Shown here piece after piece: positions 1 through 64,000 of a DNA stretch of 64,000 nucleotides (the first letter of the stretch is position 1; each line of letters opens with the position of its first letter). The stretch is taken from the IMG/VR virus record IMGVR_UViG_3300015306_000001; one strand, 5' to 3'. The DNA is from an uncultured virus (IMG/VR IMGVR_UViG_3300015306_000001). Taxonomy: Duplodnaviria; Heunggongvirae; Uroviricota; Caudoviricetes. The notes beneath the pieces were generated by a model. The model had not been told where the DNA came from, searched no databases, and worked only from the letters and a program-made list of their open reading frames with translations. Position numbers and translations under genes: made by a program.

Positions 1-1434
1 GCCGCACTTAGGAGGAACGGTCGCGCCTGAAGCCACCTTGTCACTATAGCTACCAGAACGTCCGCCTGATCCCCCCACGCTGCCCCCCGTAGCCCCACTA
101 CCGCCGCCGCCGCCGCCAAAGATGCTGCCACCGCCATCGTTTGAGAAGCCTGAAGTGCTGTTACGGTTGCCACCAGCACCCCCACCATACTCTGCTGATC
201 CTCCAGCATTTGCGCTGCCAAAACCACCCTGGAAGCCGGATGCGGGAAAACCGACACCAACACCTTTCGCCGCAGCTCCACCGTTCCCGCCGCTGCCAGT
301 GTCACTTCCCGGGTTGCCTCCTCTTGCGTAGCAGCCGTCTTCGATGCTCCCGAAGGATGAGTCTCCTCCAGCCGTGCCCGCCGACGTTCCGTTTGCACCG
401 CCTAAACCCGCCGCGCCAACAGTGGCAACATCAACTGTTCCCGCCGGCTTCTGAAGGATCTTCGGGGGAGAATGACCGCCGCCGCCGCCTCCGCTTTGAC
501 CGTTCGCCCCACCACCGCCGCCGCCGCCGTCACACTCAACGATCGCACCATTGACACCGGGGGGCCAAATCAGATTTCCCGAACTGGTGAACTTCTTGGT
601 GCCGCCCTCGAGCACGATCGACCGCAGCGCCGTCCCGTCGCACTGGATGAGCCGCACCTCGCCCGGATACATGATGAAGGACGCGAGCCCGTCGATCGTC
701 TCAGAGCCGTTCGGGTCGAGGGTGATGTCGCCCGAGCCCGCGTTACGCAGGTAGGCGAACCAGCCCGCGCCGAGCGTTGCAGCCGCCAGGAAAGTCTGCG
801 TGAACGTGCCGGAGGTAATGTCTATCAGAGCGCCCTTGTCGGCCTTGGCGAGCGCCGTGTTCGACGTGCGAGCGACCCGGTTGATGAGCGAGGCCGAATA
901 AAGATCAAGCGGGGTGAATTCGTAGGCAGTTCCTGCTGCATTCGCCCGCAGGAACTGAAGGGCGGTACTGGAATTTAGAGCAGGGATGTTGAGCCCTTGG
1001 GCATAGCTTTGAGAGCGGTCCGCTTGCGTCGTGGACCTATCGGCTTGATTTGCGGCCAATGTAACCTGATTTGCAGCAAGTGAAACTTGCGCAGCAGATT
1101 TCTGCGAATAATGATAAGCAGAATAAAGGCCGCTTGTAACTGTCTGATCTTCTGGCTTGTTAGCCCATTCCTGAGCACGGTCGCGGTATTGACCCGTTGT
1201 AGTCACATCCTGAGTCGTCTTAGCGCGATCTGCCGCAGTTGCCACGGCGCTTGCTGCCGCCTCTGCGGCTGAGTCAGCGGACCACTGCGCAACGCTTACA
1301 GTCGCTTGTAGGTCAGGAACAAAGTTCTGCCGATGTCCGCCCTGAGCCAAACCGCCGGGATTGTTAGTTGCGTCATAAGCATTGCCATTCGCCGCATTGA
1401 TGCGGTTTACGGCGTCAGTTGGCTTCGTTGCCAT
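1..1434 (-). CDS. Tail fibre / receptor-binding protein with glycine-rich C-terminal domain (3' end runs off the window)
   Basis: Not in the ORF track. Translated by hand from ATG at 1434 (TAATG overlap with the upstream stop): MATKPTDAVNRINAANGNAYDATNNPGGLAQGGHRQNFVPDL..., open to position 1. The distal part is rich in GGGGG motifs. Last gene of the tail module. Confidence 0.8.
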   Translation of the reverse strand, partial: MATKPTDAVNRINAANGNAYDATNNPGGLAQGGHRQNFVPDLQATVSVAQWSADSAAEAAASAVATAADRAKTTQDVTTTGQYRDRAQEWANKPEDQTVTSGLYSAYHYSQKSAAQVSLAANQVTLAANQADRSTTQADRSQSYAQGLNIPALNSSTALQFLRANAAGTAYEFTPLDLYSASLINRVARTSNTALAKADKGALIDITSGTFTQTFLAAATLGAGWFAYLRNAGSGDITLDPNGSETIDGLASFIMYPGEVRLIQCDGTALRSIVLEGGTKKFTSSGNLIWPPGVNGAIVECDGGGGGGGANGQSGGGGGGHSPPKILQKPAGTVDVATVGAAGLGGANGTSAGTAGGDSSFGSIEDGCYARGGNPGSDTGSGGNGGAAAKGVGVGFPASGFQGGFGSANAGGSAEYGGGAGGNRNSTSGFSNDGGGSIFGGGGGGSGATGGSVGGSGGRSGSYSDKVASGATVPPKCG

Positions 1435-2321
1435 TAGCGAAGTTCCTTGATTTCAAAAGCCATCGAATTGGCAATGTCGCCGTCTGCCCATAGGACTTGT
1501 TCAAGCGGGTTTAGTTGTCGGTTGCGGCCCATGAAGTTTCGACGCAAGCCATTAAATTCGTCTTCAGGGTCTGGAATAACGAAAATTTCGCCATGAATGC
1601 CAGCGCGGCGAAGAAGTTCTAGAAACGATCCATAAGCTTCATCATCACTCATCATTTCGAGTGTGAAGCGGATAGAGCGAATTGGTTCGCGAACGTCAAA
1701 AAATTCAGCACCATTGAGTGCGGTTTCAACCGCTGTATTGGTTTCATAACCAAAACCAGAGCCATAAGAATAATTCGCGGCAGGCTGAATAGCTGGACCG
1801 ATGAAAACGCGGCCGATCTGGATATAACCAGCAGGATTGGACGTATCTTCGACTCTGACGCGAAAATAACGCGCTGAACGAAAACTATCCAGAATCTGTG
1901 TTGAAATAGCCGTGAAGCCTTCGATATCCTCAGCAGAATAAGAACCGATCCAGAAGTTATCGTTTTCCCATTCGAGTGCGTCTATATCCCAATACGTATT
2001 CGCGACACCGTTCCAGATATCACCATAATACGAATCGAGAATAACGCTAAAATCAGCGAAGGCAGACGATTCGATTCGAACGCGCGCAGTTACTGAAATG
2101 TTGTGATTAACCAGCGCCAAGATGTTGATTCGACGCGGTTGGCCAAGATCGATAACGAATTGCGTAGAACTAAGCTGAGCATTTGTTGAACGGGCAACGC
2201 GCGCGAAAAGGCGATTCTGAAGGTTCGAAAGAGGAAGGCCCGTAGTCCACGAGCCTCCGCTAAGACTGGCTTGATCGATCCGATTAGGAAAGCCAAGCAT
2301 GATATTTCCATTATTCGCCAT
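1434..2321 (-). CDS. Tail tip / minor tail protein
   Basis: 295 aa, in the tail operon between the hub-like gene and the fibre; beta-rich phage tail-like sequence. Confidence 0.65.
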   Translation of the reverse strand: MANNGNIMLGFPNRIDQASLSGGSWTTGLPLSNLQNRLFARVARSTNAQLSSTQFVIDLGQPRRINILALVNHNISVTARVRIESSAFADFSVILDSYYGDIWNGVANTYWDIDALEWENDNFWIGSYSAEDIEGFTAISTQILDSFRSARYFRVRVEDTSNPAGYIQIGRVFIGPAIQPAANYSYGSGFGYETNTAVETALNGAEFFDVREPIRSIRFTLEMMSDDEAYGSFLELLRRAGIHGEIFVIPDPEDEFNGLRRNFMGRNRQLNPLEQVLWADGDIANSMAFEIKELR

Positions 2322-2326
2322 GCTGC

Positions 2327-3877
2327 TTATCCATAAATGTCAAGGATCGTCGTGCCGTTTGCAAAATCCTCTTCCATGCCAATCACAAGGAATTTCTTGC
2401 CAGCGTTAAGACCGAAACGATTCAATCGAAGCGAAACGATATCACCAAGATTGATATTATCAGCGTATTCCGTCTTGAGAGGGACGCGGTATCGATCGCG
2501 CTTGACCTTGTAAAGGTTCAATCGCCGCGTTGCCTCAGCTTGAGCATCTGCGGCGTTAACAAGAAGGGACTGAAACGTTAATTCCTGAGCCATCAAGAAA
2601 GCTGTTGCAACGGTGTCGTCTTTCACGACAACGGTTCGCCATTCTTCGCCGGCAAACGCTTTAGCTGCTTCCGTCGCAGCCGTGTTGCTGATTTGCGTTC
2701 CGGTTTGAACTGTGTAGTTATAACCGTATTCGAGCGTTAGCTTTTTTGCCGGAAGGCCGCGCCCTTCGTCGTTGGTAACAACACGCTCGATACCAGCGCC
2801 ACGATCAAGAATGTATGAACTATCATACTCAACCAGCGCGTTTCCGGTTGGTGCATCGATTCTGAAGAAACGAAGAACGCCTAATCGATCTGGAACGCAC
2901 GTCGCGCCGATACCGTCAAGCAGTTGCGAAATGATTTCAAGGCGCTCTGCTTCACCCGCACCAATCCAAATGCCAATATCAGCCGGATTTAGTGCATGGA
3001 GAGCGTTGAGATCGGCTACCGAATAAGCGGTTGTCGGCAAACCCATGAATTCAAGAAGACGTTGGACGTTGCGGGCCGCTGAGCGTTGACCACTTGCGCC
3101 TTCAGTTGCATCAACCGTAATCTGACCAGCCGGCTTTGCTCCAATACGAAACAAACCAAGCGCGGTTGCTGTTGCGTATTGTCCACCCGTCATCGTTGCA
3201 GTTCGTAAGGCTTGTATTGTATCATAATTTTGTGTAAAAGTCAAGGGCACACCGTTATCACGGACAACTATTCCGCTATTAAACGTGCGACTTGTAACTT
3301 GGTAGATAAGATCAAAACGGTTCGCAAGAACAGGGGAAAAATTGAAAGCTGAACCAAAAAGAAGAGGTTTGGGCTTATCTTTAAGGTCGTCTACGTTTCC
3401 TTCGGCTGTATTCTGTCCGCCAGCCGTTGTTGTTCCTAGATATAGCGTTGGCTGCAAAGGCTTCTTGAAATCAAAAAGCCGATCACGAATTCTGATCGTT
3501 ACCGTTGTCCACGAAAGTTCAACTTGTTCCATCGTTCCGGCAAACAAAAGGGTTCGAGTAGACCAAGCGGAATCAACAGCTTCAAGCCCATAGATCGCAA
3601 GTGTGCGACCATCAACCGCACAACGGGCAAGATAATCAAGAGAACCTTCAGCGTTCGCAAGTTCGATAAAACCAAACGTAACGTCTGGCTCGCCCGAAGT
3701 TGTTCCGTTGGAAAAAGTGGTTCTTTCGTATTTACCCGGCTGCTTGACACGCTCATCAAATGCCGTATTAGCAGGCGTGTCGGTTGGAGAGGTAACATAG
3801 CCATGTGTGCCGAAGCGCTGTTTTTCAACAGCGCCGGTCACAAGATTGTAAGCATCAAACTCAACAAGATATATCAT
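2327..3877 (-). CDS. Minor tail / baseplate-hub protein
   Basis: 516 aa directly downstream of the tape measure (ATGA overlap); KPKPLLFG motif and C-terminal LGDIVSL..RFGL..GKKFLVIG typical of tail hub proteins. Confidence 0.7.
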   Translation of the reverse strand: MIYLVEFDAYNLVTGAVEKQRFGTHGYVTSPTDTPANTAFDERVKQPGKYERTTFSNGTTSGEPDVTFGFIELANAEGSLDYLARCAVDGRTLAIYGLEAVDSAWSTRTLLFAGTMEQVELSWTTVTIRIRDRLFDFKKPLQPTLYLGTTTAGGQNTAEGNVDDLKDKPKPLLFGSAFNFSPVLANRFDLIYQVTSRTFNSGIVVRDNGVPLTFTQNYDTIQALRTATMTGGQYATATALGLFRIGAKPAGQITVDATEGASGQRSAARNVQRLLEFMGLPTTAYSVADLNALHALNPADIGIWIGAGEAERLEIISQLLDGIGATCVPDRLGVLRFFRIDAPTGNALVEYDSSYILDRGAGIERVVTNDEGRGLPAKKLTLEYGYNYTVQTGTQISNTAATEAAKAFAGEEWRTVVVKDDTVATAFLMAQELTFQSLLVNAADAQAEATRRLNLYKVKRDRYRVPLKTEYADNINLGDIVSLRLNRFGLNAGKKFLVIGMEEDFANGTTILDIYG

Positions 3878-6800
3878 CGGGAATTTGCCAGTTTCATGTT
3901 TTCAACTGTTTGAGAAGCAATCTTATTGCCTTCCATTCCAGTTTCGTTGTTCAATTGGAAGCCAGCGGCAACCGTGCGAGTTAGATTGTCAAGCCGACGC
4001 TCAACGCCTTCCATTCGACTATTATCGTTTGCATTAGGCACGACGCCGTTGCGGTTGATAAAGTCCAACATGCCCCGCGTCTGCGTATTCACAGAAGCGG
4101 CGCGAGTGACGAACTCGCCGTTGGAAAGCTTGGCCATAATGGAATCGGAAGTTCCAGTTCCCGGCCCGGTAACAAGCCCACCGCCAGCATAAGCAACGCG
4201 GCCATCGGCTAGTTCATTCTTTCCGTGGAGGTTCCAATGCGCTTTGACAATATCATCGATTGATGCCCCTTCCGATAGTCCAAAGGTTTGACCAGCCTGA
4301 ATTCCGCGAAGAACATCAGGGTTATTGATAAGATATTGGGTCGTCCGATCAGAAGCGGGAGCTTTTGATTCAGGCGTTGTATTGGCACCTGGACGTGTTG
4401 CTAGCGCTGCGGAAACAAAAGCACTCAGCGCAACACTAAGAGCCATGACGCCAGCATTAAGACCTGTAATCGCCTCGTTTTGCTTTTCAAGCAATTCTAG
4501 CTCTTTTTGGCCTTGTTCGATCTGTGATTCCAGAGCTTTCAATTGTTGCTGATTGGCAGAAAGTGCTTTTCCAGCGGTTTTTTCTTGTTCGCCAATTAAC
4601 TTCCGCACTTCCTCGAATGAGCGGTAATACTCTTCGGATGAAGCGTAGTAGCTTCGTGACTCTTCTAGATATCGCTGACTTGCATTTGCAAGTTCTGCTT
4701 GAGCGTCTTCGTCACCGGCAGCGGCTTTTGATGCCGTATCACGGAATTGTTGCTGAGCTTCTAGGAAACGTTGATAAGGCGAAAGCGTCGAAACGTTCTC
4801 ATCCGTCAACATCGACTTACGGAAAGATTCCAGCGACTTCGTGTAGCTTTCGAGCGAAGAAATTGAAGTTTCTAGCTCAGAAGCTTCCTTCTGTCGTTCC
4901 GTAAGCAACTTATTGATACGGGTTGTTTCGGCTTGATATGAACGATCAAGATTCGATCGAGCAATCGTAAGTGCCGCATTTGCGCGCTCAGCGGCAAGCG
5001 CTTGTTCTAGTTTTGCGAGCGCTTCAGTTCCATATTTAGCGGCTTCGATGCGCTCTTGCGCAGCCTTGTGATCGAACAGAACAAGTTCGTCGTTTGCGTT
5101 TTTAGCAGCAAATAGACGTTCGTCATAAGATTCGATCGCACTTTTGATTTCAGAAGCCGTTGCTTTAAGGGCGGCAGAAGAAAACTCTTTCACAACGCCT
5201 TCAAGCTCTGGGAACTTACGAATAAGTTCCGCAAACGCATCGCCTGTCAACTCAGAGCCGTCAACGATGGATTGTGACTGAAGTCGGAACAATTCCGCAA
5301 AGTTGGTTTGATCCGCACCCAGAATAGAAGCATCTTGTTGAAGCTGCTTGAATTCCTTGATCATCTCTCGCGTTTCGGCAAAATAACCCTTGCCATTGAG
5401 ATCATCAATTCGATCCGCGATTCCTTTTTCAAATTCGGATCGCATATTAGCCAGAGCTTGATTTAGCCGCTCACCAATCGCCTTCGCAGCTTCGTCCGCA
5501 CTCCAACCAAGGTCTTCTAGAACGCCCTGAAGGCCCGCCGCCGTTCCGCGCAAACCGTCAACCGTCTTTTCGACTTCGCTAACGGTACGCTCCGTATAAA
5601 GAAGGCTAAGTGCATATTCGCCCGCCGCTTTGTTGAAACGCTCCAAAGCTTCAGCGCGTGCCTTTTCGGTGTTCTTGGCCTGTTCTTGTGCCGCAGACGT
5701 ATTCAGAAAATCAATAGAGCCAACATTGCCGAAAGCAATATCAATATCGTCCTGCGTCTTTTTGACTTGCTCAGAAAGAGCTTTTGCGGCATTCCGACCT
5801 TTTGCGAAAGAGCCTTCTAGACCTTGCCCGGAAGCAAGATCGTCAACCATATCATCGAAGCCGTCTTGGAATTCCTTGAGCATTTTATTGAAGCCATCGA
5901 AAAGCTTCTTGCCCGTGGAATTGAATTGGGCCGTGGAATTGCCCGATCCCATCTTCCAAGCGGCGCCACCAGTTTGCATAAAGCTGGAAAGCTGCCCCCA
6001 GCCATCTGTGACGTATTTACGAAGATCGCCAGACTTTTCACCGGAAAGGGAACGATCAAACGCCTCATACTGAGGACGCATCTCTTCCCATTTAGCAGCG
6101 GCTTCTTGGTGCTTCTGCTTGCGTTGGGCTTTGCCGCCGAAGATACCGCCGAGAATGCCCGACCCAAGACCGATAAGCCCCCCGATAGGACCGCCAGACA
6201 TGAAGCCTGATAGACCACCAGTCAAGCCGCCCGAAAGAGGGGAACCGGAAGAATAGCCAGAGCTAAAGCCACCAAGACCGGCTGACAAACCACCTAGCGC
6301 AGAAAACTCGGGATACTGGACGCCAAGGATAGAGCCGGCACCAGTCATACCGTTCCAGCCCGAAGGAGCCGCGCCGGCACCGCCCGTATTGATGCGCGAA
6401 CCAACCGTTCGCATATCGCCGTTGCTAGTCCAAGCGGTTACAGTAGAAGGCTGAAGCCCTGCACCAGCTTGGCCAGTGCTGATACGACGTTGCGCGTCGA
6501 TTACACCTTCAGAAACGCCTGCTTTTAGTGCGCGAGATTGGTCAATAGAAGAAGTTGTATTTAGAGAATTGTCACCGTTGTATTTACCGTAAAGGCTTCC
6601 AAAGCGGGAACCGTATCCATTAACTGAAGTGCCAACAACGTCCTTGGCATTCCAATTCTTCATCCCGCCTTCGCCCGCGAACCAAGCCCGTGAAGCACCT
6701 TCAGGGCCATATTTTTTCATATAGCTGCCGAAACGATGCTCAAAGATTTTATCTTGTAGCTCTACAGAGCGAAGAAACTCAACCTTTCCAACTTCCCGCC

Positions 6801-9435
6801 CAATTGCGTCTCTAGACCATTGCGGAAGGTTTGCGCCCATCATTTGATAAGCACCTAGCGCACGATCGCCTGTTCGCGTTGCCGGGCCAATAGCAGAATA
6901 GTTGCCAGCAGCAGACCCGCTTTCGATTGTTCGAATGGCTTTAGCCGCAGCAGTCATACTTGTAGAAGCATTTTTAAATGCAGGAACAACGCCTTGTTGA
7001 AGGGTATTTACAAGAGAGTTTGCGTTGTTTTGTGTAGGAGCCGAGTTTGTGGATTGAGGAAAAAAGCTATTTCCAGAACCAACACCAGTGGCTTGGCCAG
7101 GGTTGAATAGCCCACCAAAAAGCTTGCCGAAAGCTTGTGAAGCGAGTTGGTTTGCGAGCTTTCCGAACATATTCATCAAGCCGCCGAGAAGGCCAGTGCC
7201 TTCGCGAAGCGAGTCGTTTAGAACATCAAAAGCGGATTCGCCAAGGTCTTGGAAGTCAATGATGCCATCATTCGTCTTTTTAAGAGCATCATTATATTTC
7301 ATCTGGGCAGCATATTGCTGACCCTGAATCGACAAATAATCGACGCCAACAGAACGAAGACGCTCAGCAATTTGCTGATCTTCCTGATTAAGGCCGCGAA
7401 TCTGCGTCTTGAAGTTAAGGTCATCTTCAAAAGCGGCAAGTCGCTCCGACTGGCGCTTTTGCTCGTTGAGAGCGCGAAGCTGGTTGGTGTAATCTTCAAC
7501 GCTGGCGGCGGCAGCTTCAATAGCTTGCCGCTCATTCTCTGGAATAACCTTGCCTTCACCAACGGCACGCTGCGCGTCCGAAAGCGCCTGAAGGCGATAT
7601 TCGTATGCGGCGGCAGCGCCTTCCGACATGCCGAAAGTATCAACCTGGGCTTTTAGACGATCCGTTGTCTCACTAATAGCCGCAAGTCGCTCATCAGCGG
7701 CTTTGCGAACCTTGTCCGCCTCTTCTGTAGCTGCAATGCCAGCTTCTTTGCGAATGCGCGTGAGATCGTTGAGCTTGGCAGCTTCCAGAGCCGCGACACC
7801 AACCGCATCGCCTTTGGTACGTTTGTATTCTTCGATCTCTCGATTATATCGCTGCGTAGTTTCTGCGATCTGCTTTTCAAGTGGCCCAAGTCCGACATTC
7901 GCAAGAGATTCTGCGGTTTCCGCTTGTTTCTTTTTGGCGTCTTCAGACAACTTATCGAGTGCAGCGTTTGCTTGTTGATTAGCTGTCTCAATAAGGCCAT
8001 TGATTGTACGCGGATTATCGGCTACAATCTTATTGATTGCAGCGATCTGCTTGGCGTAGTTATCTTGGATTTTCTGAGCATCGGAGCGCCCATCAGGGTT
8101 ATATCCTGCGACTTCCTTTTGAAGTTCGGAAAGTCTCTGCTTGGCTTCATTCGATTTCGTTCGAACTTCATCAAGCGCATCCGCAATCCCAAGGAAGGAG
8201 CGGCGGGCTTTTTCACCTTCCTCGGAATTTTCGAGAAGAAACTTTGCCGTTTCTTTCAGATTTTCAGGTGTATCACTTTGAATGACCTTAGTGAGGGCAT
8301 CACGATAAGCAACGAAATCAGGAACACCGGCCCTAGCGGTGTCTTGAAGGTCTTTCAGGGCCTTACGAATAGGCTCTGCTTGCGTGAACGAGCGGCTACG
8401 CTGATTATAAAGCGCATTAACCCCAGGAAGGTCCTGCATGTCAAACGCCATGCGCTGAAGATTGAAGAGGTCTTTCTTGGTTTGCGCCCCAACTTCAAAA
8501 TCCATAGCCGCGCGTGAACGCCGCCCAGCCGCTTCAGCGGCAGGCGCGACAAGATTATATTCTTCCGTTAGAGCCTTGACACTAGCGGCCTGCCGCTTGA
8601 TAATGTCTTCAGTTGGTTCTACATCGCGTTTGAGAACCTGAGCCAAACCGATAGCAGCAATCGTAATTCCACCGAACGCAAGACCAATAGGGCCAATTGC
8701 GGTAGCGGCACCAATTGCGTACTGCTTGATTGATTCTAGAGAACCTTTAAGACCTTGCGGCCCCTCTTCTAGAGCAGAGAAGGTTTGCCCAGCTTGCGTT
8801 GCAAAGACTTGAAAAACACTCGAACCAGAAGCAAGCATGGTCAAGGCATCATTGCCTTGACGGGAAAGGTTTAGAAGCTGATTTGACGTAAGACCAATCT
8901 CGCCGTTCGCCTTACTCATGACAGAAGTCAGCTTAGTTGTCGCTGTCATCTGAAGATTGGCGGCGTTCGCGGCATCTTTTCGTGCGTTAGAAGCGGTTGC
9001 AGCCGTTAGCGCTCCAGCCTTTTCAGCCAGAGCAATTTCTGCAAGTGTATCTTTATACTTCTGGGAAATTGCAAAAAGAGGATCGTATTTCGCACGAAGA
9101 GCGTTTACGTCTGGCCCTTCAGGAGCCTTCGGCGCGGGCGTTTTAGCGAGCTTGTCTAGCTGAGCTTGAAGAGAAGAAACCTGTTTCTCAAGTTTCTGGA
9201 TATTTGCGCGGTATTTGTCAACCTCTGGCGCGGCCTGTGTAAAAGGCTTACCAAGGCTTCCAGCAGCGGATTGCGCAGCAGCGTTGATAGACTCAAGAAG
9301 AGTTTCAACCTTGCTAAGACTAACAGAAGCGGTATTGCCTGCACTCTTAACATCTTTTTCAAGCTTGTTAAGAGCGGTATCAACAGAACCAACATCAGCG
9401 GTAATTTTTAGCGTAAGATCAGTTGGTTCTGCCAT
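3874..9435 (-). CDS. Tail tape measure protein with internal lysozyme-like (transglycosylase) domain
   Basis: 1853 aa, Ala-rich and coiled-coil, follows the tail chaperones. Lambda-TMP-like N-terminal block (LSRQGND...QVFATQAGQ), internal AIRTIESG..NY...GAYQMM segment, C-terminal GGLVTGPGTGTSDSI motif. Confidence 0.9.
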   Translation of the reverse strand: MAEPTDLTLKITADVGSVDTALNKLEKDVKSAGNTASVSLSKVETLLESINAAAQSAAGSLGKPFTQAAPEVDKYRANIQKLEKQVSSLQAQLDKLAKTPAPKAPEGPDVNALRAKYDPLFAISQKYKDTLAEIALAEKAGALTAATASNARKDAANAANLQMTATTKLTSVMSKANGEIGLTSNQLLNLSRQGNDALTMLASGSSVFQVFATQAGQTFSALEEGPQGLKGSLESIKQYAIGAATAIGPIGLAFGGITIAAIGLAQVLKRDVEPTEDIIKRQAASVKALTEEYNLVAPAAEAAGRRSRAAMDFEVGAQTKKDLFNLQRMAFDMQDLPGVNALYNQRSRSFTQAEPIRKALKDLQDTARAGVPDFVAYRDALTKVIQSDTPENLKETAKFLLENSEEGEKARRSFLGIADALDEVRTKSNEAKQRLSELQKEVAGYNPDGRSDAQKIQDNYAKQIAAINKIVADNPRTINGLIETANQQANAALDKLSEDAKKKQAETAESLANVGLGPLEKQIAETTQRYNREIEEYKRTKGDAVGVAALEAAKLNDLTRIRKEAGIAATEEADKVRKAADERLAAISETTDRLKAQVDTFGMSEGAAAAYEYRLQALSDAQRAVGEGKVIPENERQAIEAAAASVEDYTNQLRALNEQKRQSERLAAFEDDLNFKTQIRGLNQEDQQIAERLRSVGVDYLSIQGQQYAAQMKYNDALKKTNDGIIDFQDLGESAFDVLNDSLREGTGLLGGLMNMFGKLANQLASQAFGKLFGGLFNPGQATGVGSGNSFFPQSTNSAPTQNNANSLVNTLQQGVVPAFKNASTSMTAAAKAIRTIESGSAAGNYSAIGPATRTGDRALGAYQMMGANLPQWSRDAIGREVGKVEFLRSVELQDKIFEHRFGSYMKKYGPEGASRAWFAGEGGMKNWNAKDVVGTSVNGYGSRFGSLYGKYNGDNSLNTTSSIDQSRALKAGVSEGVIDAQRRISTGQAGAGLQPSTVTAWTSNGDMRTVGSRINTGGAGAAPSGWNGMTGAGSILGVQYPEFSALGGLSAGLGGFSSGYSSGSPLSGGLTGGLSGFMSGGPIGGLIGLGSGILGGIFGGKAQRKQKHQEAAAKWEEMRPQYEAFDRSLSGEKSGDLRKYVTDGWGQLSSFMQTGGAAWKMGSGNSTAQFNSTGKKLFDGFNKMLKEFQDGFDDMVDDLASGQGLEGSFAKGRNAAKALSEQVKKTQDDIDIAFGNVGSIDFLNTSAAQEQAKNTEKARAEALERFNKAAGEYALSLLYTERTVSEVEKTVDGLRGTAAGLQGVLEDLGWSADEAAKAIGERLNQALANMRSEFEKGIADRIDDLNGKGYFAETREMIKEFKQLQQDASILGADQTNFAELFRLQSQSIVDGSELTGDAFAELIRKFPELEGVVKEFSSAALKATASEIKSAIESYDERLFAAKNANDELVLFDHKAAQERIEAAKYGTEALAKLEQALAAERANAALTIARSNLDRSYQAETTRINKLLTERQKEASELETSISSLESYTKSLESFRKSMLTDENVSTLSPYQRFLEAQQQFRDTASKAAAGDEDAQAELANASQRYLEESRSYYASSEEYYRSFEEVRKLIGEQEKTAGKALSANQQQLKALESQIEQGQKELELLEKQNEAITGLNAGVMALSVALSAFVSAALATRPGANTTPESKAPASDRTTQYLINNPDVLRGIQAGQTFGLSEGASIDDIVKAHWNLHGKNELADGRVAYAGGGLVTGPGTGTSDSIMAKLSNGEFVTRAASVNTQTRGMLDFINRNGVVPNANDNSRMEGVERRLDNLTRTVAAGFQLNNETGMEGNKIASQTVENMKLANSR

Positions 9436-9450
9436 ATTCTACCCTATTGT

Positions 9451-9751
9451 TCAGGAACAGCGATCAAGCGCTCCCAAGTAATTGATTTGATTGTCGAGAA
9501 ATTTTTGAAGCGCTAGAACTGTCTCGTTTCGAGACTGCGCCATTGCATAAGCCGCATCGCGATCCATTGGCTTCATAATAACTGCTGCGTCTTGAAACTT
9601 GACACGCGATAGCTGGTCAATCTGTGATCGCGTTGCATCAACCATCGTTTGTGCCGCATCACGAATTGTTTGACAAACAGCACGATCGGAAGCATGTGAA
9701 GGCACAGCAAAGACCACGCAAAAAGAAAGGGCGATAAAACAGGTACGCATC
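9451..9751 (-). CDS. Secreted/periplasmic hypothetical protein inserted in the tail operon (moron-like)
   Basis: Likely start MRTCFIALSFCVVFAVPSHA (signal peptide) after an AAGGAG RBS; TTGACA upstream overlaps the stop of the chaperone gene. Confidence 0.6.
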
Positions 9752-9809
9752 GTTGATCTCCTTATGGATCGGTTTCGATGGCCTGATATTATCGCCCCTA
9801 AAGCGGATG

Positions 9810-10139
9810 TCAAGCCTCCGCTGGTATTTTTGGTTTTCTTTTTAGGACCGTAGCCCCTGGAATCGACAAAAGCTCTTTCTTGATGTTTTCGGTTTCGCTC
9901 TTGTCGTTCTTTCGTGTTTTCTTTTTGTTCTTATTCATATCAATGCCGTGAATAGCGGCATAGAAAGAGTTTTGCTCATCGTAGCGTCGATTCGCAGCTT
10001 CAGCCGCAAGTTCAACAACGGGCATTGGAAGATTGATGAGGTCTTTGTATCGCCAATATGGAAGGGCAGCGATCATACTACCCAACCATTCATCGATCCA
10101 TTGCTCTGGGGTTAGGCCGCGCTCTCCGTTGCCTTTCCC
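9810..10139 (-). CDS. Tail assembly chaperone, -1 frameshift extension (gpGT-like C-terminal part)
   Basis: The -1 frame is open from the G GGA AAG heptamer (10133-10139) through GKGNGERGLTPEQWIDEWLGSMIAALPYW... to the stop at 9810. Confidence 0.85.
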   Translation of the reverse strand, partial: GKGNGERGLTPEQWIDEWLGSMIAALPYWRYKDLINLPMPVVELAAEAANRRYDEQNSFYAAIHGIDMNKNKKKTRKNDKSETENIKKELLSIPGATVLKRKPKIPAEA

Positions 10140-10480
10140 TTGGGCTTCTGAGCAACCTCCTCTTCTTCATCGTCTGGCGATTTGCCACCATTCTGAAGCA
10201 TTAGAAGATACCGCCCAATCGGATCAAGAAGGGGGCCGACGCCCGTATCAAAAACGAGATCGTCTAGGTTTGGAGGCGTATTTTTTCGGCCAAGACCAAT
10301 TCGAATGATCTGGATAAGCAAAGCGACATTGACAGAGCGAAGTGCGTCAAAAGCATTGCCAAAGCCGCCAATGATCGTAGAAACTTCAAGCATCGCCTTG
10401 GCGTTAGCGACAAGTTCGAATTCCTCATCAGCAAGCGTAAGCGGGACAACACCGGCCCCGGCGCGTGACTTGACTGCCAT
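10112..10480 (-). CDS. Tail assembly chaperone (gpG / GTA-gp10-like)
   Basis: Start MAVKSRAG at 10480 with AAGGA RBS; lies between major tail and tape measure; ends ...PKGKATESAA over the slippery site. Confidence 0.85.
   Translation of the reverse strand: MAVKSRAGAGVVPLTLADEEFELVANAKAMLEVSTIIGGFGNAFDALRSVNVALLIQIIRIGLGRKNTPPNLDDLVFDTGVGPLLDPIGRYLLMLQNGGKSPDDEEEEVAQKPKGKATESAA
10133..10139 (-). promoter_or_regulatory. Programmed -1 ribosomal frameshift slippery site GGGAAAG
   Basis: Same heptamer as lambda G/GT, in the correct phase (AAG GGA AAG) near the end of the chaperone gene. Confidence 0.9.
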
Positions 10481-10573
10481 AATATATTCCTTTATCGAGG
10501 GTCGGGAGGCAGAGAGTTGATGCCCCGACAACACCAACCCTCCTAGCCCGCTTACGCGGGATGTCGGACTTTG

Positions 10574-10602
10574 CTTATAGCATATTACCGAAGCAAAGTC
10601 AA
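10574..10602 (-). promoter_or_regulatory. Sigma70-like promoter overlapped by a 10-bp inverted repeat
   Basis: TTGACT-17-TATAAG; GACTTTGCTT (10567-10576) and AAGCAAAGTC (10591-10600) form a palindrome. Confidence 0.6.
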
Positions 10603-10609
10603 GTTATTT

Positions 10610-11107
10610 TTAAGCCGAAGCCGCTTCAACGATGTAAACCGCCGAGTTGATGCCGATGGTGTACGTCATTTCGGTAATCGTATCGGAACCACCGAAGTTG
10701 AACGGGTTCGCCATCACCTTGCCGTAATAATAGATTTCGGTAGGAGTGCCGCCCGAAGGAGCATCGTTGAGCGTGATCTTGAATGGATAATCGAACTGCG
10801 TCTTGGAAGCAGCACGCATGGCGTCCTGACCCGGATCATCCGGCGCATAAGCACAAGTGATCGTCTGTTCGCCGGCATCGCGCGAACCCTTGTACTTACG
10901 CGAACGACCAGCCTTAACCGGAAGATGCGTAACCGTCGTGGCGGTATCGCCAACCGAGCCAAGGTCCGTAACTTCTTCGATTGAGGTATAGGTGAAGGCG
11001 TCGAAATCAGCAAGAATCTCGCTTTCGGTGCCGCTAGGAACCGAAGTCGGCGTCAGCGCAGCGCCAATGGCAATATCTGCGCCGTAAGTGGTATTAACTG
11101 TAGCCAT
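10610..11107 (-). CDS. Major tail (tube) protein
   Basis: 165 aa with RSRKYKGSRDAG..TITCAYAPDDPGQ motif of lambda-like tube proteins; strong codon bias; expected position. Confidence 0.85.
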   Translation of the reverse strand: MATVNTTYGADIAIGAALTPTSVPSGTESEILADFDAFTYTSIEEVTDLGSVGDTATTVTHLPVKAGRSRKYKGSRDAGEQTITCAYAPDDPGQDAMRAASKTQFDYPFKITLNDAPSGGTPTEIYYYGKVMANPFNFGGSDTITEMTYTIGINSAVYIVEAASA

Positions 11108-11167
11108 TAGGGATCGTCCTTCAATATGGCGTTTGTGGGAAGAAGCCCTTTAGGGCGTTACAACGGC

Positions 11168-11617
11168 TTAAAGGGCCGTATTTTGTGTAAGGAGGAATTG
11201 AACCGTGATCATTCGCCCTACGATGGTTTGATCATCGGTTGGGGCGGTCATAGGTCCGTAGGCTTTGGCTTGTGTCAGCATCCATCCATCAACCGCAGGA
11301 AAGGAACGCTTGTTCGTGCGGTGGAACGCATTGGCAAGAGCGAAAGCCGTTTGTTCGACTTTGCGATAATTTTCGGGTGTGTCGTTCGGCCCGTAACACG
11401 CGATATCGTAGGTGATTTCCCGTTGCCAGTTTTTGAGATAATCGCTATCGATGCCGCCGCCAACTTGGGGCGAAATCATTACGATCAGCCCTTTTGCATT
11501 CGCTGGGGCTGGACGGCGCGTGAAGACTTGACGGGAATTCTGATAAGGAGGAATGAGGGATGAAACGGTAGGATTTGCGAGAACGAAAGAACGAATGGCT
11601 GAGCTAAGATCGATCAT
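11168..11617 (-). CDS. Tail terminator / tail completion protein
   Basis: 149 aa immediately upstream of the tube gene; typical size and position. Confidence 0.7.
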   Translation of the reverse strand: MIDLSSAIRSFVLANPTVSSLIPPYQNSRQVFTRRPAPANAKGLIVMISPQVGGGIDSDYLKNWQREITYDIACYGPNDTPENYRKVEQTAFALANAFHRTNKRSFPAVDGWMLTQAKAYGPMTAPTDDQTIVGRMITVQFLLTQNTAL

Positions 11618-12024
11618 TTTAGTGCTTTACCGATCTCACTCAGAATTGTTTCCTGAATCTCTCGTGTTTTGTTTTGAAGAGCGGGGCGCATATAGGGCCG
11701 CGCTTCCATGTTCTCCGTGCCGAATTCGAGATGTTTCGCATATTCAGCAGCAGAAACGACAACCCCAGTCAATCCGCCGTCTTCATATTCGGTTCGGATT
11801 TGATTGATCAGCGTTCCGGTATCGGTCCTGGGAGGATTGCCCGGGGAAGACGCAGTGTGGGAAACGCCGTTGCGAGTGTAAACGCGACCCGTTGGAGGAG
11901 AATTGTTGATCAGGCTTATGGCTTCGTTGCGAACCGATTCGGTTCCAGCAAGAACACCGCGCGCGGCTGCTTGACGAATTTTTTGCGGAACGGCGTCCCA
12001 ACCCGAAACGGTTGCTTTAGCCAT
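11614..12024 (-). CDS. HK97-gp10-like neck / tail completion protein
   Basis: SSPGNPPRTDTGTL and YAKHLEFGTENMEARPYMRPAL motifs. Confidence 0.85.
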   Translation of the reverse strand: MAKATVSGWDAVPQKIRQAAARGVLAGTESVRNEAISLINNSPPTGRVYTRNGVSHTASSPGNPPRTDTGTLINQIRTEYEDGGLTGVVVSAAEYAKHLEFGTENMEARPYMRPALQNKTREIQETILSEIGKALK

Positions 12025-12394
12025 CGCGAAGCTCCGTTGCTTGGGTTTCGTAAAGAGCGCCGGCCGGATCGACGCTGATCAACCGAACCGTGTTGAAGCG
12101 TTGACCGCCGATTTCAATTCGATCGTCTTGCTGCGGAACGATACCGTCAGGAAGTGATCCGCCAATGATCGAGATTTTTGCGTCCGTGTCTGGAATACCA
12201 GCTTGTGAACGGGAATAAAGGGAGAAGCCTTCAACAAAGCCTTCGAAGGGGTAGGTCTCTTCACCGGAGGGAAGAGGATCGCCATACGCATCTAGAACGC
12301 TTGCGGTGGATCGGCTGAGCGTCCCAATTTTTAGCTTCCCTCGGAAGCCTTGAGCAATGGCTTTTCGAAGAGGCCCCTCTAAAAAGCTGACCAT
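12017..12394 (-). CDS. Head closure / head-tail adaptor
   Basis: 125 aa (PQQDDRIEIGG..VDPAGALYE), in neck gene position. Confidence 0.65.
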   Translation of the reverse strand: MVSFLEGPLRKAIAQGFRGKLKIGTLSRSTASVLDAYGDPLPSGEETYPFEGFVEGFSLYSRSQAGIPDTDAKISIIGGSLPDGIVPQQDDRIEIGGQRFNTVRLISVDPAGALYETQATELRDG

Positions 12395-12404
12395 TTCGGC
12401 CTCC

Positions 12405-12651
12405 TGCTATACCACTGCTATACCAAAATACGTCTCAAAAACAAAAGTGGTATAGGCTCAAACCCTTGGAAAATAAGGGTTTTGCTTAACTACTATACCA
12501 TATTCTTCTCTCTTTTATAAAGTATATAAAAAAGAAGAGAGATAGGATATACACATTCAATAAAAAGTTTTCACTTTTGCCTTGATTTCGGTATAGCAAA
12601 CATTTAAGTTGTTGAAATCACTTATGAATCCCTATTCGGAACCCGTATAGC
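12405..12651 (-). repeat. AT-rich iteron element, copy A (candidate origin)
   Basis: Non-coding; CTATACC/GGTATAG at 12407, 12418, 12449, 12493 and 12590; homologous to 35.3 kb and 56.6 kb elements. Confidence 0.8.
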
Positions 12652-13098
12652 TCAATCAGAAATCTCTTCGCCGCGCTCATAGGCGGCTCGGATTTCTTCC
12701 GCTTCCGCTTCGTCTCGGGTCGCTTTCCCGACTTTTTTGCCCGCTTCGTCTTCGACATGGAAGTAGCCTGCCTTGCCCTTCACGACCTTTGCGGAGCGCT
12801 TATCGTGAATATCCTCAGAATTGCCCGCTGGCGCGTTTTCTGACTTTGAGGCTACATCCTTAGCCTTTTCCTCTTCAACGCGCTCCTTGGTGCCTTCCTG
12901 CTGATCTGAAGCGGTATCTACCGCGTCGATCTTCCTGTTCTCGTACAAAAGACGAAGCGTGCGGAGCGAAACGCTGTTTTTATCGAAGGGATCGCCGGCC
13001 TTGTAATCAACACCACTAACCGTCAGCGAGCGGGAAGCCGTAAACTCCCCGTCTGCCTTGTCTCGGAAATCGCCCCGAAAATATCGGCTCATTTGCAT
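12652..13098 (-). CDS. Hypothetical protein downstream of the capsid gene
   Basis: 148 aa charged ORF with AAAGGA RBS. Confidence 0.65.
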   Translation of the reverse strand: MQMSRYFRGDFRDKADGEFTASRSLTVSGVDYKAGDPFDKNSVSLRTLRLLYENRKIDAVDTASDQQEGTKERVEEEKAKDVASKSENAPAGNSEDIHDKRSAKVVKGKAGYFHVEDEAGKKVGKATRDEAEAEEIRAAYERGEEISD

Positions 13099-13123
13099 TG
13101 CATATCCTTTCAGGGCGAGTTAA

Positions 13124-14119
13124 TTAGCCGTTGGTCGGCTTGACGATGTTGGAGAACAGTGCGCCGAGATCGGGGGCGACAACTTCCTGCGTGTAAGCCG
13201 ATTCGGCTTCAATGCGATCCGCGCGGCGGGTATCGATACGCATCTTAGAGATACGAGCGCCACCATTCGCCGTGCCGATGTAGTTCGACCAAACAAAGGT
13301 GTAACCGGCCGAAGGGGTCATCAGACCAGCGGACTGCGGAGCGTGAACCAGAAGAGCGGACTGACCAACGAAATAGTCAGTATCTTCCGCAAGGCCCTCG
13401 GGAGCCGTGTTGATAACCGCAGCGGACACGAGGTATTCGGCAACGCCGAACAGGGCCGCAATAGCCGCGTTGGAAACGTTGGCTGGCGAAGTATTCGTGC
13501 CACCGTATTTGACGCGCTCGATAATCTCGGGGTGATTACGCAGAGCGAAATCAACGTCCATGCCAACAATCATCTTGTTGGGGCGACGGCCCGTCAGAAG
13601 GTGCTGACGGATAATAGCCTTCTGGACATCTTCGATTGGTGTCGAGTTGGCATCCGACCACTGAAGGCGCTGATCGCCCGTAGGAGTCGCGGCAACGCCC
13701 GTGTAATCCTGGCCCCAAACGCCGGGAACCATATAGGTCTTGACGAAGTTATCTTCCTTGTTGAGAAGATACTGACCCGTCAGGAAGTTCGTGGTTTCAG
13801 AGTCAAGCTGGAAAGCACCGGAAGCGTTTGCACGAAGCTGATCGCCAATATCGCGGTGGAGAGCCCAAACATCGGCAAAGTAGGTCTGCCGATCAACGCT
13901 TAGGTCAACGCCCTGCGACTCGGTGCCGTCAGCGCGCTTCTTCATGTTGGAACGGAGCCAATCCTCGCGCTTCCACACCCAATACTGGCCACCCTGCTGG
14001 GCAACCGAAACGCGGGGAAACACGCGATCAGCGATGAATTCTGAGGCATCCTGTGCAAAAGCAACCGAAACGTTTGTTAGCGGCTGGCTGACATACACAT
14101 CATTCTGTGCAATAGGCAT
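13124..14119 (-). CDS. Major capsid protein
   Basis: 331 aa (PLTNVSVAFAQ..FIADRVFPRVSV, TPSAGYTFVW); strong codon bias; follows protease, scaffold and decoration genes. Confidence 0.9.
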   Translation of the reverse strand: MPIAQNDVYVSQPLTNVSVAFAQDASEFIADRVFPRVSVAQQGGQYWVWKREDWLRSNMKKRADGTESQGVDLSVDRQTYFADVWALHRDIGDQLRANASGAFQLDSETTNFLTGQYLLNKEDNFVKTYMVPGVWGQDYTGVAATPTGDQRLQWSDANSTPIEDVQKAIIRQHLLTGRRPNKMIVGMDVDFALRNHPEIIERVKYGGTNTSPANVSNAAIAALFGVAEYLVSAAVINTAPEGLAEDTDYFVGQSALLVHAPQSAGLMTPSAGYTFVWSNYIGTANGGARISKMRIDTRRADRIEAESAYTQEVVAPDLGALFSNIVKPTNG

Positions 14120-14132
14120 TGTTGGTTATCCT

Positions 14133-14486
14133 TTACGCAGTGCGCATCTTGAGAAGAACAGGAATCACCTGCCCGTTAACGCCGGCTTCGAGAGCCGTTC
14201 CTTCCGTGCCGCCAGTGACAGCAAAGCCGTTGGCATTCGAGCCAACGCCAGCGCCCTTGGCAATCGTGCCGCCGCAGCGAACAAGAACGCGGCCATCGAT
14301 GGCAACGGCTCCTGGCTGACCGGCAACCGGCTTGGTGTACTGATGAACGCCGATAACCTCGTCAGTCGAATTAGCGACCTTCATGGTTTCAGGAGCGGTG
14401 CCAAGCGCAACGAACTTGTAGTAGTCGTTGCTCATATCCGCTTCAGCGTTAAGAGAAATTAGTGTGCGGACCTGATACGTAGCCAT
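14133..14486 (-). CDS. Head decoration / capsid cement protein
   Basis: 117 aa Gly/Ala-rich (GRVLVRCGGTIAKG...GTALEAG..GQVIPVLL), immediately upstream of the capsid gene. Confidence 0.75.
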   Translation of the reverse strand: MATYQVRTLISLNAEADMSNDYYKFVALGTAPETMKVANSTDEVIGVHQYTKPVAGQPGAVAIDGRVLVRCGGTIAKGAGVGSNANGFAVTGGTEGTALEAGVNGQVIPVLLKMRTA

Positions 14487-14498
14487 TAATGCTATCCT

Positions 14499-15371
14499 TT
14501 ACTTGTCAGCGCGAGCGGTTTCAATTTCGTCGTACAGGCTCGGATTCTCCGAAACTGCGGTTGCATAAGCCTTCTGGATAGAAACACCGTCGCGCTTGCT
14601 AATCTCTTCGGCCTTCTTGTTCAGCTTGTCTTCGGCGGAGCCCTCTTCGACATTGCCAGTCCCGGACTTGCCAACCGTAGCAAAAGCCTTGGCGAGCGAA
14701 GAGTTAGCGGCCTTTAGAATCGCGTCGAATGCGGTCTTGTCTTCAGCGGAAAGACCAGCGTTCGCAGCCTTCAGAATACGGGCCTTGGCCAGTCGATCGC
14801 CCGGAAGAGCGGCAAGCTCATCATCAGCGCGCTTTGCAAGAACCTGAAGTTCAGCTTCGCGTTCGGCCTTTTCGATGCGCTCGTTGGCCTTCGCAATCTC
14901 AGCGGCCTGAGCCTTCATAACAGCAAAAACGCCATCGCCAACCGCAGACTTCGCAATCACCTGACCGTGAAGCTCAATCGTTTCATCGGCCTTCTTGACG
15001 GCAGCGGCCTTCTTTTCCTGTTCCTCGGTGGAGAGAGCCATGAACTTGCCCTTCTCTTCGTCGGAAAGCTTAGCCATATGAGCCTTGACGGCATCGGAAG
15101 CCTTCGCAAGCTTTTCAGCCTTCGCAAGCTCGGTCTTGGTATCTTCAAGCGACTTGGTAAGAGCTTCAACGCTCTTGGTCAGGTCGGCAACCTGTGCTTC
15201 AGTAGCAGCCATATTGGGATCATCCTTTGTTTCGGCTGTGGAATCGGCGGACGATCCGCCTTCGTTAACTCCGTCCGCAGACTTGAACAGAGCGATACGG
15301 GCGTGCTGGTTCATTCCACGCTTGCAGAATGCCACTTCCGTAATTTTGAGATTGGTAAGATCATTCGGCAT
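14499..15371 (-). CDS. Capsid scaffolding protein
   Basis: Likely start MPNDLTNLKITEVAFCKRGMN (TAATG coupling); Ala/Lys/Glu-rich coiled coil between protease and capsid. Confidence 0.75.
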   Translation of the reverse strand: MPNDLTNLKITEVAFCKRGMNQHARIALFKSADGVNEGGSSADSTAETKDDPNMAATEAQVADLTKSVEALTKSLEDTKTELAKAEKLAKASDAVKAHMAKLSDEEKGKFMALSTEEQEKKAAAVKKADETIELHGQVIAKSAVGDGVFAVMKAQAAEIAKANERIEKAEREAELQVLAKRADDELAALPGDRLAKARILKAANAGLSAEDKTAFDAILKAANSSLAKAFATVGKSGTGNVEEGSAEDKLNKKAEEISKRDGVSIQKAYATAVSENPSLYDEIETARADK

Positions 15372-15808
15372 TAACTTGCCGCCTTTCGATGAGCGGAGCC
15401 ACCAATAGACCACGATTCGTAGTCACCGGACTTCACGCCCTTCCAAACTGTGTCGTTTTTGATATAATGCCCGCCCCACCAGAATTCGCCGTCGATCTCG
15501 ATGGTGTGGGGGATTCCAGCGGCAGTAAGCGCCTTCTTGAGGGCTTCTACCTTTTCCTTGGTGAAGACCATCGTTTCGATGAGGTCGCCAACGCCAAGCT
15601 CAGTGTGATTTACGCTTGCGTCACGCGATTCCTTGACGTATTCGTAGGCAGCTTTTTCGATCTCGTGCGTTTCAACACGATCATCTTCCATGTCGTGAAC
15701 AAGTTCGCCGCCGATCTTCATTACCGAAAACAGGCCGAAGGCGATTCGGTTGTCTTCATCGACCTTAGCGATCTTGGCTTCTAGTTCGAAATGATCACTC
15801 ATAACCAA
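15371..15808 (-). CDS. XkdF-like head maturation protease
   Basis: EIEKAAYEY..SVNH and VWKGVKSGDYESWSIGG motifs. Confidence 0.85.
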   Translation of the reverse strand: MVMSDHFELEAKIAKVDEDNRIAFGLFSVMKIGGELVHDMEDDRVETHEIEKAAYEYVKESRDASVNHTELGVGDLIETMVFTKEKVEALKKALTAAGIPHTIEIDGEFWWGGHYIKNDTVWKGVKSGDYESWSIGGSAHRKAAS

Positions 15809-16019
15809 GGTCTTTCATTCGTTGGCGAGCCGTTCGATGAAGAGCATTGCAAACCTCTTGTAAAATCCAACCGGCTCTTTCGTGCGAGCAATCCGCCAGA
15901 AGGATGATTGTGGATTGCAAATCGGTCGCAAGCTCAGGATTATGTGTGGCGAACGCTTCAAAAGGGGTTATAGTTTCTTCGATTCTTATAAATTCGTGCA
16001 TAATTCTGTTGACTTGCAT
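15795..16019 (-). CDS. Small hypothetical protein
   Basis: Fills the gap between HNH and protease and overlaps the protease start; start codon uncertain. Confidence 0.4.
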   Translation of the reverse strand: MQVNRIMHEFIRIEETITPFEAFATHNPELATDLQSTIILLADCSHERAGWILQEVCNALHRTARQRMKDLGYE

Positions 16020-16037
16020 TTAGAAATATGCTATGAT
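16009..16037 (+). promoter_or_regulatory. Sigma70 promoter of the HNH gene
   Basis: TTGACT-17-TATGAT followed by AAAGGA RBS. Confidence 0.7.
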
Positions 16038-16056
16038 AAATTGAAAGGAAAAATGA

Positions 16057-16665
16057 ATGAAATGTTCAATTGACAATTGCAATCGAAAAATTCATGCAAA
16101 AGGTTTGTGTTCACCGCATTACAATAGGCTTTTGCGCTCTGGTGATGTCGCTGGTATTAGAGCCTTTAGAGGGAAGCCAAAAGAAGAAATAGAAAAAGCG
16201 TATGATTGGAATTCAGAAGACTGTTTGATTTGGCCATACGCTAACTGCCAAGGGTATCCAATTGTTAGGCTTGATGGTAAAAACCAAAGAGTGACAAGAA
16301 TTGTTTGTGAGAGAATTAATGGCCCGCCCAAAGAAGATAAAAGCTATGTGCTACATTCTTGCGGAGGAGGTTCGCTTGGCTGCTACAATCCAAAACATTT
16401 ACGATGGGGAGATCAAAAAGAAAACATGGAAGATTGTATTGAACATGGAAAAACAACTAGAGGAAGTCGGCAGCCAAATTCAAAGATAACAGAAGAAACA
16501 GCTATTGAAGTAAAAAGAAGGTTAAAGAACAAACAAATGATGAAACAAATTGCGGCAGATTTAGATATACCATATTCGATTGTTATTTCGATTCATATCG
16601 GGCGCTCTTGGTCTTGGCTCAGTTTTCCAGAACAATCTTATTCAGAAAAGTGCAACGACAATTAA
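16057..16665 (+). CDS. HNH homing endonuclease (antisense insertion in head operon)
   Basis: CSIDNC..HAKGLCSPHY Zn motif, DCLIWP, VLHSCG..CYNPKHLRWGDQKENMED; AT-rich; overlaps the 3' end of the minor head gene. Confidence 0.9.
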   Translation: MKCSIDNCNRKIHAKGLCSPHYNRLLRSGDVAGIRAFRGKPKEEIEKAYDWNSEDCLIWPYANCQGYPIVRLDGKNQRVTRIVCERINGPPKEDKSYVLHSCGGGSLGCYNPKHLRWGDQKENMEDCIEHGKTTRGSRQPNSKITEETAIEVKRRLKNKQMMKQIAADLDIPYSIVISIHIGRSWSWLSFPEQSYSEKCNDN

Positions 16666-17647
16666 CGCATTCGCTTGCTGGGGCTCCATGGCTACGATCA
16701 CCTGGAGCCTTTAGTTTCGCCCCGGTAAGCGGCGAAACGAAGAGTGCATCAATACCGCGAACACTTTTTCCGTCGAGGCCGCTATGTCCGTGGCTTCTAC
16801 GAACACGTTTATCTTTTGTAGAAATCCAAGTTTTAATGACTGCGTTATCACCAAGACCAGTGTTTTCTAGCTGTTGCCTGAGCGCCTCAGTGCGTCCGTT
16901 GTTCACAGCCTCAGCAGCTTCGGTACGCGCAATAACTTGAGCGCGATACTGGATAAATTTTTCCTTATAGCGCATCACCATCTTGTCAATTTGATCAGCG
17001 CTCAGCGGCTTCTTCTTTGCGTTCGCAATGGTCTTGTCAAAGCGCTTGTCGCGTAAATCACGATTAAGAGCTTCGGAAGAACCTTCCTCAAGCAGTCTAC
17101 GATAATTACGAACTGCCGCTAACTGCCGCTCTGTCAAGCCAAGATTTTCTTTGATCCGTTGAGCGGTTTTTCGTGCGCCAAAGCCTTCGTTCTGCCCCTC
17201 GATAAGAGCTTCCGTAACGACGGCTCGTGTGGATTCGTTGATTTCACGAACCAAGCGGCTCGCTTGTTGATTCACAAGCTCAGCGGCGCGCGGATTGCCA
17301 GGATTGAAGCTGATACCGACAACGGGACCGCCATTTGGGAATGCCTGTTGCACGACGCGCGCTAGATCAGGTGCAATCATATCCGTTTCGAATCGGGCTG
17401 CGGCGATAACCGCGTCAAACACAGTGCCTTGAAACGAAACGGCGAATTGATCTAGATAAACCGGAATGTCCGCTTGGCGCTCTGCGGCGATCAATCGCGC
17501 GATTTCCGCAACGAGATCATCTGAGGCCATTTTCTGTAGGTAGGTGAGGAAGGCGCGGAGAAAAGAATTTTCGATTCTTTTCACGAAGTCTCGGATCGCG
17601 GTAAGGTCATCCTCACGGGCTTTAAAGACAAGAGAGGATGTAAACAC
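16619..17647 (-). CDS. Minor head protein (SPP1 gp7 / Mu gpF family)
   Basis: RAQVIARTE, KTWISTKDKRVRRSH and PGD...ECVNCRC motifs. Confidence 0.9.
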   Translation of the reverse strand: MFTSSLVFKAREDDLTAIRDFVKRIENSFLRAFLTYLQKMASDDLVAEIARLIAAERQADIPVYLDQFAVSFQGTVFDAVIAAARFETDMIAPDLARVVQQAFPNGGPVVGISFNPGNPRAAELVNQQASRLVREINESTRAVVTEALIEGQNEGFGARKTAQRIKENLGLTERQLAAVRNYRRLLEEGSSEALNRDLRDKRFDKTIANAKKKPLSADQIDKMVMRYKEKFIQYRAQVIARTEAAEAVNNGRTEALRQQLENTGLGDNAVIKTWISTKDKRVRRSHGHSGLDGKSVRGIDALFVSPLTGAKLKAPGDRSHGAPASECVNCRCTFLNKIVLEN

Positions 17648-18166
17648 TTAGATGCCGCTCCAATAACCCCATTGCTGATCAGCCCGAGAACACTCGTTAA
17701 CGCCTGAAACGAAGCTTCCACCGACGCCGGCTGTTGAGCTTGTGCCGGTGGAGCCTAGATATGATCTGAGAATTTCCATGATCTCTAGCGGAAAGCGATT
17801 ATTCGACGCTGAGGAGAAATCTCGGAAGTACTCGATATCCGCCGACCCTGCTTTCAGTCGTTTGGTCGAGGAAGCTGTTGTCGCGTTCGCCACAAAGTCT
17901 GCTTCGCCCGAAGCCAGCAATGCTGCGATGAGAATTGAACCATTTACGATCCCTTCAACTAGAACGCGCCTCTCAAACGTATCATAGGCGACTTTCCAGC
18001 GCTGCCTATCTAGAATACGTGTGCTCTCGACTAGGCGACCAGCCTGTTCATCTGGGGTCAGAGCACTCCATGCGGCGTAATATGAAGTAGGAATTAGGTA
18101 AGAAGAGGCTTCATCGATGCTCGCATATGTCGAATAAGTGTTACCTTGAATGATGACTTGCGGCAT
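17648..18166 (-). CDS. Head-tail connector-like protein (DnaT-like family)
   Basis: TYASIDEASSY...KRLKAGSADIEY pattern typical of phage neck adaptors. Confidence 0.65.
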   Translation of the reverse strand: MPQVIIQGNTYSTYASIDEASSYLIPTSYYAAWSALTPDEQAGRLVESTRILDRQRWKVAYDTFERRVLVEGIVNGSILIAALLASGEADFVANATTASSTKRLKAGSADIEYFRDFSSASNNRFPLEIMEILRSYLGSTGTSSTAGVGGSFVSGVNECSRADQQWGYWSGI

Positions 18167-18185
18167 GTGAAACCTCTATTGTTGA

Positions 18186-18214
18186 ATTATACACGATTTA
18201 TTTTCGTTTGTCAA
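18186..18214 (-). promoter_or_regulatory. Consensus sigma70 promoter
   Basis: TTGACA-17-TATAAT, then AGAGG RBS and ATG at 18166. Confidence 0.8.
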
Positions 18215-18229
18215 GTGGGGTTGACAAGT

Positions 18230-19432
18230 TTATGTTGTGGGTTCAGCAGCATAGAGGTGCACTTTAACGCCCGTAGCCGATCCACCGCTAAGATTATATC
18301 CGCTAAGAGCCGTTACAAGAGCATTTACACCAGTAATAACTTGCGTAAGCGTAGCAAGAAGCCCGCCCTGCATTTGCTGAAGAACCGGAAGATTACGCAT
18401 TCTATCCGCATAAACCGTAACAGAAGTAGCGGAAACACTGGTAATAATGACGTTGACCCGGTTTGCGCCAGAGGATTCTTGAACCATGTGAGTAACGATT
18501 GGAACAGTTGCAAATGGTTCTGCGAAGTCCCATTTGGCAGTTCCGTCCGAACCAATCGTCACAATCGCGCGCTTGATACGGGCTTTGTGAGTATGATCCT
18601 CGCGCGCATATCGCGTAGACGTACCCATGTTCTGCACGAGGTCTGTTGCGGGTGGGGATGATGTAGCTGGATCAGGAACCTTGATCGCGGCAACGGCTTG
18701 TGATAGCGTATCAACCTGAGACTTAGCGGCCAAACCTGACACGTCGGGAATTCTGGCAGAAAGAGCGCTTACACTTGAAGCGGTTGCTAGATTTGAAACG
18801 TCGGGAATACGAGCCGAGAGAGCCGAAACAGAAGCGCTTGTTGCTAGGTTGCTGACATCGGGAATCTTGGCATTGATCGCACTCAGGGCGTCTTTCGTTG
18901 CCAAACCCGACACGTCAGGAATCTTGGCCTCAACCGTAGACAAAGCCGTTTTCGTTGCCAAGCCTGAAACATCGGGAATACGGTTACTGAGCGTGCTAAC
19001 CGCATCCTTCGTTGCAAAGCCGCTTACATCGGGAATGCGAGCGGCAACCTGTGAAACATCGCTATGGGTGGCGAGATCAGCCGTACTAGGAATAGATGCC
19101 TGAACTTGAGCGATTGCGTCTTTCGTGGCAAAATTCGATACGTCTGGCATATGGATGGAAGACACCATATCCATAAGCGAATCAAGATCGGCTTGCGTTG
19201 CAACGTTTTTGAGTTGTTCTTGGCTTACAGCTTTTTCAAGAGCGCTTTGCAATGCCGCTAAGGCTTGCTGAGTGGCTGGCAGAGCGTCCGCAGCCATTTG
19301 CATGGCGTTGAGGCGGTCGTTAAGCTCAGCAAGAGCGGCGGGATCATCAGAAAGACCTAGAATTTGCGTTCGAAGAGCTTCGATTTGTGCTTTCAGCGAT
19401 CCAACGGAGGGGCGAAGATTCAGCATCACCAC
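18230..19432 (-). CDS. Fibre-like structural protein with 19-aa tandem repeats
   Basis: About 7-8 repeats of IPDVS(G/N)(L/F)ATK..(L/V)S....; YAREDHTH motif; C-terminal beta domain. Confidence 0.75.
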   Translation of the reverse strand: MVMLNLRPSVGSLKAQIEALRTQILGLSDDPAALAELNDRLNAMQMAADALPATQQALAALQSALEKAVSQEQLKNVATQADLDSLMDMVSSIHMPDVSNFATKDAIAQVQASIPSTADLATHSDVSQVAARIPDVSGFATKDAVSTLSNRIPDVSGLATKTALSTVEAKIPDVSGLATKDALSAINAKIPDVSNLATSASVSALSARIPDVSNLATASSVSALSARIPDVSGLAAKSQVDTLSQAVAAIKVPDPATSSPPATDLVQNMGTSTRYAREDHTHKARIKRAIVTIGSDGTAKWDFAEPFATVPIVTHMVQESSGANRVNVIITSVSATSVTVYADRMRNLPVLQQMQGGLLATLTQVITGVNALVTALSGYNLSGGSATGVKVHLYAAEPTT

Positions 19433-19752
19433 ACCGTCAGAACGTAAGAGGAGTTGTCGGCAGCGGCTTTGATTTCGTATCCACCTTCGGGACGAAAATC
19501 AGGTGAAAAGCTATCGCCGTATCCGGGTAAGCGAGCGCCAGTTACATTTGAACCGCTGATTCGGATTGACAACTCGCTCTGTGACGTGTTTTGAACCAAG
19601 AAGCCTTGGCGCTCGTTGCTAGGATCAAGGAGGAGCGCCCAATCCATGTTAGCGAATTCATCGCTCATTTCAAGATTTTCGTCATTAGGGACCGAAACTT
19701 CTCCGGTCCCTGCTTTAGCTGTTTCGAATTCGATTTTATTCCAACTCGGCAT
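19426..19752 (-). CDS. Small structural protein
   Basis: 108 aa, predicted beta-rich, coupled to the repeat protein. Confidence 0.6.
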   Translation of the reverse strand: MPSWNKIEFETAKAGTGEVSVPNDENLEMSDEFANMDWALLLDPSNERQGFLVQNTSQSELSIRISGSNVTGARLPGYGDSFSPDFRPEGGYEIKAAADNSSYVLTVW

Positions 19753-19794
19753 ATTTTACCCCTTTAGACATTTGCGAGGAAAAGGGTCGGGATT

Positions 19795-21483
19795 TTAGTA
19801 TGACCAGGATTGAATGCGATGGATTTTGATGTTTTGCGCGGCCATAGCATCGCTCATTGGGAGGATGAAGTTTGCGGCCTGTGAGAAAGTCATCATGCCC
19901 ATAGCTAGATTTATACCAAGCTGGTGCGGGAAGTCATGTTCAACCGACCAATCGCTTTCGCAAACAACGACGCCATCCACATAATGAATAACTTTGCTAT
20001 CAGTCCAAAGCACTCCATACGTATGCTTAACGCCATCCGTCAAAGGATTGTCAAATGTTAGGACTGCACGATCGGGCGTGAGCATCTTTACGTCGGCCGT
20101 AGTTGTTTCCCAAGTGGCCTTTAGCGCGCGATGGCGGTTCGGAGTGCCAGAGATCGAGTCCACATTGCCCTTGCGGGTGTAGGGCATAAAATGGAGGTTG
20201 CCAGTCCATGCTCTTCCACCCTGCCCAGGGCGTCCGAAGCATTCGTAGATATCGATTTCATTCCAAGGAACTGAGGCTGTGGTTGATTGACCGTCCCCAT
20301 TAGGACCGGGACGCCAACCGTATAGCCAAATGGCCGGGAAATAGCCAAATGCCGCCGTTGGATAAGTTGCCTGATAAGTGTCGAGAGCCGCTTTGTTAAA
20401 GGTGCCGACTGGTGCGCCCCAGGTCATTGCTGGCTGCGTCATTTCGACTTGAATTGCCTGAGCAACGCGCTTGCGGCTGGTTACGCCATCAGCTAGAATA
20501 TCAGAAAGCTGCGAACCGTAATTCTTTCGCGACCAAATTTGGCTAGAGGAAAGACCCGGAAGAATCATGACCCCTGCGAAGTTTGCCCCCTCAAGAGTGA
20601 AGTTCGAGCCCTGATTGAAACCGCCAGGAATCGTAAAGGACAATCGATCCGAAGCGATTGTCCCAACCCGCATATCGCGGCCAGAGCGCGGGTCTTGCCC
20701 CTGCACTGCGCCGCTGGTACGACGAACGCCACGAACAATCATTCCCGGAACAACCCATGAAGGCAAAGCCTTCGCAAGAGGGATTGTCACATCGCCAGTT
20801 GCTACCGTCTTTGTTGGATCGATACGGCAAAAAGCAATCTTCCAGAAGTTGAGTGCCCAGTTCGCTTTGTAAGCTGTTGTTGGACCGGAGGTTGCTTCTT
20901 CAAACGTGATTGTGCCGGCACCAGCATCTTTAGCTGAAACAACCATGTAGCCATTATTGGCCCGATTAGCGACTGTTCCAACCTCAAGGTTCGCGAGATC
21001 GGAAGTCGTCAGGCCAATGTCGGCAATCGCAGTCGTGACCGTCGCGCCGGGGAGGTTTACGTTTAGGCCACCCGCAGAAGTCGATAGGAGAGCGCCGCGA
21101 ACAATAAGATTGTAAGTGCCTGCTTCTAGAACGGACTGAATCCGCAAACAATCGGCATCAAACACAATGTTGGGAGAATTAATGAATGTATCACGATAAT
21201 TCTGTGGCTCAGAATTGATCGTGGTTGGGCCAGCGCCGCCAAGATGCGAGCCATTAGCCGCAAATTCGCCTTCAAGAGGGCGAAACTTTGCTGTAAGCTC
21301 GTTTGCGTTCTTGATCGAAGTTTGGGTTGCTCCGGGCGAAACACTAGAACCAAAAAGAATATCCTCGTCAAGACGCATAGACGAGACGGCACGAGCGAAA
21401 TTAGCGCCTGTACCAGGATAGGAGAAAGGTCGATTAAGCGGTGTTACGTCAGCAGAACTAATTTGTCGCGTTTGAAGTGCCAT
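19795..21483 (-). CDS. Putative virion-associated glycoside hydrolase, GH16-like
   Basis: FPAIWL, WNEIDIYE (ExDxxE catalytic motif), HTYGVLWT..VIHYVDG and INLAMG are GH16 hallmarks. Confidence 0.75.
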   Translation of the reverse strand: MALQTRQISSADVTPLNRPFSYPGTGANFARAVSSMRLDEDILFGSSVSPGATQTSIKNANELTAKFRPLEGEFAANGSHLGGAGPTTINSEPQNYRDTFINSPNIVFDADCLRIQSVLEAGTYNLIVRGALLSTSAGGLNVNLPGATVTTAIADIGLTTSDLANLEVGTVANRANNGYMVVSAKDAGAGTITFEEATSGPTTAYKANWALNFWKIAFCRIDPTKTVATGDVTIPLAKALPSWVVPGMIVRGVRRTSGAVQGQDPRSGRDMRVGTIASDRLSFTIPGGFNQGSNFTLEGANFAGVMILPGLSSSQIWSRKNYGSQLSDILADGVTSRKRVAQAIQVEMTQPAMTWGAPVGTFNKAALDTYQATYPTAAFGYFPAIWLYGWRPGPNGDGQSTTASVPWNEIDIYECFGRPGQGGRAWTGNLHFMPYTRKGNVDSISGTPNRHRALKATWETTTADVKMLTPDRAVLTFDNPLTDGVKHTYGVLWTDSKVIHYVDGVVVCESDWSVEHDFPHQLGINLAMGMMTFSQAANFILPMSDAMAAQNIKIHRIQSWSY

Positions 21484-21485
21484 AT

Positions 21486-21653
21486 TCAAGAAGCCTTTGC
21501 ATAAAGAAGGGCACCATCAGCGCCAGTTAAGGGCAATCCATCGCTGCCCGTCAAAAAGATAAAACCGGCCGGGGGCTTCGGAAGGCTCTTCAAAACTGAG
21601 GCCACATTCGGAAGAGCGCGGCCGGGATCGAACATGAAACCAAAGCGGGGCAT
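21486..21653 (-). CDS. 55-aa hypothetical protein (not in ORF track)
   Basis: MPRFGFMFDPGRALPNV...LTGSDGLPLTGADGALLYAKAS; TAATG-coupled to the spike-base gene. Confidence 0.65.
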   Translation of the reverse strand: MPRFGFMFDPGRALPNVASVLKSLPKPPAGFIFLTGSDGLPLTGADGALLYAKAS

Positions 21654-21925
21654 TAGCCTAGCGCCACAAGGTTAGTTGCGGTTGTTCCAGTGGAAAGCAC
21701 GCGAAGCGTTTCAATAGGAAGAAACGAACCTGCCGGAAGAGAACGAAAAACAACAGTTTCGCCCGACAACTCGCAGCGCACGGCCAAGTCACCTTCGCCG
21801 CCTACGTAAATTGCGGCAGTCGTGAAAGGCAGGTTTGTGGTATTGTTGGGATTAACGGCTTTGAAGTTGTCAGCCGGCCCGCTGTTCTTGACGGAGCTAC
21901 CTAGAAAATGGTTATATGTAGACAT
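21653..21925 (-). CDS. Head spike base protein (RcGTA Rcc01079 family)
   Basis: AIYVGGEGDLAV...VVF..LPAGSFLPI..RVLSTGTTATNLVAL matches the family pattern. Confidence 0.85.
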   Translation of the reverse strand: MSTYNHFLGSSVKNSGPADNFKAVNPNNTTNLPFTTAAIYVGGEGDLAVRCELSGETVVFRSLPAGSFLPIETLRVLSTGTTATNLVALG

Positions 21926-21934
21926 TTGCGTTCC

Positions 21935-24463
21935 TTATAGATTGGTTTTCGAAACTGTTGCAGCGGCTCCGATTGTAACCGGAGGAACAGAAGCAAGATA
22001 CTTTCTCGCCAAGACATAATCAAAGCTCATCTCAGCGCCTTGTCCGCCAATAACAAACGGAAGTGAAGCGCCAACTGGTGCATCGCTATTGTTGGTAATA
22101 CGGCCGACATCGGTTCCGTTGTCAGCAATAACGGCATAATCATAGTTCGTTGGCTTCTTAACCATTTGATAAGTTTGATAAGTTCCTACCGCTGGATAAG
22201 TGGTCGTGATCGTGTCTTCGCTGCCCCACGATCCGCCGGAACGGTTTTGGTGGCGAACTTGCTTGTAGCGGTCCATAACGAAGACTGCTTGTAGATTGGC
22301 AGACGCATCGGGTGCGGGCCGTTCCGAACTGATGATAAGAAGAGGAGCGAAGACCGAAGCTCCCACTGCAAACGACTGTTCGAGCTTTGCGCGAGTTTCC
22401 ATGATGATGTTATCGCCTGGAACATAGGCGCTTTCGATCATGAAGTAATACGAAAGGCTTCCCGTACGGGTTTCGCCCATACGCATTGCCCCATTCTCGA
22501 AGTTGATTCGAGGTTGGCCTTGGAGTCGAGGAACCCACTTTGCAAGATCGAGCTTCTTGCCCTTCTTCGCATAACCGATTGTTTCAGTGTCGCCAAGAGC
22601 GTTGAAAACGACTTGGGTAGCTGCTGCCGTTGGCTCAGCGACATTGTAACCGCATGGGCGATAGTTTCGCACTCTGTTCCACGATGAAGGACCACCTAGC
22701 GGAAGGATGCGGTCTTCATCACGAATCACTAGAGAATAGCCATCGTCGGAATAGCCAATGAAGACGTGCGACACTTCACCGGAAACGAAGGCATTATAAG
22801 AGAACTCGAATTTACCAGCCATCGTGCCGGTCGTGATCTTACGAACGGCCATGCCGCCAAGACCAACATTGGCGTAAGTCGTCGCAGGATTTGGCTTGGC
22901 AATAGGATTGTTGGCATAACGGGTGAGCGTCGAGGTCGGTCCATCTGCGAAAGTTGCCACGCAGAAATATTTAGGTTCTTTGTTGCCGATTGTGTTCGCA
23001 GAGTAATAAAGCCGCAGCTTTGTCCCATCGAACATAAAGAAACCACAATCAATAAATGTGTTTTCCAACTGAGTGGAGACGCCATTATCGTTGAAGTAAA
23101 TCGATGGATCGGCCGTCAGCAGCACCTTGTTGAAAGTCCAGGGACCTTGGCGAGATGTTGCTTCGAACAATCCAAGAACCGCAGAAGCGCCGTCGTTCTC
23201 ACAAGTCGCAACCATGTAATATTTATTAGCCGCTGGCCAGTAAATGACCGAAGGCTTGATTACACGCTTATAAGCAGTTGTTGAGCTGTCAAGAACCTTA
23301 CCAACACGGGTAAACGAGCTTCCATCGCCGTTGATAGTAAAGTAACCGACGTGGCCCAAGCCGCCGGAAGCCGAGATGAAGTAGAAGGCGCCGCGCTCGT
23401 TGGTCAAAGCATCGGGTTCGATAACCATAGGATCGCCAACGATGGACTCGCCGGAAGCCGTTGTGATCACAGGGTTTGTGACCGAATAAACGTTCCAGCC
23501 GTCAAGACCGGAGAAACCGTCAAAGAACGGAAAGACTTGCTCGCCGTTCGATTTTGCAACGGCCTGATCATTGGCCGAATACATGTAAATATTTTTAGAA
23601 GCGTTGGCCGGAAGAGTGGTTTTTACCCAAATCTTTGCGGCTTTTGCGGTCTTGTCGAACCGTTCAATCCAGAACGGAAGCGCTGTTGTTTTGTCGCTGT
23701 CTGTAAAGCGAAGATCGGAACCATCTGCCTGAGCGGACGCGAAATCAAAGTTACTGTCAGAAAGAGTAACAAGGCTTTGATAATCAGGAGTGTTGTCATT
23801 TGCAGTGTTTGCAATCGTTACCTGACGCTCTTGCGTCCAAGCAGGACCAGCGGGAGCCGTCAAAGCGACGGAAGGCGACGGAAGCGCAGTTGTGGAGGCA
23901 ATAGTTGCAGGCACGATGGTAACAGCGCCTACACTAAGAGCAGGCGACGGAACGCTGTTTGTGTTCTGTGTATTTGCGGGCGCGATTGTGTTGGTGCCGG
24001 CCGAAACGCTAGGATTGGAGACAGAAGACGTGTTCTGTGTCAGTACTGGTGCAACTGTTGCCGTTCCAGACGAAACAGAAGGTTGAGCGACAGCGCTCGT
24101 TGTTGAAATAACAGGTGTTGCGATATTGCCAGAAGGAGCCGCGTTGCTTTGAACCGAAGGCGAGCCAACCAATGAACTAGCTATGATTGCGGATGGCGTG
24201 ACAGTAATTCCACCGGGCGTAACCGAAGGCGTCTTGATGCTGGAATTAGCAGCAATCGCAGACGGCGATACCGCGCTAACGCTTGCATCAACAACAATGC
24301 GAGGAGAACCAACTGAAGCTGTCGATACGATTCTAGTTGGCTTCAACGTTTGGTAAGCTGAAACGCCCGGCCAAGGGGCAGGCGACAAGCTGACGATAAG
24401 ACCAAGGGCCGTTGTGAATAGAATATAGCCGCTGGCAATCTTTGCGTTGGTTGTGCGGCTCAT
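21935..24463 (-). CDS. Large fibre protein: Ser/Thr/Pro-rich repeats, DUF2341 domain, five-bladed beta-propeller glycosidase-like domain
   Basis: DGSDLRFTDSD..LPFWIE..IWVK..IYMY..VFPFFDGF is DUF2341-like; GDPMV, KPSVIY and YANNPI blade motifs resemble GH43/GH130-type propellers. Confidence 0.7.
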   Translation of the reverse strand: MSRTTNAKIASGYILFTTALGLIVSLSPAPWPGVSAYQTLKPTRIVSTASVGSPRIVVDASVSAVSPSAIAANSSIKTPSVTPGGITVTPSAIIASSLVGSPSVQSNAAPSGNIATPVISTTSAVAQPSVSSGTATVAPVLTQNTSSVSNPSVSAGTNTIAPANTQNTNSVPSPALSVGAVTIVPATIASTTALPSPSVALTAPAGPAWTQERQVTIANTANDNTPDYQSLVTLSDSNFDFASAQADGSDLRFTDSDKTTALPFWIERFDKTAKAAKIWVKTTLPANASKNIYMYSANDQAVAKSNGEQVFPFFDGFSGLDGWNVYSVTNPVITTASGESIVGDPMVIEPDALTNERGAFYFISASGGLGHVGYFTINGDGSSFTRVGKVLDSSTTAYKRVIKPSVIYWPAANKYYMVATCENDGASAVLGLFEATSRQGPWTFNKVLLTADPSIYFNDNGVSTQLENTFIDCGFFMFDGTKLRLYYSANTIGNKEPKYFCVATFADGPTSTLTRYANNPIAKPNPATTYANVGLGGMAVRKITTGTMAGKFEFSYNAFVSGEVSHVFIGYSDDGYSLVIRDEDRILPLGGPSSWNRVRNYRPCGYNVAEPTAAATQVVFNALGDTETIGYAKKGKKLDLAKWVPRLQGQPRINFENGAMRMGETRTGSLSYYFMIESAYVPGDNIIMETRAKLEQSFAVGASVFAPLLIISSERPAPDASANLQAVFVMDRYKQVRHQNRSGGSWGSEDTITTTYPAVGTYQTYQMVKKPTNYDYAVIADNGTDVGRITNNSDAPVGASLPFVIGGQGAEMSFDYVLARKYLASVPPVTIGAAATVSKTNL

Positions 24464-24819
24464 TCTTGCGGATCCCGCGTAACAGGTTGAATAACAGGGA
24501 TCGTCATTTGCACATACAAATAAAGATCAGGATTCGTATCTGTGCGAATAAAATCCAAAACCACCGAACCGGCGCGAGCCTTTCCAGTGGTTTCGGGCAT
24601 GATTTCGATTTGAATCGTATCATCCGATACGCGGGTAATGCCGCCGTTTTCCGTGGTAAGCTCAGCAAGGATTTCAGGCGATGCAAGATCGGAACGAATC
24701 TGGGCACGGAGACCGCAGCCAGCGGGAAAGATTACACTATCCGAACCAGTTACCGTGATCTTGAGGGGCGGGTAGTAAAGCCCGCGAATAATCGCAGGAC
24801 CAGGAACCAGTTGGGACAT
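24460..24819 (-). CDS. Hypothetical structural protein
   Basis: Likely start MSQLVPGP; LRAQIR..LAELTTENGGI adaptor-like pattern. Confidence 0.6.
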   Translation of the reverse strand: MSQLVPGPAIIRGLYYPPLKITVTGSDSVIFPAGCGLRAQIRSDLASPEILAELTTENGGITRVSDDTIQIEIMPETTGKARAGSVVLDFIRTDTNPDLYLYVQMTIPVIQPVTRDPQE

Positions 24820-24833
24820 AGTGAAGCCTTCGA

Positions 24834-25247
24834 TTAGAGGCTGAAGATACCGTTGGCATCCCAAGTGATCTTCGCAGAAGAACCGTTGAGCGTCAGAGGA
24901 AGGCCGGTTGCCGTGTCGATATAAGCAACGAGACGCGAAGAAGTATCGTCTGAGCCTTCTACGTAAACAACAATAGCTTCAACGGCGGTGCCGGTTCCCG
25001 TGCCAGCGGTGATCGCTGGGAAGTCGGTATCTGCGGCGTCGAAAGTGCCGTTTGTAACCGTCTTGGAAGTCAAAGCCTGCGGCGTGCCGTAACGAGCGCC
25101 CGAAGGAACAGACGACAAGAATTCATGCGTGTCGGACTGTGTATAAGCGCCGGTATCAACAAGAACCGCCTTAACGGTTGCGGTGGAAAGATTCAGGCCA
25201 GGAGAAAGAAGGGCCTGTTTGAACTTGGGATAAAGCTTGTTTGCCAT
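24834..25247 (-). CDS. Conserved phage structural protein
   Basis: MANKLYPKFKQALL...TFDAAD...LVAYIDTATGLPLTLNG..ITWD..GIFSL; biased codons. Confidence 0.7.
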   Translation of the reverse strand: MANKLYPKFKQALLSPGLNLSTATVKAVLVDTGAYTQSDTHEFLSSVPSGARYGTPQALTSKTVTNGTFDAADTDFPAITAGTGTGTAVEAIVVYVEGSDDTSSRLVAYIDTATGLPLTLNGSSAKITWDANGIFSL

Positions 25248-25262
25248 GTAGGGAGCCTTTGG

Positions 25263-26594
25263 TTAAATTTCGATTGCGGGTTGGTCGGGGGCTTCTGGAA
25301 CGCCCATCATGCCACGAACGAAGTTGATTGCTTCGTCGTCCGGGGACAATGCAGCGCGGGCGAGATTGGCAAGAGTATCGGCAATTTCTTCAGCCGAACG
25401 CTTGGCAACATCTTCAGTTGAGAAATAAGGCTTGTATTCGTCGGGGAATCCGTTAAGCTCCCAAAGCGGGTCGATAAAGTCCTTGTCGAACTGCGCAACC
25501 ATGTCCTTAAGAGAAGCATTCACAGATAGGTAAAGATTGCCAGACTTATCTTTCGAAAGAGCCTGAGAAGAAGCCGTCTCGCCAAGGAGAAGCAATTCGC
25601 AACCAAGGATGCGAGCAAGTTCGGTGTTGATACGGGTAACGGCTGCGGCCATATCGTTGAGGCCAGTTGTGCCGCCCTGAAGAAGCGACAAATCCCATTG
25701 GCGCTGGCCAGTTACGGCGTTTCCGTTATCGCTTTGTGATGTGTAGGTCTTTGAATCCAGAACGACGCCAGTGGATTCGCCCTTGACTTGCATCGAAACG
25801 AATTTTTCGATGTTCGAGATGTAAAGACGAGCCTGCGCTTGGCGTTCTGGATCATCACCAGCCCATTCCGCAAGTTCTGAGTAAGGAGCGTGGCCAACGG
25901 GAACGCCGCGAAGATCGCGTTCATATCCACGCTGTTCTAGAACCTGATAAGCACGAAGGCGTTCAGCGGGCTCAGCACAATGGCGAAGAAGACCCAAACC
26001 GTCTGGCTGATCGGAAAGCATGTCGTCAAGAAGATAGATGGTCTTGGCGCGCGGCAAATAGGTTTCCGCTTGCGTGTTCGGGTCGCGCTGAACGAAGCCT
26101 AGAACGGTTCCGTTGTCGTCAATGTCCCATTGAACGATGGAGCCAGGGGCGCGGGCTTCAATATTCTGGTAATCGATCAAACCATCAGTGCGGCGACGTG
26201 CGGTCCATTCACTGATCGAACAACCGGAGAACTTGAAACCGGCCGCGCGGCGAATAATGCGATCCCAGGAAGAATCCATGGAATGCATGGCTTCATTGAC
26301 GAATTCGGCATAGCGCTCTGCCTCCGGGGTATCGTCAACCGGGTTTGCTTTCCATGTGCTATTCGTCAAGACGTTGGTATAAAAGCGGATCGAAGCGGCG
26401 ATAATGGAACAATTCGAGACGATATCGTTATAGGTCTTGAACTTTTCCTGCCCCTGAAGCTTTCGATTCTGTTCCGCTGTGGCAAGAAAACCACCATAGG
26501 AAACGACGTTGGAAACGCCTTGCTCACGGAAGGACTTGACGGGTTCGCGCTTGATGACGAAGCCGTACCTATCGACAATTTGCGTTGTGGCCAT
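25263..26594 (-). CDS. Portal protein (DUF935-like)
   Basis: 443 aa downstream of terL; PDGLGLLR..YERDLRGVP and SQALSKDK motifs. Confidence 0.9.
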   Translation of the reverse strand: MATTQIVDRYGFVIKREPVKSFREQGVSNVVSYGGFLATAEQNRKLQGQEKFKTYNDIVSNCSIIAASIRFYTNVLTNSTWKANPVDDTPEAERYAEFVNEAMHSMDSSWDRIIRRAAGFKFSGCSISEWTARRRTDGLIDYQNIEARAPGSIVQWDIDDNGTVLGFVQRDPNTQAETYLPRAKTIYLLDDMLSDQPDGLGLLRHCAEPAERLRAYQVLEQRGYERDLRGVPVGHAPYSELAEWAGDDPERQAQARLYISNIEKFVSMQVKGESTGVVLDSKTYTSQSDNGNAVTGQRQWDLSLLQGGTTGLNDMAAAVTRINTELARILGCELLLLGETASSQALSKDKSGNLYLSVNASLKDMVAQFDKDFIDPLWELNGFPDEYKPYFSTEDVAKRSAEEIADTLANLARAALSPDDEAINFVRGMMGVPEAPDQPAIEI

Positions 26595-26618
26595 CTGCTA
26601 GATTTTTCCGTATGGGTG

Positions 26619-26647
26619 TTGACAGAAGCCTAGAGGACGGCTATAAA
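26619..26647 (+). promoter_or_regulatory. Sigma70 promoter
   Basis: TTGACA-17-TATAAA upstream of a small ORF. Confidence 0.7.
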
Positions 26648-26677
26648 GGGTGTGTTCTCTCAACAAAGGATTAAGTT

Positions 26678-26839
26678 ATGTCTCAGAACATTGCAAAGCG
26701 CCATCCCAAGGACGGCAAGCTGCGAGACGATTACGTTGAAAGCAAGATCGCGCATCTGAAGCGCATTGGCATTGTTTCGGCTAAGAGCACTGGCCGGCAT
26801 CCAAAGACGGGCGGCGCTTGTCCTGATAGCAATAAGTAA
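26678..26839 (+). CDS. 53-aa basic hypothetical protein (not in ORF track)
   Basis: AAAGGA RBS, MSQNIAKRHPKDGKLRDDYVESKIAHLKRIG...; own promoter and terminator. Confidence 0.65.
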   Translation: MSQNIAKRHPKDGKLRDDYVESKIAHLKRIGIVSAKSTGRHPKTGGACPDSNK

Positions 26840-26840
26840 A

Positions 26841-26866
26841 AGGAGGGGCTTCGGCCCCTTCTCTGT
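26841..26866 (+). terminator. Intrinsic terminator-like hairpin
   Basis: GGGGC-TTCG-GCCCC stem followed by a pyrimidine run. Confidence 0.7.
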
Positions 26867-26887
26867 GTCTACTAATTCGAATAGAGC

Positions 26888-26916
26888 ATTATAAACTAAA
26901 TATCCGAGAAAGTCAA
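26888..26916 (-). promoter_or_regulatory. Sigma70 promoter directed toward the portal gene
   Basis: TTGACT-17-TATAAT on the minus strand. Confidence 0.6.
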
Positions 26917-26924
26917 GGGGTGAA

Positions 26925-27179
26925 ATGGCTGAATATTATCGCTCACGTATCATCAAGCAGAGAATCGTTGTCGGGGCGTTGGTTACGGGGTATATCTTTC
27001 TTGCCACACTGGCTTATGGCCATTCTTATACGCACACAGACGGAGGCCGGCCAAAGGAAGAAGCGATTGTAGCTTTCGTTTTTGCCCCTATTTATTGGCT
27101 GAGCGTTGCTGGGGTGTGGGTTTTCGAAGAGCCGGCTGAGGTTAAAGCTCGGCCAAATCCGTTTGAAGAGGTTGACTGA
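26925..27179 (+). CDS. Small membrane protein
   Basis: 84 aa with two hydrophobic segments. Confidence 0.6.
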   Translation: MAEYYRSRIIKQRIVVGALVTGYIFLATLAYGHSYTHTDGGRPKEEAIVAFVFAPIYWLSVAGVWVFEEPAEVKARPNPFEEVD

Positions 27180-27223
27180 CCCGCAATCACGATGTATGGT
27201 TTAGGGATTGAAGAGGAAAAGAA

Positions 27224-27403
27224 ATGATGATTCGAGCCGAAGAGCTATGCACGCATCACAAGGTTATTAGTGAATCTGGTGAGAAGCTAAAGATCATGGC
27301 TATAACTCGTGGCATGATCAGCAACCACATCCATCTTCGTTATTCGAATGGCGAGTTTAGCGAAGTTCCGAAGGGGCGCATGATTGAGGTAATGGAGAAA
27401 TGA
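27224..27403 (+). CDS. Hypothetical protein (not in ORF track)
   Basis: GAGGA RBS, MMIRAEELCTHHKVISESGEKLKIM...; ATGA-coupled to the next small ORF. Confidence 0.55.
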   Translation: MMIRAEELCTHHKVISESGEKLKIMAITRGMISNHIHLRYSNGEFSEVPKGRMIEVMEK

Positions 27404-27559
27404 AAGAAGGCACCGCCAATCTCATTCACATGCGCTTCAACGCAGAATACGAGCGCGTCACGCTCTCAATCGGAGCCAACGAGCTAGAGCTTCACGGCAA
27501 AGACCAGATTGAAGCGGTTCTTGAATTCTTGATGAACTCTCTTAGTAGGATGGACGACT

Positions 27560-27748
27560 TTGGCCTCTAAACCCAACTTCATTCGCCTTGCAATCGAAAA
27601 TGAAGGCGAACACGCATTTCGTATTGGTTTGAAGGTTGATGATTGCCCTTATGAGCCGTCCGATCCTCACGCAATCTATTGGGTAGAAGGTTGGTTTGCT
27701 GCGGCGGACGATGAACGCGCTCAGCGTCATATTGAAGGCAGGGTTTAA
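27560..27748 (+). CDS. Rmf/CrpP-fold small protein
   Basis: EG..AF..G....CPY.......W.EGW pattern. Confidence 0.65.
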   Translation: MASKPNFIRLAIENEGEHAFRIGLKVDDCPYEPSDPHAIYWVEGWFAAADDERAQRHIEGRV

Positions 27749-27827
27749 ACAGCCAATCAAGATATGTTTTGTCCATGTGTCCCCGGCTCGCTGTTGTGTG
27801 GGTCGGGGAATTTGGTAGGAGAGTAAA

Positions 27828-28016
27828 ATGCAGCTATTTGTTGACGTGACGCCAAACGAATTACCAACCTTTGTAACTACAATCGAGATTCCGCCTGATC
27901 TGATTCGAGAGGTAGAAGCGGCAATGGCTACATCAATTGAAGAAGCAAGTATTGATGAGCTTCGAAACTTTATCAAAAATGGTTATTCGATTGTGGCTTA
28001 TCGGTTTGTTTATTAA
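27828..28016 (+). CDS. Hypothetical protein
   Basis: AGGAGA RBS; converges on the terL stop. Confidence 0.55.
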   Translation: MQLFVDVTPNELPTFVTTIEIPPDLIREVEAAMATSIEEASIDELRNFIKNGYSIVAYRFVY

Positions 28017-29512
28017 GCGGCAATGATCTTTGGGCCGAAGCCAACGGAAGGCTTACCCGATTTGGTCAGCTTGAGAAGCCGTCCAAATGCTGCGGAACTC
28101 GCATCGACCCGATCTTTCCACTTAGAGCCAGGGAAAAGGCAAAGCTCATCTAGGTAATCGCCGTTCCAATCGCCTTTGACGAGGTACACGTTACCAGCTT
28201 CACACTGAGCCGAAAAAGGCTCGGCTCGCTGCACCTTATCACCGCTTTCTGGTTCGCAGTGAAACTTGAAGCCCGCCAAAAGGGCTGCATAATCCATCTT
28301 CGCGACCTTGCCAGCAGCGCCAGGGTCTTGAGGTACGTTGACTTCTACCTTCTGACCATCGGCTTCAGCGGTAGCAAGGATGCGAGTGCGGACGACGTGC
28401 CCGTCTTCTTGAAACGCGGAGCAATGCTCCACATAGAATCGGCCTGCCTTGTCGCGGCTCATTCGAACACCTGCGGTCCTTGCTGCGGTTTTCTTGGCCG
28501 TAGCAGCCAAATCCCAATGGCGAACCGTGACAGCATCTTTAGGCGCTGTGTCAACGAACTTACCATCGAACCAATGACGCTTGAACAAACCACCTTCGCG
28601 TGCGACGGGGCGCTGTTGAAGCTGACCAGCGATGGCATAGGATGAGGCTAGTTCCTTTTCGAGATCGGATGTGCGCTCTTCGTCAAAGAACTCAGGAAAC
28701 AAAAGCTCGCCATCATGGGTACGGGGATCACGAAAACCAATCCGCGTTTCGCAAGCGCGATCCGGCTCGAACCGCATAGGCAAGCAAAGGTGGACATACC
28801 GCCCATCATTGCGCGACAAGATTTCGCCTGACACGTCTTCTTCATGAAGCCGCTGCATCACGACGACGATAGCAGAATCCTTGTTATTGACGCGCGATGG
28901 GAGTGCTTCGCGAAATGTTGTAATCGTTTCTTGGCGCTGAGCGTCTGACTCGCCTGAGCGAACTGAGTGTGGATCGTCAAGGATTACGCGATGACCACGC
29001 TTGCCCGTCATGCTTGTGAAGGCAGTTGATGAGCGGAAACCACGCTTCTCGTTTTCGAAAAGCCCCTTAGCATTCGCATCACTAGCGAATTTCAGTGGCC
29101 AACGCTTCTGAAACCAATCAGACTCGACAAGCATTCGCATCTTGCGAGAATCACGAAGAGCAAGGTCTTGGGCATAGCTGGTACTCACAAAGCTGTGATG
29201 CGACATGCCTTTTGGACCCCACTCCCATGCCGGCCAGAACACAGACACGAGGAGCGACTTCATAAGCCCAGGAGGGCAGTTGATAAGGAGACGCTTGATT
29301 TCGCCATCCGTAACGGCTTCCAGATGATCGCAGATAGCTTGTGGAGCCCAACCCCAGAGAAGCTCGGTCTGAGGTTCTAGAACATGCCACCCCTGCGCTA
29401 CGAATTCGGCTAGAGAACGTGAGCATTTGCGGCGGCTAAGCTCCGTTTCTATCTGATCGACCGAAGGCAAAGCACTCAAAGGGATCGTTTTAGGCTTTAG
29501 CGAATTGACCAT
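28013..29512 (-). CDS. terL: Terminase large subunit
   Basis: Walker A-like INCPPGLMKS, VILDDPH, VVVMQRLHEED, and RNase H-type nuclease motifs WDLA and DRVDASS. Confidence 0.95.
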   Translation of the reverse strand: MVNSLKPKTIPLSALPSVDQIETELSRRKCSRSLAEFVAQGWHVLEPQTELLWGWAPQAICDHLEAVTDGEIKRLLINCPPGLMKSLLVSVFWPAWEWGPKGMSHHSFVSTSYAQDLALRDSRKMRMLVESDWFQKRWPLKFASDANAKGLFENEKRGFRSSTAFTSMTGKRGHRVILDDPHSVRSGESDAQRQETITTFREALPSRVNNKDSAIVVVMQRLHEEDVSGEILSRNDGRYVHLCLPMRFEPDRACETRIGFRDPRTHDGELLFPEFFDEERTSDLEKELASSYAIAGQLQQRPVAREGGLFKRHWFDGKFVDTAPKDAVTVRHWDLAATAKKTAARTAGVRMSRDKAGRFYVEHCSAFQEDGHVVRTRILATAEADGQKVEVNVPQDPGAAGKVAKMDYAALLAGFKFHCEPESGDKVQRAEPFSAQCEAGNVYLVKGDWNGDYLDELCLFPGSKWKDRVDASSAAFGRLLKLTKSGKPSVGFGPKIIAA

Positions 29513-29969
29513 GTAGCTCTCTTGCCGCTTTCATATAGGCTTCGTGTGCCTCTTCGGCGGTATCGTAATGGCCAAGGTTGATACAAACCTTGTTTACATT
29601 GATTCGGGCTTTATATCGGCCATCGCGCTTCATATACGCAACACCCTTAAAACCAGAAACATTGTCTTTATGAGCCCCACGATTCCGATTATTTTCGCCG
29701 TGAGAAGCCTCTCTAAGATTAATCAAACGGTTATCAGCGCGATCTCCATTGATATGATCTATTTGATACTTAGGATGATTTCCCGTCGCCAGATACCAAG
29801 CAAGCCGATGACCGAGCCAATATTTCTTTTCAAAGTGAACAACTACATATCCTAAAGTGTTCACTCTGCCCGCTCTATTACCACCTAACTGACGAGCGTA
29901 ATCTTTAATCCAAAACAACAAACCCGTGTCTTGATCATAACGAATATAATCTTCAATTTTCATTGGCAT
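29490..29969 (-). CDS. HNH endonuclease with AP2-like DNA-binding domain
   Basis: HRLAW..IDHINGDRADNRLINLRE, SGFKGV, LGHYDTAEEA. Real start likely MPMKIEDY after a TTGACT-17-TATAGT promoter. Confidence 0.9.
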   Translation of the reverse strand: MPMKIEDYIRYDQDTGLLFWIKDYARQLGGNRAGRVNTLGYVVVHFEKKYWLGHRLAWYLATGNHPKYQIDHINGDRADNRLINLREASHGENNRNRGAHKDNVSGFKGVAYMKRDGRYKARINVNKVCINLGHYDTAEEAHEAYMKAARELHGQFAKA

Positions 29970-30050
29970 AACTCCATTTATGGAACTATACCATAATTCG
30001 TAGGAAAAGTCAATAGCGAAATTAAATTCGATCGGCACGCATTTTATGTA

Positions 30051-31391
30051 TTGACACGCGGTTCGGGTGGCGGTAGATTCGTAATCACAGACAACGGAGA
30101 ACGGCAATGCGCCTCAAGACTCATGACGAATTGCTTTCAATCTATCGCCGCTTCTCACGGCGTCAGTTGCTTGATGTTCAGGCAGTCGTGACAAAGCATC
30201 GTGATGCGCCTTATCCAAACGTCAAAGCCTGGGTTGAGCGCACGGACGCCGTGCTTAAGATAATTTGGGCTGAGCGCCTTGCGACTATGATGCCAGAGGC
30301 TTGACCGCCCACCCCAAACCCGCTACACATGGATTGTTGACAGAGGAGAAGAGAGATGCGCTTTAGTATCAGTTACCAAGAATATTTCTTCACGATTTTC
30401 TTAGCTTGGGCTTTTGGATGGACGTTTGGCTATATTATTTTCGCTTGACACCCAACCAATCCTCAGCTACACGTAACAAATAACCAAAGGAAACCGAAAA
30501 ATGATGAAGAAAAACGAACTTAATTTTGCTGGCGATGATAATCGAGTACCCCTGAATATGTATCTAAATGATATGAATCAAATGGTTATTACCCAAGGGC
30601 AAGACATCGTAGTTATCTCACACGAACGCTTCGAAGCTATTCGAGATTTCCTGAACGAAGTAATTAAGCAGAGCGAGCGCGCGCAATGATCACCCTCCGC
30701 TTTACCCAGCCCGGCCACAAGTTCCAGGGCATTTACTCTCTGCCCGCCCACATGCTAGACGAAGCTCGCGCGTTCCTTGTGGCGCGTGGGTATGTTGTGG
30801 AGGAGGGGCGATGAGTGGTTCTGATAAAGGATTTTTACTTATAGGTTTCATTTGGGGGATTGCTGTCTGCGCAATCGCACTAAGTTTGATGATTGGCCCT
30901 GTTAATCAAAAAGCTCTTGACACTTGCGCCAAAACACATAACGTTTATCAGTGTGAAATGGTGGCGGTGCCGAAGATTGGAGAGAAGTGATGAGTGAAAC
31001 AACACCGGGGCCGTGGTTCGTAAGTCATCCAACCAACGAGCCCGACGAATCTAAAGGGTTTATCGTATCGACAACGGAACCTGATTCTTGGGTTGCTTTT
31101 TGCAGGTATGATGGACGGGAAGAGGCGAACGCACTATTGATTGCTCGCGCACCTTCTATGGCCGCTGAAATCGAATCCCTGACTGCTGAGAACGAACGCA
31201 ACCGTCAAGGCTTTGAGTTTCATGCCTCGCTTGCGGATAAGCGATATTGGGAGATCGAATCCCTGACTGCGGAGCGGGATCGGCTGCGCGAGGAAAACGA
31301 GAAGCTTGAAGAATTGCGAAAGGCTTGGCAGTTTGAGGCTAACCGACTAAAAACGCTTTATAACCTCGAAATGTTGAAAGGGGCTAATTAG
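30051..31391 (+). other. Block of small plus-strand genes (e.g. 30107-30304, 30501-30689, 30987-31391) with TTGAC promoters at 30051, 30301 and 30445
   Basis: Repeated promoter-RBS-short ORF units; ends at the hairpin near 31380. Confidence 0.65.
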
Positions 31392-31400
31392 CCCCTTTTC
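31376..31400. terminator. Bidirectional terminator
   Basis: AAAGGGGCTA-AT-TAGCCCCTTTT between convergent ORFs. Confidence 0.7.
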
Positions 31401-31406
31401 CTTTAT

Positions 31407-31481
31407 CTAGAGAACGTGCGTCATAAGCCATACGACCAGGATAACGAGGATGCAGATGCCTAGGATTCGTTCGATCGACAT
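31407..31481 (-). CDS. 24-aa single-transmembrane peptide (not in ORF track)
   Basis: MSIERILGICILVILVVWLMTHVL with AAGGA RBS, facing the terminator. Confidence 0.55.
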   Translation of the reverse strand: MSIERILGICILVILVVWLMTHVL

Positions 31482-31519
31482 GGGGCTATGGTCCTTCTGA
31501 TTATTTTTGGGTTGGATGC

Positions 31520-32595
31520 GAGAAAGTGGTTGACAGGGCCTGGGCGACGGGTTAAGTTCTAATCATCGGAAGCGCCAAGGAGGCCACCATGACCTATACC
31601 GCAAACAAGCTCAACCTTGATGGTTCGCTCTCTCACAAGGAGCTTCTGAACAATATTGATGAGGTCAATCAGTGGCTTGTTGACTTCTATGGCAAGTACG
31701 CTTCGATCCAGATCACTCAAGATCAGACTGGCAAGATTCGTCGCTATACCGATAACGGTCAGGCTTGGGAGCTTCTTCGTTGATCGGCTTTGAAGAGCTT
31801 CGCGTTCCGATGCAACATCAAGGGCGAATGGCACCTTTGTTTGTTGTCGAAAGGAAAACAACATTTGGTTGGGAAATCTGTCGAAGCTTTCTAACTCTAG
31901 AAAAAGCAGAAAGTTACGCTTCTGAATGCTATTTGTTTTCGCCGCGTAATCGCGGAAAAATGCGTGTATCCCAAGAAATTTTATATCTTTAATGAGAGAA
32001 AGTGGTTGACAGGGATTTGGGGTAGGGCTATAACTTAATCATCGAAACGCCGACAACCGGAGAAACCCAATGACCAAGCTGCTTTACACCACGAAGGAAG
32101 ACAAGGCCCTTGTTGCTCTCATGCTCCTGAACGAAGGCGTCAAGACCCGTACCAAGATGCTGCCGCGCGGCTTCCGCGTCGTATTTGATGGTTCTTGGGA
32201 GACGGTTGCTCGCGTCCTGAACGAGAATGGCTTTCGCACCACAAGCGGGGACTTCGGTCGCGCTTCCTGCGAGTCTGGCGAAGTGTTCGTGACTTGGAAG
32301 GCCGCATAATGAACCCGATATCCCACAAGACAAGGACCGGGCGAGGCAATATTATCCCAGGTTATCAGAACGTTCGAAACAACGGCTTTATGGTGTTCAC
32401 AAAGAAGCATGAGAAAGGGCATTTGACTTGGCGCGCCTGCCATGCAAATTGTCTTTTGATGGCTTCATTTCATCGGGCAATGCCTGAGCATCATGCGATC
32501 TATATGGATAAGGCTAGACAGCTACGAAAAAGAGGGACTTGGCTTTAGATTTTGGTTGACAGGGTTTCGGCCGTGTGCGAATATCAATCATCGGA
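31520..32595 (+). repeat. Three copies of a promoter module (GAGAAAG)TGGTTGACAGGG-N-AATCATCG at 31520, 31996 and 32553
   Basis: 19 nt identical in copies 1 and 2, 12 nt in copy 3; AATCATCG lies 30-31 nt after each TTGACA. Confidence 0.85.
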
Positions 32596-33262
32596 AGACG
32601 GCAAACAAAGGCAACTCAAATGTACGAACTCTGCGCTCTCCTCTCTTCTAACTCGCCCAAGGCTAAGAAGATCCGCAAGCCTGCCGCCAAGGCCATCAAG
32701 GTTGGTTCTTCGGTTACGATTCAGGGACGCTCGGCCACCATCACGGGCCGCGATCATAAGTATGCTAACGCTTGGTTCGCTTCGTTCGATGGCATTGCCT
32801 CGCCCTACAGCTTCTCCCGCGACATGATCAAGGTTCTCTAATGCGTGTTTATTATGTGTCAGCGATTAACGGGAAGCGGGTTAGCCTGATGGTCGGCCCG
32901 TTTTCGCAACAGCAAGAAGCTATCGATCTTGTGAACGAAGCTAGGCGAGTTGCTTCTGAACTCGATTCATGGTCGGATTTCTGGCATTGGGGAACGCTTT
33001 CGATTGATGAATCTGGTGCGCCAGAAGGAACAATGAATTCCTATTTTGCTTCAAATTTCTAGTTGACAAGCCCCAAACCACGGGCTATGTTGTGGGTGTT
33101 GAGAACGGAGAGATGAGATGAGTAGGGAATTTGACGGAAAGGTTGTCGAATCGCTTGAAAAAGGCGAACGATATTTTATTATTTACTTCACAGATGGGAG
33201 CCGAATAGAAGTTGAGGCAAGAGGTTCCGAAGAATTCTGGATTGAGGTGACTGAAAACAATT
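31589..33262 (+). other. Small early-type genes in cassettes (31589-31783, ~31790-31992, 32070-32309, 32309-32548, ~32620-32841, ~32841-33062, ~33113-33262)
   Basis: Short ORFs, two per promoter module; starts partly estimated. Confidence 0.6.
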
Positions 33263-33283
33263 AAAGGCCCTTCGGGGCCTTTA
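33263..33283. terminator. Bidirectional terminator
   Basis: AAAGGCCC-TTCG-GGGCCTTT between the early genes and terS. Confidence 0.75.
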
Positions 33284-33709
33284 CTTTTGCCCCAACTTCG
33301 AAAGCAGTTCTTCCAGAACCGCGTCGGATAGGCCGGTGATGTCAAGCGATTGCTTGGACTCGATAGGGCCTCCGTCTTTGCCCGTGACCTCTGTGTGGGT
33401 CTTCTCTAGCCAATCGGCAGGGGCGGCGTTCTTGAGGGCGAAGATCATGGCCGTTACACGCGGACCCATGGTCGAAGTAGTAAGCTGGTCCTCAAGGAAG
33501 GCTTGACGCTTGGCCCTTGCCAGGGCTACAAGCTCGCCAAAATCCTCATGCTTCTTTTCCCACTCATAGACGCGCTCGCGATGGATATCGCAAAGCGCAG
33601 CAGCCGCAGTCAGCGAGAGACCACGGCCCATATGCTCTAGAATTTTCTCGCCAAGGTCGGGTGTGTATTTAGTTGGCCGACCACCTTTATTGACTTGGCC
33701 ATCAGCCAT
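33281..33709 (-). CDS. terS: Terminase small subunit
   Basis: GGRPTKYTP HTH start, MIFALKN..WLEK and EVTGKDGGPIE motifs. Confidence 0.9.
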   Translation of the reverse strand: MADGQVNKGGRPTKYTPDLGEKILEHMGRGLSLTAAAALCDIHRERVYEWEKKHEDFGELVALARAKRQAFLEDQLTTSTMGPRVTAMIFALKNAAPADWLEKTHTEVTGKDGGPIESKQSLDITGLSDAVLEELLSKLGQK

Positions 33710-33760
33710 TGCGGATTATTTCCTTTTAGTGTTCGGAAACTTACATACATTGATGAATGT

Positions 33761-33871
33761 ATCAGGACGGAACCCGCTCTATCCGAGAGTCAGCGGGCTC
33801 TATATGCAAGCGGGTCTGATCGGAGTCTCCCGCGAAGACGGACACCGTTACCGGGCCATAGACATCCTGAT
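33761..33871 (-). ncRNA. Candidate structured ncRNA B (~111 nt) downstream of tRNA-Trp
   Basis: Closing stem AUCAGGAUG/CGUCCUGAU; internal hairpins CCG-GUAA-CGG, GUCUUC-GCGG-GAGAC and GAGCCCGCU/AGCGGGUUC. Confidence 0.5.
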
Positions 33872-33873
33872 TC

Positions 33874-33951
33874 TGGCGGCGCGCACCTGGATTCGAACCA
33901 GGGATCACGGTTTTGGAGACCGATGCTTTAGGCCAGCTAAGCTATACGCCC
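33874..33951 (-). tRNA. tRNA-Trp (CCA)
   Basis: Cloverleaf with loop CU-CCA-AA, T-loop UUCGAAU and encoded CCA; one bulged G in the acceptor stem. Confidence 0.85.
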
Positions 33952-33956
33952 ATATT

Positions 33957-34033
33957 TGGTTGCGGAGATCGGATTCGCACCGATGACCTCTTGGTTATGA
34001 GCCAAGCGCACTACTAGACTGTGCTACTCCGCG
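33957..34033 (-). tRNA. tRNA-Met (CAU), initiator-like (C1:A72)
   Basis: CGCGGAG...CU-CAU-AA...CUCCGCA-ACCA; atypical D and T loops. Confidence 0.85.
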
Positions 34034-34037
34034 AAAC

Positions 34038-34113
34038 TGGTCTAGGTGGCAAGACTCGAACTTGCGACAACTCGCGTCCAAGGCGAGAACTCTACCGACT
34101 GAGCTACACCCAG
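34038..34113 (-). tRNA. tRNA-Pro (UGG)
   Basis: CUGGGUG/CACCUAG acceptor stem, A73, loop CU-UGG-AC, encoded CCA. Confidence 0.9.
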
Positions 34114-34242
34114 AAACGAAACGGGCACCGGGGCCGAAGCCCCGTCTGATATTTATACAGCTTGGCCCTTATATCAAGCTGTCTTGGAATCCTTGCGGAC
34201 CCGGAATTGGCGCTTAAGCAGCGGCCACGCTATCGTAATTAA

Positions 34243-34351
34243 AGTGGATGATCCCATGGGGTCCGATCGAAGAACCTAGCGCATTCCGCTCTATCCAGAT
34301 GTTCCGTGGGGATTGCCCATGCTCGGCTGGTCCTGGTTGTGGTCATCCACT
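34243..34351 (-). ncRNA. Candidate structured ncRNA A (~109 nt) upstream of the tRNAs
   Basis: Perfect 9-bp closing stem AGUGGAUGA/UCAUCCACU; shares GGAUAGAGCGG with RNA B. Confidence 0.45.
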
Positions 34352-34385
34352 AGACGCCATTTTATAGGCGACCTATGAAAATGAG

Positions 34386-34530
34386 GACTAGACGAACCGG
34401 AGGAGAGGACGGCCCGTCTAGTCGCGCTCGCCTAACAACTCAATCAAGAGGAGGCGAGAGACCTCTAAGCCTTTCGCTCAAGGCAGAATGCGCAAGGAGA
34501 GCCAACGCACGAGCCGAGCAGCTTTTGTGA
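34386..34530 (-). ncRNA. Candidate sRNA with anti-Shine-Dalgarno (CUCCU) hairpins, cuckoo/alpha-r14-like
   Basis: Three hairpins carrying UCUCCUU, CCUCCUCUU and UCCUCUCCUC directly after a promoter. Confidence 0.5.
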
Positions 34531-34540
34531 GGATAAGGGT

Positions 34541-34569
34541 AGTATATACGATTTTTTGGGGATTGTCAA
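34541..34569 (-). promoter_or_regulatory. Sigma70 promoter of the ncRNA/tRNA operon
   Basis: TTGACA-17-TATACT. Confidence 0.8.
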
Positions 34570-34754
34570 GCGTTTTTATTTGCTTCAACAACTCTTCGGG
34601 CATACGAAAGCCAACATTTCTGGTAAGCGGCATATTCAGTAGAGCCATAACGGTAAATAGAGGTTTCGTATGGACCACCGGCCATGCAAGAATCCCAACC
34701 GCGATTAAAGGCGCGAATACGATTCATTTTAGCAACAATCTCTTGATCTGTCAT
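34566..34754 (-). CDS. Small protein, possibly Rmf/CrpP-like
   Basis: Start MTDQEIV after AAGGA; RAFNRGW...Y......AYQKCW pattern. Confidence 0.5.
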   Translation of the reverse strand: MTDQEIVAKMNRIRAFNRGWDSCMAGGPYETSIYRYGSTEYAAYQKCWLSYARRVVEANKNA

Positions 34755-34844
34755 TTTACAGTTCCTTTTGTGTTTAGATATGCTCTCATTCGCACGACGT
34801 TGGCCGCTGACGCGGTTTCTAGCGTTTTTGGTAGACAACTAGCC

Positions 34845-35255
34845 CTAATCAAAGAAACGCCCTGTAAGGCGCTCTAATTCGTTTTTTAGTTCATCGGCGC
34901 GAAAGTCACTGAAATAATCGAAGCCATCCCGCCAATTTGCGACTTCGTGGCCATGCACAAACGCTGTGTGCCACGCTTTGTCCCGCCAAATACCGAAAGC
35001 GAATAGCGAAAAACCACCAGAACGCCAGAGCGTCGAGTGCCAAGCGATTTGCGCAGGGCGTATACCGGGTTTCTTGACCCATAACATGCCTTCTTCGGGC
35101 TCCGCGATCTTTAGTTCGACAGGAACAATAACATCCCCCACTAGAACCAAAAGGTCGGCCGCCCCCGTATCAGAACCCCTTCCTGGCTCTACGGCCGAAA
35201 TCCATCCTTTGTAAGAGGCACGAAAGGCCCGTTTATAATCAGTTTCCGATGGCAC
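34845..35255 (-). CDS. VRR-NUC / PD-(D/E)xK nuclease (resolvase-like)
   Basis: GTG start after AGGAGA; GAADLL..VELK..IRPAQIAWH motif. Confidence 0.75.
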   Translation of the reverse strand: MPSETDYKRAFRASYKGWISAVEPGRGSDTGAADLLVLVGDVIVPVELKIAEPEEGMLWVKKPGIRPAQIAWHSTLWRSGGFSLFAFGIWRDKAWHTAFVHGHEVANWRDGFDYFSDFRADELKNELERLTGRFFD

Positions 35256-35284
35256 AAAACGTCTCCTATTCAGTCTTGAATAAC

Positions 35285-35518
35285 GCAAACCCTTATTTTC
35301 TAGGGCTTTCAAAAATTAGTATTCCAAAATACAGCTAAAAGTGAAAACTTTTTAAAGCGTATATATATTACTACTATTCTTCTTCTTCTTACTTATAGAA
35401 AAGAGATAGAATATGGAATACTAAAAAGAACACATTAATAAAAACAATCACTTACGCTATTCCGTTGCTATTCCGGTTTAAGAAAAACATCCCAAACCGG
35501 AATACACTTTGAATACGG
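35285..35518 (+). repeat. AT-rich iteron element, copy B (candidate origin next to the primase-helicase stop)
   Basis: (G/C)TATTCC/GGAATAC at 35319, 35415, 35457, 35468 and 35499; 18-nt AAAAGTGAAAACTTTTTA shared with copy A. Confidence 0.75.
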
Positions 35519-37771
35519 CTAAAAAACCGCTTGCGCTAGTTCCTCGGGAACCCTTAGCGCGGCGCGGATCGTATCTCCTCTTTTCTCCTCTGGCATTGCC
35601 ATAAGCTGCGAATACAACAGCGACGAAACCATAACGTTCTGCGTTTTTCGTCCGATGCTCATTCGGTTAGGCCATGACTTCATTCCAGCTTCAACCATTG
35701 CCTTTCTGATCTCATGGTCCTTTTCACGATCACGCACATGAACCACCGTCCGCAGCCATTGGTTCAATGCTGTTTGTGTGAACGACAACGCCAGCCCTTC
35801 AGTTTCGATAGCCTTCGCTAACCCAAAAGCCTCTTGGCACGTCTCGGAGCGTGATTCCTCGATCACGCGCTTTTTGGTTTTCGTGTCAGGCGCACGTTCT
35901 CCAGACTTGACGTAATCGCCATATTGCTCAGCCCAATGTTTGATGTGCGAAAGCCCGCCAGCCTTCAACCATGAATGGAAAGCATTGAAGTTGGCATCGC
36001 CCCAAATCTTCTCAGTGACCTCAGGCACAAGCCAACGCCGGTCGGCGTCTTCAATTCGAACAGCGACAGGACTATTTGAACAAGCAACGAAATGCGCATG
36101 ATTACGAAGCGTATAAGGAATCTTATACTTCTCGTTGCAGCGCAACACTTGGTCCGTGATAAGCTCTTTCAGACGATTTGCAGCCTTCCACGTCCCTGCT
36201 TGATAGATTTCGTTGCAAACAACCAACGTTTTTTCTGCAATCCAGTCGTTGAACTGAGAATTCACAAGGCCATCTTCGCCAACCGAAGAATAGTTCTTCT
36301 CGCCAACCAGCGGCCTCAATACGCTTTCACATAACGTTGTCTTTCCGGTTCCTGTTTGAACACTTGCTAAAAGCATAGCATACTTCATTCGGACATCAGG
36401 CCGCGCAATAATCGTCGCAACCCAACGCTCAACATACTTTCGGCTTTGCTCCTCTGGAAACAAATGCTCCAAGAACTTATGCCATTGCGTCAAATCTCCA
36501 GGCTCGGCCTTGATTTTCGACCCGGTATAAAGATTTAGCGCAGCATCGCCATCTTCATTGACCATCCGAGAATGCTCGTCTCGCGAAAACGACTTGACGT
36601 CAGGCCGATAGGTGATCTTGTCAATATTGATGCGTTGAGCCTTTAGAACAAGCGAAGCTGTATCCTTGACATCGGACCAACGACGCATGACGGCATTGAA
36701 CTTCGCTTCATCGTATCGTGTGCGTGGATCGTGCCTCCAGACAAAGAGCCCTGTCTGATTGACATAAAGCCATTGCCCTTTAAAACCGCTTCTGAGGATG
36801 GCAACTCTCTTCTTTGAGTCTGGTGCTTCTCCAGGGGGAATCACAAGCTCTGTGGCCCATGTTGCGGGAGTCAGAAGGTCATGAAAACTTGGTCCGGTAT
36901 AATAACCTTTGCCATCTCGCTTCTCAAACAGAGAATCAGGCATGGGGTCTGCCAAATCCCAAGACACGGGCCAACGATCATCGAATTGGAGCACGCGGCA
37001 AGGCAAATCCACCAACGAAGAAATGTCCTTGACGGCCGCATAGCCCACTTCGTCGTGATCTGGAACGATGATGACTTGTTTGATGCCATTCCGCTTCAAA
37101 GAGCGCCAGTCGGCTTTCTTTGCCGCAAAAGCGCCAGCCGTGAAGCCGATATGAACCGCATAGTCAAGTTCAGCCGCCCAAGGATGCGCAGAGTAAGCTG
37201 CACGGTCCTTAGCCGTCTTCTGCGATATCATTCGCTGCATGGCCCGCGCTGCTTTGCCGCCTTCCGAGATAATAGCGACATCGCTTGTTCCGATGTTCTC
37301 CATGCCCCAGAGCGGAATATGCGGAAGATCAGGCATCAGGCAACGCCACTTGCCGTCTTCATAGATCGTGTATGGGCGATAGGCCCGCTCTCCTTTGACC
37401 TCGGAGCGAACCTGATACATGATCAGCGTCCCGTCCGCATCCCGGTATTCGAAAACATCGTCAGGAGCCGCTTCTAGAACGGCTTTCGGCTTTGGATCAT
37501 CATCGCGCGCTTTGCGCCACACGGGCCATTCTGCGTCTAGAATCTCATTCTTAATCCGCTCCGCTTCCCGCTCAGAAGGCGCATATTCGTGTGGGTCAGC
37601 TTTGACTTCGCCCGTTCGCTTATCGAATTCAATTGTCGCAATTTCACGAAAGTATTTCCCAACACGTTCGCGAACATGAGCTTCCCGAACGTTGACGAAC
37701 TCAGCATCAATACGAGAAATATAAGCTTTTACAGAAGGAAGATCAGCAAGATATTCAATTTTAATTCCCAT
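35519..37771 (-). CDS. Primase-helicase (Toprim-like plus SF3/DUF5906 helicase)
   Basis: ISEGGKAA..VPDHDEVG..WDLAD Toprim motifs; QTGTGKTT Walker A, VCNE, CSN and DADRRW helicase motifs. Confidence 0.9.
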   Translation of the reverse strand: MGIKIEYLADLPSVKAYISRIDAEFVNVREAHVRERVGKYFREIATIEFDKRTGEVKADPHEYAPSEREAERIKNEILDAEWPVWRKARDDDPKPKAVLEAAPDDVFEYRDADGTLIMYQVRSEVKGERAYRPYTIYEDGKWRCLMPDLPHIPLWGMENIGTSDVAIISEGGKAARAMQRMISQKTAKDRAAYSAHPWAAELDYAVHIGFTAGAFAAKKADWRSLKRNGIKQVIIVPDHDEVGYAAVKDISSLVDLPCRVLQFDDRWPVSWDLADPMPDSLFEKRDGKGYYTGPSFHDLLTPATWATELVIPPGEAPDSKKRVAILRSGFKGQWLYVNQTGLFVWRHDPRTRYDEAKFNAVMRRWSDVKDTASLVLKAQRINIDKITYRPDVKSFSRDEHSRMVNEDGDAALNLYTGSKIKAEPGDLTQWHKFLEHLFPEEQSRKYVERWVATIIARPDVRMKYAMLLASVQTGTGKTTLCESVLRPLVGEKNYSSVGEDGLVNSQFNDWIAEKTLVVCNEIYQAGTWKAANRLKELITDQVLRCNEKYKIPYTLRNHAHFVACSNSPVAVRIEDADRRWLVPEVTEKIWGDANFNAFHSWLKAGGLSHIKHWAEQYGDYVKSGERAPDTKTKKRVIEESRSETCQEAFGLAKAIETEGLALSFTQTALNQWLRTVVHVRDREKDHEIRKAMVEAGMKSWPNRMSIGRKTQNVMVSSLLYSQLMAMPEEKRGDTIRAALRVPEELAQAVF

Positions 37772-39810
37772 TAGGCACCTTCTCCGCTCATGATTTCAAG
37801 CGGAAAATTGACTTTTACCGCGTGTAAAGGGGCTTCAACAACGACGCCACTTTCAGTCATAAAAATGGCCGCTGCGCTTTTTCCGTGAGTCACGCCGTCA
37901 TGTCCGATGAATGCGAGAATCGCTCCACTACTTTTTTCGCCTCGACCATTAGTCCAAGTTCCACAAATTGGCTTCATTAAATTCTCCTTTCCAAACTCCA
38001 ACCCATACACCATTAGCCGTCGATTGTCAACCAAAATTCGGCGCTTCAGGTTCTTCAGCCCATGCAATCGGTTCGATAAAAGGCCCTAGCCATCCGCCAC
38101 CTTTCAAACAAAAAGCTTCGTCAACATCATCCCAACGTGCTAGATATACGTCACGAGTAAACATATAGCTATTTTGGCCTGAGCTTCCGTATTCCCCTTC
38201 GGGTTGGCCATAAACCAATACGTTTCTATCTTTCGGCGGCTCTGTTCGTTTCCAATCAATCCTCATCCCAATTCTCCTTTTCATTCCACAAATAAACCAA
38301 GACCCACCAAACCGTGACGATCCAGGCCCCGCACATGCAACCGAACCAAAAGTAAACCCAAGGGCTCATGCCGCCACCCAATGCACAACAACGCCAAACC
38401 CCACCCACATAAGGAGGGACAAAGCCCCTCCAACGATCCAAGCCTTAGCGCTCATCACGAAACAACCCTGTAACGCATGATGTCGCCAAAATCGCCATCA
38501 TGCACCCAATTGCTCTTTTTGGGGTCTGCCGAATGCCAAGCTTCAGCAATAAGAGCATCGTTTGTCTGCTTGTCTCGAAACTCTACTTCAACCATCGTAT
38601 GGCCAGCGACAGGCATAAACTTCCCATCATGCTCAATCCACCCATCCCGATCTGGCACCCCTTCCGGCAAAAGTTTCTCGTCAATCTTCCGCTGGAAATT
38701 CTGAATATCTGTTATACAATGCAGGATCGCATGGGCAATAGCATTGGCTTCTTCAATTGAATGAGGACCATTTGTAATTCCTGTAATGCTAACTCCTCCA
38801 TCATCGGACGGAGAGATTCGAATGGTAGATGCCCAGATAGTATTCTTAATCTTATATTCCCGCTCAAGCGTGTAATCAGCCATTTTTACGTGCCTCCATC
38901 ATTGCATCCGCATACATATAGCGAAGCTTCGCAATTGCAGAAACACTAGCTCGCTTCAGAGCTTCTTCTTGCATTGAAAATTCCTGCCCAACAAAAGCAA
39001 ATAGCCCAGTGATACTATCAAATGTATAGCCCTTTGGGTCAAAAGACATAGCCAACTCGTCTCGAAACGTTTTCTCGGTCATACCCTACTCTCCTCTTCC
39101 ATCCAAGCCGCAAGCGCAGCCGACAAATCATATCCGAGCAACCACTCAGGAATATTTCCGACCTCGCGCGGAGCCCTCATCTGCGCATTGTCATCGAAAT
39201 AGGCGTCAGCGCCTTCGCTGAAAAAGTCACGCATTTTCGATCCTATAAGCTACGATGACATCATCTTCGCGGCAATCGGCAGAATTCCACCAACTAATCC
39301 CTTCATCAAAATAAATCGCTGTATTAGGCCCATCGATATAACCGTCACGGCACTTAACCGTCACACGGGTATCGCCATCCACGGGCATTCCAGAGCCGTC
39401 ATGCGCGATCCACCCTTCATCATCGGCAACTGGCTCGGGCTTACTCGGCTCAACGGATTGCTCTTCAAAAGCCCGAATCAAGTCCCCAAGGAAAAGCTGC
39501 GATTGCCGCACGGCATCTTCACCAGGAATGCCGACACCCAGCGTATTTGCTTTGTGCCCTGCCCCGGCATGATATCCTGTAATCCAGCACTGCACCTTGT
39601 TAAGCTCGTGCTTCAGCATTTCGGCTTTTGACTTATCGAAATCAACCATCAATCCCACTCCTCATAATCCGCCACCCGTTCGGCGTCCAGCATAATCGCA
39701 TACTTTTGTTCGCGCGTAAACGTGTTCCAAATGCGCTGTGTATTATTTCCGACATGATCGCGCCAATTATGGATACGCCCAGAGCCTTCCCAATCTGGAT
39801 ACTCAAGAAT
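37771..39810 (-). other. Run of small hypothetical genes (e.g. 38027-38284, 38455-38883, 38876-39082, 39227-39658)
   Basis: Tightly packed ORFs with RBSs; 38455 and 39227 share a GWIxHDG..MPV..RD..YR domain. Confidence 0.6.
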
Positions 39811-39821
39811 ATCAGTAGTCA

Positions 39822-40208
39822 TCACTCATCCTCCGTCCACACAACACGTGGAATGCCATATGCTTCTATCATACGTGAACACCCCTCGCAAGGGCAAGCG
39901 CGCCCTCGGACCCATTTACCATTGATAATTCTCATTCGTGCGACTATCAAGGTCGAATTGCGCAAGAAATCAACGCTACCCAACCGATTGATTGCATTGC
40001 GGGCAGCGACGTTCTCAGCATGTCCAAAAATTGCTTCTTCATTGGACCCAAAGCGCTTCTGAAACGGAGAAGACTTGCGGATATTCGTCCCCATTCCAAC
40101 GATCTGGCGCTTGTAAACGATCGCTGCCGCAATCCTTGCTGAACCCACTGGCACAACATCTTGCGCAAGAAGGCAAAGTTCGTGCAATATCTTGTCGTTC
40201 TTGCGCAA
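39822..40208 (-). CDS. Zinc-dependent nucleotide/nucleoside deaminase (CDA / dCMP deaminase fold)
   Basis: HAE and PCEGC motifs. Confidence 0.8.
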   Translation of the reverse strand: MRKNDKILHELCLLAQDVVPVGSARIAAAIVYKRQIVGMGTNIRKSSPFQKRFGSNEEAIFGHAENVAARNAINRLGSVDFLRNSTLIVARMRIINGKWVRGRACPCEGCSRMIEAYGIPRVVWTEDE

Positions 40209-40210
40209 TA

Positions 40211-40489
40211 CTAATTCCTAATTTCCTTTGATAAAAGTTTGCTTGGGTCGCGAAACGTAATCAACAACCACAAGCATTTTTCGTATCTTGGTTTAGCCTC
40301 ATCATAGTCTAGAAGCTCATCGTCAGGACGACCCGAGCGAATCTTCTTAACATTGTGCTTGTGGATTCGATTCAACCATTCTTCTTGCATATAAAAGCAT
40401 CGTGCATTGCAAAACAACACCCAAATCCAGAATGCAAAATAAATGATGACAAAAGTGTAAACGCTAAACAATTCACTCAAAATCCACAC
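40211..40489 (-). CDS. Membrane-anchored hypothetical protein
   Basis: N-terminal hydrophobic helix. Confidence 0.55.
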   Translation of the reverse strand: MWILSELFSVYTFVIIYFAFWIWVLFCNARCFYMQEEWLNRIHKHNVKKIRSGRPDDELLDYDEAKPRYEKCLWLLITFRDPSKLLSKEIRN

Positions 40490-40926
40490 TCCTTAATCCA
40501 CTGGTCGCGGTCGAAGTCCTTCCCAAGCTGCAACCAGAACTCAACAGAAGCATTCTGAGCCAAGATGCGCAGCCCATATGTGCTTTCACCGTCGAATTCG
40601 CATTCTTCTTTAGCTGAAGAAATAAATAGAGAAAGCGCTTCAGGTTTCATTTCTCAATCTCCCTTATCGCTGCCACGGCCAACCGCAGCCAATAGCGTTG
40701 CTCTTCGCGAATGTTGTAATCCGAAACGCTGCCGCCTGTCAAGGGCCATTCGTGAAAGCCAGCTTCGCAAATAGCCTTGGCAACTCGAATAACGCGCTCG
40801 TCTTCCTCCGCTTCACGCTCGCGCCTGAATTCAGCACGAAGCTCTTTTATTTCCGCTTCAATCTGCTCGCGCGCCTCCTTTATTCTCTGCCCTGCTGCCG
40901 CCTTCGCCGCTTGAAACCCTAAAGGC

Positions 40927-41343
40927 TCATGCATCCTGTCCCTCCTGTGCGATCTTGGCTCGGAGGAGGGCTGCGACCAATGCGCGGGCAGGGCCGCCAG
41001 GCACATATGACGCTTCCCCCACAATGGCTTTCTCGCGGACGTCATCAGCCACGCCTAGGATGCCGAATCCGACATTTGAAACTGATGCGTGCCACGATTT
41101 ACCGTGGACGGGCGGCTCCCCAGATACGCCCCAAGCCCATCCCGGCAACACCTTCTCAACGAGAGCCACGGCGGCGTCGATGGAGGAGGTGATTGCCTCA
41201 CCCAAACCAATGTATCGCTTCGGCCATTGGCGCAGATCGCTGCTCAGCAATGCGCGAAGAATGTCGCCTTCGAGCGCTAGGTCGCGCCCCTCTCCACCCT
41301 CCACGCGATCGAGGAGAGCCCGTAGGTGGTTAGCGGTGGTCAT
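40927..41343 (-). CDS. Hypothetical protein, phage ABA-sandwich-like, GC-rich
   Basis: TSSIDAAVALVEKVLPGW...ARALVAALLRA pattern; visibly higher GC than its flanks. Confidence 0.6.
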   Translation of the reverse strand: MTTANHLRALLDRVEGGEGRDLALEGDILRALLSSDLRQWPKRYIGLGEAITSSIDAAVALVEKVLPGWAWGVSGEPPVHGKSWHASVSNVGFGILGVADDVREKAIVGEASYVPGGPARALVAALLRAKIAQEGQDA

Positions 41344-41707
41344 CTTTTCCGTCTCCTAGGTTGATTGGCCCGTCATATTCAAATGCCTTCCGCCTTTGCT
41401 CTTCCGTCAAAGTTGACATGAATCCTGTCATAGGGCGCGATTGGCTCCCTGGCTCAGCGCCATTTGCGAACATCCAATCATGCCATGCCCATTGCTCGCA
41501 ACAAGGACAACCAGGGCTATATTCGGCGCAACGATAGCCCCATATCCTGCGGATATAGAGCCATGAGATGAAGCGGTCAATCATATAAACCTCTTTTGTT
41601 ATAATAAAGCAAAAGCACGGTATGAGCACATCGAATCAGGCGCGATCTTCTGTTGGCGATATGACTGCCTCTTAAAATGTTTGCGACTGTTGAATTCCTT
41701 ACGTCCA

Positions 41708-42118
41708 TCACTTACCTCCACTCAACAACTCGCCCGCATCGCCCCGAAAATCGATATCGGGAAGGATCGTCTGCGGCTTGAAGATAACGCGATAGTGATA
41801 AGCGCTTGCGTCTACCGGCTCTAGCTGTTCCGCAAAATACGTAACGTTGTCAGAAAGACCGAGGAAATGCTTTTTGTAGGTGCCAGGGCCGGTCTTGCAA
41901 ACAACCGTGACTTCGCGCGCCTTGTCGTTATTACCAAGCGAACAAAGACCCTGAATCTCTAGCATATAACTATCCGTAATGCCGTTATAGAAGACAACAC
42001 GGCGATTCACTTCGAACTGATCAGCGGCCTTTGACAGATTGTGCGAAACCGTATCGGCGTCAGTACAAGCGCTCAGGGCGAGTGTTGCAAGAACGGCGGC
42101 AATCGTGAGCTTCTTCAT
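41708..42118 (-). CDS. Phage lipoprotein
   Basis: MKK start, hydrophobic stretch and LSAC lipobox; NLSKAADQFEVNRRVVFYNGIT..YKKHFLGLSDNVTYF. Confidence 0.8.
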   Translation of the reverse strand: MKKLTIAAVLATLALSACTDADTVSHNLSKAADQFEVNRRVVFYNGITDSYMLEIQGLCSLGNNDKAREVTVVCKTGPGTYKKHFLGLSDNVTYFAEQLEPVDASAYHYRVIFKPQTILPDIDFRGDAGELLSGGK

Positions 42119-42119
42119 T

Positions 42120-42596
42120 TTAATTATTCCTTAGAATTGCCGAAATTGGCTTATCGGGTTGATCTTGATACTTATCGTTTTGTCCGTAAGGCTGTTCCGT
42201 AGGTTCATCTAGCGTTTCGAACACAACCTGAGCAATAGGTGTTCCTTTGCGTAGGAAAACTGGCCAAGGTCTATCATGCGTCAACTCTAGAGTCAAGAAC
42301 CCGCTCCATCCAGGCTCGATATTCGTTGTGCGGCTTGCATCGATAAAACGCCGAGCCAGAGTCGATTTATTCTCTAGTTTACCTCGAAGATCGTTCGGCA
42401 TTCGAATGTGCTCTAGGGCAACCGCGAGCCGTCCCCAAAGCGGAAAGAGCCAGACGCTTCGACCAAGCCTAATATCCACGCCGCAACAGCTTATGCCATA
42501 CGACATGCCATAAGCTTGCTGACGCTCTTCAAAAGGCGTGATGCTCAGCGAGCCGTCCGCGATGCGCTTGCGGATCGTTTGGGCGCTCAGAATCAC
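42120..42596 (-). CDS. dcd: dCTP deaminase
   Basis: ILS.QTI, KSTLAR, IEPGWSGFLTLE, PIAQVVF and KYQDQ motifs. Confidence 0.9.
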   Translation of the reverse strand: MILSAQTIRKRIADGSLSITPFEERQQAYGMSYGISCCGVDIRLGRSVWLFPLWGRLAVALEHIRMPNDLRGKLENKSTLARRFIDASRTTNIEPGWSGFLTLELTHDRPWPVFLRKGTPIAQVVFETLDEPTEQPYGQNDKYQDQPDKPISAILRNN

Positions 42597-42839
42597 CGCT
42601 TTACCTCCACAATCCAAAACACATACATAAGCGCCAATCCGCCCACAACAACCGCGTCAACCACTAATCATTCTCCCGTTTCTTGATTCTGAACGGCCCT
42701 GGCCCAAGCGGCGGAATCGCCGGCAATGTCACGTAGCGCTCCTCTGGAACGCCACGGATGTCGAAGTGCGTATAATAATAGCGAACCGTTTCGCCCGACG
42801 CTGGCTCGAAATACATTTTGTATTCTTCTTCTGTGATTG

Positions 42840-43229
42840 TCATGCGCCTGTGTCTTCGTCTGCGTAGATAACTGTCGCTCCATTTCCGAAACGAGGTGGT
42901 TTTCCTGCCTCATGAACTATGCGGTTTTTGCTGTAGAACTCAGCAATTTTCTTATCTGCGTCTTTATCATCACCCGCAACAACGAGAACCGGGCCGTGAA
43001 GGCGATAAGTTACGATCTCGTCATAACAAACAATAATTTTTCCGTTTATATCGAGCGCAACAAGATCAACATATTGACGTTCTTCATCGATAACAAGAAT
43101 CTTGTTGGGATCAAGCTCCGCTGAAAAACCGAAGAAAACTCTCAAATCTTTTTCGGAATCTGAACCTGTCGGAAGATTGCTCCAAGCAAAGAAGCCGCCG
43201 TCTTTAGGATCGGGTGAATAGCGAGCCAT
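42840..43229 (-). CDS. Hypothetical protein
   Basis: Likely start MARYSPDP after AGGAGG. Confidence 0.55.
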   Translation of the reverse strand: MARYSPDPKDGGFFAWSNLPTGSDSEKDLRVFFGFSAELDPNKILVIDEERQYVDLVALDINGKIIVCYDEIVTYRLHGPVLVVAGDDKDADKKIAEFYSKNRIVHEAGKPPRFGNGATVIYADEDTGA

Positions 43230-43230
43230 T

Positions 43231-43701
43231 TTAATTTCCTCCTGCTTCAACGTATTCCAATTGAACTTCTTCCGAATAGTAACCGTTAGAAGAGCCATAC
43301 CAACGGATATCTACATAGCCCTTGATCGTGGCGAACTTATAAAACGTCCATGTATATGATTCGTCTTTAGAGGTATAAACGATTTCATCACCTACTTTGT
43401 GTTTGTAGATTTCTCCTTCGTAAGGGTCGCTATCCTCATCACCGCTATTCGTCACTTCCTCCGCCTTGAGCAAGGGCGTGCCTTCCAAGTCGCTCAACTC
43501 TCCTTCAATATCTTCGATCGCGACGATTTCGCAGCAATCCTGCGAATGATAAAAGCGATAGAACGACCCATCGGCAAGCGTAAAACGAATCTCTTCTTCT
43601 TGGTCACTGCCGCGATATCGCGCTTCCGAAGGTCGGCGTTCAACCTTTACAAACGTTTTCCCAACCATGTCTTCAATAGCTGGATAACGAAGATTAGCCA
43701 T
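43231..43701 (-). CDS. Conserved phage hypothetical protein
   Basis: YHSQDCCE..IEDIEG and TWTFYKFATIKGYVDIRWYGSSNGYYSE; promoter TTGACT upstream near 43774. Confidence 0.75.
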   Translation of the reverse strand: MANLRYPAIEDMVGKTFVKVERRPSEARYRGSDQEEEIRFTLADGSFYRFYHSQDCCEIVAIEDIEGELSDLEGTPLLKAEEVTNSGDEDSDPYEGEIYKHKVGDEIVYTSKDESYTWTFYKFATIKGYVDIRWYGSSNGYYSEEVQLEYVEAGGN

Positions 43702-43778
43702 TTCATATCTCCTTAAACAAAAACCCGCAGCAAATGCCACGGGTTCTATAAATCACAGCTTTATGGGAAAGTCAAGCG

Positions 43779-44030
43779 TTAATTTTCGGAGAATTCATTT
43801 AGTAGCTCTCGGTATCCACCAACAAGCTTTTCCTTGCCCCATGCATCGCGCTCGAAAATTCTTGGCAATGTTCGATTCGGCGCTTCGAAACCTCGCTCAT
43901 CGAGCCAAATGCGGCGATCCTGAGCGTCTTCGATGAAAATAGCTTCGTAAGGTTCTTCAATATCTTCTAAGAACTGCTTTGCTTTCGTGCAATATGGACA
44001 ATCAGAAAAACCGTAAACGATGTAGGTCAT
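43779..44030 (-). CDS. Glutaredoxin
   Basis: CPYC active site, TLPRIF and VGGY; coupled to the RNR gene. Confidence 0.9.
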   Translation of the reverse strand: MTYIVYGFSDCPYCTKAKQFLEDIEEPYEAIFIEDAQDRRIWLDERGFEAPNRTLPRIFERDAWGKEKLVGGYRELLNEFSEN

Positions 44031-46105
44031 GCGCAGTTCGAGACTCCTGTTGTCGGGTCAGTATTACACGCCAAAGCTCCGAGCGTGTCGATATCAACGT
44101 AATCTTTTACTTTTAGTTCCGACCAGTCGATTGGCGTATACGTTCCCTGGATCGCATTCCACTTACCCAAGATACGGCAGTCTTTCTGAAGAAGCGTCAG
44201 TTCATGCCATGGCTTTTCGAGCACAGCCGCGCTGTAATTCGCTTCTTCCATGGCATAATCAAACTCATCCCATGTCAAATCATGCTTTTCAACGATCTCA
44301 GCCGCTAGAAGAACCTCAGTAAAAGGAGCCTGCGCATAATCACGATCGCCACTATATGCCAGGAACGAAATACCAGCAAAGGTAAAGCGGTTGTCGTAGA
44401 CATAACGGGCAACTTCATCCCAATTGTCCACAGTGATTGTATTACTGACATTGTGTGAAAGTGACTTGTCAACGCATAGGTCTTCGTTCTTGCCGCCTTC
44501 GATCCAGTTCTCCTGAATCATCTTGACGATTTCAAGCTGCCGAACACCCATGATATCCTGACGGAACTTGGACGACTTAGGAGGCGTGATCGGATAAGAG
44601 ATCACAACATCGGTTTCGTTCTGCGACCATACAGAACGCTCAACCATTGCCGGATTGGCTTCCTGAATAAGCTGCGGAACCTCGTTCAAGGCGTTGTATT
44701 GGACGTTGCGAAGATAGCGCTTGGCGTGCTCCCCTTGCGTCGAAGAAGCGGTCTGAAGAAGCACAGAGGCATTGCCGGATGGTTTGACAACCGTGCAACG
44801 CGCAGCGGGATTGATACCGATCAGGGCAGCTACTTCACGGTTCGTTTCCTTGACGATTTCAGCGCCGCGCCGCAAGGTTTCAGCATCAAGCAGAACGTCG
44901 GGTGAATTCATGAAGCCTGTGATCGAAACCCCAAGAAGGGCTTCCCGCTCGAAGATTTCTTCCGACGCCTCGCCCAAGTAATCGAACTTCGTATAACCGG
45001 CTTGCAAAGTTCCCATAATCGCAGCGGAGCGGCAAGCTTCAAAGAATCGCTCTTCAGTTGTGCAATATGCACCTGAAATCTCGCAAAGGTTGCATCCCTG
45101 CCAACCAGAAAGTCCGCTTTCCGTCTTTCCCTTCATGCCCACTTCAACGCAAGGGTTGAAAAGGTGATCGAGGTCGTCAAGGAATACGAAGCCCGGTTCC
45201 CCGAACTGTTCGACGCTCCGCATAATCTCGGAAAACTCATCCCAAGTCGTTTCGGAGCGTAGTAGTGCAACCGAATTATTGGAACGCCCTCGTTGTGGGT
45301 TTTCCACAAACCAATTGCCGGTCTTGGCCTTCAGCATCCGTTTCGAAGTCTTAGAGAAGATGCAGATAGTTGCCGCACGCCGCACGCCGCCAGAAAGCAC
45401 CGCATCGGACTCGTGCATAACGCAATCATAAACTTCGATGTCTTCTAGTCGCCGTCCAATAGCCGCGTTCAAGATAGGGCGAATCTTGTTGATCGCCTTG
45501 CGGAGAGGGGCAGGGCCAGGAGCCTTGAAGCCTCCAGAGATAAAAGCGCCTTTGGGTCGAATCAAATCGTAATTGAACTTGATTGGACGCCCACCTTCAA
45601 AGTAGCTATCGAAAAGCGCCTGCGCAGCATCAGCCCAGCCTTCAATGCTATCCTGAATAATGTGAACCCGAATCTTACCAGTTGGCTCCTTGATGGTCGG
45701 AAGCTTCGCGATGTGCTGTTCCTGAACACTGAAACCCGTGCCGCAGCCGCAAAGCAGAAGCCAAAAGACTTCGCCAAAAAAGCGAGGCCGATCCGCATAA
45801 GAAGCCGTGCAGTTATAAATACGAGCGTTCTTGCGAAGAATTTCGTCGCCACCGAACTGAAGCGCCCGCTGCGACCCGAGAAACGCCTTTCGCTTGTAGC
45901 TATCCGATGTTTCTTCTAGTAGAGCTTCTAGCTCTGGACTCATCTTTTCCGCATACTTCGTGCGGTGCATGTCCATAACACGATCAACGGCTTCATCCCA
46001 CGTTTCGTAGGTGCCAGTCTTGGGATTGATGCGGGCATAGGATTCAAGAAACTTCGATTCGGAAAGGAGGGTGCGGGTATCAAATTCAGTGACGGATTGA
46101 AGCAT
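44027..46105 (-). CDS. nrdJ: Ribonucleotide reductase, class II (monomeric RTPR type)
   Basis: YNC, GTGFSV, NPCVE, CNLCEI and TVVKPSGN motifs; C-terminal Cys pair; no beta subunit nearby. Confidence 0.85.
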   Translation of the reverse strand: MLQSVTEFDTRTLLSESKFLESYARINPKTGTYETWDEAVDRVMDMHRTKYAEKMSPELEALLEETSDSYKRKAFLGSQRALQFGGDEILRKNARIYNCTASYADRPRFFGEVFWLLLCGCGTGFSVQEQHIAKLPTIKEPTGKIRVHIIQDSIEGWADAAQALFDSYFEGGRPIKFNYDLIRPKGAFISGGFKAPGPAPLRKAINKIRPILNAAIGRRLEDIEVYDCVMHESDAVLSGGVRRAATICIFSKTSKRMLKAKTGNWFVENPQRGRSNNSVALLRSETTWDEFSEIMRSVEQFGEPGFVFLDDLDHLFNPCVEVGMKGKTESGLSGWQGCNLCEISGAYCTTEERFFEACRSAAIMGTLQAGYTKFDYLGEASEEIFEREALLGVSITGFMNSPDVLLDAETLRRGAEIVKETNREVAALIGINPAARCTVVKPSGNASVLLQTASSTQGEHAKRYLRNVQYNALNEVPQLIQEANPAMVERSVWSQNETDVVISYPITPPKSSKFRQDIMGVRQLEIVKMIQENWIEGGKNEDLCVDKSLSHNVSNTITVDNWDEVARYVYDNRFTFAGISFLAYSGDRDYAQAPFTEVLLAAEIVEKHDLTWDEFDYAMEEANYSAAVLEKPWHELTLLQKDCRILGKWNAIQGTYTPIDWSELKVKDYVDIDTLGALACNTDPTTGVSNCA

Positions 46106-46212
46106 AGAAGCGGACCTTATAGGGACAAAAATAGCGCCCACAAGGAGCGCTTGAATTAGTGCCATTTACGAATGGCGAAAGAGTGGAAGTATAGATCATT
46201 TGAGCGGGAAAG

Positions 46213-46407
46213 TCAATCCGTTTCCGCTGCTTCCTTTGTCACGATTTGTTTCGCCTTTTGCCGCGTCCTCTTATTGAACCGGCGCTTTGTCTTCGCCACT
46301 ACACCAGCACGCGAAAGACGCACAGAAATACGCCTCCAATGTGTGAACACATCTAGTTCATCACCAGAAATGATAGGGTTGATTCGGTCTCGTCCTTTCT
46401 CAGCCAA
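46213..46407 (-). CDS. Small basic hypothetical protein
   Basis: ...DVFTHWRR..KRRFNKRTRQ, overlapping the thyX stop. Confidence 0.5.
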   Translation of the reverse strand: MAEKGRDRINPIISGDELDVFTHWRRISVRLSRAGVVAKTKRRFNKRTRQKAKQIVTKEAAETD

Positions 46408-47047
46408 ATAGATCAGGCTCCTCTTTCGAAAGGGCGGCGCGCGCCGCCTTGGCAACGAGAATATGCTCCAACTGCGTTCCATTTCCCTCGCGAACATCTA
46501 GATAATGAATCCATGTTCGCGCTGATGCTGCCATATAAAGCCGGCTCATCGTCAAGCCTTCCGGCAGAAACACACGCGCGCATTCCTTCGCTGCGCCTCG
46601 CCCAATCCACTTATCGTATCGCCCACGCGCCTCCGCAATTGCTTGTTCGCAATCTTCTCGAAACTCTGCCTTTTCCACTTCCGAGAAATCGTCAATCGAG
46701 TTCTGACGATTCTTTTGATCTTGTCGCCTTAGCTCACGAACCGTAAACTTCTGAGGCTCTGCGTATCGCTGCGAGAACTCTTGGAAACGGGCAGAAGCAT
46801 GTCGCAAGATTTGCCGAGAAATATCCCGTGGCGCTTCTAATTCCAAATCGAAACTGATCATCTCTAGTGGAGACCAGTGTTTGTTTCGAATGAGATACGC
46901 GACAAGCTCTTTCGATCGAAGGTTCTCAACTTGATTTTTAGGCGATGAAACACGCGCCATGTAGGCAACGAATTCTGTCGCCGTCTTGACGTTAGGAATA
47001 CCAACCGGAACAGTTTTACCTACAACTTCAGCAGATAGAATCATCAA
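46400..47047 (-). CDS. thyX: FAD-dependent thymidylate synthase
   Basis: ARVS, HWSPLEM, RQILRH..FQEFSQRY and ECARVFLP motifs. Confidence 0.95.
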   Translation of the reverse strand: MMILSAEVVGKTVPVGIPNVKTATEFVAYMARVSSPKNQVENLRSKELVAYLIRNKHWSPLEMISFDLELEAPRDISRQILRHASARFQEFSQRYAEPQKFTVRELRRQDQKNRQNSIDDFSEVEKAEFREDCEQAIAEARGRYDKWIGRGAAKECARVFLPEGLTMSRLYMAASARTWIHYLDVREGNGTQLEHILVAKAARAALSKEEPDLFG

Positions 47048-47841
47048 ACCCTCTCCTCAACACGCTTAGGAACCGTCTTCAGATGCACGCGAAACTGATC
47101 AAGGCGCGATTCGTCTAGTGGGCGAAATCTTCCTTTATAAAACCCAATATCCCTACGATCGTCAGTATTGTTTCTAATTTCAGAAAGTATAAAAGTTTCG
47201 TGTTTATAATTTCTGTTTCCTGCATACAGTAAGGTCCTCTGACCAATAACAGTATAGATCATTCCTTTTTTCAAAAGATTCTGAATGTCTTCTCCTGAAT
47301 CATCCACACAAACAACTCTCACAATACAATCTCCCTTATCTTCGTGCGCATCGCTTCGCGTCCTTCTTTCGTCTCACCGTAAAACTCAGCAAACTTCGCC
47401 AGCCAATCCGCTTCTGTCACTGGCCCGTCATCGCCGCGCCCTTTCGTATGCAACGACCCGGCCGCCACCATCTGTCGATCTACGGTCAACAAAGCCATAT
47501 ATCGCGGATGGGGCTTGCCATCAATCCGTTCTTTCACGATCAAGAAATCTTCGTCGTTGTAGCGGATACGGCCCTTGACGTGAGAGGATGTGTAATCCTC
47601 TGCACGGTATTGGTGCCATGTGCGGTGCTTAGTCATCTTCAGAAGCACAAATGGAAATAAAGTCGTCCTTGCATTTTTCTTTAAGCTTTGCAACAAATGC
47701 AGGATCGACCATTTCATGTGTCCAGACAGGATGCCCCATCTTTTCTTCGATATATTCATGCATGTCAGAAAATGGGCCACAAAGAATCTCGGTATAGGCC
47801 CCAATAATGGCTGCTTGTTCTCTTGTAAGCTTCTGCGTCAT
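47044..47841 (-). other. Three small hypothetical genes (47044-47322, 47319-~47636, 47629-47841)
   Basis: Overlap-coupled ORFs between dnaE and thyX. Confidence 0.6.
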
Positions 47842-50675
47842 TTAATCTTCCCCAAAACCCGAACCTGTTTCACCAAGAGCACTGGCGCTTCTGGCGTCAG
47901 CGTACCCTTTACAGCTATTAGCACCTTTCCTGCTTCTAAGTCAAGAACTTTCGGCGCAAGTTCGCGATATTCCTTCATGCCAATCTTCGCATAGATCACG
48001 CCTTCGTCAAGCTGCAATCGAATCTCGCAGAAATCGGCGGGCTCTGGCTTCAATCGATCTTGGCCGCGCTCTACGCGATCGTTCTGGCGCTCGATCTCGT
48101 TTTCTGAGCGCTGCTTGATCACAATAGGAACGCCGACGAAAACGCAATCTTCTCGCCATTCGCCAGTCGGATCGAACTCCGCAAACGTCATCGGCTTTGA
48201 AACAATGCCTTTCGATGCGAGATCAAGCTTTGTAATCGCTTCACGAATCGGATAAAGCGAATCGATCTTTGTCTCAGCCTTCGCCAACATCTTAGCCGCC
48301 CTGTCTGGCAGCGCTTCTCCCCGCGCTCTAGCAGACAAAATTGATTGCTGCATTTTGGGGCCAAGGCCGATGCAGTTCGACAACGGCCCAACCAGAACCT
48401 TCTTGCCATCGCGATAACCGACGCGCCATTGATCCGTTGATTGCTCAGCATCAATCGGAACGTATGAAACGCCTTCCTGAGCCAATTCGCGAAGAAGCGC
48501 AATTTGTTTTTCGGAATCATCCTGATGCGTCAAGGCGGCAGCGGCGAATTCTAGGGGATAATGCGCCTTCAGCCAACACGACCAATAAGAAACCGTCGCA
48601 TAAGCAATCGAATGCGAAAGATTGAAGCCATAACCACCAAAGCCTAGAATGTCCTGCCAAAGACGATTTGCCGTTTCTGGCTCGAAACCGTTCGCAATCA
48701 AGCCCTCCTTGAACGGATCGCCATAAGCCCGCATGGCTTCCGGTCCCATGGACTTGCCAATTGCCTTACGCAACGCAGCAACCGAATTCCAATCAAGCCC
48801 CGCCAACTCCCGCGCAATCAGCATAACGCTTTCTTGCATGATAAGAAGGCCAAGATACGGCTTCAGATACGGCTCTAGGCGTGGGTGGACATACGTGACT
48901 TCCTCGCGCCCGTTCTTGCGCTTTACCCACGATCCCGCCGCTCCGCTATTCAATGGCCCAGGACGTGCCAGGGCTGAAAGCGTAGAGATATCATAGAGCG
49001 AAGAAACGTGGACTTCTTTGGTCAAATTCTGCAACGCTCGCCCATCGAACTGAAACAAAGAACAGAAATGCCCTTTGTTCAGAACGTCGAAAGCCGCAGG
49101 ATCGTCTAGCGAAATATGCGACAAGTGATCTACGGGAAGCCCCGCAAAGCGCAAGGCATCCTGAAAGATCGAAAGCGAAGTTAGCCCAAGCGCGTCAAGC
49201 TTAGGCGCGCCGCGCTTCTCAGCGGTTGGCCCGTCGATCTGCGCCGTTTGCGTCCGTGCATCCATCGCGACATAAAGCGAAAGCGGCTCATTCGTCAGAA
49301 TAAGGCCCGCCGCGTGCGTCGTAGAATGCGAAGGATTGCCGCCAAGCCTTCCTGCAACCGCCATCTCAGGATGGCGCTCAAGGAATGCCTTGCCGGTTGC
49401 AGTTTGATCGAATGCGTCTTGCAACGCTTTATCTGAGCGCGAATCGCCTGCTGCGTACTTCGTCACGGAGGCAATAACAGGCGTCGTCTCGTATTTCGCA
49501 ACGCCCATCGCCTTGGCTGTTTCGTTCATCGAATTCTTGGATTGCCACATTGAAACGGCACCGATTTTCGCAACACGATCCGCACCATACTTATTTTTCA
49601 GGTACTCGATAACCTGATCACGCTCAGTCGCAGAAAAGTCCGTATCGATATCGGGATAGTCAGGGCGGTTCGGATCGATAAAGCGCCAGAACAAAAGACC
49701 GTGCGGGATCGGATCGACTTCGGTAATGCGAAGGAGATAACAAACGAGCGAGCCCGCCGAAGAACCACGCCCAGGACCAACAAGCATTTCCTTTCGCGCC
49801 CAGCGAAGGAGGTCGCTGAGAAGGTGAAAATAGTTGTCGAATTGTTTGTCTGCGATGACCTTTAGCTCTGTATCGAGACGTTCGGCATAGACGGGGTTGC
49901 CCAGGTCAACGCCAAGTTCTTTCGCGCCTTCTATGCAAAGCTCGCGAAGAGACTGCGACGGTTTTGGGTCAATAAGCGAGGCTTTCGGAAGAGTAGCGTC
50001 ACAAGCATCGAAAACGATCATGCGATTGCGCAGCGCAATCCATACAAGATCGCCTAGCCCCTTCGCTTCAATAGCCGCTGACCACTCCTCATCGCTCAAA
50101 ATATGCTGCGGATACGTCTGCAAAGAAGCCCCGCGTCCGCAAGCCGTCTCATAGTCGTATCTCTGATCTTCGGTCGCGTAGCGGTTTTCCTGATGCGCAA
50201 TGAAACGAAAGCCTCGCTTTTTGGCTTCGTTAATCAAGCCTTTTGGCGTGGCAACGCTGAGCCCGATAAACAAGTTAGGGTCAGCCGGGTCTAGCTCATC
50301 AAGCCGCGCGCGATAGCCCGCGATCTTATAGACACCTTCAACATTGGCGATGTCGCTGTATTGAAGCTGCGGAACGTAACGAAACTGCGAAGTCGCCTTG
50401 CCGATCAGAAGATTGATCGGCTGAATCGATTCCTTGGCCAAGAATGTGAAGCCATCAACGATAGGCTTCTTAGCGTTCAGCGATGGCGTAACGGCAATGG
50501 TCGCGCCGAAGATAGGCTTAAGCTCCGCCTCAGTCGCGGCCTTGTTCCATTCGTCATAGCCAAAAGCAGTTGTGTCGGCTAGGGGCGCATAGCCCCAGCC
50601 GATTTCTTTGAGTCGTTGAACGGCATCTTTCGGGGAGCCGTAAGCGTGTCGAAAGCTGAAAGAAGTTTTGATCAC
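47838..50675 (-). CDS. dnaE: DNA polymerase III alpha subunit (family C)
   Basis: GPGRGSSAGSLVCYLLRITEVDP, PDIDTDF, HAAG, RPGP and YGFNLSHS..YA motifs. Confidence 0.95.
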   Translation of the reverse strand: MIKTSFSFRHAYGSPKDAVQRLKEIGWGYAPLADTTAFGYDEWNKAATEAELKPIFGATIAVTPSLNAKKPIVDGFTFLAKESIQPINLLIGKATSQFRYVPQLQYSDIANVEGVYKIAGYRARLDELDPADPNLFIGLSVATPKGLINEAKKRGFRFIAHQENRYATEDQRYDYETACGRGASLQTYPQHILSDEEWSAAIEAKGLGDLVWIALRNRMIVFDACDATLPKASLIDPKPSQSLRELCIEGAKELGVDLGNPVYAERLDTELKVIADKQFDNYFHLLSDLLRWARKEMLVGPGRGSSAGSLVCYLLRITEVDPIPHGLLFWRFIDPNRPDYPDIDTDFSATERDQVIEYLKNKYGADRVAKIGAVSMWQSKNSMNETAKAMGVAKYETTPVIASVTKYAAGDSRSDKALQDAFDQTATGKAFLERHPEMAVAGRLGGNPSHSTTHAAGLILTNEPLSLYVAMDARTQTAQIDGPTAEKRGAPKLDALGLTSLSIFQDALRFAGLPVDHLSHISLDDPAAFDVLNKGHFCSLFQFDGRALQNLTKEVHVSSLYDISTLSALARPGPLNSGAAGSWVKRKNGREEVTYVHPRLEPYLKPYLGLLIMQESVMLIARELAGLDWNSVAALRKAIGKSMGPEAMRAYGDPFKEGLIANGFEPETANRLWQDILGFGGYGFNLSHSIAYATVSYWSCWLKAHYPLEFAAAALTHQDDSEKQIALLRELAQEGVSYVPIDAEQSTDQWRVGYRDGKKVLVGPLSNCIGLGPKMQQSILSARARGEALPDRAAKMLAKAETKIDSLYPIREAITKLDLASKGIVSKPMTFAEFDPTGEWREDCVFVGVPIVIKQRSENEIERQNDRVERGQDRLKPEPADFCEIRLQLDEGVIYAKIGMKEYRELAPKVLDLEAGKVLIAVKGTLTPEAPVLLVKQVRVLGKIK

Positions 50676-51028
50676 TTCGTAACCACCTTCAATTCTTCCA
50701 TAATCCGAAGCCGAAGAGCTTCGAACATCTCGCGTGCCTCGGGAGTCTTGATCACTTGTTCGCCGGCTTCTGAGGCTGCGATCATATAGATCGTTCCTTT
50801 AGATGGAAGAAGACAAGCAACAATTGCTAAAAAAGTTGCAAAAAGCAAAAGCCGTTTTGCGGTTTTGCGAACCGAAATAATTTGTCGACTGTTTAAATTA
50901 GTAGGCTCGGCGGCAGCAAGAAATGAAAAGCCTCCAGCAAAAATAAGCAGAACGGTTCCCATTCCAAACAGTGGCGCAAGCCTACCGACAACCTCAGCTA
51001 TATAAAGCATCCAAGACAAAGAATTCAT
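50672..51028 (-). CDS. Membrane hypothetical protein
   Basis: Hydrophobic helices; LPSKGTIYMIAASE. Confidence 0.65.
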   Translation of the reverse strand: MNSLSWMLYIAEVVGRLAPLFGMGTVLLIFAGGFSFLAAAEPTNLNSRQIISVRKTAKRLLLFATFLAIVACLLPSKGTIYMIAASEAGEQVIKTPEAREMFEALRLRIMEELKVVTK

Positions 51029-51038
51029 CGCTTCTCTC

Positions 51039-51296
51039 CTACTGAATCATATTTCCGCAAATAAAGATCAGCCCTTCGTGATCTTCGTCAACGTCATAGA
51101 ACCCGTGTTTTGCGTCATTTGCCACGAGGAAAGGCTCATGATTTCCAAAGGCTGCGATCTCAACGCCGTGCTTCATTGTAAGATGTGCCAGTTCTGTCAA
51201 AAATGCTCGAACCTTTTCCTCGCTCAGCCCGCTACTATCATCGAAGTCGTCAAAATCGTCAAAATCCTCATCGTGGAATTCTACACTATCGTTCAT
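51039..51296 (-). CDS. Acidic hypothetical protein
   Basis: 85 aa, Asp/Glu-rich. Confidence 0.55.
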   Translation of the reverse strand: MNDSVEFHDEDFDDFDDFDDSSGLSEEKVRAFLTELAHLTMKHGVEIAAFGNHEPFLVANDAKHGFYDVDEDHEGLIFICGNMIQ

Positions 51297-51832
51297 ATTG
51301 AACCCTCCTTAACCATATATATAAGGCATCGTTCCGTTGCCTCCACATCCGACTTCGCGCCGTGGGCTCCATCGAAGCCCTCATTATAGAAGGTTTCATG
51401 TAGCAATGTCAAGTTCGGACGGAAGCCAAATCGCCACTCATTCTCTGAAACTGTATCGATCAGCCGCTTTTCCGAATAGTCCCAATCAATGCCCGCGCGC
51501 CTAAAATCAAAACTGAGCATCATCAAATCGAAGAGGAGATTATGGCCAGCGTAAGCGTCACAATCCTGCATAAAGGCATGAATCTTCTCAGCTTCGCTGA
51601 TAAAAGTTGGCTTATCCAGAAGAAATTCTTCCGTCAAGCCTGTAACCTTCATAGCGCCAGCATCCATTGGAACGCCAATTTTGAACCAGGAATGATAATC
51701 GCCAAGCGCTTCGCCGGTTTCGGTATCGATACGTTTGGCGTATAACTCTACGGTCCAAGGTTGCTTATTAAGCGCTCGCTGAGTTGAGTGCCAAAGCGCA
51801 CTTGTTTCTGTATCAAAGACAATCGTCTTCAC
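51293..51832 (-). CDS. DnaQ-like DEDDh 3'-5' exonuclease
   Basis: VFDTET, GHNLLFD, IDT and AHGAKSDV motifs. Confidence 0.9.
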   Translation of the reverse strand: MKTIVFDTETSALWHSTQRALNKQPWTVELYAKRIDTETGEALGDYHSWFKIGVPMDAGAMKVTGLTEEFLLDKPTFISEAEKIHAFMQDCDAYAGHNLLFDLMMLSFDFRRAGIDWDYSEKRLIDTVSENEWRFGFRPNLTLLHETFYNEGFDGAHGAKSDVEATERCLIYMVKEGSI

Positions 51833-52343
51833 GGGCAATCCTTTCTGCACGTATTTGCGCTTGTGTTTCCGCTCTCCGCTTAATGAATTTGGCTCGTTCT
51901 TCCTCGTTCATAGATTGCCAAAATCCTTTAACTGCTTTGGTGCCTTTTGCAACAAGATCAGCCATAAGTTCTTTGGCTTTAGGATGACGTTCAAGAAAAT
52001 CTTGCCGATTGTCTCTTTTCGTCCCTAGTTCAAGATGGTTTGGATTACAGCATTTAGTGTTATCGCATTTATGCCGAACAATCAATTCATCGGGAATTGA
52101 ACCTACGTAAACTTCATAAGATTTTCGATGAAGCAAAAATTCTTCGTCTTCAAACTGTCCTTCTTTATACTTTCCTTCTCGACAACCCTTTGCTTCCCAA
52201 CAATCGTCAACATTTCCTTTGTTAATCTTTGTATCTAAATAAGCCTCGATTGTTTTCGGGCGACGTTTTTCCCAAGCCTTACCCATTTGAACACTTCGCG
52301 GGTTATTAGGATCAACTGACTTTCGCTTTCGAATATTTCTCAC
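51813..52343 (-). CDS. HNH endonuclease
   Basis: CWE..HRKSY..VRHKCDNTKCCNPNHLELGT..N motif; AT-rich. Confidence 0.9.
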   Translation of the reverse strand: MRNIRKRKSVDPNNPRSVQMGKAWEKRRPKTIEAYLDTKINKGNVDDCWEAKGCREGKYKEGQFEDEEFLLHRKSYEVYVGSIPDELIVRHKCDNTKCCNPNHLELGTKRDNRQDFLERHPKAKELMADLVAKGTKAVKGFWQSMNEEERAKFIKRRAETQAQIRAERIAREDDCL

Positions 52344-52690
52344 AGCGAAGAATCCAATCGACCTTCGATAATGCCATCACGCCTTCCCCTTTCGTAAGCC
52401 TCCGATTCTGCATCATCTATCTGGGCTTCTAGTCGCGACACCTCTCGTTCATGCTCAGATTCGAGATGGTTGATATCGGCGCGATGTTCTTCATCTGCCG
52501 CATTAAGTCCTTCCTTGTAGCCTTCGTCGTATCCCTCATCCCAGCCTTCACCATCTGCCGCGTCAAGCGCGTTTCCCCAAAAGCTCTGCCAATCGCCGAC
52601 GCTAATATAAGAAGGCCGCTCGATTACATCATCATCGATCAGAACCGTATTCAACGTAACGTCGAAGCGCTTAAAAAGCATTTCGGCCAT
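52340..52690 (-). CDS. Hypothetical protein with (W/Y)xEG repeats
   Basis: EGWDEGYDEGYKEG. Confidence 0.6.
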   Translation of the reverse strand: MAEMLFKRFDVTLNTVLIDDDVIERPSYISVGDWQSFWGNALDAADGEGWDEGYDEGYKEGLNAADEEHRADINHLESEHEREVSRLEAQIDDAESEAYERGRRDGIIEGRLDSSL

Positions 52691-52973
52691 CCTCGTTTAG
52701 TCCACCGCACATAACACGGACAAAATTAACACGATGCGGCGGCTTTTGCTTTTCAATCTGCTTGAGTCGTCTATTTGCGAAATAAATAATCTTCCGCAAA
52801 TCATACTCCTCTTCTGCGCCTTCTTTCTGCCCCAGCCGATAAGCTGCCTTAAAAATATTACCGACTGCGAAACTCATATTCTTGTATTCGATCAAGTCGT
52901 TTAGCTCAGTAGCGCCGCTCGGAAGCTCGTAATAGCTTGTGCTTCCGCCGTCTGATGTTTGCTTATTCGTCAT
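52671..52973 (-). CDS. DUF3310-like protein
   Basis: DLIEYKNMSFAVGNIFKAAYRLGQK..YDLRKIIYF. Confidence 0.7.
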   Translation of the reverse strand: MTNKQTSDGGSTSYYELPSGATELNDLIEYKNMSFAVGNIFKAAYRLGQKEGAEEEYDLRKIIYFANRRLKQIEKQKPPHRVNFVRVMCGGLNEDGRNAF

Positions 52974-53138
52974 CTTCAATCTCCTTATAGCTAATAATCC
53001 GACAGATATCAGCAATCAAATCGTAACCGTTATGAATAACACGATCCATCTGATAAACCGTTTCAGCGCAATAGATATCGTTTTCATCCACGAACTTCTT
53101 GCACAAATCGTAGAGCTTGATTTTTTGTTCTGAAGGTG

Positions 53139-53354
53139 TCATTCACTTACCTCAATCGTTCGAATAACATCTTTTAGAAAGCTCAAAGGAATCTCGTCTA
53201 CTTGCTGAAAAACCAAGCCGCCGTACTTCTTGTCCATTCGACTAATCTGGTAACCAAGAGCCTCTTCTTTTGAACTGGCAACCTCTCTAGTTACGTTGAC
53301 TGTTAGGTTGGAAGGGAAATTTTGCTGTACCGTAGTGACATTGTACAGTTTCAT
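53139..53354 (-). CDS. Hypothetical protein
   Basis: ATGA-coupled to the phosphatase gene. Confidence 0.5.
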   Translation of the reverse strand: MKLYNVTTVQQNFPSNLTVNVTREVASSKEEALGYQISRMDKKYGGLVFQQVDEIPLSFLKDVIRTIEVSE

Positions 53355-53782
53355 CGCAAGCTCCAAACCTCAAATCCAGCGTTCCGCATTTCTTCAATCA
53401 CCTTATCCTTGACCTCGAAGCCTACCAGGACATTCGCCCTAGCTTCTTCGAGTGAGCCAAAGTAATCCGTCAGTAGTGCAATCTTGACCTCCGATTCGCT
53501 CCGATAATCCGTATCAGGACGCATAAGCACCTCGTCAACGGGAAAACCGTTCTTCGTCAACCAGTCGATTGTCTGGCGGTCGAAACGGGCAGGACGGCCC
53601 GTCACAACAAGGATTTCGTAGTTGGCATCTGACAACCCTTGGAGAACGGCGCGGGTTGTCTCTATTGGCGTATCTGAAAGGAGAGCGCCTTGATACGCAT
53701 CCCAGGATTCGTCTAGGAGGTGCTGGCGGGCCGTCGTGTCGCAGCAGATGCCGTCTAGGTCAATGACGATAGTGTTTTTCAC
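53351..53782 (-). CDS. HAD-family (polynucleotide kinase-type) phosphatase
   Basis: DLDG, VTGR and LMRP..DYR..K motifs. Confidence 0.8.
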   Translation of the reverse strand: MKNTIVIDLDGICCDTTARQHLLDESWDAYQGALLSDTPIETTRAVLQGLSDANYEILVVTGRPARFDRQTIDWLTKNGFPVDEVLMRPDTDYRSESEVKIALLTDYFGSLEEARANVLVGFEVKDKVIEEMRNAGFEVWSLR

Positions 53783-53939
53783 GGCATCCCCTTGACAGAA
53801 GCGCCAGCTACCGCAAAGCTTGCGATGCAGCAGAAAGCGAACAAATAGATATGAGGGGTTGATACCATCGTTCTAAGAGCATCAGCGCAAAAGACAGCGC
53901 TAATAAGCCCAAAACCGACAAACAAACCAGAAAAGATCA

Positions 53940-54500
53940 TCACTTCGCCTTTCCGAGACTCGTCTTTACAGTCCGCCCCGTGTAGATACCAAGAGCCTGC
54001 GTATCGACTTCCTCGCCACTCTTCAAGCGCTCGCGAACGAAGCTGGCAAGCGTCTGAGGATGGACGCCTTCCGTCACTTCAGCGGGATAGCCCTTCTCCT
54101 TCAGTTCGGCGGCAAGGCTCTTAGCCTCGTTGTCCTGCCCCTTCCCGAACGCAAGGCTGATTTCGTTCTTGATGATGCTTTCGCCACCGTACTCCACGAT
54201 AAGCGCCAGGGCCGCACGCTTAGCTTCTGGATCGCGGGGAAGCGTTCCGCTCACGACTTCATTGATCTTGACGCTGAAGCCGTCTGCGAGGCTGAATGAC
54301 TCCATACCAAGATCACCAAGCGCTTCGGGAAGCTCCTGCGTCTTTAGCTCGTTAGCGCGCCCCTTCAGAAGCTTCGTCGTCTCCTCTAGTTCGGCAATCT
54401 GCGTTTCCAGATCGCGAAGCTCTTCGGCCAGCTTGCGAACCGTAGCGATATCGCCTTGCGATTGTTCGGTCTCGAATGCGCTAAAATCAGTCAAGGGCAT
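53940..54500 (-). CDS. Conserved phage replication-region protein
   Basis: Coiled coil plus IIKNEISLAFGKGQD and VHPQTLASFVRE; usually found beside the SSB-like gene. Confidence 0.7.
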   Translation of the reverse strand: MPLTDFSAFETEQSQGDIATVRKLAEELRDLETQIAELEETTKLLKGRANELKTQELPEALGDLGMESFSLADGFSVKINEVVSGTLPRDPEAKRAALALIVEYGGESIIKNEISLAFGKGQDNEAKSLAAELKEKGYPAEVTEGVHPQTLASFVRERLKSGEEVDTQALGIYTGRTVKTSLGKAK

Positions 54501-55376
54501 TGGTATTCTCTCCTAGAAGTTCGATGTCGATACCGAATTCATTGATAGAGCCATAACCCTCAACAAATTCACTGCCATACCCTTCAATCACACCGCGCGC
54601 ATAAAGGGAAGCCAAATGCTCAGCGTGATCGCGTGTATCATATGCAGGGAATATAAGATCACGAAACTCTTGCATAAATGATTCGGTGAACTTCGTTTCA
54701 TCTAGCGAAACGCGGATCGTTTGAGTGACTTCTACGTTAAAGGTTTGCATCTTTATCCTCCACAACCCCCTCTTCAATATACATTTGATCGTTAAAATTA
54801 TCAATCAACGTATCAATGATATTCTCAAGACTGTCATATTCCGTGACGTTGAATTCAAGATCAAGCCAACGCTCTTCGACTGCATCATGAGCGGTAAACT
54901 GGCGACGATAACTTATTTTCATAGCTCTTCATCCTCATCAAAATAGCCGGTCTCACGCAGCGATTCATAATAACCCTGCCAGTTATCGACGCCGCCGCTT
55001 TCAAGAGCAATACGCCACTTCGCGTCGTCCAGAAGCTCTTCATATTCTTTGCGGCTGATCGTTACGGTTTCTTCTTCCATCTTTTCTCTCCATCAAAAAG
55101 AAACCCGGCACAACTCGCGCCATGCCGGGGTCGGGGTTACTTCGTGTCGGTTGTCACGGTTGATCGAAAGAACGCGCCTACAAATCCGAGAGCCGCACCT
55201 AGCTGCCACATGGCATAGCCTGCCGTATCAAAGCCCGCACGGGCGAAGAAGCCCATCACGGTATCCTCAAAGAACAGGCCGACCACCCACCCCACGAAAG
55301 CGCCCGCAAGAACGCCGATAAGAGGGAAGAGGATAATCAGGGCGAAGACGCCCAAGAGTGCGAGAATTGTTTTCAT
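54487..55376 (-). other. Small hypothetical genes including a 79-aa membrane protein (55137-55376)
   Basis: Packed ORFs; terminator-like hairpin near 55100-55130. Confidence 0.55.
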
Positions 55377-55386
55377 GTGTCAAGCC

Positions 55387-56157
55387 TCAAAAAGGTACGT
55401 CATCGGAGCGAACGTCGTCATCTTCGCGTGTATCGGCCTTAGCCGTTCCCGCCTGAATAGAACGCTGAAGAGCCTTTGCGGATTCCAAAACCTCAGCCGC
55501 ATTCGGAAGGTCCATCGTCAGCGGGCCGTCTTCGATCTTCCAGTTCTTCCACTTCTTGCCATTGCCGGAATCATCGAAAGAAGTCAGAAGATACGTCTTA
55601 TACATCAGCGGGGCGGGGCGACCATTCGGCATACGAATGGAAGTCGCCTTCGTCATAAACTGGCGCATGACCTTCAACGACGACTTCTTGAACGCCGCAA
55701 AGCTCCAGCGGTTATCGGCACTCAGATTGAGGCCATAAAGCTGGACATAGGAGATGATTTCGTTTCCTTCCTTCGTCAGCGTCTGATTCTTGTCGTTCCG
55801 CTCAAGACCAAGCTCAGCGATACGGTCATAGTCATACCGGGCGACGATGCCACCGCCCTGATTCTCAGGCTTCCATTCAATTTGGACCTTTTCGCGCATC
55901 ACCGGAAGGAAGTGAACCGGACCCTGGAAGACCTCTCCAAGAGAGACATCCGCGACCATACCGGACTTAGCGCCTTCAATGTACTTGGCATGGCCTTCCT
56001 CGATCTGAGGAGAAAGCGCACCAAGGACAGCGAGGCGAGGAATGATAAAGTCAGAGCTATCGACGTGGCCAAAACCCGCGTCTACATCATCAAACGCCCC
56101 TGCGAGCGCCACAGCGTTAACGGCTTCTTCCTGAACTGCAACTGCATTCTTAGCCAT
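55387..56157 (-). CDS. Putative single-stranded DNA-binding protein
   Basis: IIPRL..LSPQ family pattern; acidic C-terminus DDDVRSDDVPF resembling bacterial SSB tail; own promoter near 56231. Confidence 0.7.
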   Translation of the reverse strand: MAKNAVAVQEEAVNAVALAGAFDDVDAGFGHVDSSDFIIPRLAVLGALSPQIEEGHAKYIEGAKSGMVADVSLGEVFQGPVHFLPVMREKVQIEWKPENQGGGIVARYDYDRIAELGLERNDKNQTLTKEGNEIISYVQLYGLNLSADNRWSFAAFKKSSLKVMRQFMTKATSIRMPNGRPAPLMYKTYLLTSFDDSGNGKKWKNWKIEDGPLTMDLPNAAEVLESAKALQRSIQAGTAKADTREDDDVRSDDVPF

Positions 56158-56243
56158 TCTAATTTCCTATTTTCTTGTTTCGGCGCACCAAGGCGCAAGA
56201 CATGTGTAGCCGATTGCGGCGGGAAAGTCAAGTGAAATCGGGA

Positions 56244-56501
56244 CTAGCGCCGAAAAATCCTGTGCTGACCCGCCACATATCCAACTTGCTGAATTTCGCG
56301 CAAATCGCCAATCTCCACAAGCCTATCAACGCAGGCAAGTAGCTGCCACGAATCGCCAAGGCTACCGCTGATGATCTCTTCCATGCGCGCCACGCCAGCC
56401 GTCTTGCAGAGCGAGAAGGCGCGATCCCTGATCTTAAGGAATTTTCGCTGCCCTTCATCAGTAAATACAGAGGGGCGCTCTTTTTCATATTCATATCCCA
56501 T
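56244..56501 (-). CDS. Hypothetical protein
   Basis: AAGGAG RBS, MGYEYEKERPSVFTDEGQ... Confidence 0.65.
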   Translation of the reverse strand: MGYEYEKERPSVFTDEGQRKFLKIRDRAFSLCKTAGVARMEEIISGSLGDSWQLLACVDRLVEIGDLREIQQVGYVAGQHRIFRR

Positions 56502-56569
56502 TTCAATCTCCTTCTGGCGGAGGCGCAAAACGCGCCTCCGCTTTATCTAGCACGACCAAACGGAAAAGG

Positions 56570-56815
56570 CAATACCAAAAGCGGATAGGAATGTACGCGC
56601 AATTTCAATAACTTAACCACTAGCTATACCAAATTCACGCCAAAACTGAAAACTTTTCTTTTCATTGATTACCTATCCCTCCTTCTCTTTCTCCTTACTT
56701 TTAGAAAGAGAGAAGAATATGGTATAGGAAAGAGGGAAAAGCCTTATGCCACAAGGGTTTGAGCCTATACCAAATCTGTTCAGGGCCTCAAAACCGTATA
56801 GAATTTGTATATCAC
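56570..56815 (+). repeat. AT-rich iteron element, copy C (candidate origin at the strand switch)
   Basis: 23-nt and 21-nt blocks identical to copy A with identical spacing. Confidence 0.8.
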
Positions 56816-56875
56816 AATCAGTATTGACTTACGTACCGTTTTGTGCTAAAATAGAATTTTACAATCGGGTGCTTT

Positions 56876-57373
56876 ATGTTAAAGATCGAACGATTAAAAG
56901 AATGCCTGCGCTATGACGCCGCTTTTGGCCGCTTTTATGCTCTAAAACCTCTCGGAGCGAGAGGTGTTGGGAAAGAAGCAGGAAGTGTCAACTCTATAGG
57001 ATACCGATACGTCAGTATCGATCGCGTAACCTATTTAGAGCATAGGTTAGTTTGGTTTTACTGCTACGGAGAATGGCCAAAATGCGATATTGACCATATT
57101 AATGGCGATAAGAAAGATAATAGAATTGAGAATTTGCGGCTGGCAACAGTATCGCAAAATTGTTTTAATACTAAAATTTCTAAAAGAAATACTAGTGGTT
57201 TTAAAGGAGTTGATTACCATAAACCTACTAAAAAATGGAGAGCCGCAATTAAAATAAGCGGCAAAAACTATCACATTGGCCTTTTTGCTACAGCGGAAGA
57301 GGCTGGCGCTGCTTACGCTGAGTTCGCAAAGAAGGCCCATGGAGAATTTTATAACTCTGTTAAAGCCCCTTGA
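56876..57373 (+). CDS. HNH endonuclease with AP2-like domain
   Basis: HRLVW..IDHINGDKKDNRIENLR and SGFKGV motifs; promoter TTGACT-17-TAAAAT at 56825. Confidence 0.9.
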   Translation: MLKIERLKECLRYDAAFGRFYALKPLGARGVGKEAGSVNSIGYRYVSIDRVTYLEHRLVWFYCYGEWPKCDIDHINGDKKDNRIENLRLATVSQNCFNTKISKRNTSGFKGVDYHKPTKKWRAAIKISGKNYHIGLFATAEEAGAAYAEFAKKAHGEFYNSVKAP

Positions 57374-57398
57374 CATGAGGCGGCGGATTGGATATGTT
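57370..57398 (+). promoter_or_regulatory. Sigma70 promoter
   Basis: TTGACA-17-TATGTT; the -35 overlaps the HNH stop. Confidence 0.65.
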
Positions 57399-57427
57399 GG
57401 GTGTGTGTTTGATGAAGGAGAATTGGA

Positions 57428-59164
57428 ATGGCTTTCAAGGTAGGCGACAAGGTACGTTTCATTGGTTACGTCGGCGGCTCATCCGACGACGAAATGCATC
57501 CGCCGATTGGAACTGTCGGGTTAATCGTAGGAATGTCACCGACTTTTCATGAGGTGGAATTTGATGCGTATCGCGGTAAGCTTTACTTTTTTGCGGAAGA
57601 GCTTGAGCTAGTTGAAAGCGCGTCGAAATGACCATCGAAAACGAAGAAGCCATCTGCCGCGCCGCAACCGCTCGCCAAATGGCCATGGACTTGAATGAAG
57701 CGTTCCGTTGGTTCACGGCAAACGGCTATCAGGTTGACGCCCATATCGAAGGCGTTTTCACGGAAGCGATAGGATACAAGAGCATAAGAACGCCGCGTTT
57801 GTCGGTTCGCGTTTGGCAGGAGGTTGAATGAGGCAGCTAGTTTGCATTGAGAGTTCCGGCGAAAGCATAGAATTACCGAAGCGTTCCGCAATTTTGCGTA
57901 TTGGCCAGACGGTTACAATAAGTGGCGAAAAATATGTAGCAAAGTCTTATGGAAAGATCGGTAAGAATTATCGGCACATACAAGTAGAAAGAAAAGATCA
58001 TAGCTAGAATGAAACAGTTCGTTTACATTGACGATACAGACGATGTTATCGAGCTTCCGAAGCGCGCCCGCGTTCTCCGTATCGGCCAAACCCTTAAGAT
58101 TGACGGCGATGATTACGAAGCGTGGTACTCTGAAGAAGTTGGCAACACCCATCGCAATATTCGAGTGGAGCGGAAGGCATGAATTGGCAAACCATTGAGA
58201 CAGCGCCCAAAACCTGGGAAGACCTTTTGCTTTTTGTGCCGAACCTAAAATCTGATTGGCGCAAAGTTTGTGAGGGATATTTTAGCCCTGAAGATTCTTG
58301 CTGGTATTCACCTGCTTTTGGGGTTGTCTTTCCAACTCATTATATGGCTCTTCCAGAAGGCCCGAAGGAATGACTTGGAACCAAATGAATTCCGCCCCTC
58401 GCGACGGCCAACCGATCATCGTATGTTGCGAGGAACCTGAAGAGGTCATAGATGGCCATAGCTTCCCGGCAGAGCGCACTTACCATTTCGTGCGATACAA
58501 ACCTAGTCCGCTCACGAATTCGCGCTATGGTGCCTTTGTGTGGCGACAAGTGAATGGCGACTCGTTGGCTGAGAATTGGCCGGTTGCGTGGAAACCTTTT
58601 GAGGAGTTTGGGGGATGGTGACGGACGAAGATATTTTGCAGGCTATGCGGAAAACAAAAATTGTTGGAAAAGCTGATCTTTCTGATTTTCTCGATTATAA
58701 CTTCGTTGATGCGAAGAGTCTTGGGGTTCGAACAAGTCTGCCTGACAGATGGCATTGGCACAGTGATATTCGCAAAGATGAGCTAGAAGATATGGAATTT
58801 GCTATTTTAAAACCTGTTTTAGAAACGGTTAAGAAGCTGCTTCAACAAGAGTCACAAAAATGACAGACACTCAGCTTTATTTTTATGCCTTCGCCGTCCT
58901 ATGTTTCATATCGGGTTTGTGTTGGGGCTACTATGGACCGTGGGGAGATCGCGATGAGCTTTGAAGCGCGTTCGGTCTTGTTGTTGGCTATGTGATTTGG
59001 GGTGGATGATGGAAAATCTCTCTTTTGTTTTGCTGGTTATTAATTTGCTTTGCTGGCTTGGCTCAGGTCTTTATGGGATCGCGGTTGCCGGTCCCGGTAA
59101 ATGGGACAAGGCAGCATTCTTTATCGCGCTCAGTGTTTGGTTCTTTCAGGGTGTGCATAATTGA
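57428..59164 (+). other. Run of small hypothetical genes (57428-57631, 57628-57831, 58179-58373 DUF551-like, 58370-58621, 58615-58863, small membrane ORFs)
   Basis: ATGA-coupled short ORFs; WQTIETAPK..PTHYMALP motif. Confidence 0.6.
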
Positions 59165-60801
59165 TGCTTGTAATTGATGACAATCGCGCCGTCTGGCAAA
59201 AAGCCGACCTGAAGAGCGTCGTAGGCTTCAGCGCGCGCCTTGAAGGCCGAAAGGCTTTCGGACAGGGCGGGTCTTTCCGTTTTGAACCGACTGGATCGAA
59301 CATCGATCTTTTCCGCCAACGTTTTCCTGATGTTCCTATCGAGGACAATCGCCAGGACTTGTCGGCTTTCGTAGATGTTGAAGTGGCGGCTGAAAGGCCG
59401 CTGTTTTCGTTCAAAACGCAACCTTATCCGCATCAGATCAAGGCTTTTGAAAAGCTTCGCGATAAGACGGCCTTCGCCCTTCTGCTTGAAATGGGCCTTG
59501 GAAAGTCAAAATGCCTCTCCGATATCATTGCCTACAAATGGTGCAAAGGTGAGATTGATGCAGCAATCATCTTGAGTCCGAAAGGCGTTCATTCACAGTG
59601 GGTTGATGAACAACTACCTACGCATATGAGCGTGCCTTTTAGTGCGTGGGCTTGGGAGAAGAATAAAACGGCTCTGGCTGCTTTCGAGCAAATGCTTGGC
59701 GCGGATGTCTTGCAGATAGTCACGATGAACGTTGACGCGATTAAAGGCAAAGACGGCGCTGCGCTTTTGGAACGCTTCATCGCGCATCATAAAGGCCGCG
59801 TTCTTTTTGCCTCTGATGAAATCCACAATCTGAAGAACCCCTCATCGCAGCGCTCGAAGCTTGCATATGCTCTCAGCCGTAAATGCGTGGCGCGGGCTGG
59901 TTTGACGGGAAGTCCTATCGCGAACAACATCGCTGACGTTTTTGGCGAATTTAAATTCTTGGATGAGCGTATTATCGGAAACAAGTATTTTAGTTCTTTC
60001 CGAAGCGAATATTGTGTTTGTCGAGATAACGGGTTTGGGCTTGTCATCACTGGCGCTAAGAATCTAGATAAGCTTTATGCGAAGATCGATCCCTATGTTT
60101 TCCGGGCGACCAAAGATGAACTTGATCTTCCGCCAAAAATCTACGACACTTATCAATTCGAATTGAGCGACGAGCAAAAGAAGCATTACAAGGATATTAA
60201 GCAATCTTTCTTGACAAAGATTGATGAGAATACGACGATTACCGTTGCAAATGCGGCAAGCGCGATTGTGCGTCTCCAGCAAATCTCTTCAGGATATCTG
60301 CCGCAAGAAGATGGTTCTATTGTCCAGATGCCAAACCCTCGCCTGGAGGCACTTCTAAATATCTTGGAATCGATTGAAGGGCGTGCGATCATTTGGGCGC
60401 GTTTCACCGTAGATATTCAATCAATCGCTAAGGCTTTGGGAAAGCGCTGCGTAACGTATTATGGCGATACGACACCCGCTGAGCGGGAAAAGGCGCGGGA
60501 AGCGTTTCTTGATCCTAATAGCGGTATCGAATATTTCGTCTCAAATCCTGCGGCTGGCGGAACCGGCCTCAATCTCCAGGGCGCTTGCCAGACGGCTATT
60601 TATTACAGCAACTCGTTCAACGCTACAGAGCGCTGGCAGTCTGAAGATCGAATTCACCGCATTGGAACGAAGGGTGCCGTGACCTATATTGACCTTGTCG
60701 CGAAGGCCACAGTAGATACGAAGATTTTGGCCAATCTTCGGTCCAAGAAGTCGCTTAGCGATTACGCCATTGACGAGATTCGGAAGGAGTTCTTTGAATG
60801 A
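59161..60801 (+). CDS. SNF2-family (SF2) helicase
   Basis: EMGLGKS, DEIH, LTGSP, GGTGLNLQ and QSEDRIHRIG motifs. Confidence 0.92.
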   Translation: MMLVIDDNRAVWQKADLKSVVGFSARLEGRKAFGQGGSFRFEPTGSNIDLFRQRFPDVPIEDNRQDLSAFVDVEVAAERPLFSFKTQPYPHQIKAFEKLRDKTAFALLLEMGLGKSKCLSDIIAYKWCKGEIDAAIILSPKGVHSQWVDEQLPTHMSVPFSAWAWEKNKTALAAFEQMLGADVLQIVTMNVDAIKGKDGAALLERFIAHHKGRVLFASDEIHNLKNPSSQRSKLAYALSRKCVARAGLTGSPIANNIADVFGEFKFLDERIIGNKYFSSFRSEYCVCRDNGFGLVITGAKNLDKLYAKIDPYVFRATKDELDLPPKIYDTYQFELSDEQKKHYKDIKQSFLTKIDENTTITVANAASAIVRLQQISSGYLPQEDGSIVQMPNPRLEALLNILESIEGRAIIWARFTVDIQSIAKALGKRCVTYYGDTTPAEREKAREAFLDPNSGIEYFVSNPAAGGTGLNLQGACQTAIYYSNSFNATERWQSEDRIHRIGTKGAVTYIDLVAKATVDTKILANLRSKKSLSDYAIDEIRKEFFE

Positions 60802-61364
60802 TTTTATGTGGAATGACGTGGCATGAATTAAACAATTTCATTCGATGCGATTTTGATAAAGGCTTGATTTTCTGGAAAATAAGAAGTAGTCAATCCTTCA
60901 AAACCGATGGAGTTATCGGGCCAGAAAGAGCGGCTAAAATTTGGAATAGCAGATACGCTGAAAAACTTGCTTTCAATAATGATGATGGGTCTGGATATAG
61001 AAGGGGCTGCATCTTTAAAAAGCAGGAACGGGCTCATCGAATTCTATGGTTTATGCGGTATGGAAAAGTTCCTGATTTCATCGATCACATTGATGGGAAT
61101 AGATCAAACAATTCTATTGACAATCTTCGAGAAGTGACTAAACTAGAAAACTGTAGAAACGCTTCTCTGCGGAAAGATAGTCCAATAGGACAAACAGGCA
61201 TTAGCAAAACGTCAAATGGAAGGTGGATAGCTGCCATTACGGTTGATCGAAAGAACATTCGTCTTGGAACTTTTGATGAACTAGCAAACGCAATTGTAGC
61301 CAGAAAGCAAGCTGAAGCAGATTTTGGCTTTCACAAAAACCATGGGAAAGAAAAATGCAAGTAG
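60798..61364 (+). CDS. HNH endonuclease with AP2-like domain
   Basis: AHRILW..IDHIDGNRSNNSIDNLRE and GFHKNHG motifs. Confidence 0.9.
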   Translation: MILCGMTWHELNNFIRCDFDKGLIFWKIRSSQSFKTDGVIGPERAAKIWNSRYAEKLAFNNDDGSGYRRGCIFKKQERAHRILWFMRYGKVPDFIDHIDGNRSNNSIDNLREVTKLENCRNASLRKDSPIGQTGISKTSNGRWIAAITVDRKNIRLGTFDELANAIVARKQAEADFGFHKNHGKEKCK

Positions 61365-62415
61365 GTTCGAGGATTCAAGCTCTAGTTGATTATATCGCTC
61401 CTGATGAAGCTGAGCGTTTTGATTGGGGGTGGTTCCCTTTGTGTGGTGATACAGGTGTTATTCTAAATTCTTTTACAACAGAATCGGGAGCGCTAGCCTT
61501 CGATGTTAAGTTTGACGAAGATGACCTCCCGAACGAATCCTGGCCCTACCTTGCCAGCGAAATCGAGGAGATCGACGCATGAGCCCCGCCCTGTTCCTTG
61601 CACTGTCTATCATCGGAACGCCCGTTCAAGCCCCTGTTGAGAATGAGGCAGAAAAGTTCGTCAAAAACATGATCGAGGCTTCGATTGATTATTGCCGCAA
61701 TCAATCGAACGGCGTTGAGGGCGATATGTATTTCGAGTGCATTGAAAGGCAACAAACCGATTTTTCTCGTCTTCAGGAATCGGTTAGTGCCTTGGACGGT
61801 TTGAACGAAAACGTCGCTTCTGTGTTTGTCGGATGCGTTCAGTCAACCGTTGAACCAACCGGCTTGCAAATGAGCGCTGTTCGTGCTTGTTTCGAAAAGC
61901 AGATGGGTCTTGCAAGGATTGGTTTTTAATATGTTCTACGATGATGAAGAATTCACAGAATCTTTTTGGCAGCACCGTTCGGCTGAGGCCGAAAACATGG
62001 TTTGTGAATTAGTGGAATGGATCGAAACAATCGAAGACGATATCTATATGGATGAGGAGGCTCTAACTCTTCTTGCCCGTGCAAAAGAAGTGGCGTGTCG
62101 GCCATGACCGATGCTCGGAGCGATCTTCTTTTCAATGAAGCCGAAGCACATATTGACCGCATGTGCGCTTCATTAGCTGATTTGGCACGCACTTTTAGTT
62201 ATCGTGTTGAGAGCGGTTGCCTTCAAGACAGAATTCATGACATCTTCACGACCGCTTACCGTGATGAAGTGGAATCAATCTTTGAGCGTGAAGAGCGGGA
62301 ACTAGCGTTCCGCCATTCTGGTGAAGCTGCTTCCGAAAATAAAGCTGATGACGCTCACGATCGGATGTGGTACAAGCGTTTGATGGATACGAGCAAGGAC
62401 AAGTTAGATGATTGA
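61355..62415 (+). other. Small hypothetical genes (61355-61582, 61579-61929 secreted-like, ~61931-62107, ~62104-62415)
   Basis: Coupled ORFs with RBSs. Confidence 0.6.
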
Positions 62416-63829
62416 TAATACAAACGACACCTCCACGCCTCCCATGAGCACCGAGAGCGTGAAGAGCAAAGCAATGGAGGAAGCGATCCGATACGCAGAG
62501 ATCGGTGAATACCTCTACTCGGCTTGTGCCTATAGCCACGGTGACGGCTACACTGAGCCGCGCGAATACGGCATTGAATGGCAGTGGCAGCAATCCAAGC
62601 CCGACGAGTACGGGCAAGGCACGTTGCTGGCGGCTTCAACGGCTTGGCACAATGAGCAGGCCGCCGATGGGAGCCCGACCGAAGCCACCAAGCTTCGCGC
62701 CGCCCTCTCCGCATCAAACCCCGCCAAGGAAGGCGGGGAAGCGGGGGTGGTGGAGCGCCTGAAAGACGCGATCGAAGGTGAATGCGACGGGCTCGCTATA
62801 TCGGACGAGCAAGCCGCCGCCATTCTGGCGCATGTCGCCCTCCCCGAAGCGACGGCGGCCCCTGCCACCCAGCCGGGAGAGGCCGTGCGGGAGGCGGTAG
62901 CTTGCTTTTTGGCTGAGGGCGACAGCAGGAGCGAAGTTCGCTGCCGACATTGCAACAGCACAGATGACACGATCGCTTGCCATCCTGGCGGTGGGCATGA
63001 CTTCGATCCGACAGGCGAAACAGTTTGGGAGTTTCGAGAAAGTCATGTTGCCGCCCTCCGCGCCGCCCTCTCCGTTCCATCCCCTGCCGGGGAGGCGGGG
63101 GCGTTCCATCCACTCGTTCTCGCTGAGTTGGGCCGTCTCAAGCACCAGTACGCAAAAGACCGCCCCGAAGGCGTCGAATTGCAACGGTGGGCTCACGCAA
63201 TGGACCGCGCCCTGAGCGGCGTTATCCCCGAAGCGACGGCGGCCCCTGCCACCCAGCCGGCAGATGCCGTGCGGGAGGCGCTGGAAGCTGCGGCCGACCG
63301 AGCGTGGGTTCTTGCGAAGAGTGGGGCCACAGCAGGCCAGATAGCTCATGCAGTCGCCCTCACCGAGCCAGCCCCGGCCGGGGAGGTAGTGGAGCCGGTC
63401 GCGCTCCTTTATGAGTGGACAGATAGATGGGGGGACACTCAGCAGGGCCTTTGCTTCAACACGCCCGCAGACCGAGTGACCAAAATCAATGACCAGCCGC
63501 CGCGTTACATCGGCGGTCTCTACGCCCACCCCGCCCCCGAAGACACCGCGCGCCTGCGGGAGGATTTGGAGCAAGCGAAGCGCGATCGGGACATGTTCTC
63601 CGACTGGTTCAAAGCTGAGCGTGAAGAAAAGCTCGCTATCGAGCGCGACCGTGACGATGCGCGGAAGGCGCTGGAGACTGTCGCGAACAGCCTGGACAGC
63701 GCCTTAAGCGACGTGCGCTACCAGCCGGGTGATCATCCGGTTGTCCCGATCAAGCACGACACGTTCGTCGGAGCCGTTCGCCTGATCGCTTCCGCCGCCC
63801 GCTCCGCTTCCAGCCAGGGAGGCGAGTGA
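62408..63829 (+). CDS. GC-rich mosaic hypothetical protein with repeated linkers (Ead/Ea22-like architecture)
   Basis: 473 aa; PEATAAPATQP.(E/D)AVREA occurs twice and LRAALS twice. Confidence 0.7.
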   Translation: MIDNTNDTSTPPMSTESVKSKAMEEAIRYAEIGEYLYSACAYSHGDGYTEPREYGIEWQWQQSKPDEYGQGTLLAASTAWHNEQAADGSPTEATKLRAALSASNPAKEGGEAGVVERLKDAIEGECDGLAISDEQAAAILAHVALPEATAAPATQPGEAVREAVACFLAEGDSRSEVRCRHCNSTDDTIACHPGGGHDFDPTGETVWEFRESHVAALRAALSVPSPAGEAGAFHPLVLAELGRLKHQYAKDRPEGVELQRWAHAMDRALSGVIPEATAAPATQPADAVREALEAAADRAWVLAKSGATAGQIAHAVALTEPAPAGEVVEPVALLYEWTDRWGDTQQGLCFNTPADRVTKINDQPPRYIGGLYAHPAPEDTARLREDLEQAKRDRDMFSDWFKAEREEKLAIERDRDDARKALETVANSLDSALSDVRYQPGDHPVVPIKHDTFVGAVRLIASAARSASSQGGE

Positions 63830-64000
63830 TGGAGCGCAACGACCTGATCCAGCGGCTGCGGCACTTGGTTTCGCTCAACGAGCCCCGCAATGGAGGGCCT
63901 TACCAAGGCACAGCCGCGCTCGCTTGCGTAGACGCTATGCGCGAAGCCGCCGCCACCATCGAACGCCTCACAGCCGAGAAGGAGGAGGCGGAGCGGGACG
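63829..64000 (+). CDS. Hypothetical protein (partial)
   Basis: TGATG coupling; MERNDLIQRLR...MREAAATIERLTAEKE, open to the window end. Confidence 0.55.
   Translation, partial: MERNDLIQRLRHLVSLNEPRNGGPYQGTAALACVDAMREAAATIERLTAEKEEAERD

Follow-up and report, generated by a model that had tools for sequence, protein, structure and literature searches.

Three homologous AT-rich dyads in an uncultured siphovirus genome: candidate copies of a SaPI/PICI-type replication origin

Described origins and the phage examined

To our knowledge, the described iteron origins of self-loading helicases are single sites beside the initiator gene, and the phages known to use several origins, such as T4, do so from unrelated sites. 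In phage P4, crr is an obligatory iteron array unlike ori, and the alpha protein unites a TOPRIM primase, a helicase and a C-terminal DNA-binding domain. Baculovirus homologous regions offer a likeness by description: these palindromic repeats are dispersed, specific to each genome, evolve in concert and may serve as origins, although they belong to eukaryotic viruses, are arrays of short palindromes and have an enhancer role. The closest described arrangement is the pri-rep-ori locus of SaPI/PICI elements (SaPI1 Rep1, SaPI5 PriRep5), in which, a short way downstream of rep, iterons in opposite directions flank an AT-rich centre (PMC9371898). In P4, crr is named besides ori (PMC9942202), and in T4 several origins with R-loops and no common sequence motif are described, some of them at transcription strand switches (PMC3016281).

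The DNA analyzed here (64,000 nt, hereafter the window) has the capsid, tail and polymerase genes of a full siphovirus; the phage is lytic, measures about 66-69 kb and encodes its own DnaE-type polymerase. No integrase match was found among its 99 ORFs, and it does not have the identity of a PICI satellite, a small integrase-bearing island without a full virion module. Its primase (P0076) is identical (750/750) to a protein on a 69,260-nt contig, from which it follows that the third arc between the elements described below may measure up to ~25 kb, with ~5 kb possibly unseen.

Anatomy and position of elements A, B and C

Each of the three elements consists of an AT-rich core of ~100 bp flanked by inverted TATWCC boxes, with a pyrimidine tract and then a purine tract in the core; the box reads TATACC in A and C and TATTCC in B. 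The exact matches and box gaps listed in the preliminary description were all reproduced to the nucleotide: A and C share a 23-nt string (12493-12515 and 56705-56727) and a 21-nt string (12448-12468 and 56752-56772), an 18-mer common to A and B occurs window-wide only at 35337 (+) and 12578 (-), and the gaps are 90 and 37 nt in A and C and 89 and 35 nt in B. The common architecture claimed there was borne out when the three elements were aligned. In a self-blastn of the window, A and C match most strongly (76% over 181 nt, E 9e-27), followed by A and B (E 4e-6) and B and C (E 1.6e-4), and the local alignment scores of the element pairs (142, 70 and 63) lie above the maxima of 30-35 from dinucleotide shuffles (0 of 300 reach them), with 12 other AT-rich stretches of the window scoring 16-25. 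TATWCS boxes number 17 within 848 nt of element and 121 across the whole window. B and A contain the least and second least stable 60-mers of the window; C is absent from its eight least stable. Element A had no match in 50,697 phage records, and a gapped A/C pattern search of viral contigs matched nothing.

The genomic settings first proposed for the elements also hold. Element A (12405..12651, minus strand, inverted relative to B and C) sits within the head-neck operon, where it takes up the 257 nt that separate 12652-13098 from the head-closure gene (12017-12394). The CTATACC boxes of its inner dyad (12493-12596) face each other across a 90-nt AT-rich pyrimidine-to-purine core centered at ~12516, with further boxes at 12407, 12418 and 12449-12455 and variants near 12633 and 12644-12650. 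An IHF-like site just outside this dyad (12603..12617, minus strand), with a counterpart in C (56603-56615), is a weak lead: scored against the IHF consensus, the one-mismatch sites (5 in the elements, 103 window-wide) barely exceed background. A has a syntenic copy in one relative (G001) and is covered in related strains of three runs (X2, X3 and X5). An apparent joint between 12515 and 20000 with two substitutions (12479 and 12484) in run X1 was not a rearrangement; it was C aligning onto A.

Element B (35285..35518, plus strand) adjoins the primase-helicase gene (35519..37771, minus strand) directly 3′ of its stop, the canonical ori position. Its inner dyad (35319-35421, centered at ~35396) has an 89-nt core, further boxes lie at 35457, 35468 and 35499-35505, and the boxes are kept in L198, whose primase is 97% identical. 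After B comes a predicted small nuclease- or resolvase-like gene (34845..35276, minus strand), which we take from a motif to be VRR-NUC and which had no Pfam or PDB match; a nuclease gene of this type comes after the B-type dyad in several relatives. Element C (56570..56815, plus strand) lies at the strand switch where the replication module meets the SNF2-helicase arm, with an inner dyad at 56624-56727 (90-nt core, centered at ~56702) and further boxes at 56765 and 56795-56800. Just outside C, and outside its dyad, a sigma-70-like promoter (10/12; 56824..56852, plus strand) faces the rightward genes, one being found against 1.2 expected in shuffles. The position of C is occupied in six relatives (G001, G002, G003, G008, G009 and G010). 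Both A and C lie 21-23 kb from the primase-helicase gene.

The primase-helicase and the spread of copies among relatives

The 750-aa primase-helicase comprises a TOPRIM primase (~residues 82-300), an SF3/DUF5906 helicase and a C-terminal domain. It matches Pfam DUF5906, has Toprim-like atlas matches, and in fold comparisons its structure model (pLDDT 87.8) resembles NrS-1 (Z 25.2), SaPI5 PriRep (Z 17.0 over residues 252-748) and T7 primase (Z 11.2); Pfam and fold both assign it to the SF3/D5-like type of hexameric helicase looked for as a cognate partner. In the model the C-terminal domain has the order helix-strand-helix-helix-strand-strand and the SaPI5 alignment extends to residue 748, a topology and full-length alignment consistent with a winged helix; modeled separately from its single sequence, this domain is poor (pLDDT 55), and its atlas matches are mostly unnamed. 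We infer that this protein is the cognate initiator of the elements. No cultured phage covers 80% of the window's primase: the JD001 primase matches over the helicase part only (25%), and PB1 gp77 was not alignable to it.

Set against SaPI/PICI loci (PMC9371898), the window shares the self-loading SF3-type primase-helicase fold, the opposite-direction short boxes around an AT-rich centre directly downstream of the gene, and box sequences specific to each element. The box layout is found in A, B and C, and the location downstream of a rep or pri-rep gene in B only. Where SaPI/PICI islands have one ori each, the lytic phage of the window has three homologous dyads at distances of up to 25 kb from the gene, a DnaE-type polymerase, a TOPRIM primase domain and pyrimidine-then-purine cores. 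The preliminary description had modeled the elements on P4 ori and crr. The window does resemble P4 in carrying more than one iteron site per genome and in the composition of its primase-helicase, in which the C-terminal domain is the putative DNA-binding part; unlike crr, its extra sites are homologous full dyads, absent in most relatives (23/29). What stands of that model is that the elements appear to be loading sites for the primase-helicase, well supported by their architecture, a family-wide association with the primase gene and the joint change of copies within each genome. The SaPI/PICI ori nevertheless seems the closer parallel, because every copy has an AT-rich core to itself and forms a full dyad. 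T4 is likewise a lytic phage with more than one origin in its genome, some of them at strand switches (PMC3016281), but the window's copies are homologous and of initiator type.

Related phages were searched for the number and position of copies, as had been suggested; relatives were found by alignments, single-protein locus searches giving none. Of 29 relatives, G001, G003 and G008 have three copies and G002, G009 and G010 two; the remaining 23 have one copy or none, so extra copies are dispensable family-wide. In 11 of the 29 relatives no more than 500 nt separate the primase stop from the top-ranked dyad downstream of it (0.22 expected), and in 17 no more than 3 kb (1.33 expected), as scored by a detector designed after some of these elements had been seen and on relatives that are not independent (G020 and G027 are near-identical). 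No clear primase-linked dyad was found in G004-G007 and G014. Among bacterial-genome loci, 9 of 19 have the top-ranked dyad at most 250 nt from the primase stop; four of these were examined and all are small islands of integrase, primase and dyad, and three bacterial islands have one copy each with no extra. Profile searches found no third copy in G002, G009, G010, PB1 or Spe5P4, and 20 single elements compared with their own genomes gave only three weak matches (E 0.08-0.35). In a quick tree, the three-copy and two-copy labels cluster among themselves no more than shuffles. The phage RDJL1 has a single dyad (32.2-32.5 kb); the promoter-like repeats it has at 6.3, 19.9 and 41.2 kb were rejected as dyads.

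As judged from their alignments, the copies within each genome change together. Box sequence varies from phage to phage, yet is common to all copies of one genome, and copies score higher against each other within G003 (192-332) and G008 (55-162) than do the syntenic pairs of these two genomes (37-47); the corresponding scores are 63-142 within the window and 48-113 within G001, versus 39-61 for their syntenic pairs. Ranked among the least stable 60-mers, the copies take the first three places in G003 and G008 and places 1, 2 and 4 in G001. The third copy occupies unrelated modules in two lineages, the head-neck region of siphoviruses and the baseplate wedge of myoviruses. The near-even spacing first remarked on in the window recurs in part: in the four three-copy genomes the third copy falls near the middle of the long arc (P 0.046, 0.078, 0.101 and 0.160), whereas the two-copy genomes are unevenly spaced, with 40-46 kb free of a copy.

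Among cultured phages, Pbunavirus, Wifcevirus, Myosmarvirus and Jedunavirus each carry two similar AT-rich dyads, one between the helicase and terminase genes and one in the structural region, with genome-specific inverted boxes common to both copies; they differ from the window in having two copies, unevenly spaced, rather than three. A third blast place in one Jedunavirus record was one copy split at the record start, and Wifcevirus place counts had included both strands of one dyad, TH32 having two loci. Cronobacter phage Ss1 has no dyad and no dispersed copy. Since the PB1 helicase, which is VapE-like, has no BLASTP similarity to the window's primase-helicase, the PB1 two-dyad parallel is to be read as analogous. 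A 2025 Pbunavirus paper names a candidate initiator and places origins by GC skew inside replication genes, positions that differ from those of the two Pbunavirus dyads found here.

Competing explanations and the preferred reading

It is conceivable, though we think it unlikely, that only B fires and that A and C bind the primase-helicase as accessory sites, either crr-like looping partners or titrating or timing sinks. In 4/4 three-copy genomes A pairs most closely with C, leaving B as the outlier, the window's B differs from both in its box, and P4 has crr besides ori (PMC9942202). The GC-skew check put forward earlier also failed to give an origin-like signature of three sites: cumulative GC skew reaches its maximum at B (terminus-like) and its minimum at C with no turn at A, a profile confounded by gene class and strand, and four-fold-site skew in seven genomes tracks gene class with no switches at or between elements. 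However, A and C are complete dyads with a 90-nt core and conserved spacing rather than bare iteron arrays, the divergence of B could equally reflect exchange of the primase gene with its linked origin, and one copy suffices in most relatives, which could not be the case if a second site were required in the way that crr is.

The dyads might instead mark genome ends or serve in packaging (as pac, as cos-like sites or as a resolvase target) and be read by terminase or the neighboring nuclease, a role to which several positions point. Primase and terminase genes flank the B-type copy, the G022 dyad is 12 kb from its primase and close to TerL, the G004-G007 candidate stays near a nuclease gene, terminase genes adjoin the dyad in three of four islands, and one Jedunavirus copy lies just upstream of terS, with one record beginning inside a copy. 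One Pbunavirus report places a predicted pac site in an AT-rich region (PMC6521218); another found no significant terminus peaks in a different Pbunavirus (PMC12390725). We regard this role as very unlikely, given that the identical layout occurs beside unrelated terminases (phrog_309/38 in the window, phrog_83 and phrog_2), that one island has no terminase match among the ORFs scanned, that A and C are far from terminase genes, and that a record start within a near-identical repeat may be an assembly break.

Comparably low probability attaches to transcription control, with the elements as promoters, operators or helicase-opened sites coupling late transcription to replication. Extra copies do lie directly upstream of the ribosome-binding sites of structural or helicase genes, CTATAC resembles an alphaproteobacterial -10 element, and the stretch is annotated as promoter in some Jedunavirus and Pbunavirus records; but promoter scans of A and C were at chance level, relatives' boxes are quite different words, unlike -10 elements, and the dispersed promoter-like repeats of the same genomes differ in anatomy. 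A function in folded structure, as a cruciform or single-strand hairpin (a recombination or inversion substrate) or a structured RNA, has folding z-scores of about -5 to -7 for A and B and -11 to -14 for the G003 and G008 copies in its favor, together with copy-specific changes of G003 copy B mirrored on both arms and the mutual inversion of A and C in 4/4 three-copy genomes. It is highly improbable in our view: C folds no better than shuffles (z ~ -1), the covariation term is unfavorable (+1.56) in the three-copy alignment, the elements have no Rfam match at gathering score and the window yields only 3 tRNAs, the window is collinear with G001 and G003 with G008, neither pair showing inversion isomers, copies are direct in PB1, Spe5P4 and JD001, and template switching at an origin could produce mirrored arms. 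A neutral or selfish nature of A and C, as MITE-like copies or the debris of a duplicated origin with no role for the phage, is extremely unlikely despite a copy number ranging from 1 to 3 and the long terminal inverted repeats of G003 and G008 (the window has only 8-11-nt inverted matches), as copies never exceed three rather than being many at variable sites, positions and box spacing are conserved at 54% (window/G001) or ~40% primase identity, no transposase occurs among the 99 ORFs scanned, and length changes of A in related strains sum to zero.

That A, B and C are three co-evolving copies of a SaPI/PICI-type origin is the reading we prefer, and we give it in full about an even chance. 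Within it, binding of the elements by the phage primase-helicase is likely, and independent firing of A and C might as easily prove wrong as right. Weighing against this reading are the skew profiles, the one copy or none of most relatives, the relatives with no clear primase-linked dyad, the long copy-free stretches of the two-copy genomes and the place of C outside the window's eight least stable 60-mers. The C-terminal domain would bind the inverted TATWCC boxes, and two hexamers would self-load, one at either flank of the 90-bp AT-rich core, which the helicase would melt and the TOPRIM domain prime for extension by the phage DnaE-type polymerase. B may be the ancestral origin beside its own initiator gene, with C and A as later copies that selection and gene conversion between copies would keep in step with the initiator; with copies kept matched in this way, early replication may start at any of three sites, about one third of the genome apart.

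In the literature searched, we found no description of dispersed homologous phage origin copies. The presence of 2-3 copies in related and cultured phages suggests an overlooked multi-origin mode of phage DNA copying. More tentatively, and with the balance tilted against it, homologous origins, two or three per genome and each firing independently, may be in wide use among lytic phages of 48-70 kb with self-loading helicases. Gene conversion would keep them matched to the initiator, and in the window's clade they would trisect the genome; this would be a small-scale counterpart of archaeal multi-origin replicons that has gone unnoticed even in much-studied phages such as PB1 and isolates of Wifcevirus and Jedunavirus. 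Homologous, co-evolving origin copies around a phage genome would, if true, be a different design, and would point to candidate origins in phage groups that lack mapped ones. With the two-copy form present in cultured phages, the question is testable now, and the family supplies many natural pairs of box and C-terminal domain for a recognition code.

Three homologous dyads in the phage genome

The window is most of one lytic siphovirus genome, with tape measure, major tail, neck, major head, portal and terminase genes as well as a DnaE-type polymerase (47838-50675), an SNF2 helicase (59161-60801) and a DUF5906 primase-helicase (35519-37771); no integrase match was found among the 99 ORFs scanned, and our search returned no close cultured relative. 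The genome is probably a circle of 66-69 kb, because a 69,260-nt contig carries a protein identical to the window primase and the nearest relatives are contigs of 66-67.6 kb. Related primases also occur in islands of several Alphaproteobacteria, a lead that may point to the host.

The sequence matches, gaps and positions quoted in the preliminary description for elements A (12405..12651, minus strand), B (35285..35518, plus strand) and C (56570..56815, plus strand) were all correct on recheck, and pairwise alignment bore out their proposed homology (E 9e-27 for A-C, 4e-6 for A-B and 1.6e-4 for B-C). The corresponding scores of 142, 70 and 63 were reached by none of 300 shuffles, and 12 other AT-rich window stretches scored just 16-25. 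Each element is a dyad in which inverted TATWCC boxes bracket an 89-90-nt AT-rich core and more boxes lie beyond this inner dyad; the core runs from a pyrimidine tract to a purine tract whichever strand is read. Of all 60-mers in the window, the two with the lowest stability fall in B and A, and C contributes none to the lowest eight. Element A is covered in related strains from sequencing runs X2, X3 and X5 (two further studies), and its length changes, among those listed, sum to zero.

Other features of the window include five HNH endonuclease genes (16057-16665, 29490-30107, 51813-52343, 56876-57373 and 60798-61364), one of which abuts C; the HNH gene at 16-16.8 kb has no coverage in X2, X3 and X5. 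Three tRNA genes (Trp, Met, Pro) lie at 33878-34113 between B and the terminase small subunit gene, a promoter-like sequence of TTGACA type occurs twice (31516-31576 and 31992-32051) in the small rightward gene cluster, and 57-nt (19-residue) tandem repeats occupy 18717-19150 within the head-region ORF 18230-19432. GC-rich low-complexity repeats stand at both ends of the window (1-1000, with a tail-fibre match, and 62400-63830, with a Pro/Ala-rich ORF), and contigs of run X1 terminate in them.

Linkage of the dyad to the primase family

Element B adjoins the stop of the primase-helicase gene, whose modelled product (pLDDT 87.8) resembles T7 primase (model residues 82-300; Z 11.2, rmsd 3.6, 158 aligned), NrS-1 helicase (Z 25.2, rmsd 5.5, 370 aligned) and, over residues 252-748, SaPI5 PriRep (Z 17.0, rmsd 5.0, 382 aligned). 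Its last 110 residues are predicted to follow the element order of a winged helix, the separate model of this region being poor. SaPI Reps self-load at an ori immediately 3′ of the gene, where oppositely directed iterons flank a central AT-rich region that the C-terminal winged helix reads (PMC9371898); B shares the place and anatomy described there.

From 158 viral loci, we surveyed the 29 available contigs of at least about 54 kb, a set without five metagenome contigs, using one dyad detector throughout (core asymmetry and inverted arms, then nhmmer against the contig's own genome). Measured downstream from the primase stop, the top match was no more than 500 nt away in 11 of 29 relatives, against 0.22 expected; it was no more than 3 kb away in 17 (1.33 expected) and no more than 5.5 kb away in 18 (2.43 expected). 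These counts come from related rows and from a detector devised after seven of these genomes had been seen. The box word differs from phage to phage. Among the exceptions, the dyad is 18 kb away in G018, 12 kb away in G022 and just upstream of the primase instead in G019, and the survey found no clear primase-linked dyad in G004-G007 or G014. In the 70-76-kb sub-clade G004-G007, words like TTTAATAAAA recur within a very AT-rich stretch (at 47753, 32676, 10991 and 40770, respectively), and the primase gene lies next to the SNF2 gene, the order that a replication-block inversion would produce.

Of 19 loci in bacterial genomes, 9 had their top match no farther than 250 nt from the primase stop. 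The four bacterial loci that were examined proved to be small islands whose integrase, primase and dyad follow the PICI order; terminase genes were found in three, and the fourth gave no terminase match in its scanned ORFs. These islands, from Methylobacterium (L397/L398), Roseospirillum (L399/L400), Brevundimonas (L401/L402) and Neoroseomonas (L403), are PICI-like satellites with the same primase family as the window, and three hold terminase or capsid genes.

Copy number, placement and concerted change

Multiple copies recur in part of the related phages, with three in G001, G003 and G008 and two in G002, G009 and G010, while 23 of the 29 have one or none. All multi-copy genomes fall within one supported 13-row clade of a quick tree, together with six lacking extra copies. 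The second copy always takes the place that C has in the window, upstream of the SNF2 gene, and the G009-type pair, 15-16 kb apart, is repeated in two further contigs. In the window and G001 the third copy belongs to the head-neck operon, whereas G003 and G008 carry it ahead of a myovirus baseplate wedge gene; because these are different modules, and the G003/G008 structural genes have no tblastn match to those of the window, the two placements look independent.

The near-even spacing proposed earlier was upheld in the four three-copy genomes, with arc fractions of 0.32/0.375/0.30 (G001), 0.37/0.33/0.30 (G003), 0.28/0.34/0.38 (G008) and, taking a 69-kb genome, 0.33/0.31/0.36 (window), but failed in the two-copy genomes, where about 40 kb is bare and a search found no third copy. 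The chance of a third copy so central in the long arc was 0.046, 0.078, 0.101 and 0.160, values representing two independent events rather than four.

In all seven multi-copy genomes, copies are mostly closer to each other than to the syntenic copies of the sister genome. Within-genome scores were 192-332 for G003 and 55-162 for G008, against 37-47 for their syntenic pairs, and 63-142 for the window and 48-113 for G001, against 39-61 with slight overlap. A and C of G003 are 97% identical across 181 nt, and the dyad arms of G008 resemble mosaics of each other. One trans-acting reader plus gene conversion would yield such concerted copies. In each of the four three-copy genomes, A and C resemble each other most and are mutually inverted, a pattern favouring either a division of function between B and the other two or joint exchange of B and the primase.

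Cultured phages also carry paired dyads. PB1 (Pbunavirus) has two homologous dyads (L351:12690-12990 and L352:25780-26150) in the two stretches of its genome richest in AT; one follows the helicase gene and the other belongs to the head operon. The PB1 dyad query matched 581 places in 299 records. Since the VapE-like helicase of PB1 could not be aligned to the window primase-helicase, we regard the parallel as an analogy. Two dyads each were found in Spe5P4 (Myosmarvirus; L353/L354) and TH32 (Wifcevirus; L405). The phages of these three genera each have a dyad between the helicase gene and the terminase genes and another within the head operon, and most records leave both unannotated. One Pbunavirus paper names a SaPI-like helicase as candidate initiator and assigns origins, by skew, to the replication genes (PMC12390725). 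Another reports a pac site predicted in an AT-rich stretch that might serve as an origin (PMC6521218); neither passage speaks of two dyad copies. JD001 (Jedunavirus) has two near-identical 270-bp copies (L407:25098-25370 and 38632-38907; E 1e-71, within 41 of 48.8 kb), and its query matched 157 places in 71 records. One Jedunavirus dyad is just upstream of terS (L407, L408), and several records begin at or within it. RDJL1 has a single dyad 2 kb after its primase, with tandem CTATAC boxes, a candidate origin; this dyad, at 32.2-32.5 kb (L120:650-1050), is without annotation and its box word is nearly that of the window. None was seen when Ss1 was scanned.

Proposed origins and alternative roles

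We consider it quite probable that the boxes of A, B and C are all binding sites for the primase-helicase. Each element would then load two hexamers, which would melt the AT-rich core before priming, with up to three early initiation sites as the outcome, a fuller reading that ranks first and to which we give an even chance. Against it stands cumulative skew, which is lowest at C, peaks at B and lacks a turning point at A; four-fold-site skew tracks gene class. Next in rank, though unlikely, is a reading in which only B serves as an origin and the part of A and C is accessory or titrating. Several other roles share what remains: packaging, consistent with the linkage of the B-type copy to terminase genes; a folded hairpin, suggested by the mirrored arm changes in G003 and by A and B folding well as single strands, which C does not; and neutral copies. 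A transcription role, also within this remainder, is opposed by promoter scans of A and C at chance level.

Known systems for comparison with the three-site reading are the P4 ori/crr pair and the baculovirus homologous regions. The P4 crr is named in PMC9942202, and T4 has at least five origins without a common motif (PMC3016281), whereas A, B and C are homologous. Full-text searches, covering mainly open-access papers, turned up no account of homologous phage origins in several copies. The dyad unit is a known kind of origin; its dispersed, co-evolving arrangement in two or three copies is the variant.

Follow-up and report, generated by a model that had tools for sequence, protein, structure and literature searches.

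Few of the regulatory RNAs encoded by phages are understood, and the small RNAs of phage tRNA clusters have remained without a known function since the examples from T4. In the T4 tRNA cluster, the stable RNAs rnaC and rnaD (species 1 and 2), whose function is unknown, occupy the far end; they are co-transcribed with the tRNAs from one promoter and released by processing of the precursor. Here we describe an element that likewise rides with phage tRNAs and is always the first module of its array. Host and phage lineage differ from those of T4, and the likeness is one of description, with no kinship of sequence or structure to be expected.

Pyrimidine motifs in hairpin loops are described as a signature of small RNAs (sRNAs) that pair with ribosome-binding sites (RBSs) (PMC4615179). 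In the account given there, the cuckoo RNAs of alphaproteobacteria (alpha-r14; CcsR, RSs0680) are chromosomal and multicopy and consist of 2 to 4 adjacent hairpins of 24 to 50 nt each, every loop carrying CCUCCUCCC; three-hairpin forms exist. The same source cites the staphylococcal RNAIII and Rsa sRNAs, whose C/U motifs in UCCC loops are thought to seed RBS pairing. Structured RNAs can also act on their own transcript: the put RNA of phage HK022, as described in PMC9378689, is a protein-independent RNA of about 70 nt with two stem-loops, located just downstream of the promoter at both early operons. For specialised NusG paralogs, loaP, taA and upxY among them, a position next to the target operon is described (PMC7819879).

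The element studied here shares features with each of these systems. Like the cuckoo RNAs, it has adjacent hairpins and a pyrimidine-rich loop resembling an anti-Shine-Dalgarno (anti-SD) sequence; unlike them as described in PMC4615179, it is phage-borne and single-copy and has one reliably pyrimidine loop. Its likeness to RNAIII and the Rsa RNAs is an analogy of design alone, the organisms and sequences being unrelated. Like put, it is a structured RNA that a phage encodes shortly downstream of a promoter, but its three domains span about 150 nt, each genome has a single copy, and it stands at the head of an RNA operon, which sets it apart from put as characterised in PMC9378689. It resembles the leaders of rRNA operons, the lambda nut sites (boxB/boxA/boxC) and LoaP-type leaders (as presented in PMC7819879) in that it heads a long or untranslated unit and has a NusG-family gene next to it in one clade. 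Unlike those leaders, it contains no boxA-like word, and neither the window nor the complete genome of one relative (G004) has the NusG-like gene.

A conserved structured RNA leads a phage RNA array

The window, the whole 64-kb stretch of DNA that was analysed, represents the whole or a large part of a phage genome, with almost every gene on the minus strand. Genes for DNA polymerase, ribonucleotide reductase and a primase-helicase are found upstream of the element, and those for the small terminase subunit, the large terminase subunit and the portal are found downstream; the nearest cultured large terminases, at about 50% identity, are those of Rhizobium phages. The element belongs to an untranslated array upstream of the packaging genes and stands at the start of about 800 nt of untranslated RNA (Table 1).

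TABLE 1 Features of the untranslated array and its borders (positions are those of the window)
Feature	Position	Strand	Remarks
Sigma-70-type promoter, TTGACA-17-TATACT	34569..34541	minus	-35 TTGACA at 34569-34564; -10 TATACT at 34546-34541
5' domain, one long interrupted hairpin, 70 nt	34532-34462	minus	from fold; tip at 34510-34488 is GUGCGU/GCGCAU with loop UGGCUCUCCUU
Hairpin 2, CUCGCCU/AGGCGAG	34458-34427	minus	outer stem (GCCUC(C)/GAGGC register in relatives) plus inner 3-bp stem
Hairpin 3, 14-bp stem	34423-34386	minus	10-nt all-pyrimidine loop UCCUCUCCUC at 34409-34400
3' tail CCUCAUUUUCAU and module boundary	34385-34375	minus	tails in relatives: CCUCUAAUU, CCUCAGUUU, CCCUUAUUU
Variable non-coding module(s)	34385-34114	minus	different blocks in relatives; fold z -1.89; no Rfam match
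tRNA-Pro(UGG), tRNA-Met(CAU), tRNA-Trp(CCA)	34113-33878	minus	
Second conserved structured RNA, four-way junction, cloverleaf-like	33872-33760	minus	just upstream of terS
Small terminase subunit gene (terS), first protein gene behind array	33281-33709	minus	PHROG 309, E 7e-23

A sequence-only reading of this DNA had proposed that a non-coding minus-strand RNA, transcribed from a promoter just upstream, leads the phage tRNAs. Both the promoter and the RNA were borne out, with a conserved structure behind a strong promoter and tRNAs downstream. The promoter matches the sigma-70 consensus at 11 of 12 positions and was kept in all seven relatives described below as TTGACAAAC..AAAT(C/A)G..TATA(C/A)T; its -35 hexamer contains the TGA stop codon of an upstream 62-aa open reading frame (ORF). 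The window has three occurrences of the pattern TTGACA-N16-18-TATAMT, where 0.04 were expected, and each of them is on the minus strand. ORFs begin within about 20 to 90 nt of the window's two other consensus promoters, and no such element lies behind either. Transcription of the element probably starts near position 34534. The tRNAs of the array have no convincing promoter of their own.

The minimum-energy fold of the minus strand at 34535-34375 (161 nt) has a free energy of -60.2 kcal/mol (z = -3.06; 1 of 200 shuffles was as good), and the plus strand of the same stretch folds more weakly (-51.2 kcal/mol; z = -1.50; 18 of 200 shuffles). Directly behind the promoter, the minus-strand fold forms three adjacent hairpin domains at 34532-34386. 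It contains all three of the stems that had been read from the sequence (GUGCGU/GCGCAU, CUCGCCU/AGGCGAG and one of 14 bp), two of them in a different setting from the one proposed. The first is not a separate hairpin but the tip of the long 5' domain, and the claimed loop of hairpin 2 holds a further stem of 3 bp, which covaries among the relatives in single-sequence folds (CUC/GAG, CCC/GGG, CGC/GCG).

We compared eight distinct copies of the element, which fall into two or three clades: that of the window and those of seven relatives (L001, L002, L003, L004, L005, L010 and L126). All seven relatives are uncultured phage or metagenome contigs, and all retain the promoter and the architecture. 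A small terminase search supplied five IMG/VR contigs; a sixth came from the hairpin-2 pattern, which was found in at least 119 stretches of a metagenome collection and at least 120 of a genome collection. An nhmmer profile searched over 250 loci matched only the same phage group (E <= 2.7e-36) and a new 1.6-kb metagenome contig (L126); beyond that group, the remaining matches in these loci, which barely exceeded what the pattern had covered, had E >= 0.0029. Two of the copies sit on complete 66-kb genomes with terminal repeats, and the element is single-copy per genome, as it is in the window. Close relatives were also present in contigs from all four public runs examined (X2, X5, X13 and X22, from four studies). 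None of the 24 sequencing runs (17 studies) that hold the stretch is recorded as RNA. The family is narrow, its copies in these loci all coming from one small group of uncultured phages.

Seven of the sequences were folded singly, and each gave the same nested three-domain architecture. The consensus structure was taken as the pairs common to the single-sequence folds and was counted on alignment A3 (48 pairs, 383 cells); RNAalifold applied to a MAFFT alignment (A2) missed hairpin 3 because its 3' arm was out of register there. When this consensus was scored on the same eight sequences from which it had been derived, 89.0% of the cells were paired (80.1% in shuffles, SD 1.0), 19 pairs had changed on both sides (8.8 in shuffles) and the covariation score was 0.327 (0.173 in shuffles), values that none of 500 shuffles reached. 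The count of further pair types was no better than in the shuffles (30 versus 29.5; 251 of 500 reached it). Sliding the 3' partners by 1 to 3 columns lowered the proportion of paired cells to 29-53%.

Compensatory changes in related phages, a check that the sequence-only reading had itself put forward, were thus found, and the signal was strongest in hairpin 3 (helix 8). There, 8 of the 11 outer pairs had changed on both sides and 98.9% of the cells were paired, with several G-U pairs. In the outer stem of hairpin 2 (helix 6), 98.4% of the cells were paired and 6 of 8 pairs were invariant, so covariation neither supports nor contradicts that stem. Within the 5' domain (helices 1 to 5; 66.7 to 100% of cells paired), changes on both sides affected 2 of 2 pairs in helix 4 and 4 of 9 in helix 5; helix 3 (GCUC/GAGY) does not vary among the eight copies, which leaves the pairing of its GCUC with GAG(Y) unproven. 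The genomes themselves have diverged. Aligned parts average 69% DNA identity to G003 and 74% to G004, and aligned protein genes have about 65-83%, so the structure has been kept through substantial sequence change. The conserved structured RNA at the head of this phage stable-RNA operon is genuine.

If the element were not an RNA at all, its GGAG runs could be plus-strand RBSs or codons, or its inverted repeats could be DNA hairpins forming a pac site or origin by the terminase. A 51-aa plus-strand ORF at 34375-34530 in the window, the only ORF of any size there, and the position of the element upstream of terS speak for such a reading, which has nevertheless been largely refuted and which we find hardly credible. 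The ORF is missing from all seven relatives, and no ORF is shared by the copies on either strand, in agreement with the original statement that no convincing ORF is present; the GGAG runs, checked as plus-strand RBSs, therefore did not overturn the RNA proposal. Furthermore, the hairpin-3 loop varies in length by one base, which shifts the frame. G-U pairs, which would be A-C mismatches on the other strand, are frequent in the stems (UG in 6 of 8 copies at pair 136-148), as one would expect of a minus-strand RNA but not of a hairpin in DNA. The plus-strand fold is the weaker of the two, and in L010 a terminator and a reverse gene part the array from a terS of another type.

A search for known RNA families returned none beyond tRNAs. 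With cmscan against Rfam 15, the region 33500-35200 gave only the three tRNAs and a sub-threshold YrlA match over the tRNAs at E <= 10, and within the arrays of the seven relative loci only tRNAs were found at E <= 1. The suggested kinship with AbcR-type and cuckoo/alpha-r14 sRNAs did not hold up, with no Rfam match for either. For cuckoo/alpha-r14, moreover, CCUCCUCCC was not found in 34375-34540, even with 1 mismatch, the loops there being UGGCUCUCCUU and UCCUCUCCUC, and the first domain of 70 nt lies outside the range of 24 to 50 nt. In a blastn search of 33800-34900 against 50,697 phage records, tRNAs alone matched, and the region upstream of terS in Rhizobium phage RHph_Y5A held nothing similar to the element. 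A covariance model of the element (R1) had no full match in Rhizobium freirei (G001) and 151 genomes of its order, which may not be the order of the host; the sole match was partial (31 nt; E = 0.0067), so the element was not found in that sample as a borrowed host sRNA. It is a previously uncatalogued RNA family of a known general kind, the small RNAs riding with phage tRNA clusters.

The hairpin-3 loop and ribosome-binding sites

The sequence-only reading had seen three hairpins with anti-SD loops. The number of reliable exposed pyrimidine loops is one, that of hairpin 3. This loop is 9 to 10 nt long, pyrimidine-only and inclusive of CUCUCC in all eight copies, on a stem that diverges freely; those of the relatives (UCCUCUCUC, CUUCUCUCC, UCCCUCUCC and CCCUCUCUCC) make five variants with the window's own. 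Conservation of the loop in relatives, on which the proposal depended, was therefore confirmed for hairpin 3. Most copies have a GGYUYUCCU-like loop 1, but that of L005 reads GGUUCUACUUG and has lost the anti-SD look; in the register in which the relatives align, the CCUCC / GCCUC(C) run of hairpin 2 is base-paired. At its start, the 3' tail again has CCUC or CCCU. The element is possibly a C/U-loop regulator.

We compared the pairing of the hairpin-3 loop and of an anti-SD control with the phage's own RBSs. The loop gave a mean of -6.6 kcal/mol against a background of -4.9 kcal/mol, and the control gave -5.8 kcal/mol against -3.9 kcal/mol. In their pairing with RBSs of the same phage, the loops of the element thus come close to a real anti-SD. 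The best site of the phage's own was GAGGAGAGG, at the RBS of the ORF at 46400-47047. A search of the window, G003 and G004 turned up no extended or covarying complement to loop 1 or loop 3.

AAGGAGA or AGGAGAG is present in many early genes. Taking genes before the element as early and those behind it as late, and using crude gene calls in three non-independent genomes, we counted ORFs of at least 60 aa with GGAG or GAGG upstream of the start: with first-ATG starts, early versus late counts were 15/33 versus 6/33 in the window (p = 0.033), 7/33 versus 4/26 in G003 (p = 0.74) and 17/39 versus 5/33 in G004 (p = 0.011). SD-guided starts gave 22/33 versus 7/33 in the window, 21/33 versus 8/26 in G003 and 23/39 versus 9/33 in G004. 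The contrast weakened among ORFs of at least 100 aa (p = 0.066 in the window and p = 1 in G003). It is fragile and exploratory.

An element with a CUCUCC loop, and with a hairpin followed by single-stranded CCUC, might mimic the anti-SD end of 16S rRNA and act as an RNA-only translational switch from early to late genes. If this were so, a mimic made in bulk from the consensus promoter would mask strong GGAG-type RBSs and shut down host mRNAs together with phage early genes, and the late genes, mostly without GGAG-type sites, would stay translated. We regard such a switch as quite improbable.

The pyrimidine loop could alternatively bind protein. As a decoy or sponge, the loop and the tail would titrate a host protein that binds C/U-rich RNA, such as S1, Rho, a cold-shock protein or Hfq. 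The hairpin-3 loop conserves its composition and not its exact sequence, in the form of the five all-pyrimidine variants; this, the strong promoter and the failure to find a specific mRNA target are what such a role would lead one to expect, but a single 10-nt loop is a small platform for Rho. A decoy function is, in our estimate, decidedly improbable.

Release from the array or action within it

The element is the only module common to all eight copies and invariably the first; the later blocks differ, and the number of tRNAs ranges from 0 to 3. In the contigs from X5 and X13, the stretch 34116-34385 (about 268 nt) has been swapped for 74 other letters, and the break falls exactly at the end of the hairpin-3 tail. 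In L001, a tRNA begins 8 nt past the hairpin-3 stem. The array of L010/G003 closes with a tRNA and a hairpin terminator; a gene on the reverse strand comes next, and then the terS of another type. An RNA-only operon is thus a form that the array can take. The ends of modules repeatedly show a motif like GGGCCUCUAAUU.

No U run directly follows the stem of hairpin 3, where the sequence is CCUCAUUUU, and hairpin 3 was absent from the terminator-like sites listed by a scan that allowed loops of up to 8 nt, the hairpin-3 loop having 10 nt. Because a proper U tract is lacking, a discrete sRNA would require processing. Taken together with the tRNAs having no convincing promoter of their own, this indicates that the element is most likely made within a precursor. 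There are no terminators between the element and the tRNAs, and the window's leader contains no strong terminator.

The idea of an sRNA remains a plausible hypothesis. Our preferred reading, held tentatively and at somewhat less than even probability, is that the element is a stable RNA freed by processing, whose pyrimidine loop would target purine-rich, SD-like sites in trans. From the sequence we infer its transcription, processing, stability, pairing and effect on translation as follows. Transcription from the consensus sigma-70 promoter would begin an untranslated stable-RNA operon with the element, continue through other structured modules and the tRNAs and, in most genomes, reach the packaging genes. 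The element would be excised from this precursor by RNase P where a tRNA directly adjoins, and elsewhere by an endonuclease cutting at the A/U-rich tail behind hairpin 3. Hairpin 3 would cap the 3' end, so that the freed RNA could persist. The exposed loop of hairpin 3, to which loop 1 and the CCUC tail would lend help in most genomes, might then pair with purine-rich GGAG/GAGG sequences and reduce the translation of mRNAs with strong SD sites, both those of the host and those of phage early genes. The module boundary right behind hairpin 3 counts in favor of a released RNA, as do the conserved structure and hairpin-3 loop, the RNA-only array of L010/G003 and, for action on RBSs, the pairing energies and the contrast between early and late genes. 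The change of loop 1 in L005, the paired CCUCC of hairpin 2 and the failure to find a specific target weigh on the other side. The proximity of the element to the transcription start in all eight copies, while later modules shuffle, counts against a freely excised sRNA, which would not need that position.

A structured 5' leader of a tRNA precursor could also be passive, stabilising the transcript, insulating the promoter or guiding processing and having no function after cleavage. The co-transcription of the element with tRNAs, with no terminator between them, the immediately adjoining tRNA in L001 and the lack of an identified target would all be accounted for in this way. However, a passive leader would not explain why three domains were kept by compensatory change despite the divergence of the protein genes or why the loop composition was kept in 8/8 copies; moreover, L002, L003 and L004 keep the element although no tRNA was detected in their arrays. 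We therefore consider a passive role improbable.

The main rival to release is a leader that acts in cis, which we think possible though rather unlikely. The nascent RNA, alone or with Nus-type factors, would render RNA polymerase resistant to Rho and terminators, so that the untranslated array and the packaging genes would be transcribed to their end; a neighbouring NusG-like protein would take part in one clade. The HK022 put RNA and the boxA/boxB leaders of rRNA operons may serve as analogues. Such a role would suit the constant position of the element directly behind the promoter, with all later modules variable. It would also suit the long untranslated RNA, which has no protection by translating ribosomes, and the restriction of the element to one of the window's three consensus promoters.

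A gene for a 151-aa KOW protein lies directly upstream of the element in 5 of the 8 loci. The protein matches Pfam KOW (E = 3.2e-6; 27.2 bits, with a cutoff of 22.3) and, in its residues 32-143, weakly matches PDB entries of Spt5, NusG and RfaH (E = 0.007-0.03). This arrangement recalls that of loaP, taA and upxY beside their target operons (PMC7819879), and put, for its part, works without a protein from a place directly behind a promoter, according to PMC9378689. On the other hand, no homologue of the KOW protein was found in the 64-kb window or the complete genome G004 (best E values, 1.4 and 2.4; positive control G003, 3.8e-103), and the place of the KOW gene is a variable hot-spot that is otherwise filled by the 62-aa ORF, an HNH-like ORF or small reverse genes. 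A search of viral contigs for a relative of the 155-aa neighbour found none.

Further points against a cis-acting leader come from the RNA itself. The boxA consensus is YGCUCUUUA; matches with at most 1 mismatch occur 36 times, none of them in 34375-34540. The window's leader has no strong terminator to overcome, and the conserved pyrimidine-only loop is left unexplained. In addition, the element is twice as long as put (about 70 nt in PMC9378689) and has three domains where put is described as having two stem-loops.

Whether the element is a trans-acting anti-SD RNA or a cis-acting leader that protects its operon, it would add a new RNA family to phage biology, and if the anti-SD reading is true, it would represent a novel way for a phage to redirect translation. 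It makes a clean case for study, being a short RNA with a consensus promoter, a fold supported by covariation and one candidate business end, the pyrimidine loop; natural variants exist with and without the neighbouring NusG-like gene.

A second structured RNA in the array

The array holds another conserved structured RNA, the four-way junction in front of terS, which likewise has no Rfam match. A pattern search for this junction recovered five known and five new contigs. We read two of the new contigs, L269 and L272, and both looked like chance matches in coding sequence; model R1 found the element in none of the five. The junction is closed by a 9-bp stem, AUCAGGA(U/C)G/CGUCCUGAU. In alignment A4, 11 of its 32 pairs show compensatory changes, and the sequence is 95.6% identical to that of G004.

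A second structured RNA and the mosaic before terS

The window carries a second conserved structured RNA, with 95.6% identity to its counterpart in a complete related phage genome (G004), a level above that of the adjoining genes. This RNA forms a cloverleaf-like four-way junction closed by a 9-bp stem, and its three inner hairpins co-vary, with compensatory changes at 11 of 32 pairs. A search against Rfam returned no match to it. Genomes differ in what separates the element from terS, a mosaic composed of short structured blocks with zero to three tRNAs. A motif resembling GGGCCUCUAAUU or GGGCCUGAAUUG is found repeatedly at the ends of these blocks and may be a site of recombination or processing. 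Between terS and terL, five short islands are conserved within an otherwise poorly conserved interval containing small ORFs on both strands.

Features around the element and elsewhere in the genome
Feature	Location	Strand	Remarks
Second structured RNA	window 33760-33872	-	directly upstream of terS
Mosaic stretch	window 34114-34385	-	equivalent places in relative loci L001-L005, L010, L126
Conserved islands	window 33055-33120, 32548-32596, 31992-32056, 30917-30992, 30301-30358		90-100% identity to G003/G004 (complete related genomes)
NusG/Spt5-like protein, 151 aa	L004 2836-3291	+	Pfam family KOW; Spt5, NusG and RfaH as weak PDB matches
Cargo hot-spot	G004 24534-25082	+
Cargo hot-spot	G004 25196-25474	-
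Cargo hot-spot	L001 ~230-540
Cargo hot-spot	L003 ~3300-3410
Perfect TTGACA-N-TATAAT promoters	window 18186-18214, 51383-51412	-	gene strand
Early genes, RBS comparison	window 34570-55300	-
Late genes, RBS comparison	window 1300-33709	-

Variable cargo upstream of the element's promoter

The region immediately 5' of the element's promoter is a hot-spot for varied cargo in the window and its relatives. The relatives carry an HNH-like ORF, small reverse-strand genes, or a NusG-like gene at this position, and the window carries a 62-amino-acid ORF without a family match. The gene for the NusG/Spt5-like protein, found in L004 and also in L002, L003, L010, and L126, directly precedes the promoter, and the -35 hexamer contains its stop codon. 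Neither the 64-kb window nor the complete genome G004 encodes this protein.

Promoters and ribosome-binding sites across the genome

Together with the element's promoter (34541-34569), two further consensus promoters divide the genome into three blocks of approximately 17 kb each. The spacer word AAATCGT is common to the promoter at 18186 and that of the element. Ribosome-binding sites of the GGAG/GAGG type are more common in early- than in late-region genes in both the window and G004; in G003, this contrast appears only when starts are chosen by an SD-guided rule.
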